A DNA stretch of 59,707 nt, filler included, from Asterionella formosa (taxonomy: Eukaryota), in NCBI GenBank assembly GCA_002256025.1. It is 8 parts of 8 records of this genome, joined end to end, with 100 filler letters (N's around TTAATTAATTAA, not from the genome) between each part and the next. Parts side by side here need not be neighbours in the genome. Positions count along the whole stretch, not along the records: positions 1 to 7,404 come from NKIB01012458.1; positions 7,505 to 14,896 come from NKIB01012459.1; positions 14,997 to 22,381 come from NKIB01012461.1; positions 22,482 to 29,864 come from NKIB01012463.1; positions 29,965 to 37,338 come from NKIB01012464.1; positions 37,439 to 44,798 come from NKIB01012465.1; positions 44,899 to 52,255 come from NKIB01012466.1; positions 52,356 to 59,707 come from NKIB01012467.1. One strand, 5' to 3'. Position numbers and translations under genes: made by a program. Shown here piece by piece: positions 1-59,707 of this stretch; positions within the stretch are counted from its first letter, which is position 1; each line of letters begins with the position of its first letter. The notes under the pieces are model-generated. The model was not told the origin of the DNA. It saw only the letters and a program-made list of their open reading frames with translations, and did not search any database.

Positions 1-1459
1 ACCGGTATTTCACATTACATGGGAAACAAATCTCGATATGCAATCAAACAAAGCTGTTCTATCAGAATGGAATCTTCAGTCTTGAGAAGGCAGGCATTAT
101 GAGACATCTGTAAGGACATTGCAAGACAAAGAGAAGCCATTCATTCAGAAGGGGGAAATTATTCACTCTTGAACAGGCATCATTCTACGAAGTTGCAACA
201 TGAATGCATCCTCACACACTGATTTCCTTCTTGTACTTGAAATGACTTCTTGGCTTGTTTAACAAAACATAATTTGGAACTTCAAGGAAATTTCGGAATC
301 ATATAGGACCAGCAATGATTTTATGGAAGAATCACTTTCCTCAAGATGGTAAAAAAATGGTGCTCTACGGATTCATTTCTATTTATCGCCAGCTATAAAA
401 CAAAGAAATGGACACACTGTTGCCAAACTGAATCGACAAGATAACAACATACACACTGATGGATCAATATGTGGTCATAAGCAGAAATTTTCGTCATTCT
501 TATTGCAACATGATGGAACAGGGTGGTCTAATTTATAATCTAATTTCACAATTTATGTAATTGAATTTTTTTATAATGTTGGACTCCATTTGTATTTATT
601 CAGTGGGGTAGTCGACAATTAAGCAAAAGTGTTAGAAGGCCTAACGCATTTTTCATTCATAGACGAAGTCATCCAAATTGCCAATTGGATCTCGCCTTGC
701 AACATGCGAGATAATGTCACCTAGTTGCTGATTTTTAGTATTCATACTTAATATACCCAAGTCATTCACAGGTGAGAAGGGGCTTGAGTTGGGAATATCA
801 TCTGACAATGGACTTGATCATGACATGAATCTTAGAAGAGTAGTACTCTTCTTTGAGTAATACTCATCCACAATGTTTTCACGTTTTCTGGTTCTCTGAA
901 AAGACAGACTGTCAATCTGATTTGTAATAGATTCCAGTTTTCCATCTAAATTATCAAGCTTGGTTTGGATGTTTGCAAACATTATATGTTCCAATGGGTA
1001 TCTAGCCTCTTGTTGCAGAAGACCTTTCATCCGATCACGAGTGCATGCAGCAGATTGACTCAGACCAAACGATGCATTTCCCAAAATTGTATTGTTAATC
1101 AAATCTTCTGATAAAGCCAGTTTTGCTGCTTCTACTGATGCGTCCTCGACTTTCAGCTGGCCTCTGCTTCCAATGGAGAAATCAATTGACATATCAGAAG
1201 AACGACTGAAACTTTGTTCCTCTGCAACCAATTTTCTACCTGATGCACGGCCTGCTGATTCTTTCTTGCCATTATCTTTTCTAAATTCTTATGATGTGAA
1301 AACAATTAATCAGTTATGAAATGTGTGATGGCTGACAGATGCCAATTATGTATACATGAATATAGGATAATGTATATAATTAGACTTGTAAGTAGTTTTG
1401 GTATTTGTCAAAGCTTCTACGGTAGTTTATACTCAGTATATACCTAGTGACAAAATCTT

Positions 1460-2050
1460 GGATGATTTGAGTTAGGGTTAACAGCAGTCTTTTGGGATAT
1501 CTACATGCAGATATCAAAAACAGGAAATTGAAATTGAGAACTCCAATTGAGTTACGTCCACAGGATATTGTCGACACGTCATTTCATGACAATAAGGACT
1601 CATGAAAGAGCACAAGTGCCTACTTGGGTACAATCGGTGGAACTGCATTGATCAATTGGATTTCTTAAGGGCAGAACATTGTCACTGTTTCAAGCACTGA
1701 AGCTGAATACGTGGGTCTCAGTGATGGATCTAAAGAAACAACTTTTACTTCCAGCTTATTGAATGAGATCAATCATGTTGTCTTGCCAAGCAAAATTTTG
1801 GAGGATAATACTGGAGCGATTTTTCTCTCAAGAAATAAACAAGTTGGTGCAAGAACCAAGCATATTGATGTCAGGTACCATTTCATCAGAGAGAAAGTTG
1901 AAGATGGTAACATCCTTTGTTCGATATGTGAATACATTGAAAAATCCTGCAGACATTTTGTCAGAGAATGTAACTCAGAAAATCCATGATTCTCATGCAC
2001 ATAAAATGCTCAATGGGACAATGGATTGCTGGAATGAGGAGAGCGACAAA
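1460..2050 (+). mobile_element. Degenerate Ty1/copia pol fragment (RT C-terminus / RNase H)
   Basis: Translates to VDTSFHDNKDS*KSTSAYLGTIGGTALINWIS*GQNIVTVSSTEAEYVGLSDG...EDNTGAIFL...RTKHIDVRYHFIRE, then a frameshift to NPADIL. These are the classic copia RNase H motifs. There are two in-frame stops, a purine-rich stretch near 2030-2045 and no recognisable LTR. Confidence 0.88.
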
Positions 2051-2631
2051 AATCTAGGATTATTTGAGTTACTGCTACTGGTGTGAGGAATTGAACAACC
2101 TGGTACCAGATACGAGATAAACTGTATGTATGTATACATAGATAGGTACAACCATTCATGAATACATAGACACATGCATACAATACTGAAATTTTAAAAA
2201 TTGTTCTGTCACATGCTCTGTACTAAGTATACCAAGACAATCATATTAATTAGGTGAACAGAAGCAAACAAAAAACCAAAGCAAAGCCAAGGTCAGCCAT
2301 CCTCATAGGGAAAGACGCCATCAAGACATCCATGATATAAACAGTACATACTAGGCGTCAGTGGGATGATGGAGGGAGGTGGTAAATGCTGCCATGGCTG
2401 AAACTGCATGCCCGATTTGTTCTCATCTCAGCAGTGACAATGGATCGACCAGATATTCCCAGAATTTTCAAATATTTTCAACACCATTGGAGGGAATTGG
2501 AATTGCAAACGAAAAAATGGAGAACGCCATCTGAGTGCGAGCTATTTTAATTGACAGTGTCATTATTTGTCCAGATTTCCTCCAAATGTTTAGTGGAACG
2601 ACACGGAATGGGGCTAAGGACATTGGAATCG

Positions 2632-5235
2632 CTAGCTATCTTTATCATTGGTAGGCAACTCTTCTGCATGTTCCAGATCTGAGGAGGATGGATCGTTGTC
2701 CTTGTCTGGATATTTGGCAGCTTCTGATTTCATCCATGATCGGAATCGATCCGACACTCGAATAACAAAATCCGGTGAAGGAATGTGGTCAGGACGACCA
2801 ATAGGATCGCTTCCATCGGAAAATACCCCCTTCTTCATGTTGCTCAAAAACATATCCAACATTTTGTTCTGAACATTGGAGATCCGACTGGCTTCGCCAG
2901 GTCGAAGCCACAATGGTTCTTCCTTAGGGGGACGGGCTCGATAATCGTTTTCTTCCCACGCTTCCGCAATACGTTCCTTTTCCGTCAACTCAAAGGGATT
3001 TTTCCAATCATCACGTGAGGTGGTTGACCGAGGACGTAGTGGATAAACATAAACAAGACTCGAGGGACGAATGTTCCCATCCAAGGCTTCATCTTCATCC
3101 TTGATATACAAGTTTTCACCCAAAACTTCCGAGTTCCTTGCTTGACCATCACGTCGGAGTCGGCCCATCGTTTGGACTACGCTAGGTTTGGCAGCTGTAT
3201 ATTGATGCAACGGTCTGGGCATGTCTTTGATGGAAATTCCATGCAGTCGACGGAGGCAGTAGTTGGTCGGTTTCTTACCGTCAAGTGCCAATTGGACCAA
3301 GAGTTTGCTTTCTTCTGCAAGGTGCCTCGGCATAAGATGCGCACTTTCCTCTTGCTTGTAGTTGGTTATGTTTCCATTCGAAGTGATAAAATCTTTCATT
3401 CTGTTTAGCAACTTTTCATTGAGTTCTTCTTTTCGATCTCCAGTAAAGGGCAATCCCCAAATCATGACACCGCACACTCTGCCCGATCGATCAAAATAAA
3501 ATACAGCACCCACTCCATACACAGGCAAGGTCGTATCTGTATTGATTTTCTTCGTAAGTCGTTGAGTTAATTTTCGTTCTCTAATACTTTCCACATCAAA
3601 TGTTGTATCTGTAGTAGTGTCCTTTGTGCGGCGCCGACTTAATTTTCGTTCTCGGAGACCTGCCACATTGGCTGCTTGGTTCGTCCACCAAAATCCATGT
3701 GTGGTCATTTTTTCAGAATCACACACTCCAACACATAATGCTTCTATACCCACACACGACAAGGATGTACTATGACATGCATCATGAAAACACATGTCTG
3801 ATCTCCATATAGGAAAAGATTCAGCGGCAAAGGATAACGTCATATCTTGTCGCTTTTTCTGTTGTTTTCGATCACCAAACAACACTCCTTGTTGTCGTTC
3901 TTGATAGTCTCGTGCCATATGCAAGGCTGCCACTCTTCCTGCCAATTTACCATCTACTGTCCCTTCTCCTGCAACATGACCATGTCCAGTAAGTGAATTA
4001 GGATACTTTGCCACGGACCCTGCAGCATATACATTCGATGCCACATGTAACTCTGCATTGACCATGACACGACCATCATCGGCATAACACACACACATGG
4101 ATGGAAAAAAGGGTGGTGCGGTCAATTGCGACCAAGATTGATACCAGGAGGAGGACGTTTCAGATGATGGAGCATGGTGGGAAAGGGCCAAGGAGGGCAA
4201 AACTGCTGTCCCTCGTGGTCCATCGACAGATGGTGCAACAACGACTAAATCAACATGATGCCGTTTCGTGTCGAGCAGATCAAATGTCCGAGTGGTGTGC
4301 AATTCCAAATTTCCATCCATGTCGTTATGAGACAAGTATCGGACCAGGGTCCTATCTCTTACATCAATCCCATGAGTTTGCAATCGTTTGGTGATACTTG
4401 TTGATAAATACCGTGGCACTATAAAGCAAAGTGGTCCTGGTGCACCAAACGTTAGTATTGGCGATACTGTTGCTTTACGAGCAATGGCAAGTGCCAATTC
4501 CATGGCATCCCATCCAGATCCAAGAATGGCAACTTTGGCCCCTTGTGATGCCGCCAATTCGCACACATGTTTCGTAACATGAGGTGCCAAGGCTGGTCGT
4601 TCGTGGTTAGGTGTGCCAAGAGATATTGAAGTAGGTCTCAATTCCAAGAGTCGTGGCATGGCCTTTTGATCTACCAGCATGTTTGGTGGTGGTGCTCCTC
4701 TAACTCCTGTGGCAATTAATATGGAATGATGGTATTGCAATTGTTGAACTGTAGAATCCGAATGTACCAACTGTACCATTTGTGTGGGTGGATGAAATCC
4801 CAAAACAGATTGAGCAAAATAGTGAACCTTGTTGTTGTTGTTGTTATATGATGATGAGTTGGATGTGGCTGTTTGTGGTGTTGGTGATTGAAATGGATCA
4901 ACAACAGCAATTGTGGCAAATGGACATTTTGTTCGTAGTGTTTCAACAGCAGCAGCACCAGCATTCCCGTGTCCCAATACAATGAAATCGTATTCCAAGA
5001 CTTTTGGAGTATTGTTATTATTTGACGCATCCATCAAAGTCCTTGCTGGTGCAACGAGGCGTTGACATTGTGTTGTAAAGTGGCCACTACTTTGACTTTG
5101 GTTGTCCTTGTGATGACTGTTTAGGCAATAACCAGTCATAAGAACTGATGCTGTTGCTGTTGCCACACTGATCCATTGTTTCAAAGGCCCATGATCATGG
5201 CTAGTTGATAGTAGTTGAAGTATTTTTCGTCGCAT
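2632..5235 (-). CDS. AIF-like FAD-dependent pyridine nucleotide-disulfide oxidoreductase (apoptosis-inducing factor family)
   Basis: 867-aa uninterrupted ORF. Motifs: Rossmann FIVLGHGNAG, ILIATG, second Rossmann VAILGSGWDAMELA, GRVMVNAEL..VYAAG, and an AIFM1-type C-terminal YGVGAVFYF...GVMIW. N-terminal hydrophobic anchor-like segment. Confidence 0.8.
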   Translation of the reverse strand: MRRKILQLLSTSHDHGPLKQWISVATATASVLMTGYCLNSHHKDNQSQSSGHFTTQCQRLVAPARTLMDASNNNNTPKVLEYDFIVLGHGNAGAAAVETLRTKCPFATIAVVDPFQSPTPQTATSNSSSYNNNNNKVHYFAQSVLGFHPPTQMVQLVHSDSTVQQLQYHHSILIATGVRGAPPPNMLVDQKAMPRLLELRPTSISLGTPNHERPALAPHVTKHVCELAASQGAKVAILGSGWDAMELALAIARKATVSPILTFGAPGPLCFIVPRYLSTSITKRLQTHGIDVRDRTLVRYLSHNDMDGNLELHTTRTFDLLDTKRHHVDLVVVAPSVDGPRGTAVLPSLALSHHAPSSETSSSWYQSWSQLTAPPFFPSMCVCYADDGRVMVNAELHVASNVYAAGSVAKYPNSLTGHGHVAGEGTVDGKLAGRVAALHMARDYQERQQGVLFGDRKQQKKRQDMTLSFAAESFPIWRSDMCFHDACHSTSLSCVGIEALCVGVCDSEKMTTHGFWWTNQAANVAGLRERKLSRRRTKDTTTDTTFDVESIRERKLTQRLTKKINTDTTLPVYGVGAVFYFDRSGRVCGVMIWGLPFTGDRKEELNEKLLNRMKDFITSNGNITNYKQEESAHLMPRHLAEESKLLVQLALDGKKPTNYCLRRLHGISIKDMPRPLHQYTAAKPSVVQTMGRLRRDGQARNSEVLGENLYIKDEDEALDGNIRPSSLVYVYPLRPRSTTSRDDWKNPFELTEKERIAEAWEENDYRARPPKEEPLWLRPGEASRISNVQNKMLDMFLSNMKKGVFSDGSDPIGRPDHIPSPDFVIRVSDRFRSWMKSEAAKYPDKDNDPSSSDLEHAEELPTNDKDS

Positions 5236-5840
5236 GATGGTTGTAACAGATTGTCTACCTGCCGTGGATGTTGGTCACAAAGTGCTGATATGATATGGCT
5301 GCTAACGAAGGAAAGATAAATTACTGCGTAATCTTCGGCCAACTGGATAGACTTTCTGGAGGTCTACTTTACCATTGTCTTTAAGTGTTGATGGATAATA
5401 TTGAATATAGTAAGTACCACAAAAGGAAGGATGAGAAAATCAATCGAATGGTGACAGGAAATGTTGTGAGGATGACATACCGGTATCTTGCAACAATTCG
5501 ATATAATTTACCACTATCATTGTGGATGCTGAATTTCTTTTGTTCGCATCGTCATTGTTTGAAATTGTGATGACTCAGCGAATGCTCTTGTTGAATATCG
5601 CTAGTGAGTGCTTTACCTTACATGTTCTTGTCGTCGACCGTACATGCATAAGATACGGTGCATCATCATCATCCCGCAAAATATTCTATTTGTAGTACCA
5701 GGGTACCGGTAGACGAGGACAACACAAAGAATGGAATGTGGACCCACCATGGTGAGGATCATATTTTCTCCATGTAATTGCGCTCATTAGTACCTTTTTA
5801 TATTCATAAATACTATTTATGTATTTGGTTTCTTGACGAG

Positions 5841-7404
5841 ATGAACTCACAAAGGACTAAAGCAAGAACATTCTATTTTTACATCATAATGACGTTTCTG
5901 ATGAGCAGTCGTTGGACAAGAGGATTTTCACCATTGATTGCCTTTACACGTCAACAACGTCAACAAGAAGGCGTCATGTGCAGGGGATTATTAGGCAGAA
6001 TCACATCAATGACGGTGCATCGTCGGATGAAGCAAACAAGAATGGCTGATAGTACTAAACGTTGTGCAACTACCGGTAATCATCAAAAGGAATCGGAAGC
6101 GAATTACAATTATGAAATGTCAGGCGTTGACCATAAGGATGATACTATAGGCAATGAAGGATTGCTGTATTTTGATTCGTTCCACGACGATGATGATGAC
6201 GACGACGATGAGGAAAATTCCAATATAACTGATGAAGAATTGATAGTAGATGATGATGATGATGAAGATGAAGAACACGAGGAGGACGAGCTGGATAGCA
6301 ACGATGAACCACCAAACGCTGTGATCCATGCTCATGTCGCGTGGTGTACTGCAGTCCAAACCACGTTACAAGCCCTGGAAACCAAATCATCATCCTTGCA
6401 ACGTGAACTTGACAAGGCCAAGGCTCTTGATCAAACAGTCCTTCGGGCTCAATTGATCGTTAGTCATTTATATCGATTTCAACAAGAGCCGCATTTAACT
6501 ACCATTACTATACAAGATTGGGATGGCAATGCGGATGTAGAATTAGCCTTGGATCCACTGTACGAGTCAGCTGCTGCCGAAGCCGATGCACTCTTTGCTC
6601 AAGCCAGAAAACTTAAACGTGGATCTGCTGTAGTACAAGAATTGATCACTCAAACAGATCATGCGATTGAAATTATGAAACAATATCAAGTAGAATTAAA
6701 AACCATGACTTCGGAAGAGACGGGGACAATCATTGACGAAGAACAGTTTTCGGTGGTACAGCAGAAATTAAAAGATACTTCCAAAAAAACTAACTTTCAA
6801 CTTCCATCACTACAATCAACTTCCACCAAATCACAACAAAAGAAACGTCGAGTCACTTCCAACAAGTCAACAACTTCCATTATGGAAACTTCGGTTCGAA
6901 AACTCATGTCACCTGGTGGATGTGTTGTGTTGGTAGGACGGAATCGACGTGGCAATGACTATATATCGATGCATGTTGCAAGAGGGAATGACATTTGGAT
7001 GCATGCACGTGGACGTCCAGGTGCCCATGTGGTATTACAATCCCGACGTGGTTCACCTCCTGTCACACAGGACTGTTTGGACTTTTGTGCCAACGTGGCT
7101 GCCTTTTATAGTGATGCCAGAACTGAAACCAAAACAGATGTTACCGCCGCAGAACCGAAACATTTATTAAAACCAAGGGGAGCACCACTTGGTGCAGTCA
7201 AAGTGAGAGAAGAATTGTACACCTTGACAGGGTGGCCAGACGATGTGCCCGACGCGTTGAAGGAAGCAAGAGAAAAGTCGGGAATGACTGATGAGTTTAG
7301 AGCCAAGGACAAACAAAAACATAGGCGACGAACTGCGGATGTAGCCAAACAGACTCAAGCCAAGAAACGATCTGAACAAAAAGCGAAACGAAAGCGGGGA
7401 GGAC
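5841..7404 (+). CDS. RqcH/FbpA-like protein (coiled coil/M region + NFACT-R domain), 3' end cut by contig end
   Basis: NFACT-R motifs VLVGRNRRGND, DIWMHARGRPGAHVVL, AAFYSDAR and LKPRGAPLGAV. FbpA-like middle region AQLIVSHLY...LALDP...ADALFAQARKLKRG. First ATG at 5841 (the ORF caller used an upstream TTG). The frame runs into the linker. Confidence 0.82.
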
Positions 7405-7504
7405 NNNNNNNNNNNNNNNNNNNNNNNNNNNNNNNNNNNNNNNNNNNNTTAATTAATTAANNNNNNNNNNNNNNNNNNNNNNNNNNNNNNNNNNNNNNNN
7501 NNNN
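7405..7504. other. Artificial contig-joining linker
   Basis: N44-TTAATTAATTAA-N44, with stops in all six frames; identical at all seven junctions. Confidence 0.99.
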
Positions 7505-9388
7505 GTTTTTACATCACCAATGTTCGCAACAATATTATTGGCAATGCTGCTTCTGGTGGCTGGTCTGGATTTGCGTTCCCGAACCTTCCTACTCCTCTTG
7601 GTCCTCACAAAGATATCTATATGAGACCCTCATCTGCATTGCCTTTGACAATTAATGGGAACACGGCCCACAGTACTGGCTGGTGGTGGTTTCATGCGGG
7701 TGCCTTCTATTTTGGCGGATCACTTTACTATGACGATCAAGGTGTTCTCGAGTACAACCCCGGTCGTGACTTTGACTTCGGTAACCATGACCGGAACACA
7801 TGCTTGCGAGACTTGTGTTCCTCTGGTGACTGTGGTGGGTGGTGTCCGGAGTATGAACAGTCGTGGATTAGAATGACAAATACCAAAGCATTCTTGGTTC
7901 CTAGTGTCGGTCTGAATTCTTGGTCTGGCCGAATGGAGATTGTTGGTTTTGAAGCACACGATGTTGGCCTTTCCATTGAAGCTTTGGTATCTGGGTTCTG
8001 GATCGATAACATGCTGGTTGTGTGTCGAACAGGAACCAAACTTGCACTCCCCGCGGGTGCCTCGACTACTTGGATGCCCGGTAACGGATTTACTTGGTAT
8101 GATACGGGCCAGGAGCATATCATGACAAATTCGTTGTTTCGTAACTGTGGTTATCGTTCGCAGCAATACAACCAGTATGACAATACCACCACTCGTGGTT
8201 GTGGCCCTGATGTAAATTCTGGATGTGCAATCTCATCATATGTGTTTGGGTTCGGTACCCACTCGGATCAATTTAACCCCGAGATCATGCAGGCGACAAA
8301 AAATATCACATTTGACAAGTGTGGGCGCCGGTTCAGCTTAGACAATTGGGGTAAGTTTTTGAGTGTCAGTGGTCGAACACAAAACTGGCTAGACTCTGAT
8401 GGCACTGTTAGTGGGCTTCGTGTGCCGACTCTCATTGGATCCGGCTTGGTAGGAGCTGGACTTTGGTGGACTGTTGACAATGAAGGTATGTGGTCGTGTT
8501 GAGCATGAAAGTGTGTCTTCAATTTTGTCTTCTCATGGTCTTGTTGCTTTAGTTGTCCATGACACCCAAGGACCATTGAAGTTCATTAAACAGACGAAGG
8601 AAAGGGGACTTGGTTCATTGACCTTGTATTTTGATGCTGCTCAGCATGACCAAGTCGGCAATACTGTTTGTGGAAATGGCGATGGCCTTCCTTGTCCACC
8701 TTTGGGGTACATTAAGCATATGGGAAAGAAGTTTTCTTTGGACAATGGTCTCCCTATCACTGCTAGCGCCGATGTTGCTGGACCTGTTGGAGGCTACTCG
8801 TGGCTTCTCAAGCTCATAGCAGGGGCACCGAAAAGACTCGTTGTCAAATCGGTTGAAGTTCGTCCAGATACTCCGATGCTTTTAAGTATCGCATACCCAC
8901 CCAAGACCGCGTTCACGATCACAGCAAGTGCAGCTGAGTGGTGTTCTCCCAGCGCGCAATACTCTTGTAAAGAAGTTTTCAAACCTGTCAACTCAATTAC
9001 CGCAGTGCGTAAGTCCATCGGGAACACCTATTATTTCAGTCCAACTGGCTTGTTGACCGTCAGAGTCATCCAAACTCCCAAGGACTACGTCGGGGCACCA
9101 ACATGGTTTTTGCCTAAGTTCACAGATGTTGGCCTATGGGGTAATGGTTTTGCGATCCAGCGATTTGAAAGGGGTGGCGTATTACTACCAGTGGGTAGTT
9201 ACGGCACATGGCTAGAAATTGTTGCCAATTGTACGGCATCGTCAACTAACGCGGCATACTGTCAGCAATCACCGCCCATTTTGGTTCCCGAGGTCTGTCC
9301 CTCCGGCTACAATCAAACGGCCTATGACAAGTGCTGTTCTGTTTCAAATGCTTCGAAATGTAGTTTCGCTGATGGGAGTTTCACTTAG
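7505..9388 (+). CDS. G8-domain/TMEM2-CEMIP-like parallel beta-helix protein, 5'-truncated, 2 exons
   Basis: Starts at the contig edge with FYITNVRNNIIGNAASGGWSGFAFP, followed by GNTAHS and GFTWYDTGQEHI, which are typical of protist G8/TMEM2-like proteins. The GT-AG intron 8486-8552 joins the two ORFs in frame (NE-V-VHD). Cys-rich C-terminus. Confidence 0.7.
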
Positions 9389-9589
9389 TATTTCTGTCAT
9401 GTGTGTTCATGAAGTCTCCAGGAATGTGAATTTAGAATATTACCTATTAGTGTATGCATAAACTCTCAAGCAAATTCCCTATCAAGCCTTGATGAGGATT
9501 TGTAGAATTACACATATGATGTCAAATATCTATTTTTTAATTCAAATCGACTTTTGAGAACGGGCAAAACAGGGATTCAAAAATCGTGG

Positions 9590-11533
9590 TTAGTTCATTC
9601 GGAACTGACCAGTCCTGAGACTCTTCATATCTTCGCGTTGGCCTTTCCCTCTATTCTTGTTTGGGGCTCCATCACGTTTTGGTCCACCAGCGTTCCTGTC
9701 TCCCTTGCTCTTTCCGTAAGGTTGTGGTCCCAAAGGAGGAACAATTGGATTCGGATAATCCACTCCAAGCTGGCACATGAATTCCTTTTGTTCTGATGGA
9801 CTCATCATCCAAGGCTCATGCACAAACTTGGTTGGAACACTATTCAGCTCAGGGAGCCATTGTCGAACATAGTCCCCGTGCTGATCATAATCTTTCGACT
9901 GCTTGACAATGTTGAAACGATTTATGCGACCGCCTGTCATTCCAGCAGCAGCACACCAATTTCCCCAATTGGAGTGTACATCATAGTCCAACAGAACCTC
10001 TTCAAAGTAGTCCGCACCATGGCGCCAATCGCATTTCATGTCCAGCGCAAGGAAACTGGCAACATTCTGACGACCTCGGTTACTCATAAACCCAGTTGCA
10101 GCAAGTTCCCGCATGTTTGCATCAACTAAGGGATAGCCAGTCTTTCCTTCTTTCCATGCTTGTACATACCGTGCATCATAGCTCCATTGCTGATCCGAAT
10201 CGATGGTCCCTCCCGGGAAGAATATTTTGTTGCCGTGTTTGAGTGCGAAGAATTTAAAATAGTCCCGCCATAACAATTCAAAGACTACCCAGTAGGTACT
10301 CTTATTTGCAACACGCTCTTGTTCGTACTTTAGACATTCTTGAGCAACATATCGGGGCGAGAGGCAACCCGTAGCTAACCAAGGAGCAAATTTAGTGCTG
10401 TAGTCAGCCCCAATCATGCCATTCCTAGTGTCAAAGTAAATTTTGAGTAGATCCTTGTCCCATATATATTCTTGAACACGAGCCAAGGCAGCAGTTTCTC
10501 CACCAAGAAAGGGCATAACTCCACGTGGATCACCCTTACCATCGGCATGTTCCATGTCCTTTAATGAGTATCCCAAATCTTGCAAGGTGGGCATATATTG
10601 AAACGAACACTTGTCCATCATCCCAAAATCAGCAAGGACAGGGGACAGTGTCAAATCTACTTTGCGTGGTACAGGTAGGGGTTTGTCAATCTTGCAAGCT
10701 TTTTCCACTTTAGTTCTAAATGGTGTATACGTATCGGGGATACCGTATGGTCCATCATTGAAAGGTAAGTCATCTTTATTGTACAATGTTGATCCCCATA
10801 CTTTCGTAAGTGTTGCCTTTGGATGAATGAGAGTCATGGCATTGTGTACAGCCTTGTCAACCGCCAACTCTTCACTGCAAACTTCTTGTTGGCAAACAAC
10901 ATGAGGAATAATTGATTGAGCGATACCAGTAGTATGATTATTGTTGTAGTTGTTGTTGCTTTGGTTGAATGATGTGTATTGTTGTACCCATCGACTCATA
11001 ATATCTTCTGGTTTCCCATGTGCTACTAGCAGCCCAGATCCTTGTTCTTCCAACTTTCGTCTCAAATCCGTAACACTCTCAATAATAAACTTGGCTCGTT
11101 TTGGTCCACATTTGAGTGACGTTGTACTTGTTCGACTAGATGACTGTTGAGCGGCGGCGACGGCGTCATCATGATGATGATTCCCAAATATTCGTGGATC
11201 AAAGCAATACAAGCACACCATGTTGGTTGTTGTTGTAGTTTCACTCTTGATCTTATTATTGTTATTCAATTCCACGGCTTGGCAAAGTGATGGATTATCA
11301 TGTAATCGCAAGTCAGTTCCTCGGAACCATTGTAGGACAAGATGATTACGACTGCTACTCGTTGTGGTGCTGTACCGTGCCTGGGCGGCATTCGTGATGG
11401 ACAATCCCTTGACCATGACAATGGTTCGAGTTGTTGTTGTGGTTGTTGTTGTTGATGATGATGATGATGATGATATTGCAAAAATAACAATGAGTTGAGA
11501 AAGGATGGAACTAATAAGGTTGCTGGAAACCAT
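9590..11533 (-). CDS. CRY-DASH: Cryptochrome DASH (photolyase/cryptochrome family)
   Basis: Motifs WFRGTDLRLHDN, GGETAALARV, TRNGMIGADYSTKFAPWLA, STYWVVFELLWRDYF, GFMSNRGRQNVASFL and DYDVHSNWGNW. N-terminal hydrophobic plus Ser/Thr-rich presequence. Confidence 0.93.
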   Translation of the reverse strand: MVSSNLISSILSQLIVIFAISSSSSSSTTTTTTTTRTIVMVKGLSITNAAQARYSTTTSSSRNHLVLQWFRGTDLRLHDNPSLCQAVELNNNNKIKSETTTTTNMVCLYCFDPRIFGNHHHDDAVAAAQQSSSRTSTTSLKCGPKRAKFIIESVTDLRRKLEEQGSGLLVAHGKPEDIMSRWVQQYTSFNQSNNNYNNNHTTGIAQSIIPHVVCQQEVCSEELAVDKAVHNAMTLIHPKATLTKVWGSTLYNKDDLPFNDGPYGIPDTYTPFRTKVEKACKIDKPLPVPRKVDLTLSPVLADFGMMDKCSFQYMPTLQDLGYSLKDMEHADGKGDPRGVMPFLGGETAALARVQEYIWDKDLLKIYFDTRNGMIGADYSTKFAPWLATGCLSPRYVAQECLKYEQERVANKSTYWVVFELLWRDYFKFFALKHGNKIFFPGGTIDSDQQWSYDARYVQAWKEGKTGYPLVDANMRELAATGFMSNRGRQNVASFLALDMKCDWRHGADYFEEVLLDYDVHSNWGNWCAAAGMTGGRINRFNIVKQSKDYDQHGDYVRQWLPELNSVPTKFVHEPWMMSPSEQKEFMCQLGVDYPNPIVPPLGPQPYGKSKGDRNAGGPKRDGAPNKNRGKGQREDMKSLRTGQFRMN

Positions 11534-11569
11534 TCATGGAAAGTAAAGAGTTTCTTTCTTTTTCCCTTT

Positions 11570-11590
11570 TCTCTCTCTCTCTCTCTCTCT
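11570..11590. repeat. (CT)n microsatellite
   Basis: About 10 CT units just upstream of the CRY-DASH start codon. Confidence 0.9.
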
Positions 11591-12195
11591 TTTTATGTTA
11601 CCTATACCGTATTAGTATCGAGAAAGTGAAATCCAACAATGATGTCATTTTGGTATGACATGGGTTTCAACTGCTCGGTTCTCAGCGGCCGCTGATTCAT
11701 CTTGTTGTTTTTGCTCTGACTCGGTGGGTGTTGATTTCCATGCTTCGTCTGTACATACGGTAGGCAGTTACTAGTACCTGGTACCAGGTAGGTGATTGTT
11801 ATAATAGGTACACCATCGGTACATATGATGTCATGATACGCAAATTCCAGAACCTGGTATCTGGTACTCCCATGTACCTGGTATAAACAGTATGTATGTA
11901 TCTTATGATCTCATCCATGATTGTGCTTACCACCGTGGTACTTACTACAGCCGGTACAGTATAGTAGTAATACATACACGGTAATAAATTTCAAGATGAT
12001 ATCTAATTTTTTAAGAAACCATTTTAATATAAATATATAAATAAAATATCCTAGTTTTATTATTAATAATAATGTAGTAATAAGTATTGAAAAGACAGCC
12101 GCCCAACGCCACACTCTCGTCACATGAAGCAATCATCCTCATTTGCACCTCCTCCTCCTCCTCCCAACCACACTGTCATTTTTTTCCCAACCACC

Positions 12196-13356
12196 ATGGA
12201 AGACGAGTTATGGCAAGTCCAACGTGATGCTAACAAGGCTTTAGGTGACAGTGCCTTCCGTTCTGGACAGTATGCCGATGCGATTCATCATTACACAACT
12301 GCCTTGACGTTGGATCCAACTCACCACGTTTTATTGTCCAATCGATCTGCAGCGTTTTTGAAACAAAACGCCACATCCAAGGCACTTCATGATGCACAAG
12401 CATGTGTCAATGCTGCTCCATCGACCTTTGTGAAAGGACATTCGAGATTAGGAGCGGCATTGCAAGCGTTGGGACGATGGGGACCAGCCAAGGAGGCGTA
12501 TGAACATGTCTTGCGATTGGACAAAGACAATGCAGCGGCGACGCAGGGAGTGCAAGACTGCGAGAAGAAATTACAACAATTAGTGCAAATCCAACAACAG
12601 GAACAAGAACAAGAACAGCAAGTGCAACAAGAAAGCAAACCAAAGGATGAAACAGACCTTTTGGATGACTTCTTTGATGAACTCGAGACTGTGACAGCGG
12701 CCAAACCAACAGCGACGACAGATGAGGTAGTAGGAACAACAACAACATCTCTGTTGACCATTCATAAAAAGGATTTGGGAACAGCGCAATCTCAATCTCA
12801 ACGATTATTGGAAAAGAATTATAAATGGCGGAATTTGAATCCATTTTATGTTTTGGATCTGCCACCTACAGCCACCAAGGATGATATTGGACGACGGTAT
12901 AAGGCATTGTCCTTGTTGTTACATCCAGACAAGTGTTCTCTACCACCAGAAGCATATGATGAAGTACAACGAGCCAAAAAACAATTGTTAGATGATGATG
13001 ATAAACTAAGACATGTTCGAGCCTTGGCAGACGAAGGAATGAAAGCAGGAGCGACGTTGTTTCAGAAACAATCAAAGTCAATGACGACTATGAACACAGT
13101 GACGTTGTCATTAGAAGAATTGCAAACAAGAGAAACATTGCGAATATTTGCGGAAGTGGAAATGAAACGAAAAGAAGTAGAAGAACGAGAACGGAAATAT
13201 GAACAACGGGAACGAGATCAAGAAGAGAGTGAGCTCCACAAAGAAAAAAAGGAACGAGCCTTTGACAAGTCATGGCGACAAGAAGAACGAGTAGGAAAAC
13301 GTGTTGGGAATTGGAGGGATTTTGAAAAAAAGGCCAAGAAAAAGAGTAAAATATAG
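12196..13356 (+). CDS. TPR + J-domain protein (DNAJC8/SPF31-like C-terminal half)
   Basis: Three TPRs (KALGDSAF..Y.DAIHHYT.AL; LLSNRSAA; KGHSRLGAAL). J-domain NLNPFYVL...YKALSLLLHPDKC. Charged C-terminus ending RVGNWRDF, as in DNAJC8. ATG in CCACCATGG context at 12196. Confidence 0.85.
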   Translation: MEDELWQVQRDANKALGDSAFRSGQYADAIHHYTTALTLDPTHHVLLSNRSAAFLKQNATSKALHDAQACVNAAPSTFVKGHSRLGAALQALGRWGPAKEAYEHVLRLDKDNAAATQGVQDCEKKLQQLVQIQQQEQEQEQQVQQESKPKDETDLLDDFFDELETVTAAKPTATTDEVVGTTTTSLLTIHKKDLGTAQSQSQRLLEKNYKWRNLNPFYVLDLPPTATKDDIGRRYKALSLLLHPDKCSLPPEAYDEVQRAKKQLLDDDDKLRHVRALADEGMKAGATLFQKQSKSMTTMNTVTLSLEELQTRETLRIFAEVEMKRKEVEERERKYEQRERDQEESELHKEKKERAFDKSWRQEERVGKRVGNWRDFEKKAKKKSKI

Positions 13357-13436
13357 TTGTGTGCTGATGATGATTGATTGTGCATGACATGCGTAGTATA
13401 AATTTTTTGAAACAAATGGGTCAATTATATTTTTTT

Positions 13437-14891
13437 CTATTCAGACTTCTTCTTCTTGGCCTGAACTTGATAACATATTTGAATTGTTGGGAATGGGGTG
13501 CGCCGATATTGACTTTCTACTTCAGTGGCACCCACATATTCTGGATGAAGAAGTTCTATAAACATTGTTCCAGCAGTAATCTTTTTCAATACTGCATTGA
13601 CCGTAATAGCAAACCGTTTGAAACGCTGTGCATGGTAGGTATGGAATTTGGGGGCCACAAACATGGAGGTCATCATGGCGTGTTGTCGACGGTCGGAAAG
13701 AATATTGGTCCATGCCAATGGATCAATCGGAATAGACTCCCTTTGTTCCCATGCCACATGATCCGCATGCTGACCCAACAAGGACAATTCATGAATGGCC
13801 TTCCAAATGCTAGCATAGACTTGTTCTCCCATGGCGGAATCCGTCACTGTCCAGCGGTCCCCGCTGGTGGAAGCACTTAATAGTCGTTCATTGTTTCCCT
13901 CCATCCAATCCACTGTTTGTTGTCGTACAGCCTCTGGGGACAAGGTTTGTTCCAAATCAAGAAGAATGGGAGTATCTGCCGCTGCGGAGCGAAATAATAG
14001 CTCCAGGGTCCTTCGCCGCTCATGAATGTTGGGGATGTAATCTCCTTCCATGTCTCCATGGTACTCATAGGATGTGGTGGTCCGTTCGTCCTCCTCGGTA
14101 GCAGCAACCTCACCCAGTCGCGGTTTGGTGATTCGCTGCAATCCAGCCGTTGGAAATGGTGCATGTCTCGCAGGACTCATCATTTTGGGAGCATTCTTGT
14201 ATGTGGGATGAAAGAGCGTCAATGTCCATGTTCTTCCCAAGTGCGTACACAGCCCTTGAGAAATTTCCATGGCAGCCGTCAACATGGCCATGCGTTTGTA
14301 GTGGTACAACAACGGACAATCGGGAAAGACCAGCAAGGAAACTTCACTACGACTCCGTGGGCGCTCTGAGTCTGTATCGTTTTGCAAGACTGTCACGATG
14401 GTTTCCCAATAAGACGCCAAGCACCCAATGAGAGTATCAGATCGACACAGTGTCATTCCCAAGAGATTCTCGTAAAGTTCATCTCCATACGCCTGGCCCA
14501 CCAGGCCCGATCGGTCCGCCCAAAGGGAAACTTCATCTATGATCTCACTATCCGTCAAGTCCGACGCCGTAGCGGCATCGTGTCCTGTTAATAGCGCTTT
14601 CAAGGCGAAGGCTTTTTCTTCTGTGTACGTTCGGTTGGTCAGAAAAGACCTCCATTCTCCTTCTTCAGACGAAGGCAGAAAGTCCATTGTGGACCTTGAT
14701 ATATCGTCAAAGTAGCGTCGTTGCGTGCTACTGCCAGCACCAAGACCACTACAGCAACTGCTGCTAGATGGAGCATGTGTTCGTCGAACCATATAACGGA
14801 AGGACTGCATTTTACCGAAGGCTTTTGTCCTTTTGATGACAAGGAAATGGAAAACAAGTATGGACACGAATGCGGACAATAGAAGCTTCAT
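13437..14891 (-). CDS. Uncharacterised protein with two DUF1415-like modules and a probable bipartite targeting peptide
   Basis: 484-aa ORF. Signal peptide followed by KA-F. Two related motifs, LFHPTY...RHAPFPT and LLHPEY...RRTPFPT, resemble the FHPxY...RSPYP signature of DUF1415. Confidence 0.6.
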   Translation of the reverse strand: MKLLLSAFVSILVFHFLVIKRTKAFGKMQSFRYMVRRTHAPSSSSCCSGLGAGSSTQRRYFDDISRSTMDFLPSSEEGEWRSFLTNRTYTEEKAFALKALLTGHDAATASDLTDSEIIDEVSLWADRSGLVGQAYGDELYENLLGMTLCRSDTLIGCLASYWETIVTVLQNDTDSERPRSRSEVSLLVFPDCPLLYHYKRMAMLTAAMEISQGLCTHLGRTWTLTLFHPTYKNAPKMMSPARHAPFPTAGLQRITKPRLGEVAATEEDERTTTSYEYHGDMEGDYIPNIHERRRTLELLFRSAAADTPILLDLEQTLSPEAVRQQTVDWMEGNNERLLSASTSGDRWTVTDSAMGEQVYASIWKAIHELSLLGQHADHVAWEQRESIPIDPLAWTNILSDRRQHAMMTSMFVAPKFHTYHAQRFKRFAITVNAVLKKITAGTMFIELLHPEYVGATEVESQYRRTPFPTIQICYQVQAKKKKSE

Positions 14892-14896
14892 GATTG

Positions 14897-14996
14897 NNNN
14901 NNNNNNNNNNNNNNNNNNNNNNNNNNNNNNNNNNNNNNNNTTAATTAATTAANNNNNNNNNNNNNNNNNNNNNNNNNNNNNNNNNNNNNNNNNNNN
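14897..14996. other. Artificial contig-joining linker
   Basis: N44-TTAATTAATTAA-N44. Confidence 0.99.
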
Positions 14997-15412
14997 CATG
15001 TGAACGATTACAAGATAGATCAAATAAGCTCACAATAAGGTGGGATTAGAACAGAAGGTTTTAATACACTGAGCTTGTCTAGAAAGAGCTAGCATTGCAG
15101 TCAGACTGCAGAAGAATTTAACATACCAGTAGTACCGTGCACAAGCTAGCGACAATGATCAAACGGTACCTGGTACCGTTGCTGCTTGCTTCATCGTGTA
15201 TTTTCCTTCTGCATAATAATATGCATGTAGCTCATGGCGGTAATACTGCCGGTATACCAGGTACCAGGTACTGGTACCGGGAATACGACTCTATTCCATT
15301 TTATGGGTACCGGCGTTTCCATTCTATACTGTCAACATGCCGGAAATGAAGTGAAGACAAGCAATGAATGTAGCTAATGTAAAAAATCATGCATGCTAGT
15401 AAATGTAATTAT

Positions 15413-16761
15413 TTAAATGCGAAGCTGTGGATGACTAGCACCAGTGCAATGATCTCGCATCATTTGATTGACAATCTGTGTTACTGTTTTATCTTGACCA
15501 TAGACCTCATATATTTTGTCAATTGCAGGCAGTATGAGCAGTGAATCCAGCTCGAACTAAGGCAGCCACAGTATCCCACACAACCCGGCGCCGACAATAC
15601 TGTACCTTGACTCTTCCCCTCTCAACCCTTGTAAATAGTCTAGCTGCCTTTCGTCCCCCAATTCCAACTTCGAATTCCTGCCAAAGAACAAATAGTGTCT
15701 TTGGTGCCTTGGAAAGGCTACTGACATAATTGCTACCTCCATCCTCCACATCCATCATGTCTGGATCAGATGTAGCATCAACTTGTTCATTATTGCTTGC
15801 ATTGCATACCACATTTGCGGTGCTGGCAGCTGCCGAAGTTTGGTTACCTGCTGCTAATCTTTGTGATGGCATCCGTGACATTCTTGAAAGGGTAGTTTGC
15901 ATCTTTTTTATCTCCTTCATAACTGTAACCTGGTTGTATCCCACTTGTGCCTGTAACTGTATCATTCCATGTTGTGTCTCCCTCTGCTGGGAGTATAGCC
16001 CAAGGATCTCGTTTCGACTATGCCCAGCAGCTCGAGCTTGTTGTCCACCTGGTCCTTCACCTGTGGTTGTTGTTTTTGTTGTGTAGATTGAAGACATTGA
16101 ACCGATAAGGACTTGCTTTGGTGCCTCACGCTCCTCTTTCACATTCTTTGACCAGCAGAGCTCAGCTGCCAATGTAAAGGGGAAAGCGCCGGTTGCTTGT
16201 CAAATTTTCTTTCAAGAATTTGCAACAATCGTCAATGCGTCCAATCATGTGGAACTGGAAGGTGCATAGAGCAGGCATTTGAAATCATCGTAGAATGTCA
16301 GGGTATTTTCGTAATAAATTCAATGTCGAAGCAAACTCTTCTGCCTCTAGTGGTCGCACTGCTGATGTTGCCTTTCCTTGTTTTCGAACTTCCTTTTTCT
16401 TGACTGCTTTGATCAGGTCTATGATGGGTTGAGACCTTGTTGGGTTGCCAGAATTTGTCATGGGATTCCAGGAGGCAAGTCTGTAAGGAATCAAATATGA
16501 CAAGGCCTTCTTGTAATAATCCAGGGAACTCGAACGTCCAAGTGTTGGATTGTCATCATGTCCAGGGTCAGGACTGCCATACACCTTGTTTGCCATCCAT
16601 TTGTATAAATCCTCAGGCATAATCTCACCTAGCTGCTCATCACTAAACTCATAGCCATTTTCATATGTTGTGCCATCTTTGTAGGACATCATAGACACTA
16701 GGATACTCCTGTAGGCACTAACTTGCTGTGGCTCATTGACTCTTTTCATTGTGGTGTTCAT
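15413..16761 (-). mobile_element. Crypton-like (tyrosine recombinase) transposon relic, internally deleted
   Basis: N-terminal motifs YKKALSY, GNPTRS..IDLIKAVKKKEVRKQG..SAVRP, then after a stop FQFHMIGRIDDC (Box I-like Arg) and WSKNVKEEREAPKQ. C-terminal LSKAPKTLFVLWQEFEVGIGGRKAA..FTRVERG..KVQYCRRRVVWD is GCR1_C-like. One stop at 16285-16287 and frameshifts near 16175 and 15525. The HxxR/Tyr catalytic part is absent. Confidence 0.65.
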
Positions 16762-18703
16762 CCTAATTTCGTTATTTTAGTATTCACTCCCACCATCAAT
16801 CATCATGGTGATGGGTTTAATTTGTAGCAGCATAGAAGTACTGGAGTAGTATTAGCTAGTACTACATGTAGTACATTCCTACAAGGTTTAATTAAACCAA
16901 AAAAATAAACCCCCAGTTAAACCGGGTTTAATTTTTCTACTGGCAAATACTGTTGTAACACGGTGCTTCCACTAGTATTTTCAGATCAATACCGTGACGG
17001 TATTAAAATGACCCAGTAGACACATAGCAGAGGCCTACAGGAAAATACAACTTGGGTTTAATTTTACCGATTACGGTAATGTATGTTCTGAGTCGTAGTA
17101 GTCTAGAATTAGGTGAACCCGACCTCGATTTTTTTGGCGCGTTTTTCGTATACAGAATCGCGCACCAATTGGAATGTTTGCTCTGGACACCCCCCCCCCC
17201 CTTTTTTTTCGTTGACCCTTCATTAGTCAATAGACATAGAAGAGGAATATAACACCACTCAGAACAGTGAAAATACACCATGGCCAATTGCTCATTTCAC
17301 AACCTCAAAAGGGAGCAGGCTGATGAGACCGTCGACATGCATGGCCACCAGCTCGGCATAAATCTGGACACCATGCACAAAACTTTAGCTTTATTATTCG
17401 AAATCTGTAAAACAAAATATTTTTTGTCCAGAAATGCATGCTCATTATTTTATTTGGGTAATTCGGTTTGGCAGTAATTGCTGATATTACACAAATATAT
17501 GCAGGTCAGTACGCTGGCCAATGAAAATCAATAGCCCTAAATGATCCACATGTATAGCTATTTAGCGATTTACTCGCCTTAATATACTAATCTAACCGAT
17601 GCACTTGTTGCCTGAATTGTCTCATGTATGATCGGTGCTCAAACCCTTGACTCTCTGAAAACGGAAGATAAGTATAAAATCATATTGCTGTTCAATTGCG
17701 CTTCTGACATTCAAAGTTGACATGTGAACAAAAGACAAGAAAAACAATCAACCAAATTACTATGATGTAAGAAACCGCACATGTTCTTGTGCAATTTCGT
17801 ACCAAGTTTGTAGCGTCTGTGTGTATTGATTAACATGAAATATATTTCAACAATGACAGATATGTACATAGGATTTCGACATTATTCATATCCCTCTTCC
17901 CTACATGCAGATGCGAGAATGAGGATCAAGACCCTGTCACCTATCAATCAACCATGAAAGCAGAGGTAAGCTTTATGCTCATTGCTGCTCATATGTCTAT
18001 CAGAGCAGGAAGTTTCATGATTGTTTTGCTTCTCATATGTTTATAAAAGAAACCTTGCTTGTCCATGATTCTTTTCCTTTTAAGTTTGTGTAGAGAAAGT
18101 GATTCTCTACAGAAGTTACGACGCTGCCTTGGTGCACATGCGTGTAAAGAGGAGCGCTTGTAATCATTAATTATGTGAACATTTCGTTGTGCATATGTGG
18201 AGATCGTTTACTTATTGCAACACTTTCGCTAACATTGTTCTATCTCCTACAGGAAAATTATAAATTAAGGTTAGAGAATGTGAGTTTGCTGTCATTTTTA
18301 ATGGTGGAATTTGAATGTAACATCAAAAACCGTCTTTTACCAGACCTTCCAGGTACCATTTACCAGGAGGTACTAGTACTACTGGTGCCTGTAGTTGAAT
18401 TGGCTGTCGTCTTGTGTTTTTTGGTTTGCTATTCTACAGTATCCTCAAGAAATATTTGCTGAGCTGCCATGTTATATGTACATAATTGTTGATTGTAGTA
18501 TAGGGTATAAATACATTCAGTAATGAAGAATGCTGTATACATGTATATTTAGCAAATTCGAAGATGAATCTATGTATGTCCACGCAAATTTCCACTGATA
18601 TGAATATCTCAAACGGAATCATTGTTATCCATATTTACGTATAATAATCATTTTACAGCGTATTCTCACTATTCTATTTCTAGAGTTGCCATCGTTGTGC
18701 TCG

Positions 18704-18855
18704 ATGGCCCATATAAGGTGGGCGGTGGAAAGGTTTGGGTGGTAGTCACTGCCTTGTGTTGAAGAAGTCAAAAAATTGGCAGCTTCAATCTTGGTCCAGT
18801 TCTTGATGACTGCCCTTTTCATGCCAGCCGGAGAATTGGATGGTGAGTGCTGTGG
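18704..18855. repeat. Unclassified dispersed repeat (copy also at about 23728-23888)
   Basis: Aligns by eye with contig 4: atggcc.at.taaggtggg...gtggaaaggttt(t)gggtggta.tcact.cct..tgt.gaag...tcttgg...atgactgc.ctt...catg.cagcc.gagaattg. Confidence 0.75.
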
Positions 18856-20012
18856 ATTGGGTTAAAGGTTTCCATTTTGGCACATCTGGTGGTTCTATTT
18901 GAAGTATCCATAACAATTGGTGATTCCAGAGCTTCCAACTCATTGTTTTTTCATCTTTGTCTTCATTGTCTTAGTCCAGTTCTGGAGTAATTTTTTCATC
19001 AGTGTCTTCTCTCTTTCTATATCTGCTTCTCTGTTCTTGTCAATGTTTAGCACTTCGCTATTCTTGTATTCTTCTTCTTACGCTGTACTAGCGCTCACTG
19101 TCATGAAAAAGGGGTTAAACTTCTTCTTTTTCTTTTCACTTGCTGTTTCTTTGCATGGTTATTCTTCTGTTTGCGTTGTGTTGATACCATTGCCATGAAT
19201 TCCTCAATTAAAGTGTTTGCGTCAAACACCAAATTGACATCCATGCAAACGCCATTTTTTACTGCTCCTGCAAATCTCTGCTTTTCCATTTCCTACTCTT
19301 TCTGTATTTTCTTTCTATCGGATTTCATTACTGTCTTATGGTTCTGTCATACATTAATAATTTTTTCTTTCTTTGCTTGGCTGGCCGCTTGGAAGCACGC
19401 CTTTTGTCATGGTGAATCAGTTGTTTTTGGGAATTATTAACTATTTGGACCTGGAGGTCCCTGCAGCTTGAATACCACTAAATTCTTTGATCAGTGTTGT
19501 GGTACTGTGTTATTCTTTCATAAACTCGCCTTTCTTGGCAAATAAGTAGAACTATTATATTACTTATGAGTACAAGGTAAAAAATATTGTTATCCATAAT
19601 TAGTACATAAACATTCCCAGATCCAGGGAATTTCAGAAACCCTAAGCAATTTTTTTTCCTAGTGTTTCAAATGCAAGACCTACGCAAAATTAAAGAGAAT
19701 GGGAGAGGTGAAGCATGATGGTGCACACGCACTTGCCTCTACTCACTAGCAATGGGTTACCAAGTACTTAGCTTGTAGATGTTTGCTCTCTTTCTCTTAC
19801 TTGGAATCATCTAGACAGATTAGGTGCTTGCTCCTTTTTTTGGACAGTTCATTCTTGCCTAGATTTTAAAGAACGAATCGATTTCACCAAATTTTGCTTC
19901 CCTAAACTAAATGATCATGCTTTCTATATTTCAGTAACTACACAGAGCCGCACTCAAATCTTGAACATAACTTGTACCAGGCAATGGCCAACCAGTAGGC
20001 AAGGCAACTTCG

Positions 20013-21805
20013 TTAATATCGTCGTTTTCGACCAGCGGCAGCATGAATTCCAGATTCAAACATGCCGAAGACAGTGAATGTGCCCCCGACAATAGCCATC
20101 AATGATGTCAAATAATCATACCAGCGCCGAGATGTCTTCTTGTATGCCACTGATATAGGAGAAAGGTCGTAGATGAACTTTGCTTCCGGTACGATATCAT
20201 TTCGATAAAAGGCAAGCTGTGAACTTCCCAAAATTTGATAGGCCTTTAGGCCTTTCTGGTGTTTGTTCATCATCTCATCGACATTGGTCGTCACAACCTT
20301 TAGATAGTGATGGTATGCCTCGTGCAAATCTTGAGTTAAATAAATGTTTCCGTTCATGGGTGTCATCTTGGATTTGACATTGTCTGGGACATAAATTTGG
20401 CCACTGTCGACCAGTCGTTGCAGAAATGGTTCTCCGATGCTTAAATGATGAATGATGTGAGAAACATTGGTCATATGCGGGGCGAGATCATGATGAGCCG
20501 ACCTAGCTTGAATGTGAAAGTTCCCCGGCACACGATCTACCATGATATGCCCAGATAACTGACAACCAGGGTGATCTTCGTCTTTCCAGTGTGTTCGTGT
20601 ACGAAGCTTCTGTCGTTGCAAGTTATCAGACCATTGCTTCTCTTCATCCGAAAAGTTCATTCTATCCTTCGCTACGTCAGACATAACAGCCATTTTTTCT
20701 TTGATCCCTCTCATATGCTTTTCTTCTTGTGACGAGAGCCATTGCACCATTTCCATGACAGTTCGGTGACCTCGGTATTCGCCCTCCAGTCGGCCCCCGA
20801 CAATGAGTTGCAAGGATGGGTACGCACGAATATTGTATGTCCTACAAAGCTCTTGGTGTAGAACGCAGTCAACTTTCGCAATCATAACAGGCTTCTCCAT
20901 CTTCTTCGCTTCTTGAAAGTCAGCATCTGTCCACTGATGTTCGGACTTCGTCATTTCCTCTGCGACCGTGGCTGCAGCTGCGGTATCCATGACTTCTGCA
21001 AGTGTTTCCCAAGTAGGAGCCAAATCACGACAATGAGAGCACCAGGAAGCATCTGCAGAATGTAACTTTATGTTAGCTGCTTAAAAAGTGCAGTCCGACG
21101 CGAACATTTGTTCATGCTCGAAACTTACAGAAATCAACAAAAAGGTACTCGTTTTCATTCTTGGCAAACTCTAAGGTCGTGGCGTCCAAACTAACGGCAT
21201 CTTCGCCATTTTCGTGCAGTTCTTCGATAGATCCGAGCACTTTATCATCTTTTAGCATCAAAATGTCGTGTTGCTGACGATTTCTTCCCTGGAATCGCTG
21301 CCTCACCCCTTGCGCATCAAGGTGCCATTTGTTGATATTTGAGGTCACATTTTGATCCGTTCCTAGAACGCTAACCACATCGACTTTAATTTGGAAGATT
21401 GGGTGAGTGCAATAGTTTAGACACAACGGACCCGCGAAGGGATTGAACAACAAAGAACAAAAGGAAACGTACCGACAGCGAACTCGCATTTAAGATCACA
21501 CATTGTTATGTTAAAATTTACACGAACTCGAGGATCCTTGTTGCTATCTAGCGCAAGATCCACTATCCATCTTCAAAATTCCAAAGAAGAAACCAGTAAA
21601 GAACATGAGCGGGGTATGCAGGTAGGTGTCCAAAAGTGATATGACTGTTAACTCACCGACTGCCAAGGAAGGAACTTGTTTCGAGAAGGACAAGTGTTCC
21701 CATTATAAAGACAGCCATGTAACTCATAATTGAACCCCTTCGAGTTCCTTCGAGAAGGTCAGTTGGTACCTTGCGGTACATGTCTAGATCGGCAAAGGAG
21801 CGCAT
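20013..21805 (-). CDS. PDI-C type protein (ERGIC_N + thioredoxin + COPII-coated vesicle Erv41/46 domain; PDIL5-3/5-4-like), 4 exons
   Basis: Exons 21805-21657, 21570-21473, 21383-21129 and 21052-20013 with GT-AG introns that splice in frame. Motifs DMYRKVPTDL, VNFNITM, FYASWCSHC (CxxC), GCQLSGHIMVDRVPGNFHI, YDLSPISV and LMAIVGGTFTV. Confidence 0.92.
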
Positions 21806-22381
21806 GATGGCCGACGAATTCTCTATTTAGTGCACAGGGTCCATCGTTTATCATATGGAACAGATAGAAGGATTGATTCATGCATACTGCCTACTTCTGA
21901 TCATGTCATACATACAAAAGTGGTGGCACAACACAGTGAGACTCCTGTCTTAGTAGATCGCTGCTCGCATATGTACCACCTGTACATCATACATAAAAGG
22001 TAGAAGAAGATAACGAGCGTATTAATTAATTAACTAACTACAAAATATAAACATACCGGTAGTCTACCCGCAAGTTGCGGAAAATTAGCCGAAATCACGG
22101 TTTGGACAACGCGGATAGTGTAGAAGCTGTGGTGACAAGCAAGAATTCCATTATCCACTCAGCCATCCTCGAAAAGGAACCTTGATTTCTCAGAATCTAG
22201 GACCCACAACTGCAAGTGGCTGGGGCAAATGCAACATCTTCTAGTCCAGCCTACTAATATTAGTTCATTCCCTAGTAGAGCAATAAGACACGTCTCGAAC
22301 TTTGTCGGAATTGATTGCTGACCTTGCTTAAGAGGAGAAAATGCCAATGGTAAAAACAAATGCGAGCTTCAGAATATTTTT

Positions 22382-22481
22382 NNNNNNNNNNNNNNNNNNN
22401 NNNNNNNNNNNNNNNNNNNNNNNNNTTAATTAATTAANNNNNNNNNNNNNNNNNNNNNNNNNNNNNNNNNNNNNNNNNNNN
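22382..22481. other. Artificial contig-joining linker
   Basis: N44-TTAATTAATTAA-N44. Confidence 0.99.
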
Positions 22482-23499
22482 ACGTTGAGGACCATGAACA
22501 TACCGTATGTGTGCGTAGAGCCAACAAGCAAGATGAGCGAATTGATGAGAGGAAATTGCATGTATTCACATAATATCGAGAAACCTCATATAGAGACACA
22601 CATGTAATCGAATTATACGTATATCAATAGAAGGGAATTCGGAGTATATGATACACTGGTTAGAAGCAAGCGGTTTGGCAGACATGAAATAACCTTCATA
22701 TCACAAATACATACAGGGTAGTTACTAATTGAAGGTGTTTTCTACCCAAAACTTATACGTACATTCGTATGTATGTACAGTTTCCATCTTGCCAGATACC
22801 CGGTACTCCGACGAACTCATTTCTAATTGTACTGGTGTGGACCGTATGAATGATATGGCGGTACATGTAAATAACTTTTAGTATTTGAGAAAGGCAGAGG
22901 CGTTGAGCCGTTGAATTCAAGGAGTTACTACCGGCAGGTGTCTATCACGACTATACATACATAGTGCGAGGGAAATACCGGTAGGAGAACCGGGGTACGA
23001 AAGCAGGTTACCAGGCAGGAGTACCAGATACCTGTATGTACTCCGAGTACCTGCGAGGTGCGGTCATTTCCTGAAACAGAAAACGTGTGGCAGGACAGGC
23101 GCATGCGTACATCATAAGTAGGTGAAACGTCATCAATTTATGCTTTGAAATATTTTGTTAACTTCATTCTTTCAAGCATGAAAACGTGCGCAAATGGCTA
23201 GAAAAAAGAAAACTAAAATGACCAGTAAGCAATTACAGGTGCTTACTTACTTTGCTTTACTTTATGATATGCTCCTAAATCAAAATCGTTCTCCTTTTCC
23301 AGCCAAAGTGATGAAAGCAGCCAATAATGAACGGTTCTAAAGGTGTTCTTAGGCTTTGCATATGCTTATTCCAGCTTCATACATACAAACTACTGGTACC
23401 TGATATATACTATGTATGAATAATTTTTATAGCTTATTTGTTATACTTATCTATTTCTAGATTTGCCATCTTTGCAGTCTATGGCCAATAGTATAACAT

Positions 23500-23579
23500 G
23501 GAGAATGGAGGATGGCTTAGTGGTTAGCACACCATCTGCAGTCGTGGGTTCGATTCCTGCATTGTCCACCTGAATTTTT
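23500..23579 (+). pseudogene. tRNA-derived sequence (pseudo-tRNA or SINE head)
   Basis: A box TGGCTTAGTGG (23513-23523), B box GGTTCGATTCC (23547-23557), partial acceptor pairing (TGGAGAAT/ATTGTCCA) and a T5 run at 23575-23579. The spacing leaves no room for a proper anticodon arm. Confidence 0.7.
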
Positions 23580-24441
23580 CATGTACAGGGTGCAGCTGAC
23601 AAAAAGGTAGGTCCCATTGTACCATATGAACAAATAAAACCGGTACTAACTCTGTCCATTTGTTACTTGGGCCTAAATGCAATTAATGGATAGCTTTAAC
23701 ATACTATGAGATTTAATTGACATTTTTATGGCCAATTTAAGGTGGGAAAGTGGAAAGGTTTTGGGTGGTATTCACTTCCTCATGTGGAAGTAGCTGTAAA
23801 CAAAATTGTGGTATCTTCATTCTTGGCTGAATTCTTTATGACTGCACTTCCAATCATGTCAGCCTGAGAATTGAAGTGTGAGCGTGGTCACATTCTCCAC
23901 CTGTCTTTCTTTTTCATAAAGTATTATTTTTTTATTGTTGCAGTCAACCTTCTAAAGTATTTCATGCAATTCATTGACAATGCTGACTTCAAGAAAGCTC
24001 ATGATGCTGTCTAGCACAACAGTACAACTGCAGACATGGCCTGGTGAATGTCGCAAGAAGGGACATTGTTGTTGGTGTTGAGACCCAAGACTTGCCCACC
24101 GACTGTCATTTCGTGCAGCCATGATGCCACATTTTTGTTTAGTGAGGCATTTTCACTCTTGTTTGTTTCATTTGCAGTATCCATGTAGCGCAAAACAACT
24201 ATGCTGGCTAGTGAAATGCAACTAAATTCAATATGCCTACTAAATGATCAACATATACTCATCTAAACATACAAATCTAACCAATGCACCCATTGCATGC
24301 ATCGTCTTGCATAGAAAATGTTTGTTGCTTATACTACAGAGGGATTTTTCGAACGACGTTAGCCACTGAGCATGTTACAACTACAACTACAACGGAATAG
24401 AGGGAGTACTCATCTGTGATGTGGTAATGACATGGACATGG

Positions 24442-24615
24442 TGAAGTATCTAACTAGAAGTAGTAGAATTGGTTGAATATATGAGCTAATTAATCTTATA
24501 TACAACTTGTTTCCCAAGTTGACATCAAAGTATTTAATAGGTGTTAGTCGAGTTCTGATTTATTTGATATAACCCTAACCCTGTATACATCTTTATCGAT
24601 GTGCAGGATCGCTCA
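24442..24615 (-). repeat. 3' LTR of the gypsy element
   Basis: 174-bp direct repeat of 29411-29581, adjacent to the PPT. Confidence 0.92.
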
Positions 24616-27600
24616 CTCTCCCACACTTAAGGGAAAACCTTTACCTATGAAAAGGTTTGATACGACGAATATTAATTCTTTCTGTAATATGCATAGTGCG
24701 TTGAAAAGTAACTGTACCATTGGCATGTACTTGAATAACAGTATAAGGACCTAGTCCACGATCATCTAAAGTAGTTGGATTATCCAAAAGTATTAAAATC
24801 TCATCATCCACTTTGTAATCATAAGATCGACGACGGACATTAACACGACGTAAGCGTTCGTCAATTATCACTTGTCGATGTTAATGTATCAATTGTAAAT
24901 CTGTAATCAAAGGAATAATTAATTTCATATCAAGTTGAAAAACCCATGCGCCTGGTGAAATACGTGATATACTATGAATAGTAGTTCGAGCTGCATATGA
25001 TGCAGTTGCAAAACATGTATCCACAATATTTTGTGCTTGAAATGCATTCATTGGAGGATGAGCCTTTAACATACTAACTCGTAGACTATTACTGATAGAT
25101 TGATGTAAACGTTCACAGATAGCATTTGCTTGTGGATTCTTTACTGTAGTAGTCACATCTTTAATTCCATTCAGCACTAACATGTGAATGAAAGGAACAC
25201 CAGTAAATTCACCTCCATTGTCATGTATACAACGTTCTGGACGGGGATATCTGACTAACCAATCATTTTCAAATTTCATTGCAATATATTCTGATGTTTT
25301 ATTATTGATACGTGAAATTTCTGCCACATTGGTGACCGTATCAATACAAGTTAGAGCACGAAATTCAATCGCTCGAGTAGCCACTGTTATCTTCCATGGA
25401 CCAATTAAAGCTTCTGGGACTTCTGACCATGGTAATAACAATCCATTCTTAGGTGGAAGTTCACCAAAACCAGTACCAGGTAATCTTGTACGTTGACATG
25501 CTTCACATACTCTTACAATATGTTACACTTTTGCTTTTAATGTAGTGTGATAAAAATGTGTAACAATTGTAGCATTTAATCTTGTCATACCCACATGAGC
25601 TAACATCTGATTATACCAATTAATAATAGGATCCAATAATGATGTAGGAATAGCAATACGCCATGTATCTCCTGGATTCTTCACAAAACAAATTAAAAAT
25701 ATATCATGAAAATTGATAGAGGGAAATTTTAACGGATGCTTTTGTTGATGGAGAATCAATTGTATATCCAGCAATTGTCTATCATGTATTAAATTATAAT
25801 CCAGAGGGTATTGCATATTGTCTGTCAATATTGGATGATTAAGGAAACAGGTAAGCAAAGGTTCATCATCTAATTCAATTGAAAAGGTAGAAGTGGATGT
25901 TGATGTCGGAGAAATCGGTCCAATATCATCCTCCACCAAAGACTCAAGCCTCGGGAGGCGAGAGATGGAATCTGCAATAGCATTGTCAGTCCCTTTCCCG
26001 TAGTGAAAAGCAGGATGATATTCTTCAATATAAAGTCTCCATCTTAGAATACGTTGAATATGTAAAGTATTATAAATAAGATTTCGATGATCAGTGTTCA
26101 CATGTAGAACTGCACCCAATAACATAGAGCGAAATTCTTTGAAAGTTTCTACCACAGAAAGTAATTCTTTTTCAATAGTAGTATAATTCTTTTGAGCAGC
26201 AGATAATTTGCGAGAATAATAAGCAACTGGGAGATCATTTTGCATAATGACCGACCCTAATTGATAATCAGAGGCATCAGTAAAGATATAAAAAGGAAGA
26301 TTATGATCAGGATAACGCATGAGTGTATCTGCAACCAACAACGCTATCATTTCTTCGAAAGCTTGTTGATGTATAGGTAACCAAACAAATGGACTAGTTT
26401 CAATTAAATCTATAAGTGTTCCAAGAACATGAGATCGTCTAGGAAACATGTCTTGATAGTACGTAACAGCACCAAGAAATGATCTGACTCTTTTATAATT
26501 GGTAGGTGAAGACATATTAATCAATGCTCAGACCTTTCTTGAACAAGGTTTCAGTCCATTAGGAATTAACCAATAGCCTAACTAATCTGTCTCTTGGACT
26601 GCCCATTCAAAATTAGATGGATTAATCGTGAAACTATTTGCCTGTAAACGATGTAAAATAGTGTCCGATAGATGAATGTGATCCGAAAAATTCAATGAAT
26701 AACAACCCACGTCATCAATATAAATTTCCACATAATCTAAATCACTAAGAATCTGTTCCATAGTTTCTTGTGCATTATTCGATTATTGTTTCACCCCCAT
26801 AGGGAGACGTAAATATTTATATAACCCAAATGGAGTGGAAATAACGCACAAATTTTGACTCTTCACATCTAATGCGAAAGTATAGTATTGCATAGACATC
26901 CAATTTTGTGAAAAATACATATCCAGCACGTTTAGTGAGAATAGTTTGTATTCGAGGCAAAGGGTATATATTGCGATTGATGACTTTATTGAGTTCACGA
27001 AAATCTGACACCCGCCCATCGGACACTTCCATCCTTTTTTGGAATAATAAAAGTGGGAGATTCCCATTTAGAAGCACCACATTTTTGTAGCACTCCAATA
27101 TCACACAACCGTTGTAATTCGGTTTTGAAAACTTCTAAATGATTATGAGCGACCGGATATGCTCGTTGATGACGAGGGATGGCATTTGATAATAATTCCA
27201 AATGTACCTGTTTATGAGGATAAACTTTTAATTTTCCATCAAATAATGTTTGATGTTTAACTAATATAGTTCGCAAACATGATCGTTGCATTGTTGTTAA
27301 ATGAATCTGTTTATTCACCACTGTATCAATATTCACATAATTATATTAAGCAGCTTTAATTTCCAGCGCATATGAAGATTCCACAATCATAGGTGCATCA
27401 AAATATAATAATACATCACGTAAATGTTCTCCATCATCAAAGAATGTGAGAGGATGCATAGGAAAACTCATTTCCATACAGGACATGGTGTTATTTACGA
27501 AATCAATGGTTAGATCATCTTGACGGAGGAAATTACGTCCTAAAATAGCATCAAATGTGCATAGACCATTAAAAACTTGACACTTTTGTTGTAAAACACG

Positions 27601-29410
27601 AGCAGATCGATTAAATTCAGGTAGAATCAGGTCATATAAAATAACACCTGCATGAGATGAATGAGTACCAACTATGGTATGTATTAATTGTGAAGTATTG
27701 TTAGACAAAGAAATACCTTGAGGCATAAGCTGTTCATGTATGAAGGATAAGGATACTCCACTATCAAATAATCCTTGTAGTATTTTATGCATAGGAATAG
27801 CATCCACCAATCGTGGCGCTAAAAGAGACATCTGAATCAGATCAATTGACGTTTTTATATCCTTAATAGTAAAACAGGAAACCGGAATTGGGCCCTGATA
27901 TGTATGTGGAACGTTATGTCCATCGATGCATTTATATATGTCCCGTGTTACAGCAACAGCGGTATTTATAGTGTATTCAACTTGTAAATAAAGAATATTA
28001 TACAGGTGATGACCGACGTGAGATATACTCAATGAGTCATTATAAATAGCATTGGTATTATCGCACATACCTCTGTAATGGCGATCAGCAATCTGCTGTT
28101 GTGAAGTAGGGACAAAAGTCACTATCTGACCAGCAGGAGGGCTCGTGACCACTGAAATTTCCTGGGTAGATGTATTCTTGGTAGGATCGGCATGTGGCAT
28201 GGATCCCCAGCCGGATGGATGAGCATGATGTTCCCATGTATTTTGCATACGAGCATGTGGAAGAGGCACAGGTTTAGCAGTGTCAGTATGGTAGCTTTCC
28301 TTAGGATTACTGTGTGAACCGCTTCCACGACCACCAAAATGTCCTCATCTACCGAAACTGGAACGGCCACGTCCATTATGACGACCAGCCATGTGACCTG
28401 CTCGACCACCTTGAGTACGAGTATTCTGAAAACAATTGCCCTAAGTATGTGTACCTTCAGGATGTACCGGACAAGGGCCACGATAATCATGGTACGTACG
28501 ACTGGCTTGTAGAGCTTGATGACGAACAGTCGCCTGACGATCCCATGTGCGACCGGCTGCATTGACAATAGCATGTGCTCTTCCACGACCACTTGGAGTA
28601 AATTTATCGTTGTAGAATTGACGACTGACACGCTCGTTTTCTTGACGCATCACACGATTGCCTTCAGCAATTCGAAGACGATTTTGTGTGATTGTTTGAA
28701 AACTGTTCTTGGGAAGGTGCTTTTTTCGGTCCTTAAACGATTGTTGACTCTCGAAGTAAGGGAGAACCGAGCGAATCGATTGGTCTGAAGTCTTAGCATG
28801 ATTCAATTCAAACTCTTGTTGCCACTCGCTCATCGGGCATAGAATGGATAATGATAATCCGCATATCTTCTTTTGACAATCCGTTTTGATCTTCTGTATG
28901 AGGCATTAGTTGAAGTAGCCTGTTTAAAGTTTCAATACGAGCTCCGAAATCCATTATCAACATAGAAAAGGGTTTAGACAAGTAGCGTAGCATCCATTGA
29001 CGTTGACGTTGAAAACTCTTGTTTGGCAAACGATTGTCTAACCATAAAACCATCGCTTCATCGAAATTATCGTATGATTGATCTTCTGGGTGTACTTCCA
29101 CATTCAACCAATCCAATAAGGCAATGTCGGTCAAACACCTTTTAAAGTAGGAAAAGGTATCTGCAGGGCTAAAGGCACATATGTCAGCCATGTCACGAAA
29201 TTGATTCACTCCAATCAACAATGCTTCCACAGAGCTTCCATTGTTTATATCTTGATCAAACGATTCAAACCTTCCACCGGTTAAAGCAACTCTGAATGTT
29301 TTAGTCTTGATAGTCAATACATTGTAATCTTCGATCAAAGGAATGACAGGAACCCTTGAATACATTGCCATGTTCGTTTTCTTCTAATTGGACTCTTTTT
29401 GAATTCAAAG

Positions 29411-29581
29411 TGAAGTATCTAACTAGAATTAGTAGTATTTGTTGAATATATGAGCTAATTAATCTTATATACAACTTCTTCCCAAGTTGACATCAAAGTA
29501 CACAATAGGTGTTAGTCGAGTTCTGATATATTTGATAACCCTAACCCTGTATACATCTGCATCTATTTGCAGGATCACTCA
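29411..29581 (-). repeat. 5' LTR of the gypsy element
   Basis: 171-bp direct repeat of 24442-24615, 40 bp upstream of the gag ATG. About 13 substitutions and 2 small indels between the copies by manual alignment. Confidence 0.92.
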
Positions 29582-29864
29582 CATGTTACTGGTACCAGGG
29601 GTACCAGGTACCTAATACTGACTACTTGGTACCTGGTACTGATGCTACCGTTGGTTCATCCTACCGGCATCCTGATACCTAGCAAATAACATGTGACAGT
29701 GGATGTGTTTAATGAGTTGAGTATGAACTCAAAATCCCCTGTACGGCGGTGGTGCTGAAAGCGTGGGTGGAATTGATTTCTTTCATGCATCCTTTGTTGT
29801 TGCTGGCACGTCGTTCGGTCGTGCGTACGTTGACTGGTCCGGAGCGGCCGAGTGATGTTCTCGT

Positions 29865-29964
29865 NNNNNNNNNNNNNNNNNNNNNNNNNNNNNNNNNNNN
29901 NNNNNNNNTTAATTAATTAANNNNNNNNNNNNNNNNNNNNNNNNNNNNNNNNNNNNNNNNNNNN
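29865..29964. other. Artificial contig-joining linker
   Basis: N44-TTAATTAATTAA-N44. Confidence 0.99.
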
Positions 29965-30835
29965 GTTGTACCATACCGGTACCTTCCAGGTACCTGGTAC
30001 CTGGTACTGCCGTACATAGAATTATCGTGTATGAATTCGGGGTTTCTTCTGTACTATCAGGTACCAGGTACGACTTACAATTTTGTGCATCATGCAAACA
30101 TATAAGCATATGCACACTTGACCACGCACTGGTTCATGGTGTCTCCTTGTCTGTGGTTGAGAAGGAATGACAAGATAGAGACCATGTTGAGGTAGATCTT
30201 TCTCAATGTCGACAACAAGGTGATGATCGGTCATTGGCATTTCTAGTATCCATATATGCACATACACATAGTGACTACGCTAGATATGTGTTTTTTTTGT
30301 TGACCACGAAACCAAAACCACGTGTAAGGTATGGCTTGTTGTTGGTGTTGTTGTTGTCCATTGCACCATAGTGGACCATGATGCGTTTTTTGTGTTTGAG
30401 TAACGACAGTGTCCATATACATAGATAGAGCGAGTCGTTGTTAGAAACGGAAACAAGAAACGGAAACGAGCCTGCATTAAATTTGGTTGCTCCGTTCGTT
30501 GAGTACCGGTACGAGATAAAGTCTTCGTGGCGCTGGGATAATTGATTGCTCGTTGGGATTCCAAGTGTCGTCATCATACGATATGTATGTCTTTATTGCT
30601 TTCTTCTTGTACAAATACATACAACTGGCGTTTCTCACTTTGCCATTCACACTCTCGACTCTTTACATTCTCTGTTACTTCCAACTTTTATTTTTTTCAT
30701 TTGCTTTTTATTAGACACGGACGTTTGTCGATTTTGTACTTTTCCCTCACACACCGAAACCTTTTTTTGGATACTTTTTATTATACCTGAAGGGAATAAG
30801 TAGAAGAAGAACAGCAAAACAGCTACAACAACAAA

Positions 30836-31414
30836 ATGGCTCGCAAACTTTTAGTTTTCTTCCTTTTGATTTTGATGGTGACCATTTCAACAATGGTCGC
30901 CGTGGCGGACGATGTTGGTGATGAAGAAGAGGATATTGTTGCATTTGATATGGAAGAAAATGATGACAATAGTGCCGCTGAAGCTGCTGCAGAATTATTG
31001 GCTCAACAAGCTGCTGCAGAAGCTGCTGCTGCTGCAGAATTATTGGCTCAACAAGCCGCTACAGAAGCTGCTGCTGCTGAATCATTGGCTCAACAAGCCA
31101 AGGAAGCTGCAGAGCGATTGGCTCAGGAAGCTGCAACCACTGCAGCTGACCTTAAGGAAGATACAAAGGAAGCTTTGACAGCCATTGTTTCAAATATCCA
31201 ATCCAAGATTACCACCATTGTGGAAAAGGTTAAATCGGAAACGTCTGGAATAATTGACAAATGCAAGTCGATGGACCCTGCCATGGCCAAAAAAGTGGCG
31301 GCTGGGGCACTTGGTGCATGGGGAGTAGCTGCTGGTGCTGGATGGTTGGCTGGGCAGGCTGGAAAAGAGGTGGTGGTGGAAGCAACAGTAACCAAAGCCG
31401 GAAAGAGGAAATGA
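30836..31414 (+). CDS. Small secretory-pathway membrane protein with Ala/Glu/Gln helical repeats
   Basis: 192 aa. Signal peptide, acidic patch, about 4 x AAAE(L/S/R)LAQ(Q/E)A repeats, a C-terminal Gly/Ala-rich hydrophobic segment and a basic tail (KAGKRK). Good ATG context (caaaATGg). Confidence 0.75.
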   Translation: MARKLLVFFLLILMVTISTMVAVADDVGDEEEDIVAFDMEENDDNSAAEAAAELLAQQAAAEAAAAAELLAQQAATEAAAAESLAQQAKEAAERLAQEAATTAADLKEDTKEALTAIVSNIQSKITTIVEKVKSETSGIIDKCKSMDPAMAKKVAAGALGAWGVAAGAGWLAGQAGKEVVVEATVTKAGKRK

Positions 31415-34257
31415 AAGATGCAGTTCGAAACAAACAAGAAAACATTTTTATTTATTAGAGAACGTGAATGATGATTATGCGTGCGTTCAATAGAATATGC
31501 AAGGGAACTTGATAAGGCCTGAAAGTGCTATGTAGAGGGGGACGTGGTTATAGCTACATGAGTGATGGTATGGAGTTGTAGCTAGTACGCTAGACTAGAC
31601 TAGCAGTATATGGACCGGTTGGAAATCAAATGCGCGTATTGTAACCTGCACAATGGTTGCTTCTCTGTAGTTTGATGCATTTGTAGTGCTGGAAGGGAAA
31701 AAAACTACCAGTACATGCACACCACATAAGCTTTCCATGATTTGCCAAGTTATTTCTTGGTGTTAGTTTCTCAAGTGGGGACCTCATATTGATGGAATCT
31801 CTCCGGTTTGTCCTATATATGCTGGACTTGTTGCGCACCTGACTATTATATGGCTGAATGACAGTACATAGGTATTTGGTCAATTTTTCCATCTACCTCG
31901 TTCTGGTATATCATGCTCATTTAGCAGACTATGGCATTGATCACCGTGATACAAAGAAAAGCTTTGAAAATATGATTATATGTACTGGTAAGCCTTGTTT
32001 CCAAATATGTGATGCAGCCACCAGCAATACACACTAATTAGGAATATCATGTAGACTTGACTACTAGTTTGCAGTATTACCCAGCCAGTATGATCCCTGC
32101 CTGTCCCCAAGAAACAGCCAAGCTATTTCCTATATTCTTGACTACTACCTCCTGGTTGTTACCGGCGTTATCGGTGCATGACATGATTTGTTTCCATACC
32201 TATTCTTTTACAAGCTCCCAGCATTCAAAGATAAAATTGAAACAACCCTGGACTACTCGTAGTAAGTGTTATATAGATACCACCACACCATGGAGCACTT
32301 CTTATGTGGAGATAAGGTTCAGATGCTGGGGCTCTTATATAAATGCTAATCCCCTGCCTAAATGCTCTCCCAATTTCGAGAATACGAGAAATTGGGGGTC
32401 CTGTTCAGGTACATTGATCATGTAACTTCGTCAAAAGTATAGAATTTCTGGTAAACATTTCTTGAGCAACCTCCCTGTAGTAACCACATGGTGCATCTTG
32501 AAAATGCTTAGTATGACCAGACATTCTATACTATAATTGATGAATTTACATTTTCATCAAAACAAGCAAGCTATTATACTGCATACGTCTTGAATCAACA
32601 TCTAGGCAATAGTATGTTTCTATTTTAAATAGGAAAAATGTAGCTGATCATCAATAATTTCTTCTAAATAGATTTAGACAACAATCAAAATGAAAAAACT
32701 CATAAAAGTCGAACACATCACCATAGCACCATTAGTCGTCCTTGTCCTTGTCTGGTGCTGTTCGCACTGGCACAGCACATGGTTCCAACATTGCTGCAAT
32801 ACCACTCTATCGAAGGGAAGTTTTGATTAGAGAAAAATCCTTTTGGCTGACCAGCCATTATGCTTTTGTATGGATAGAACTTGGACTTGTGTGATAAAGT
32901 TATCAAATTTGCCAATCTGCTGATTTCTGATTGTTGTTGCCTGGTGCAACATGCAATACATATTCCTCTTCATCCTCTTTGAATCTCTGAGAGACAGCTG
33001 CGTTGAGATGCCATGGGATGAGCATTGTTGATGTACTACTATCATCGAGAGTTGTTGGAAGGGCAACATATTTCAGAGCCAACATTATTGGTGGGCAACT
33101 AGTAGTGATACTCAGCCAGAGCAAGGAAGGCTTTGGGGCATCCAGGATCTCCTTCATTGTAGAATTGTTTTTGAGTTAATGTGGAATCGTCACCTGGACA
33201 ATCATAGGGATGACCACTAGTGAGGATTAGATTCAACTTTTTATCAGTCAAATGACAATCAACCTAACAAATGAAATCACCATTGGAATGAAGAGAAGTG
33301 CTTTTAATGCTCCATGAATCTACTAGGCAAATTAGAAGCTCATGCCCATCTGTCTCTACTAATTTACGCTCTAACACTTATAGTTATTACAACTCTTTCA
33401 ATTGAGTTTTAGTAGTCCATCATCTGGGGCAACCAACATGGTGGATGTGATGGATTGGTTGCTATTGGCTAGTACTACTTTGTAAAATAATGATGCATTG
33501 GTCGAATTATGCAAAAAGGGTTCTCGAGTTTCTTCTACTACTAAAGTCAAATAAAATTTTACTAAAGAAAAAGATGGAATTGCTAAAACAATTTGTATTT
33601 CTTTAATTACGAGGCTTCTTCTACATGTTCCAAGTAGTGACAGAGCAAATGTTCCCATCTGCTGCACACGACCACAATGCGCGCTCTGTTGTTAAATCAT
33701 TTGTACCGGAGATACACTGGTTCGTCCACATGAACATTGTTGACACCTTGTCTGCTCCGTCAGCTCGCTCACCTTGTCATTGTGCGCAGGCTGCACATGC
33801 AGTTTACCGTCTACCTGTGCAGCGCTCTTACATACATACATTCTAGCTTGGTTCCAGATACTGCAGTACCACGGTCCAAGTAGGCAACCTGCCGTACATA
33901 ATACTCTATGTTTTTTCATATGTACCGGTAGCTAGTTACCGTATCCGTATAATGTAGCTACATACCGTAGTCATACTGCGTACCCCGCACACTGTGGTGC
34001 CCTCGTCAACAAGCTACCGCCCAGGTACCTACCGGTACCTACATTTATAGTAAAAGGTAGTACCATACCTGGTACCTGGTACTGGTACTCAGGAGTACTT
34101 ACTGTACCAGTTTTTACATTTCATCACCAAGAGGACCTCAAAGTAGTCGTTGAGGGAAAGCTTGTCTTGTTTGACAATTATCGTTGGAGTTGCTTGAGCG
34201 AGTCTGCTGCATTCCATTTGATTCCATTCCAATCCATTCCAATCTCTTTTCTCCACC

Positions 34258-34727
34258 ATGAGCGCCGAAGATGTTGCTAAATCCTTTGTTCAGCATTTCT
34301 ATCAATCCTTTGATACAAATGTCGAAAGTTTGAGTGGGCTCTTTGTAAGTTCCTCCCTCACGGGCTTCTTGCGGTAGTATTGAGTTTACGTAGAACTCTA
34401 CTGACACCACACACACGACGATCCCCTCCTCTCTCTCTGCTTGTTCAGGCTCAAGCTTCCATGATGACCTTTGAGGGCAATCAAGTACAGGGAACAGAAG
34501 CCATTATGGGAAAATTGCGTTCGGTTGGGACTGTCACTCATCAGGTGAAATCTATGGATGTGCAACCATCGAGCAGTGCGAGTGCCATTTTAATTTTTGT
34601 CACTGGAAGCATTCAAATCGGAGGAGACAATCCTCTTCATTTTTGTGAAATGTTTCAATTGGTTAGTTCTGGACCTGGACAATATTATGTCCATAACGAT
34701 GTCTTTCGATTAAATTATGGATTGTAG
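34258..34727 (+). CDS. NTF2: Nuclear transport factor 2, 2 exons
   Basis: Exon 1, 34258-34344, encodes MSAEDVAKSFVQHFYQSFD. Intron 34345-34448 (GTAAGT...CAG). Exon 2 encodes SMMTFEG..QG.EAIMGKL...DVQPS..ILIFVTG...F.EMFQL...YYVHNDVFRLNYG. Confidence 0.95.
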
Positions 34728-35281
34728 CAAAATCGGTACATCCAGCAAAAGGAAGGAAGCACCCAAGCATAAAAGGAGAGCAGCAATTCAGAACCTCCTG
34801 CATTCAATTTTATAGTCTAGTATTTAGTACAAGTATGCTATCCCAAGCCACAACAAAAACAAAGGGTTATGCAAGGGGGGCTTCTGTATAGGAGAAGAGG
34901 AGCTAATGATACTTAACAAAGAGGATGCCGTCAAACAAAATTCCCAACAATTTTTACCCATGTCATTGTCCTCTATTGTAGTATCGGTAGCTCAACACAG
35001 TGATGGGATACTAAGGAGTCGAACGCAATGGATCATCATAGAGGCACAAAGTTCGTAGCATTGTCTCTACTGGAACAAAGTATCATATTGGAAATTTAGT
35101 ATGTAGCACCGATAAATTTCATCATCTTCATTTTCTTGATTTTTGAGGAACGAGAGAGGCAAACCACATCCAAAGACCGGTAACGGGTATACTACCGGTA
35201 TTTGTTACCTCTTGGGAGAGGTGAAAGACAGTTGCGAGTGTGAGATAAATATAGCTTAATTGATCATTTACCGCAACTTGA

Positions 35282-35797
35282 TTGGTTCACAGTGACATTT
35301 ACCGGGAGCATATAAGCCAAATTTCTCAAAATAGTAGAACCTGTATACTGGTAACGGTAGGCTATCTCGACTGTCCTCGATTGATTATAAGCAAATATTC
35401 TCGATTCCATACTCCCATATATATAATTCAATTCGTACCAATTAAATTTGAATTCCACAGCCGCGCATGGCATCCAGTAGCTACACAATATGTTTGGGGT
35501 GCCCAATAAGCAATTCCGTGGTGGTTGTTGTCGTGACTCCTATGTAGACTACCGGTATTGGTTTACATATCTTACAGCTCACCAAAAAAAACCCAGCCAG
35601 CACTGACCATGTCGACATGGTATCGCACAGTTGGTTGGACATGTTTGATCTTTTTGGGCACATGGCATTACTGGGAACCGTTGGTATTGTCATTGAATGA
35701 TTCCAAATGGCAAGCAGCACTCATTGTTTTGCTAGCGTGGGTTTGTGGGTGTATCGATACGACAGACATGGTGGGACAGCCACATCATGACGATTGA
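35282..35797 (+). pseudogene. Possible decayed membrane-protein gene fragment
   Basis: ORFs 35282-35509 and 35558-35797 are in the same frame, separated by TAA and TGA stops. Several hydrophobic Trp-rich segments. No family recognised. Confidence 0.25.
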
Positions 35798-35996
35798 ACC
35801 ATGGCTTTGTGCTAATTTATTCTATGCTACACTATAGTTACTGCAGACAATACAATAGTCACTTTCCTTGACTGAATTGTTAGTTGCGATTTTATATTTT
35901 ATCTAGACTTACTACCGGTTCTGGGATGTGTATCCCCAGAGTATGTGTGCACTGCATTGTTGTTTGCTTGGATACAAAAAATGATTAAAGACACTA

Positions 35997-36746
35997 CTAT
36001 TTCTTTTCCACGGCAAGTGCATTTTGCGGATTCTCAGGTGACTTTTTCCACATGGCAAATACCTTTTCTTTGTATTGAGTCAGTCTCAATCCAGGATAAT
36101 CAGCTTTGACCACTGGTAAGGTTCGTTCTTCGTAGGCCAGATACAATGCTTTTTGTGATTTCACTTCGCTAGAGCCACCACCACCGAGTTGATCCAGGGC
36201 ACCATCCATTCCACTCGTGGCAAGTTCCGTCATGGTCAACTGATTCATAGCTCGACCAGCAGCATCAGCTAACATTGCTTCGGTATTCACAAACAACGGA
36301 TCCATGGCCAGCCTTGCAGCTTCCTTGGCAGCTTGCTTTTCCTCTTGTTCTATTCGCAACAATTCCTTCTTTTTCGCGTCCGCTTCTTTCTTAGCCTTGG
36401 CCTTCTTCTCGGCTTCCGTCACGAATCCATCCAACAACCCCAAATCATTCTTTGCTTTCTTCTTTGTCCCAGACGCCGCCTTCTTGACTTTAATGCTGCT
36501 GCTCGACGTTTCCTCTTCTTCCAATAGTTTGGCCTTCTCAGCTCGTTTCTTGGCAGCTTCGGCTTCCTTGATTGCAGCTGCTTCCGTTCGTGCCATACTG
36601 CGTTGATCTGCTCCTTGTTGCCATTCTTGCGCCACTTGCGCTTCGGTTTGTTGCGCCTTTTGCTGTTGTTTCAATTGCTCTTGTTCCGCTTTGCGAGCAT
36701 TCCCTGCCGCTTGTTTGCTGTTTTGTGGGACTTTCTTTGGTGCCAT
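35997..36746 (-). CDS. CCDC124: CCDC124/Lso2/Oxs1 family ribosome-associated protein
   Basis: N-terminal MAPKK..NSKQAAGNARKAE, a coiled coil, and a C-terminal HMG-like KALYLAYEERTLP.VKADYPGLRLTQYKE..F..WKKSPENP. Confidence 0.9.
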   Translation of the reverse strand: MAPKKVPQNSKQAAGNARKAEQEQLKQQQKAQQTEAQVAQEWQQGADQRSMARTEAAAIKEAEAAKKRAEKAKLLEEEETSSSSIKVKKAASGTKKKAKNDLGLLDGFVTEAEKKAKAKKEADAKKKELLRIEQEEKQAAKEAARLAMDPLFVNTEAMLADAAGRAMNQLTMTELATSGMDGALDQLGGGGSSEVKSQKALYLAYEERTLPVVKADYPGLRLTQYKEKVFAMWKKSPENPQNALAVEKK

Positions 36747-37338
36747 GATGTTGATGATTTAATGCTGTCTTGTCGGTGTTGTCATGCAAGAAGCTGGGCT
36801 AAGAAGGATATCGTATCAATGGATGGATGGGATGTGATGGAGTATCAGGAAAGGTCCCACATAATATATCCACAATTCCGCATATATATATGCAAATGAC
36901 ATGTGTACAGGAATGTAGTACCTGAAACTTCGGACCAAATCCATATACCGGTATAAATATCAAACCACTGTGTCAAAACAAACACAAGAATCAAACCAAA
37001 ACTAAAATATTGAATATTATTCAATGTTTGGGTTACTCAACAAGTTCAATTGTAGTAACATTAGCTTTGGGCAATTTGTTGAGAAAATCCAAAATCATTT
37101 TCAATGTAATTTTTCATGTTAACAAAAAGATGTAGGTAAACACTTCTTTAGTTTGCTATGACCATACATCATAATTAATTTGCTGTCTTATTAATGACGA
37201 ATCTTGCTGAGCACAGCTTGTGTGCCGACATTTGCATCCAAAGCTTCTCTGTGCCTGTTCCAGGACTCCATCCACCTCAAGGATGGGCTTTTCTTGTCAG
37301 CTTGATTCCTGGAGCACTAAATCCCCCATTTGCCAATC

Positions 37339-37438
37339 NNNNNNNNNNNNNNNNNNNNNNNNNNNNNNNNNNNNNNNNNNNNTTAATTAATTAANNNNNN
37401 NNNNNNNNNNNNNNNNNNNNNNNNNNNNNNNNNNNNNN
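37339..37438. other. Artificial contig-joining linker
   Basis: N44-TTAATTAATTAA-N44. Confidence 0.99.
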
Positions 37439-38130
37439 ACAGTCTCAAGTTGTTGTCACTTTGCAGAAAAAGTTGCATTTGTTGTGAATGCCATGTTTGC
37501 ACAATGCGAATGGGAATGAAGCTCCAAGAAGCATTGGAAGAGTTGACTTTTTTGATTGAAACAATTGTCAATGTCTTTGTTCGGTCATTTTTCTCTTGGG
37601 AATATTCAGTCAAATGACAATGAATTTTTAAAAAGCTTCGCCCAAGAAGCATCATATGGCTATGGCTAGCCCATGTAGAGGCAAGGATACCTCCACTATT
37701 AATGACAGTGAATCCAACATTCTTGTAATGTCACCAAAATAAAATCATTCTACTGATCGTACAGCTTCTTATTCAAGATGAATGCATTCCGGTTGGTAAT
37801 TATTGGTAGGGAATTTCACTGTTTCAACTTAAAGATCAGGTAAACCATTTTCTCGAATTAATGTCAACTCGCCGGCTCTGCTATTAGGTAAGACAATTAA
37901 CTGCCTCGCTGTGAGAGTCCAAATCAGGTTCAGTCACCAACACATATGCATTCGAATACAATATTGAAATCGGATGTGGTAAGTCATTACATGATGTTGA
38001 GCAGCGGTGACTTTATCGATACCAAGGCAGTGATTGCTGGTGCTCGATATCCATCATTGCTTGCTACAAACAGGAACAAGAAACGAAAAACAAGAAAATT
38101 CAAAAATATACACACATCGTAAAGATCCAA

Positions 38131-38936
38131 TTAATCGGTACCTGGCTTGCTCAGAATGATTGAGAGAATAATGGACCAGAGAAAGAATACAGAATTGACA
38201 TAGAGAACCCTTAATCGAGGTGGTACAAATGCAAAGTTAATGACCGTTGCAGGTGTCCATAGTGTCCCTGTGAATCCAATATTATGTGAGTCTAGAATGA
38301 CTTCCAGTGTTGATCTGTGAGCATTTGAGTCGAACACTTACAGTTTGAAAGCAGGGATCTAAAGTAGTCGTGATCCACTTGTTCCTTTATTTCATGTAGT
38401 GATTTTCCTTCCAGAGTTCCCAAAAAGTAAATCGCAACCATGAGAAAGACAGGAGCCTGAATCAGCTGATCAATCAAAACCTTCAAAGCGTTTGAGAAGC
38501 TCCAAGGATTCGAAGTTGGCGGCCAAAGTCCGTCCAAGCACGAATAATAGAAGTGAGAAAATGGTGCCTGCAGAACCAGCCCAAAAAAGGAGAATCTCAA
38601 CACACGAGCCAAATCAATTGAATCATGATCTATTTCGTTCCAATATTCCAAAATTTGCCCAGCCAGGTCGCCAGATCCCAAAATTATAGAGGCAGTAATG
38701 CTTTTAACAAGGAGTGGCCTCTTTTGCAGTACACTACTGTAGGAAATCCACAAATAGACAGCGGACGCAGTAATTCTTGATGACGGCCTTATCTCGTCCG
38801 GTTGAAATTCTGTGTCAATAGACAAATGCCTACCAGTGCTTGTTACTTTCCCCTCGCCGTGCTGCTTTGCAGGTAGCTTCTTCAACAAACCCGTCTCTTC
38901 GTCAGCAATTACTTCATCTTTGACGATTTCATTCAT
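38131..38936 (-). CDS. Mpv17/PMP22 family membrane protein (paralog A), 2 exons; start codon uncertain
   Basis: Motifs PLLVKSITA...GDLAGQ, FG.VLQAP..HFYY..LD and KVLIDQLIQAP. Intron 38341-38268 splits the Trp codon, giving NWTLWTPATVINFAFVPPRLRVLYVN. Alternative ATG near 39014. Confidence 0.88.
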
Positions 38937-39926
38937 CTTGCTTAAGTGCTTGTGATGAGACGCTGTTACTGGGACGTTGGGATGACCTTGTAAGTCAACT
39001 CCGTAAGTGAACATGATGATGATTAAAGGAGGAGTACTCAACTGAGCGATTGTACAAAATGCCGACGTCGACAACTGCACGAACGCACAATTTATCCTAG
39101 GTGTACGTGAGTGCAGTATAATCGAAGAATTATTTTGGCTCAACCGAGCGAAGGCTCCACCCCAATTTTCCGGGTTTCCGAATTGTTTTTAACAATTCTG
39201 CAAACCATCATCATCATGTGGCATCCTGATTTGCAGCAAGCCAGTTAGCCAGCAAGCCAGCAAGCGCCCGCCGACAAAACTGGTTATCCAACTGGCACTC
39301 CAGTTTTACCTGATACTCGAACCAGGTACCAGGTAGTCCAAATGGAATAACTCTAGATATATGATGTGTATACATATGTGTTCAAATGTTCAAACAATAG
39401 CTATAGCGGTGTACGTGTAGTTCTACATTTGAATTCTTTACCAGTACAGCGGATACGTGAGACATATAATTAAATAGATCGCGCGCCTCGCTTGCTTGAG
39501 CGACCGCACCATGCACTGAGTGGAACTGGTCGTGTGTCGTGCGATATCTTTTGGTGTAAATACGTTACGGTACTACCGGTAGACAGAGGGAGTCCCTGGT
39601 AGCAGGGTACCTGGTACCTAGCAGTAAATAGTAGGTGTACAGTAGACTACTCCGTAACTCGATTATTGTTCAATTGATGTTGTACCTAATTCACTGTCAT
39701 AGATATCGGTATCGATTGTTTAAGGTGCCAGCAATGGAAAGGAGCCTACCGTATCCTGGCAAAGACTACGGTATGTACCGCCACGAAGACCTGAAAAGGA
39801 AACTCTTGATGAACATGTAGTTATTGCATTCTTCTTTAATTTTTTAGCTAGAGGGCATGTCACACAACAACTGCGGCCACACGAAAGATTTTCTCGCGCA
39901 ACTAAATGGAGACAAACGTATGTTGA

Positions 39927-40710
39927 CTAGCGATCTACACCCTCTCCGTCTTTGTTCAGTTTCAGACTAAGGAAAATAGACCAAAAGAAGAAGACGCAAT
40001 TCAAGAACAATACTCGCAATGGTGGAGGGCAGAATGCAATGTTTACGAATGTGGCAGGAACCCAAAGCTTCCCTGCGAGTTGAGTGGCAATCACAAGTAT
40101 TGAGTGACGTAGGACAATGTGGAATCCAATAAATTCCTTCAATGGTATACTCACAATTTGCCACCATTGTATCGGTGTAGTCAGCTTCAAGTTGTCGCTT
40201 GATGTCATCCACTGACTTGCCTTCAAGAGTTCCAAGAAAACCAAAGATCAAGACAGTAAAGATGGGCGCCTGAACAAATTGGTCGATAACCACCTTAATC
40301 CCAGTTGTTGCGGTCAACGGATCTGGAGTTGGCGGCAGTGCACCATCTAACATGATATAATAAAAGTGATTCCATGGAGCCTGTAGAACAAAACCGAAAA
40401 AGGCAAACCGTGCTGCTCGCGCCCAGTCCACATCTTTGTCTAACTCCGCCATTCGATTTTCAAGCGCCTGGCCCGCGAGGTCTGCTGCTCCCAAAATCAC
40501 ACCAGCAGTGACAGATTTGGTAAGAAGAGGATCTGTTTCAAGCGCAACATTGTAAGCAGTCCACGCATTCGATAAATCTTCCACCACTTCGGGACCAAAG
40601 AGAGCGAGTTGCGATGGTGGGCGCGAGGTAATGATTTGACGATGAAGCGAGAAAGACCCAACAGGGGCGGCTAAAACGGCCAAAGTGACGCATATACCGG
40701 TGGCTTTCAT
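39927..40710 (-). CDS. Mpv17/PMP22 family membrane protein (paralog B), probably plastid-targeted, 2 exons
   Basis: MKATGICVTLAVLAAPVGS-FSL bipartite presequence; motifs PLLTKSVTAG..ADLAGQ and KVVIDQFVQAP. Intron 40154-40073 gives NWKLWVPATFVNIAFCPPPLRVLFLN. Confidence 0.9.
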
Positions 40711-40872
40711 GACTCTTCAGCTTTTTACTTCTTCTTTGCGTTGCTTCCACTGATGCTTGCAGGAGTGATGAATGTTTCGCTCGTTGTCATGGTGTCAGAG
40801 GGAGTGGTCAGAATAGTTGATTTATAGTACCAGTACCTGCGCGCTTGGTGTAGATATGTATCTGCATACCTG

Positions 40873-40948
40873 GTACCCTGGTACCAGCTCCCTGGTACCT
40901 GGTAGTACCCTGGTACCAGCTCCCTGGTACCTGGTAGTACCCTGGTAC
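40873..40948. repeat. 32-bp tandem repeat (about 2.4 copies) built of CCTGGTA(CC) units
   Basis: Unit GTACCCTGGTACCAGCTCCCTGGTACCTGGTA starts at 40873, 40905 and 40937. Confidence 0.9.
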
Positions 40949-40949
40949 A

Positions 40950-41039
40950 GCAAGTTGCGGTAATTTTGCTGAAACTAAAGATTTAGCTATCTTTATCCCA
41001 GATTAAAATGTTAGTTTAAGCAAAAAGACCGCAACTTGC
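40950..41039. mobile_element. 90-bp MITE-like element with 29-bp terminal inverted repeats
   Basis: Left end GCAAGTTGCGGTAATTTTGCTGAAACTAA versus reverse complement of right end GCAAGTTGCGGTCTTTTTGCTTAAACTAA (26/29). Related ends occur on four other contigs. Confidence 0.72.
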
Positions 41040-41315
41040 AAGGTACCAGGTACATTGTACTGATGATCATATATATATGGTCTATATATGGATCCGCAAG
41101 GCAGCAAAAGTTGCTTTGCTGGACTGATTGATGATCACAGAATTTCGACCTGGTACCAGGTACCAGGGTGTGGGTACTGCCAGGTACAGCCACTACCGCT
41201 ACTCCGATTCCTCCGAATTACATTAACCCAGTAATGCAATTCAGCTAATCCCCGATAAGACTACCGGCATACATAGTAAATAACGATACTACCGGCTCCA
41301 CTCACTCCCGTTGCA

Positions 41316-41912
41316 ATGGAAAATCAACTTCAAGAGTACGAGTGCCAGCTTGCTGATATAGAAGAATTGCTGGAGGCTTCCCCTGGCGACGAATCACTGT
41401 TGGCTCTAAAGAATGATCTTGTCGAGCTTATTTCGCTGACCAAAGCAGGTTCATCGGGCGATCCAGAACCCTTAACGCAGAATAACGATTCGCATACGAC
41501 AATATCTATAGCAGAGCAAGACGGAAACGTGGAAAGACCTGATTCTGCACAGGGTGCTAACGACGATGGAGCGACAGCGTCCGAGCAGCAGCCAGAAGCA
41601 AAAAAGAAGCTCCAGAATGTCAAAGAATTTGAAATTCCTGTTCATCTAATACCACTTGAAACCGACACTGAGGCTGAGAAGAATAAGAAGAGGAGGGCTA
41701 TCAAGGCGCTCAAGAGCAAGTGGCGTGAGAAGAAGAAGGCATTTGAATCAAGTAAGAAACAGCAAACTTGGCAGAATTTTCAGCAAAAAAAGAAACGGAA
41801 AGGTACATCTATATTTGCAACCCAGGACGGGGATAATGCGAAGACTGGAGTGATTTCTGGAGGTACCATGACCGAGTTTGGAGCTAGAAAGCGACACAAA
41901 CACCCTTCGTGA
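41316..41912 (+). CDS. SPF30/SMNDC1-like splicing factor (no recognisable Tudor domain)
   Basis: N-terminal LQEYECQLADIEELL...ESLLALKNDLVELISLT. C-terminal KKKRRAIKALK...KQQTWQNFQQK...SIFATQDG..KTGV.SGG.MTEF..RKRH. Confidence 0.75.
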   Translation: MENQLQEYECQLADIEELLEASPGDESLLALKNDLVELISLTKAGSSGDPEPLTQNNDSHTTISIAEQDGNVERPDSAQGANDDGATASEQQPEAKKKLQNVKEFEIPVHLIPLETDTEAEKNKKRRAIKALKSKWREKKKAFESSKKQQTWQNFQQKKKRKGTSIFATQDGDNAKTGVISGGTMTEFGARKRHKHPS

Positions 41913-42219
41913 ATTAGGCTATTCGGCACTAAGGTTCGTTGAGACCTTCAATTCATTTAAAAGCTTGTCATGACGGAAATTTGAAGGCCAGTATGTCGGA
42001 GTCACGTAGACGGAATCGTGTCTCACAGCCACTTATCACTATGGAAAGGCCTAAGGTCGACTCATACGACATCAGAAGTGGAAAGGAAAGCACTTGGGGA
42101 AATCGGATATAATTTTTTAAATGGCCTTCCAGTAAACGGGGTCGATTAGTTTTTTACTCATTTTAGATTGTTACGAATTTGAACCATGTTCCCATCATCA
42201 ATATGTTAAAGTAATTTCT

Positions 42220-44504
42220 TTAATAGAATTTCGTCGCCTTAAATCGTAAGACTGCCATTGCCATGATGCGAAGGGCAGCAAATAGGCAACACAACACAAG
42301 CCAGTACCACCACGTATCATCTGGATTAGCATTCACACGCTCCAAAAGGTTTTCGCAATTAATGTCTCCTATCTCTGATCCGCAACTACGGTTAAACTCC
42401 GCAACAAGGATAAGGCGAATCGCATAAGTCAACGAGCACAAATACTGAGCCCAGCGGAGCCAAATAGGGATGAGTTCTGGGGAAACAAAGAATCCAGCAA
42501 AAAGCATTTGGGGCACAAACAAAATTGGAAGTAATTCCTGAGCTAGCTTGGGATCCTCAACAGAACAGCCAAGCAACACAGCGAGAGCTGTACTAGCCAT
42601 GGCCAGCATATAACCGATTGCAAGGAACTTAAGAAAGGGGGCCTGAAATCCAATCATGAAATAGGAAATCACAATGTTGACGAGGACTTGAAGAAAAGTG
42701 ATGAACGCCTCCATGACTAATCGCGACATAAAGTAGGAACCAACAGAGTAGTGATTGGTGGAGTACTCCCGGAGGAATACAGGTCGTTCTGTTGGGAACG
42801 CCATCAAAGAATGCTGCGCAGTTCCAAACATCATCATCAGCAATACCATAACGATAGCACCGAAATGACTATTGAGGTTCTATTGTTGGGGAAGCAAGAT
42901 GAAATTGTCAGTTCAGTTAAACGAGTATCTACATACATTGGGGGCCATCGAGGATGTGGGAAACGTACACTTTGTTCGGCCGAATTCGTCTCCCCAACAT
43001 TGAGGAAAATAACCCCAATCAGAGTGCTCAAGAAGATGGTTAAACCGAATCGTGCCGCTACAGCATTAGTATCACGGACCAAGTTTTTGGTCTCGCGGTC
43101 AAAAAGGAGTTTAATCTCTGTGAAAATGCCAACCGGTCGCATATCAAACCCTGGTTCCTTAGCATGTCCAGTTATGGTGATTCCAAGAGCATCTTTTCCT
43201 TCAATACCTTCGTGAAAGGCGGTCTCCATACCGCGCGTATCCTCTGCGAAGAAACCAGCACTTGCCAAGTCAGTCTCTGATAACACTTGGGCTACGTTCA
43301 TCATCCAATCTGCCGGGTTGTAGTTCACAGGAACGGGATGTCCACATTGGGCGAAAAAAGGAGGAACAAGCTGAGGCGACCCTTGGTACATAACCCCACC
43401 TCTACTTAGAAGAATCAAGTGATCGAAGGTGTTGAAAATCTCTGAGGCGGGTTGGTGGATGGTAAACAGCACACTGGACCCGGCATTGGCGACCTTCTTC
43501 AAAACCTGACACAACTGTACCGCAGAAAAGGAGTCCAAACCTGACGTAAAATATTACAATTAGTCGGCCACATTTTTATTTCAAGTTAGCATCCCAAATG
43601 AAACTTTCAGTCTCATATTATCCTTACCACTTGTTGGTTCATCCAAGAACACCAAAGCAGGCTTGGTGACCAACTCAACACCAACACTAGTACGCTTGCG
43701 CTGCCCACCAGAGATACCTTTGATGAGAGCACCACCAACAATAGTATCAGCACAATCTGTTAAGCCGAGCTCATTCAACATGCGTACTGTGAGTTTATCA
43801 ATCTGGTGATCGGTGGTGGATCTAGGCAGACGAAGCTTGGCAGAGAACTTAATGGCCTCCCGAGGAGTGGAAGTAACCTGAAGTGAATCATCTTGCGCAA
43901 CAAAGGCAATCTGCTTGCGCACTTCTAAATTTGTAGGATCGACAGAATAGTTATCAAGACGAATATCAGCATCAATCTTGATACGTCCGCGGGTAGCAGC
44001 GCGTCCAGCAAGAATGTTTAGGAGCGAGGTCTTTGCGGGTCGAATGATACATCGAAAACGTGATTAGCACGATGAAGAGCAGCGAAAAAGTATGCAGATT
44101 GATGGTGCACTTACTTTCCCGGCGCCACTAGGCCCCATAATAGCAGTGATCTGCTTCGGTGGCACTTCACCCCAGCTATCTTTGAGAAGCATGCGATCTT
44201 CCTCGCCCTTTTTGCCTACCTGTTGGTGTCAATGAGAAGGGAAGGGAACATCAGTGGAACCAACGACGGAGGAAATGAAGGGCTTGCTCTCAAGTTCCAT
44301 TAGAAAATACAAACGCACCAAAGTCATGTTAACATTCTTCCAAGCCAAAGTCTTCCCTTCACGAGGGGCGAAGGGATCATCTTGGGTATCAAGAACACTA
44401 ACTGCCCTGTGAATTCCCGTGGTATGGTGAGCCTTGGCAGCTTCGACGCCGGCTTCCTCGGGGGCGTCGGTGTCGGTGCACTCTATTTCGTTGGCGGGGT
44501 CCAT
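42220..44504 (-). CDS. ABCG (White-type) half-size ABC transporter, 5 exons
   Basis: Exons 44504-44319, 44219-44115, 44030-43628, 43540-42969 and 42879-42220 with in-frame GT-AG introns. Walker A GPSGAGKT, signature ISGGQRKR, Walker B FLDEPTSGLD, TIHQP, NPADW, ERPVFLREY and an ABC2 membrane domain. Confidence 0.95.
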
Positions 44505-44798
44505 CTTAAACGTTCGTCTCGAAAGCTATCGTAAATGTGTGATGTGTGATTTGTGTGCAGGACAACAGCACACATTATTCTTGATAACGAAAGGTTTAGG
44601 AAAGGAGAAGTACCGGTACAAAGAATGTAAACGTATACTCCTTGTCCGTAGAGGCTTCTGATTTGAGAAGCCGATCAATGAACGTCTTGCCTGTTCCAGG
44701 ATGCTCATCGTGTTCATTTCTGTTCTTCTCCAATTGATAGTTTCTATGACACCCATTGTTCACAAACATTCGTCATCAACACATCCATCATTTTTTTT

Positions 44799-44898
44799 NN
44801 NNNNNNNNNNNNNNNNNNNNNNNNNNNNNNNNNNNNNNNNNNTTAATTAATTAANNNNNNNNNNNNNNNNNNNNNNNNNNNNNNNNNNNNNNNNNNNN
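44799..44898. other. Artificial contig-joining linker
   Basis: N44-TTAATTAATTAA-N44. Confidence 0.99.
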
Positions 44899-45631
44899 AC
44901 TTACTACGTACTCTTCTCATCTTGACTTGATTCTTCATGACTAACTACATACGAATCTATCTCATAACTTGATTCGTCATGACTTACGTACTATTCTCAG
45001 GATTTGGGGTTAGGGTCCTCGATGACATTTGTTTCCCAAATGTCTGCCGAGCATTTCATGCTGCTATAAATGGGTACCCTTCGAAATTCAAAAATATTTT
45101 TTTTGACAGAATTAATACATCACAACTAATTTTTGCAGATAGAATGATCAAATATTGCAGTGCAGTGTGGGCGCGTGGGTGCACGTACCGTGTCATATGA
45201 GCGTAAAGATCCTACCGGTACTTCTGTATTCTCATGACTTGATTCTTCATGACTTCCTATGTACTCTTCTCATCTGGACTTGATTCTTCATGACTTACTA
45301 CGTACTCTTCTCATCTTGACTTGTTTCTTCATGACTTACTACGTACTCTTCTCATCTTGACTTGATTCTTCATGACTAACTACATACGAATCTATCTCAT
45401 AACTTGATTCGTCATGACTTACGTACTATTCTCAGGATTTGGGGTTAGGGTCCTCGATGACATTTGTTTCCCAAATGTCTGCCGAGCATTTCATGCTGCT
45501 ATAAATGGGTACCCTTCGAAATTCAAAAATATTTTTTTTGACAGAATTAATACATCACAACTAATTTTTGCAGATAGAATGAACAAATATTGCAGTGCAG
45601 TGTGGGCGCGTGGGTGCACGTACCGTGTCAT
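44899..45631. repeat. 435-bp-period direct duplication containing a 41-bp minisatellite
   Basis: 44899-45196 is repeated almost exactly at 45334-45631. The unit TGACTTGATTCTTCATGACTTACTACGTACTCTTCTCATCT is iterated about 5 times over about 45235-45435. Confidence 0.92.
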
Positions 45632-46249
45632 TTGGTTCAGTGCACTAACTAGCCTTTAGAGTGCTTTAGCGATAGTACAACGTACGAGCTAGAACAGTGA
45701 ATGCACTAGAATGATGTGGGTATATATATCTTTAAGATTATATTTTCAACCTTTATCTTTCTTTCCTTTTGCACCATGTAAGTTGTTCTGCCGACCAAGC
45801 TAGCGTATTAATTCGGTTTATCAGACCCATCCTCTCCCGATGACCACTTGAGTTATCTTTGAACCGGAGAAGAGCGTACAGTATGAGCGATTAGTAGCGT
45901 CGAATTTGAACCATCGAGGACAAGGCGTCCGGTGTCACATGTTCATAACGAATTTTTCATATTCAGTATGTAGTGTCACGTGTGCGTACCGAATTTGGAT
46001 GATGACGATCATTCGCAGGAGTCGGTGACCGTGTGCACTTGAATCCTTCCGACAAGTATCTGCAGATGACCAGCAAGCAATAGCGATTGTGGCCGGAGTT
46101 TAACTGATCACTCATTGTCGGCATTCGCGTAACTGTGCTGCCTGCACACAAGTAGTAAATCTTGGTTTCCAAATAATGGAACTGATTCTGAATATGGCTT
46201 TTGTGATTGGGATTACATTACTTGCAAGAATGGGATCAATATTACTCAT

Positions 46250-46846
46250 TTGAAACCTTCCAAGTTTCAACTTAATGGATCTCTTCTTCCTGAGATCGGA
46301 CTCTTAACAAGTCTCATGTATTTAGATTTGTCAATGAATGCTTTCAATGGCACAATTCCCACAGAGATTGGACTCTTGACAAGTCTCAATTATCTAGATT
46401 TGAGTGTCAATACCTTCACTGGTACATTTCCCACAGAGATTGGACTCTTGACAAGTCTCACACATCTATCTTTGTCCTTCAATTTTTTCACTGGCACACT
46501 TCCCACAGAGATTGGACTCTTGACAAGTCTCAATTATCTAGATTTGCCTGTCAATACCTTCACTGGTACAGTTCCCACAGATATTGGACTCTTGACAAGT
46601 CTTACACATCTGTTGTTGTATTTAAATTCTTTCACTGGTACAATTCCCACAGAGATTGGACTCTTGACAAGTCTCACAAATTTAAATTGGAGTGACAATA
46701 GTTTCAATGGAACACTTCCCACTGCGATTGGACTCTTGACAAGTCTTACAAATCTAGATTTGTCTTTCAATATTTTCACTGGCACAATTCCCACAGAGAT
46801 TGAACTTTTGACAAGTCACAAATATTTCGATCTCATTACTCTATAA
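46250..46846 (+). CDS. Plant-specific-type LRR array (8 x 24 aa); terminal exon or gene fragment
   Basis: Repeats GTIPTEIGLLTSLxxLxLSxNxF with a 72-bp nucleotide period. No ATG or signal peptide in this frame. Confidence 0.85.
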   Translation: MKPSKFQLNGSLLPEIGLLTSLMYLDLSMNAFNGTIPTEIGLLTSLNYLDLSVNTFTGTFPTEIGLLTSLTHLSLSFNFFTGTLPTEIGLLTSLNYLDLPVNTFTGTVPTDIGLLTSLTHLLLYLNSFTGTIPTEIGLLTSLTNLNWSDNSFNGTLPTAIGLLTSLTNLDLSFNIFTGTIPTEIELLTSHKYFDLITL

Positions 46847-47139
46847 AAGTGGCCAATATTTGTGATGCTAAAGTTTCAGTTTACATTACTATTAATAATT
46901 ATTAAACACGAAAACATCTATTATTCTTTTATTATTTGATCAAAATGAAGTTTGTCATATAGACAACTGATATGATCATATTATACATTTACATTTATGT
47001 AACCAGATAAATATTCTGTGAATGTTTGTTGCATTCACAAATTGAACTGCCTGCTCTTCACACTTCAATTGCAGCTTTTTTCGGTATTCTATTGACCAGC
47101 AACCTAAAAATGAACCATTTGTCATCATGCAAGTTGGGA

Positions 47140-47600
47140 ACGTCTGTGAATAGATTTTCCATTAGATCTAACATTTTACTCAGCATACGTTAAAAAAACT
47201 GATTGATTATTCAATTATTTTGATATGTTGATGATAATTTCGATATATCAACAGCAGTGTCTGTATGATTAATCAAATTTGTACGTTAGGTAACTAGCAT
47301 AAACACTTTAGGTTATGCATATATGTGAACTCTTATATATTAGTTACCAAATCTAATCGGTTAACCAAAATTGTTGATATATTGATCAAATGTTTTATTA
47401 TGTTGATGATAATTTTGATTTATCAATGACTGTGCCAGTGTGGTCAATCCATTTTTCTTCAGATTATTTTCTTACACACATCAGGTTACGCATAGATAGA
47501 AGTCATATATATTAGGTATCAAAACTAATCTTCTAATCAAATGTTTTGATACATTGATACGTTGTTTGATTGATCAATAGCTGTTGCTGTTTGAACAATT
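47140..47600. repeat. Degenerate AT-rich tandem repeat, period about 173 bp
   Basis: aggtta.gcata.at..gaa.tc.tatatattag.ta.caaa.ctaatc at 47310 and 47483; tcaa.t.tttt..ta..ttgat at about 47211, 47387 and 47537. Confidence 0.65.
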
Positions 47601-49108
47601 ATTGTTTTCTGCAAAGGTTATGACTTTGCACATATCACTTAATGTGTATGTAAACCTTGTACCTGACGATGCTATCAGAATGAATTCTGTGCAACAATTG
47701 TGCGTTCCTTGTTTCCATTCCTATTTGAATGCTCTACCGGTACATGCTTTGATCCAATTCTTGTACCAGTAATCAGTAATCGAATTTCTTACAAGCCATA
47801 TGCGTTCGTTGAATCCCTTAAGAGCTACCTTCTTGCTGGGACGATGATGATCTCAGTTTTATAATGAATGATATGGTCTCGATATTGATGGGGAATTATG
47901 CTGGCAAAGTTTGATTGTTTGTTTGTTACTCGAAATCAAGTTCTTGATTTCATTTAGGAAATAGTAGCATCACATTGGAGAGTTTCAAATGATCTCTGTA
48001 TTTTTACTTATGTTTTTGGTGCTGGTATTGATACATAAGAAAAGAAGAATTTTCTTCTGTGCACCATTATGGCCACATTTGAGAGGCATCGCCAAAATTG
48101 GGAAGCTTTTTTCCTGATGAGCCGATGGAATTAGTCATACCTGTCATTCCAAATAAAGATCACTGAAGTCATGTATTCTCCGTTTATGCATTGACACCAC
48201 AGGCGAGTGAAAACGAAATAGTTGATGCCAGTTCATCTTCTCCCAATATCATTCCAAGAAGTAAAGATCGTGTTGCTTTTATGCCCATCGTAGATCTTGT
48301 TTCTACTTTCTCAGAGCGTCTAATTGAGTCTATCGAACCTGATTGACTTGATATAAAATATCCCCCTTTCAAAGCAAAAGCAAAATGTAAATTAAAGGCA
48401 AATCCAGACATGGTTGCCAATCCGGAAAAAGCTGTCCATGACTTGTCTCCAAAGAGTTCCAAAATTGTAGGAGTTATTGAGAAAGTTTTAAAAAAAAGGT
48501 CGAGGAGGAAAGTGATTTGTCCCATTTATCCAGTAAGGATAAACCATTATTGAAATTTTTCATTATTGACATTATTTGATGAAGGAATTCATAAATATTT
48601 ATGCGAAAGAGCGAAGAGAAGTGAAGAAACACATCAATTACTTATATCGAAAAAATCGATAAAGGGAAAGGTAGCAGCTGCTGTTAGGGGATATGGTAAT
48701 GAATTGGAATGTTTCAACGATCAAATTTATAGTGTTTCACCTTCTTTTTTGCAGAAAGCATGTCCTGCCCATTCTGCGTGAATTGCCAAGTATTTGATTC
48801 AGCTTTCCGGTTCCCGCTTCTGTTGGGTCTGGAGTCACATATGCTTTACTACAATTCATACTCTTGCTCCGCCTCAGAAGTACGACAATATTGCTGGAAT
48901 GATTCTTCCCTTAAATTTTCAGAGAAGCAGTACAGGGACAATCGTATTGAACTGTCCAATTGTGCATATTGGGATATTGAAATTGTGACCGCCATTGTGA
49001 AGGTCATTGTTCATGAACTACATCCCTCAAACATTCATGTAATTGTTGACTCTCAAGACAGAAATGACTGGAATAATGAACGTCCTTATCCATCTAACAG
49101 CTTGTTCT

Positions 49109-49236
49109 CCAACCCTCCATTGAATTCCTTATTATTGTCCTGTGACTGTTTACCCTTCCAGTACCAAGTCACCCCAACCCTCCATTGAATTCCTTATTAT
49201 TGTCCTGTGACTGTTTACCCTTCCAGTACCAAGTCA
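49109..49236. repeat. Perfect 63-bp tandem duplication (period 65)
   Basis: CCAACCCTCCATTGAATTCC...CCAGTACCAAGTCA at 49109 and 49174. Confidence 0.92.
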
Positions 49237-49858
49237 TGGGGCTTTTGATCTCGTTCAGCTTCTCATTAATCCAGAATGGTCCGGTGTCATCTATTCTGAA
49301 TAATATTGATTGCGTTGATTGCGTTGATTGCGTTTTTTCCAGCTCAGGTAAGTGAGGTCCCAGGTACCCATGTGTTTGCCATATTTCTCAACCGTTTTTG
49401 GGCACCTCCATAGGACTTAGTCATTTGTTCCACATTTATGCCTTCTTCTGTCTGACGGTTGTGCCCACAGGAGTGATAAAAACCAGGAAAGGGAATTGAG
49501 GGTAGAGTACTTTGAGAACATCAATGCAATCTTCAAGCTGCAATACCATGTGCTGATAGGACCAGTAGCCTTCTGATTTTGCCCCATATTTTAATTCTCT
49601 AACAAATGTTGTTCTGATGATTCATCACTCCCCCCTAGCAATAACAGTCTACTAGTTGCTTCTTTGCCTACTTTCTCTCCTTCTTGTTGTTCACTTATCT
49701 TTCTCCTTTTCCTTGAATTTAACTGACATAAATCTCTTATCCCTCTCCGCTAAAAAATCAATACATGTTGATGTATACTGTGGTATGAATAAAGTGTCAT
49801 TGATAGATATACATAACATTAACAGCAATGTGTTCTGCAAAAAAAAGTATCATGCTTA

Positions 49859-50290
49859 TAGGATCAAGGGTATCATACGCTAAGTGGCACAGGATTTTCG
49901 TATTTATGATAATTTTTGGATCAAAAATATGATAAAGGTATCTTGTAACTATGATGATTTAGTAATATTTTACCGACCTTGAAGTATAATGATAATAAGA
50001 ACATTATCATCACACAATGTATATAAACTGATCAACAACATTTCCCATCGATATCATAAACCTTCTCATATTTTTTCACTTCTCGTGATCAACTGATGTA
50101 AATTATAACTACAACGTATCCTAAAATCAGCTCAACTCTATGCTATCATGTGAATTGTTTCATCGTAAATATATCGTAAACATGATCATAATTCTAATCA
50201 CAAGCATTGTTCAAAAAAGATTGAAATGGATCGTAATTTAACTATTAAATTAAGCAATGCTATCTATTAATCTACATGCCAGCGACCCAA
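49859..50290. repeat. About 430-bp direct repeat, copy 1
   Basis: TAGGATCA.GGGTATCATACGCTAAGTGGCACAGG...CCAGCGACCC; matches 51325-51756, nearly identical in the first about 300 bp. Confidence 0.92.
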
Positions 50291-50529
50291 CGTTTCTCTC
50301 CCTACTTGAACCCTTTTCTTCCTCTTTTTTGAATCTTGTGCCAAGCTTGTGCCAAGCAATGCCTTACTAATGTTGCGGCTGCACACAAGTACTATTCGTT
50401 ACAGCGGGAATCCACTGACGACATGCGTTCGCGTTTGCGAAAATCGTTACAGCGGGAATCCACTGACGACATGCGTTTGCGTTTGCGAATTACTATCATT
50501 CTCTTTTCCCAGCAAATCCACTCATTATC

Positions 50530-51300
50530 ATGGCGAATAACTTGGTCGGAGTCGCCCACATTCTGTTGGCAATCGGTTTTGAGGTCACTGTCGAACGTTT
50601 GAACATCATGGCAGCAGGTATTAGCGAGTTTGAGGATTTCCGTTATCTAGTAGAAAAGGACATTCGTGACATGGCGGATGAATTTGCGAAGCGTAGCGTG
50701 GCAAATGATAAGATTGTTTTTGGACTCAGACGCACAAAGAAATTGACAGGTGTTATGCATTGGGTCCAGGATTGCCATCGAGTTAACAATGTTCCGGACC
50801 ACAACGATTTCAATAGTGAGATTCTGTATCAATCGTTGAGCCTTGCGCAGATCAGGAATTCTAAGGCTGCCGATCCGGGAAAATTCAAAGATGAGAGGAA
50901 GTGGCCTGAGTGGGAAAAGGCCTTTATCAACTACTTGGCTGTCATTCCTGGCTTTAGCGGCATACCGTTGTCTTATGTGGTAAGAGAAGCGGAGGATCTC
51001 GAAGCTGAGGCCGATTATGGCTCATTCAGCAAACGCATGATCCATCGTGCCTCCCTTAAGGGTCAGTATTACATTGCGGATGCGAGACATGTGCATACAT
51101 TGTTACTTGGTTTTCTACAGGGCGAACAGACAGAAAATTGGATTCGTTCCATCTCTTGTTATCAGGACGGTCGTAGGGATATGGTCATGTTGAGGCAACA
51201 CTCCGTAGGATTGCAGACGCCAAGAAGATTCAATCGTTCCTCCACTACAAGACCAAGCGTGCGTTACCTTTTAAAAAGTTCTTGGATTCACTACAACGTC
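50530..51300 (+). mobile_element. Truncated gag of a diatom Ty1/copia (CoDi-type) retrotransposon
   Basis: Motifs LVEKDIRDMA, FGLRRTKKL.GVMHWVQD, DPGKFKDERKWPEWEKAFINYL..IPG..GIPLSYVVRE and DGRRDM..LR. After a frameshift it continues RRIADAKKIQSFLHYKTKRALPFKKFLDSLQ and then ends. A 49-bp tandem duplication lies in the leader (about 50396-50490). Confidence 0.8.
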
Positions 51301-51324
51301 TGCAAATAAAATAGAACATTCATT

Positions 51325-51756
51325 TAGGATCACGGGTATCATACGCTAAGTGGCACAGGATTTTCGTATTTATGATAATTTTTGGATCAAAAATATGATA
51401 AAGGTATCTTGTAACTATGATGATTTAGTAATATTTTACCGACCTTGAAGTATAATGATAATAAGAACATTATCATCACACAATGTAAATAAACTGATCA
51501 ACAACATTAACCATCAATATCATAAACCTTCTCATATTTTTTTCACTTCTCGTGATCAACTGATGTAAATTATAACTACAACGTATCCTAAAATCAGCTA
51601 AACTCTATGCTATCATGTGAATTGTTTCATCGTATATATATCTTAAACATGATCATTTAAGTCATCAAAAGGATTGTTTAAAATAGATTGAAATGGATCA
51701 TAATTTAACTATCAAATTTTGACATTGCTATCTATAATTTTACAGGCCAGCGACCC
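51325..51756. repeat. About 430-bp direct repeat, copy 2
   Basis: Matches 49859-50290; weaker similarity continues about 100 bp further. Confidence 0.92.
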
Positions 51757-52255
51757 GACATCTCTCTCTAATTGGCTCAATGTATATTGTTCCTGTCTCG
51801 CGCTTTCCTTCCTCTATTTTGAATCAAGTGTGAGGTAGTGACAACTAATGTTGCATCTCTTTTTCTGCTGTTAGTGTCACTCTGAACTCGACGACTATTC
51901 CGTTGTTTGATTGGTTTTATTGTCCTATGCATGCAGTTACAGTTACAATGAGAAGAATTGATTTGTTAGCTAGTCATGTTACATTGACACAAGAAAACGC
52001 TATTCCATCGTATCCTCTTGCTTCACTTACCACAAATCAATGCAACTGATGCATAAGTCTGTGATAGTAACTTGTCAGTAAATTTTTGAATAAGAAAGTT
52101 TCTGGTAGTATCCAATGTTGTCGAATAAAACTTACCGGTTCATTTTTGTCAGCTTAACTTTGAGAGAAGGTAAACGTTTTGTCAGTTTTGTTCCAACAGA
52201 AGTGAATAGGTCCAACGAGCGACAAGAGCACTAACGCAATTTGGTTTTGTTTTAC

Positions 52256-52355
52256 NNNNNNNNNNNNNNNNNNNNNNNNNNNNNNNNNNNNNNNNNNNNT
52301 TAATTAATTAANNNNNNNNNNNNNNNNNNNNNNNNNNNNNNNNNNNNNNNNNNNN
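52256..52355. other. Artificial contig-joining linker
   Basis: N44-TTAATTAATTAA-N44. Confidence 0.99.
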
Positions 52356-53377
52356 TAGTCGGTATCATTGTAGGATGAACAGTTGGAGAAGATGTCGGTT
52401 TCAATGTAGGATGATCAGTTGGCGTTGATGAAGGGATAAATGTAGGATCATCAGTTGGAGATGCTGTGGGTTCGTGAGTCGGTCTCAATGTAAGATCATC
52501 AGTTGGAGATGCTGTGGGTTTGTTAGTCGGTATCATAGTAGGATGCACAGTTGGAGAAGATGTCGGTTTCAATGTAGGATGACCAGTTGGCGTTGATGAA
52601 GGGATAAATGTAGGATCATCAGTTGGAGATGCTGTGGGTTCGTGAGTCGGTCTCAATGTATGATCATCAGTTGGAGATGCTGTGGGTTCGTTAGCTGGTT
52701 TCCATGTAAGACCACCAGTTGGAGAGGCTGTTGTTTCGTTAGTCGGTTTAATTGTAGGACGATCAGGAGGAGAAGATGTCGGTTTCAATGAAGGAAGATC
52801 AGTTGGCGGTGATGAAGGGATCAACGTAAAATGTTCAGTAAGTGCAGCTGTGGGTTCGTGAGTCGGTCTCAATGTAAGATCATCAGTTGGAGATGCTGTG
52901 GGATCATTTGTCGGTATCATTGAAGGATGCTCTGTAGGAGAAGATGCGGGTTCTGTAGTCGTTGTAGTTATAGAATCGTCAGTTGGAGTTGCTGTGGGTT
53001 CCGTCGTCGGAGTCAGAGAAGGTGCAACAGTAGGAAAAGCAGCGGCATCTACAATCGGATGCTCAGTAGGAGAAGTTGTGGGGTCCGCACTTGGTGTATT
53101 TATAGGATGACCAGTAGGAGAATCTGTGGGATATACAGACGGTGCGTTCGTCGTGGATGGATGAGTAAAGAGGAATAGTTGTGTCAGTTCATGGGGCCAA
53201 TGTCAACTATAAAGTAGTAGAAGCGTATGGGTCCTTACTCCTTGGTGGTGACGAAATAAATGGAAAACCAATATTTGTCATTGTCGCCAGTTTTGGGCTC
53301 ATACTTGGTTCATTAAATGACGATCGGCAGGTCCCCATAAGATGGAAGAGGAAAACTGCAATCCCCAGCTGAAACAT
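52356..53377 (-). CDS. Mucin-like Pro/Thr/Ser repeat protein, 3'-truncated; 5' region interrupted
   Basis: PTxxPT repeats with a 168-bp higher-order period; frame open from about 53200 to the contig end. An upstream ATG at 53377 gives the signal peptide MFQLGIAVFLFHLMGTCRS but is separated by stops and a frame change. Confidence 0.7.
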
Positions 53378-54278
53378 ATTTCCTTCTTTCCTCGATTTGT
53401 TGTTTACTGTTAAATTTATTGTTCAGTTCAGTAACATCAGTCGTAAGCCCGTAACTTGGGAAATGCCGTAACCAATTTGATATTTTGGAAATATAATTCT
53501 TGATTCAGCGATGATTTGATCAATATGTGACAGAAGAAAACACGGAAGCTATTATGTAAATGATGGACCTGGTACGAGGTATACCGTGTGATTGCTTTGG
53601 AAATTGTGCGTTGGCAAGAACAAGTATTTCCTACCATTGAACGCGTGGTCGCCGGCAGGCAGACATGTTCGCCTACAGACTCGAAGATAACGAGAAATCG
53701 ACAATTGTTATACATGTATGGATTTCTGCCAGCTTCATGTGTAGGAACATTTCCTCTAGGTATACATTTCAACATCGCTCCTTAATTATCGATCGTGTGT
53801 TCAAGGCAGTATTGAAGACAGCGCGGTGCTTCCATTCGAGCGAAATCGAATACCGGGTGACGATACAACTCTTGTGAATGGTGCGCGCAGAGGAAGGAAA
53901 AGTCAGCAAGTTGTTGCGGTAATTTTGCTAAAATTGATAACGTGACGCAGGACAGGCGTATAAATTAAAAACGTCATCAATTCACTCTTGAAAATCGCTT
54001 TTGGTATGATTACCGGTAGCTAGAGCATCTCCATTGCATCAACCAAATACCGAAGTCAAACGCAGTTGAAAATATCAAAACACCTCACTTGGTTGAGAAT
54101 TTTTTTAATCATTAGTCGAAATTTTCAAAAAATTTCCCACCACATCGACCAAATCCCAAAATAGTCAAATTTCGCACCCAAAATTTGAGCAAATAGAAAT
54201 AGAGCTATATTGTCTGTATATTAGTTTTGTTGATATAGCGGCATGTACTAAATAGGTATATAAACACAACACGAAACA

Positions 54279-55430
54279 ATGAGCAACAATAGCAACTCAT
54301 CTGATGATGATCACCTCTACCATTTCCGCAAGATTCATCATCAACAAAGAAGTGAGAACGGTGCAAAGAAATGACAAAGTAGGGGAGGAGAATACAAGAT
54401 TAGCAAGGCTACAAACGTGAATCATTTTCGCGCAGAGTAGGACAAGCTTTTGAAGGATGACTATTTCGGTGAGATTCCAATCTACTCTCTTGCACATTTC
54501 AGAAGGCGCTTCCGGATGCGTCAGTCCTTATTTGAAAAGATTATTGAAGATTTGGTTGAGGCGAATCCATGCTTTTAACAGAAGAAAGATGCCTTGGGTC
54601 TGGTCGGTTCTTCGCCGCATCAAAAGTTAACCTCAGCGCTTCGAATGTTGGCTTACGGAACCACTTTGGCGGATCAGCTGGATGACCTCACAAGAATGGC
54701 TGAATCGACTACACCACTCCACAACCTAAAAGTGTTTTGTAAATCAATAATCAGAAGGTATGGAACAGAGTATTTTCGAGCTCCTACAAAGGACAACATG
54801 AAAATGATTTTAAGTCTCCATGAGGCAACGGGTTAGCTGGGACTTCTTGGTTCATCGGATGTGATGCAGTGGGAATGGAAGAATTGTCCCAAGGCACACA
54901 GAGGAGCATTTCAAGGAAAACATGAAGTGGCTACTGTTGCGTTGGAAGCTGCTGTTGACTGTTAACTTTGGTTCTGGCACGCATGTTTGGAATGCCAGGT
55001 GCTAACAACGATTTCAATATTTTGGATCTGGAAGGACTCCTGCCATCAACTTCACAATCAACAAGAAAGAACACAATTTAGTAACTATTTGATTGATTTC
55101 ATCTATTCAGATTGGCACATTTTTGTTAAAACAATTTCGGAACCACAAGGTGCAAAGCGTACACATTTTTCAATGGTTCAAGAGGCCCAACCGAAGGACG
55201 TAGAGCGAGCATTTGGTGTGTTACAGGCAAGGAAGAGGATCCTGGCACTTCCATGCAAGCTTCGGTCAGTGGGTGCAATGGATCATGATGTCATCATTGC
55301 ATGTATCATACTACACAACATTATTATTGAAGATGATGAGTGGGATAGACTAGGAAAGACACAAATGAATATTTATTTGATAAAATTCAGGATGGCTTTT
55401 TGGTTGAAAATGTGAATCACGACAATGTGC
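54279..55430 (+). pseudogene. PIF/Harbinger DDE transposase pseudogene
   Basis: Motifs FRRRFRMRQSLF, QKLTSALRMLAYG, LGSSDVMQWEWKNCPKA, VALEA, LWFWHA.FGMPG.NND, KDVERAFGVLQAR and CIILHNIIIED, with multiple stops and frameshifts. Confidence 0.9.
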
Positions 55431-55479
55431 ATTTAAAAATTGAAACTCACTTATAACACGCACGCTTTCTCTAAGACCA

Positions 55480-56137
55480 CGGAGTTACACGTGGAATTTC
55501 ATAGCATGGCCTGTCAACAAGTCCGTGTGCTTCAATTCTTTGCCTGGCTTTTTCCCTTTTCCTTCCAATTTAAATAGCTCCATAGCTTATTCAACGTATT
55601 TATTCTTCATCCATCCCGATTTTGGAACATTTGCCACCTGCGCAAAATAGCCGAAGAACTTTGTGATGTCTTGATTTACCGTTCCCCATCGAGCCGTGCA
55701 TGCTGTTGACGTCCGCTCCTTGCAATCCGGGATGAGAAGTACATTTGACCAGTCCCAGTGATTGAGTCTTCAAAAACCTGATCCCATACACTTAAAAATG
55801 TTATGGAAACTGGAGATAATTGAAGAATAGTAAATTAAATGAAGGCTTGTAGACTCTATGTTTTGGAATAAAGTGAGCTAAATGTTAAATGATAAAAGTA
55901 GAACAAGCTAGGAGTTGTCGCCAGTTGACAACAGTCAAGTTGGAGAGACAGGAAATTATTAATAGTGGAGTTACCACGATGTACATGACTGTTGTGGTAC
56001 CGGAACTTGTTAATAGGGGGCGGAGTAACCACGATGGACAGGACTGTTGTGGGACAAGAAAATAGTAATAGAGGAGAAACAACAGTCTTGGCAGGACTGT
56101 TAAGGGACAGGAAGTTAGTAGTAGGTGGAGTATCCAC
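55480..56137 (-). pseudogene. PIF/Harbinger Myb/SANT-like second ORF relic
   Basis: Manual translation gives SVWDQVFEDSITGTGQ and ERTSTACTARWGTVNQDITKFFGYFAQV..PKSGW...YVE*AMELF, matching Harbinger ORF1 motifs. Confidence 0.72.
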
Positions 56138-57099
56138 GATGGGCAGAGAGGTATAAGTTGGTATTTAACTCATACTGACAATGTTGAATAAACTATGCAT
56201 TTAAGGCTATTTTAGCTAGTATACATGAAGATTGTACTGAAAATGCATTGCAACGATGTGCGCACTAATAAAACATAAATGTTTGGTTGCCGGCGCGAGC
56301 CACAATCTTCTTTTATTTGGCTACGGTCGGATTCTAATCGACCAAATACCTGATATTTGGTTGATAAGGGGGTCATCCTAAAACTAGAGCAAAGCATGTT
56401 TGGTCTTGGTCGATGCGGCGGCTAAAATATTTTTGCTTTTTCGACCAACACATTGCATCATGACGTGTAATGACTCACAGTAATTTTGATATGTATGTCC
56501 TGCTGATGTAGGGGAGGGACAATGAGCGAGACAGAAAACTCCATCTTGACCATGACGAAATTATTGCACTGAATATCTCCACAAAAATTGAAAATGAACA
56601 ATTGCTATTTGGTAAAAGTATCTAACCTAACAAATAAGAGGTAATCATTCAACAATAATTTTTTTGCACCAATATTTGCAACAAAAATTAGAAATTGCCG
56701 CTAGAATTTGTTTTCATTGTCGTTTTCTCAATTTTGAGGATACTAACAAAAACAAGATATCGTTGAGTCCGCGATGATTAGCTTAATAACTTTTAGTCGA
56801 TAATGTTTTCTATCTAGTTAACAAATAGATCAGAAAACTTGAGAATTATAAATCTCGGAGATGGTGCAACATCTCAAAATGCAAGAAAATACATAGTACT
56901 TATTTTCGTGGTTCATACATCTTTGAAATCTTGAGCAGATCATCTCGAAGCTAAATATAAACATGGCTGTAACAATATACTACATGTGGTTATTTATGCG
57001 ACTAGAAAATTTGCATTGTCTATAATTTCATGAATTCCCCTAACTGATTGTTTTTGCATTTTCGGATATGTTTGTGCCAAAATTGTATTCTTTCGAGAG

Positions 57100-57780
57100 T
57101 TTACCAAATGTATACTACCCAAAAAGAAGCAATGAAGATTTTAATCATGTGCTACACTTCCCGTCGGGAAAATTGCATCGGCAAAAGCTTTGAAAAATTA
57201 TAAGAGACAGTTATCAAGGGTTCTGGATCGTGCCTATATGTAGCACAAAAATTCCAGGAAGGAATACTATTACTATGGTTGAAAAATAGGCATTCAAGAT
57301 GGGAGGTTCATATTCCACCTCCCCACGACGTAGTTGTGCAATTGACTTTCGAGGCATATTTGTATCAAATGGAAATAGGATGGGACCAGTATTTTTGCGG
57401 GAGAGTAAGCAAAAATTGAAACATAGCAACTTTGGCATATGCTAAATACAATCACATGGGAGACCTTATTTTACCAGAACAATGGATTGAAAGGGTGATA
57501 CAAGCTCTCTGGCAAATGGACATTATCGATAGTTGGAACCACAGAAATGAAGAATTTTATGGTAAAACAGAAGGAGAACAAATGAAAAGGATGGTGGCAG
57601 AGGTTGATTCACAGACAAGGGTACTTTGCTTGATATGATCAAGATCAAGGAAAAGTGCGTGAGGAAGATAAGTCCTTCTTTTTACTTCCAGTTGAAGTAA
57701 GAATTAAGCGTTAAAATCTTATCAAAAACGTAAATGGGTTGAATGAGTCGACCTGGCTGTCAATGCCTGGTATCGTGCCA
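57100..57780 (+). mobile_element. Non-LTR retrotransposon C-terminal relic (Ambal/L1-like)
   Basis: Degenerate knuckle (C...EDFNHVL) followed by QMEIGWDQYFCGRVSKN* and WIERVIQALW...WNHRNEEFYG, the Q-x2-IGW...GR / LW...W-x2-RN pattern of diatom LINE C-termini. Confidence 0.6.
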
Positions 57781-59509
57781 GGGTGGCAGAAATTACAGAT
57801 GGAGCTCGGCTTCGCCTCGCACCACTATGGGACTCCGGAACTGATTTACATACCGGGGGTATATATACCTTTTTGCGTGGAGTGATATCGAAACTACATA
57901 CAGCCACGTAGATACAATATAAATGTATAAATACAAACCATGAGCATACATGTTGGCATACTCCTGATTTATATATGTGTTTTGCCCTTGAGCAAAATTA
58001 TGTCTACATTCAGCAACGTAGATATAGTATTGAGGTTTAAATATCATTTTTGTTTGTTTAAAATGGATTTCTATCAATCTGGTGCCGATTCCTAGCTATT
58101 TAATTCAAATATTCAAATGAACACTCGAATCATGGGAATTCATAGTAGGAAACTCCTTCTTCCTCACCGTTTTACAACCTTAGCGACGTTTTCTCCGAAC
58201 TAGAATTTAGCCGGGGCCATAAAATCAGTCAAATTCAGTCACAACAGTGTACATTGGGGTGTCCATGATAATGAAGTATATGGGTTTACCTTTAAATTGT
58301 GTTATTTTTTCTATACACATTAAATATTTGTGAGTGTTGCGCCAGATGTGCAAAGGAGGGTACAGGTATGTTACAATTTAAGGCGCTTCTTCCAAGCGTG
58401 CTCCAGTATCACAACCCTTGAATGATCTGTCACAATCTTTTTCGCGCCGTTTGTTTGCTCATTATTTTAATAATATTATATATATAAATACTCTCTATAT
58501 CCATATAGATACTCAGACAATGTCAAGTCGTCGGACACCTTTCGACATCAACGGCCTATCAGACACATTCAGACACAGATACGAGGCACCATGTTTAATT
58601 TTGCTGCATTTCAACTCTAGTTTAGAGGTAGAGTTTAACATAATATTGAGTCAGAGTACTCAAACAAAAACTTCTTACGATTAAAACATAAATGTATATC
58701 GCTAAACGGAGCTTTCACCAATATACTGGTACACCCTTTCCATATGCTTAGATACAGTCATTGACAAAAGTAGGGGGTATACCGGTAGTTCACCGCAATA
58801 TATCGTCAGGATATAGGATCTGGTGAGATATAGACTGGAAATTTCGGGGGAAATTACTTTATTTGGCATAGTAAAAAAACCGGAAGTTCCTTTCTCCAGT
58901 TTTCGCAGAAGTTATATACAGATGCTATTTGAAGGTTACCTATGTGTCTACCGGTAAATCGCCTTCAGACCCAGCCAACGTTGAGCTATCGTCGTCCAAA
59001 AATTCGACAAAATCGGCCTTTTCTACCATCTCCAAAATATCAGAAACAGAACCACTTAGCACCGAAACGTCATCATCTGAATCAGAGCCTTGTGATGCAA
59101 TATTTAGTTGTCAAATTTCCAGTACCAAAAATTCCATTGTAAATGCGCGCAGTATTACTATATAGGTATTCACTTTTTATTCGACAGAGAATGCTACCCG
59201 TAGTGGAAGCTAGTGCACTACTAATTTGCTAGTACCGTCTACACAGCCAGCACCTGATCATGAATGTTTGCATATCGCTCACAAGCATGACCATCTTTAC
59301 CAGTTGCTGTACCTGGTACCTGGTACCTCTACTCATTACAGGTACCAGGTACCAGGTACTTCGTCGTGCAATTCAATATATGTACCAGGATACCGTAATT
59401 TTGTGTGGGCTATCATACTATGGTACTCCTACAATACATATTAACACATCGGTAAATCAAATCATATCAAATGAATAACATGAAATGGAAACAATGAGAA
59501 TGTAATAAT

Positions 59510-59660
59510 GTGCATGCTAGTTAATGTGGTAGTAATAAAGTAAACACGTCGTTGTGGATTTCCACCAGTGCATCAATCAATAAGCATTTTGTTGAAAATG
59601 TGGGTCACTGAAAGTTCGACAATATGCCTCATATATTCTGTTGATCATTGTATGAGCACT
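59510..59660 (-). mobile_element. 3'-end fragment of a second Crypton-like element
   Basis: Shares gcatgctagt.aatgt, caccagtgca, cctcatatatt.tgt and gtatgagca with 15390-15540. Translates SAHTMINRIYEAY...SVTHIFNKMLID*CTGGNPQ versus TAHTA.IDKIYEVY..TVTQIVNQMMRDHCTGASHPQ. Confidence 0.7.
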
Positions 59661-59707
59661 TTAACCACAACTACCGGTAATCTGCTCTGTAACTTACCCA
59701 ATAATAA

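Follow-up and report, generated by a model that had tools for sequence, protein, structure and literature searches.

The window analysed here, 59,707 nucleotides from the genome of the diatom Asterionella formosa, consists of eight contigs of 7.35-7.40 kb each, joined by N44-TTAATTAATTAA-N44 spacers. It carries chains of two short palindromic words, TA-CCGG-TA (TACCGGTA) and TA-CC(A/T)GG-TA (TACCWGGTA), whose units are linked through shared TAs. The distinguished features are as follows (strand is given where assigned).

5696..5711: TA-CCAGGG-TA-CCGG-TA, a chain of two units lying 145 bp before an ATG
11775..11790: TA-CCTGG-TA-CCAGG-TA, a perfect doublet of 16 bp, flanked by two divergent genes
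11853..11883: degenerate chain with one intact TACCTGGTA (11875)
15165..15278: chains at 15165-15177 and 15250-15278
29588..29640: chain cluster directly beyond the end of a Gypsy-like copy (the match to L131 stops at 29589)
29974..30070: chain cluster at the start of a contig
34021..34090: mixed chains of CCGG and CCWGG units
39024..39025: plain TA some 9 bp ahead of a start codon; TACCGG is inserted (39023) in one X1 haplotype
39322..39335: CCAGG-TA-CCAGG-TA chain
39574..39581: polymorphic TACCGGTA, six letters of which are absent in runs X1 and X2
39595..39620: degenerate chain in which one TACCTGGTA (39608) is intact
40867..40947: largest array, holding a 32-bp duplication skipped by contigs of X2, X8 and X17
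40951..41038: 88-bp MITE with inverted ends CAAGTTGCGG...CCGCAACTTG, beside the arrays
41044..41165: TACCAGGTA adjoining the MITE, and a chain at 41149-41165
58220..58369, minus strand: decayed remnants of pogo ends (67 bp matching the pogoB terminal repeat at 88%, and 73 bp matching a subterminal piece of pogoA at 88%)
58724..58956: copy of a repeat that has acquired words (decayed TACTGGTA at 58724; TACCGGTA at 58780 and 58949, with paralogs lacking them)
59310..59358: two doublets in opposite orientation

No pogo transposase and no copy of the CCA-tipped family described below were found in the window. In the overlapping contig C14021, a decayed pogo transposase stops approximately 70 bp before the cluster at 29974..30070. 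No orthologue of the gene beside the largest array was found in the metagenome contigs.

The original prediction described a (TACCTGG)n tandem repeat, but the unit is really TA-CC(W)GG-TA chained at shared TAs, and the clusters are not a microsatellite of that heptamer. All places named in that prediction carry the motif or a close variant, including the perfect 16-mer at 11775-11790, although those at 2099, 11852 and 18349 contain partial units only. Enrichment over a composition-matched background was evident when the window was compared with 60 of its own dinucleotide shuffles: the counts were 20 for TACCGGTA (shuffle mean 0.25, maximum 2), 25 for TACCWGGTA (0.28, 3), 45 for GGTACC (5.6, 10) and 76 for the heptamers (8.9, 16). 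Clusters are confined to seven of the eight contigs, as had been stated, but the union of both words is present on all eight, since contig 7 (44899-52255), devoid of clusters, still contains two copies of TACCGGTA.

The motif proved to be a genome-wide property, as anticipated. The 16-mer occurs 1500 times in 68.4 Mb (a control pattern, 0 times), the two words appear to be the most over-represented in the genome, and extrapolation gives about 60,000 of them. The presence of an iterated palindromic motif is confirmed. Neighbouring units lie in opposite orientation in 2502 of 5576 doublets (45%). One-mismatch variants of both words are in excess at every position (192 vs 52 and 139 vs 48), and TACCAGTA, a possible CpG-decay product, is also over-represented (65 vs 8.4). 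No earlier description of these words in diatoms was found in the literature searched, which took in few subscription journals.

With respect to genes, the predicted absence of clusters from long ORFs was borne out, as 20.5 kb of such frames contain one TACCGGTA (6071) and no TACCWGGTA. A copy of TACCAGGTA at 25474 lies inside a Gypsy pol frame and may represent ordinary coding sequence. The placement of the motif mostly upstream of genes also held: the upstream:downstream ratios of the two words relative to ORFs are 45:7 and 52:10, compared with 237:219 for the TA background, and in 200 kb of long contigs their densities are 2.1 and 1.4 per kb upstream of genes vs 0.33 and 0.27 downstream. 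Such a promoter bias is the position expected of a transcription-factor binding site.

Comparison of alleles and of repeat copies revealed that TACCGGTA is gained by insertion at TA, leaving TA on both sides. Of the five single-locus allelic indels listed from other samples, two are TA vs TACCGGTA (X1 has an additional TACCGG at 39023, and six letters are missing at 39574 from both X1 and X2). The seven gap letters in each of two X2 contigs are not itemised in the indel table and were left out of this count, and runs with small word shares were excluded as evidence, with the exception of X17. The same difference accounts for 25 of 96 six-base indel sites between repeat copies, and the TACCGGTA at 58949 is missing from all seven paralogous loci. 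A 16-mer is present in L061 where seven copies show plain TA (58753-58754 in the window copy), and a single unit distinguishes L131 from window position 28450; in both cases the gain occurred at a TA without an adjacent unit. For TACCWGGTA, one seven-base indel site out of 45 passed a strict filter, alongside one 14-base site; a relaxed view gives about 10 gains, several of them imperfect or unpolarised. The words appear as whole 6-, 7- or 14-base insertions, within decayed repeats as well.

The genome contains 93 matches to DDE_1; a search of it for Tc1/IS630 (DDE_3) gave none. The young pogoA family (170 ends, control 2) has an intact catalytic triad and copies that are 99.6-100% identical. 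Its transposase matches PF03184 with 77.6 bits (cut-off 22), and the DDxD triad, TIRs and TA duplication place it in the pogo superfamily. Both pogoA and pogoB have CCG...CGG tips flanked as TA|CCG, with the TA duplication visible from empty paralogs, and the inner letters of TACCGGTA are thus the terminal bases of resident TA-duplicating elements. At one repeat position, corresponding to the plain TA at 58743-58744, three states were recovered: empty (L157, L197, L065), pogoB-filled (L140) and scarred (L210). Only one such trio (L157/L140/L210) is available; it comes from paralogs, and its left TA carries one substitution. Another candidate, L086/L048/L056, was discarded, since it combines two similar sites separated by 136 bp. 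A CAG-tipped pogo family has left little trace (TACAGTA O/E 1.4).

The letters of TACCWGGTA correspond to a different resident family, with CCA...TGG tips (359 ends, control 12), of which L247 and L253 are whole elements and L237, L157 and L094 are empty sites with a single TA. TA is present at both ends in 18 of 19 full-length relatives, and TIRs and the TA duplication surround one long ORF. A 4-bp GTAC duplication was also considered for this family and is ruled out by L241, L242 and the empty site L237. The family prefers GG-TA-CC targets, matching the context of TACCWGGTA: GG lies outside the TA at 42 of the 62 ends with CCA tips, compared with 5 of the 49 with CCG tips, in agreement with the proposal that the motif could be an insertion target. 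The two words also differ in context, with GG at 133/216 TACCWGGTA flanks vs 35/252 TACCGGTA flanks (background 7%), and flank profiles correlate at 0.92 and 0.59 for matched word/family pairs vs 0.45 and 0.22 for crossed pairs. No empty/filled/scar trio for TACCWGGTA was found among the compared flanks (~1 Mb of 68 Mb), and the twelve CCA-tipped relatives from other samples have no TACCWGGTA in about 8 kb of flank.

The CCA elements are 3.3-3.8 kb long with short TIRs, and the transposase frame in L253 encodes 964 aa. Three aspartates of the protein are invariant and lie in pogo-like motifs, the second and third being separated by 37 residues. None of its 32 members matched Pfam, and neither a PDB match nor a profile match to the pogo proteins of this genome was obtained. 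In the ESM Atlas, all ten best named matches belong to DDE_1 or its clan (top score 0.95). We regard it as a candidate pogo-like transposase, linked to pogo by language-model features only, and the family as a candidate site-preferring (GG-TA-CC) transposase lineage from diatoms.

The 88-bp MITE family is a user of the scar, which serves as its target. Insertion takes place at TAC-CWG-GTA and seems to duplicate the 3 bp CWG: AG, repeating CAG, begins 16 of 23 partner ends, in both element orientations, and the intact word is present in two paralogs. If its tips are read as CCA/AGG, the MITE could be a source of TACCAGGTA, but the third base depends on the target and not on the orientation of the element, which rules this reading out. 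Neither GGG-starting TIRs nor a matching Harbinger transposase was found for it, and the single young Harbinger family analysed has TNA flanks and ends unrelated to those of the MITE.

Taken together, the words are probably accumulated excision footprints of TA-targeting, pogo-type (IS630-Tc1-mariner) transposons. For TACCGGTA this origin is strongly favoured, and for TACCWGGTA it is reasonably likely. The excision footprint had been one option of the original prediction, and the allelic and paralogous TA vs TACCGGTA indels, together with the empty/filled/scarred position, speak for it. The refuting condition attached to that prediction, a single ordinary TE family behind every copy, does not apply as worded, since what is seen are not copies of a TE but scars that can be assigned to two or more TE lineages. 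The TA duplication, the gain at TA and the identity with tip letters are observed, and the cutting and joining steps are inferred. The transposase would cut a few bases inside each element end, and the resulting 3′ overhangs would be sealed by end-joining. CCG tips could pair via CG to give TA-CCGG-TA, and CCA tips could be joined across an A:A mismatch to give TA-CC(A/T)GG-TA with either central base. Each scar would half-make the GG-TA-CC site preferred by the CCA family, and each scar-scar junction would make it fully; arrays may thus grow because scars create the target of this family. Repeated visits would add units at one spot, occasionally assisted by slippage, and other elements, such as the 88-bp MITE, would then land on the scars.

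Several observations sit uneasily with excision footprints. Among them are the lack of a CCA-family trio in the flanks compared, the small number of strictly filtered TACCWGGTA gains, the word-free flanks of the CCA-tipped relatives from other samples, the single and imperfect pogoB trio, the CCA transposase without Pfam, PDB or profile matches to pogo, and the faint trace of the CAG-tipped family. About 60,000 words beside a few hundred elements would require a very high turnover; the shared flank profile could also arise if the arrays had another origin and were simply a target of the CCA family; and the promoter bias of the words is set against upstream:downstream ratios of 3:1 (pogoA) and 2:4 (CCA) for element ends, of which few are informative. 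The 6:1 promoter bias of the words is left unexplained by excision, so they may have a regulatory role.

The words could instead be bound by a general transcription or chromatin factor and be retained in promoters by selection, as with the oomycete motifs TACATGTA and TACCGGTA, with the resemblance to tips reflecting coincidence or tethering. The upstream densities, the gathering of several element types at arrays and the promoter motif TACCGGTA reported from Phytophthora and Plasmopara (PMC3597505, PMC10031896) agree with this. We consider it improbable, however, since the words come as whole insertions even in decayed repeats and segregate as presence/absence alleles, and the one-mismatch excess at all positions is as for neutral decay; selection accounts for retention and not for an origin by insertion, and may act secondarily. 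Somewhat less remote, but still unlikely, is a mixed origin, in which TACCGGTA is a pogo scar but TACCWGGTA arrays arise by slippage, template switching or sequence-specific repair insertion at GGTAC, and serve the CCA family simply as targets. The scarcity of clean single CCWGG insertions, the 32-bp duplication segregating in the largest array, the word-free flanks of CCA-tipped relatives and the 88-bp MITE, which shows that elements here can be pure motif users, fit such a process. Slippage, however, yields only same-orientation neighbours, in conflict with the 45% of opposite doublets; the L061 16-mer and the L131 unit appeared without an adjacent unit; and TACCWGGTA exactly matches the CCA...TGG tips.

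The original prediction had also allowed for a methyltransferase target or a HIP1-like palindrome, produced where methylation directs mutation or repair at CCWGG, CCGG or GGTACC. The words contain such sites and TACCAGTA is in excess, but this origin is largely refuted and has very little probability left: with TA-bounded words masked, the cores are not enriched (CCWGG O/E 1.06, CCGG 1.15), the words are depleted in ORFs, and their origin is insertion and not substitution.

If the words are indeed footprints, they log the frequency and place of cut-and-paste moves, including moves without a surviving copy. Scars would also be an apparently frequent source of indel polymorphism near start codons, and motif searches in diatom or oomycete promoters could list them as regulatory sites. 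A broader and rather speculative proposal combines several steps: a little-described diatom transposase lineage makes its own preferred target on each excision, so that its footprints collect in promoter arrays, and these arrays serve as a shared landing pad and have been co-opted as promoter signals, and the oomycete TACATGTA and TACCGGTA have the same origin.

Several known systems resemble parts of this picture. Excision of Sleeping Beauty, a Tc1/mariner element, leaves TACAGTA/TACTGTA (PMC6943129); these footprints likewise have TA on each side of element terminal bases and two central-base variants. Excision footprints are known from single-locus experiments, whereas the words analysed here join bases of both tips (CC..GG), are chained, number tens of thousands by extrapolation and apparently include the top over-represented word of a genome. 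Within the pogo superfamily (PMC7386202), pogoA is typical in its DDE_1 domain, DD35D triad, TA duplication and length of 2.46 kb. The CCA family falls within the reported ranges for TA duplication, short TIRs, size, ORF and aspartate spacing, but differs in its strong GG-TA-CC preference and in a transposase missed by Pfam DDE_1 and by profile comparison. CWG duplication in a palindromic target, apparent for the 88-bp MITE, is shared with NuwaI of PIF-Harbinger (PMC4482050), although the ends of the MITE start with CAAG and not GGG, and no transposase partner was found for it. HIP1 of cyanobacteria is also a highly iterated short palindrome, but is tied to methyltransferases of its core (PMC4390886), while the core here is unenriched (O/E 1.06-1.15 after masking) and the word arises by insertion at TA. 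The oomycete TACCGGTA is letter for letter the same 8-mer and is common upstream of genes in a related lineage of stramenopiles, but is described there, with TACATGTA, as a promoter motif and candidate transcription-factor site (PMC3597505, PMC10031896). Finally, the 10-bp repeats of Ustilago maydis are also numerous, short and dispersed, and have been proposed to be relics of earlier transposition (PMC4081816); TE footprints are presented as a suggestion there, whereas candidate sources, allelic gains and an empty/filled/scarred trio are available in A. formosa.

The window consists of eight contigs separated by spacers; an 18S gene and homologues in Fragilaria place the source among the diatoms. 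The original prediction described the motif as repeats of a TACCTGG heptamer. Complete or partial units were found at each of the places it listed, but the grammar differs: two TA-bounded words, TACCGGTA (CCGG between two TAs) and TACCWGGTA (W = A or T), are chained at shared TAs. The window contains 20 and 25 copies, respectively, vs. 0.25 and 0.28 expected from 60 dinucleotide shuffles. The long ORFs (20.5 kb) hold one TACCGGTA and no TACCWGGTA, which agrees with the reported lack of clusters there; the sole copy (6071-6078) lies close to the N-terminus, and a six-base insertion would preserve the frame. The window plus 200 kb (three long contigs from earlier hit lists, not a strictly random choice) contains 126 TACCGGTA and 108 TACCWGGTA in 259 kb; extrapolation to 68.4 Mb gives approximately 33,000 and 28,000. 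One-mismatch variants are in excess at every position (192 vs. 52 and 139 vs. 48), the pattern that scars undergoing decay should show. A short TTAGGG-type run at approximately 29535-29550, inside the end of a Gypsy-like copy, differs in length between copies.

TACCGGTA is gained by insertion at a TA; TACCWGGTA probably is too, on thinner evidence. Contigs from four public sequencing runs were aligned to positions 37439-44798, with rows of one paralog and of other copies of a MITE (see below) left out. Two of the five indels among those listed on single-locus contigs are a TACCGGTA unit; the others are 1, 4 and 5 letters long. Runs X1 and X2, which are distinct from each other nearby, are six letters short at the TACCGGTA of position 39574, and at the plain TA at 39024 one X1 haplotype has gained TACCGG within a flank devoid of a CCGG template. 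In 972 kb of retrieved DNA, counting overlaps, repeat copies differ by six-base indels at 96 sites, 25 of which are TA vs. TACCGGTA. Words at 58949 and 58780 are missing from 7/7 paralogous loci and from all five cleanly aligning paralogs, respectively. The originally noted 16-mer, TA-CCTGG-TA-CCAGG-TA, occurs in paralog L061 at a position that is a plain TA in the window and in six further copies. Gains of TACCWGGTA were seen at one of 45 seven-base indel sites and at one 14-base site under strict filters, and approximately ten times under relaxed ones.

We consider the phenomenon real and the words to be most probably stacked pogo-type excision footprints, an option raised in the original prediction. 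Its methyltransferase-target option was not supported: CCWGG and CCGG cores are not enriched without TA, so an origin through a methylase or as a HIP1-like repeat (PMC4390886) is unlikely. For a few hundred elements to account for approximately 60,000 words, turnover would have to be heavy; the two gains that separate close haplotypes within 7.4 kb agree with this, but they are few.

The genome contains 93 DDE_1 (pogo) matches. The CCG-tipped family pogoA (2.46 kb; ends TA-CCGTAAAACC, 170 ends) encodes a transposase with an intact DD35D motif, and its copies are 99.6-100% identical although their flanks differ; pogoB likewise starts with CCG. Empty paralogs of pogo insertions carry a single TA. 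One repeat-family position is empty in L157, L197 and L065, filled by pogoB in L140, and reads CA-CCGG-TA in L210, apparently a scar with one substitution. Excision of Tc1/mariner elements is reported to involve cuts slightly internal to each end, by a few bases, so that terminal bases stay behind between two TAs (PMC6943129); CCG overhangs pairing via CG would yield exactly TACCGGTA. Both families also carry a second, convergent ORF of approximately 145 aa (L048:781-1215 in pogoA; the matching frame of L051 in pogoB), with no match in Pfam.

For TACCWGGTA, the candidate source is a CCA-tipped family with ends TA-CCA(G/C)TTAAAAACTG (359 vs. 12 for the control) and, judging from empty sites, a TA duplication. 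Its members include 0.7-kb derivatives, decayed copies of 2.2-2.4 kb and, from a sister subfamily, the complete 3.5-kb element L247. Transposase copies are 97-99% identical to one public protein, and a 3.78-kb copy in a public assembly (L253), lying where a (CCTGG-TA)3 chain ends, has an uninterrupted 964-aa frame. Three aspartates, set in pogo-like motifs, are invariant across the transposase family. Comparisons with Pfam, with PDB and by profile gave no match, but the language-model neighbours are DDE_1, so we call it pogo-like, with membership unproven. P0001-P0120, L247 and L251-L330 represent a large transposase family, TA-flanked, 900-1000 aa in length and without Pfam annotation, with named matches in a diatom; the tips of 19 full-length elements are CCA (14), CCG (4) and CAA (1). 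Flanks of CCG-tipped relatives from other samples (L317, L319, L321, L325) contain 3-5 TACGTA repeats per 200-400 bp; this word, of the TA-C..G-TA type but shorter, may be the scar of a different host.

The target difference between the CCA and CCG families parallels the context difference between the two words. GG precedes TA at 42/62 CCA ends vs. 5/49 CCG ends, and at 133/216 TACCWGGTA flanks vs. 35/252 TACCGGTA flanks (background 7%). Six-base flank profiles correlate at 0.92 (CCA with TACCWGGTA) and 0.59 (CCG with TACCGGTA), vs. 0.45 and 0.22 for crossed pairs, and a complete unit directly abuts 22/62 CCA ends. Two CCA overhangs joined across an A:A mismatch would produce TACCWGGTA with either central base, which fits the 45% of opposite-orientation neighbours among CCWGG doublets (exact genome counts: 3074 same-orientation, 1500 T-then-A, 1002 A-then-T); slippage alone predicts none. 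Since such scars start with TA-CC and end with GG-TA, they would create the family's own target, which would explain the chains. However, no empty/filled/scarred trio was found for the CCA family among the flanks compared, so it may only be targeting arrays made by other means. TACCWGGTA was also missing from approximately 8 kb of flank of twelve CCA-tipped relatives from other samples; an excision scar would thus depend on host repair, or else on a burst within this lineage.

The insertion-target option of the original prediction stands for this GG preference and for the 88-bp MITE (40951-41038) adjoining the largest array, one end of which occurs in 336 exact copies. This element exploits the words as a target and is not their source: among 41 ends picked regardless of outer flank, 16/23 partner ends carry the CAG a second time, in both element orientations, and the word is intact in two paralogs, so it inserts into TAC-CWG-GTA. 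CWG duplication is likewise reported for NuwaI elements (PMC4482050), whose ends differ. No transposase of the MITE was found. Lone MITE-family ends with no near partner lie at 22064-22080 and 53904-53933, and longer derivatives share its end (L020, L168, L169). Dozens of contigs are broken by a very young Harbinger family with ends ...GAACGACCC, flanks of TNA and 99-100% identity between copies; contigs L331-L342 begin inside its transposase. L023 contains a near-perfect inverted repeat of approximately 700 bp (~760-1490) without a recognised element.

Within 500 bp upstream of ATG, TACCGGTA and TACCWGGTA reach 2.1 and 1.4 per kb, vs. 0.33 and 0.27 downstream of stops (upstream:downstream 45:7 and 52:10; plain TA 237:219). 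The few informative element ends show no counterpart of this bias, which could reflect either a preference of insertions for open chromatin, combined with the loss of long elements, or selection on the words. Features beside motif clusters include:
38292-39188 (-), tandem gene, presumably resembling Mpv17/PMP22 membrane proteins, with a cluster upstream
39967-40716 (-), the second tandem gene, presumably alike, with a cluster upstream
15522-16199 (-), ORF that may be the remnant of a Crypton-like element, matching GCR1_C weakly and below the cut-off (E 0.002), with chains 15165-15278 directly downstream

The mechanism, excision footprinting, is of a known kind; our literature search did not find the scale, chaining and apparent self-targeting of such words in print. 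Among the nearest reports are the 10-bp repeats of Ustilago, suggested to be footprints (PMC4081816), and TACCGGTA and TACATGTA are listed as oomycete promoter motifs (PMC3597505, PMC10031896).
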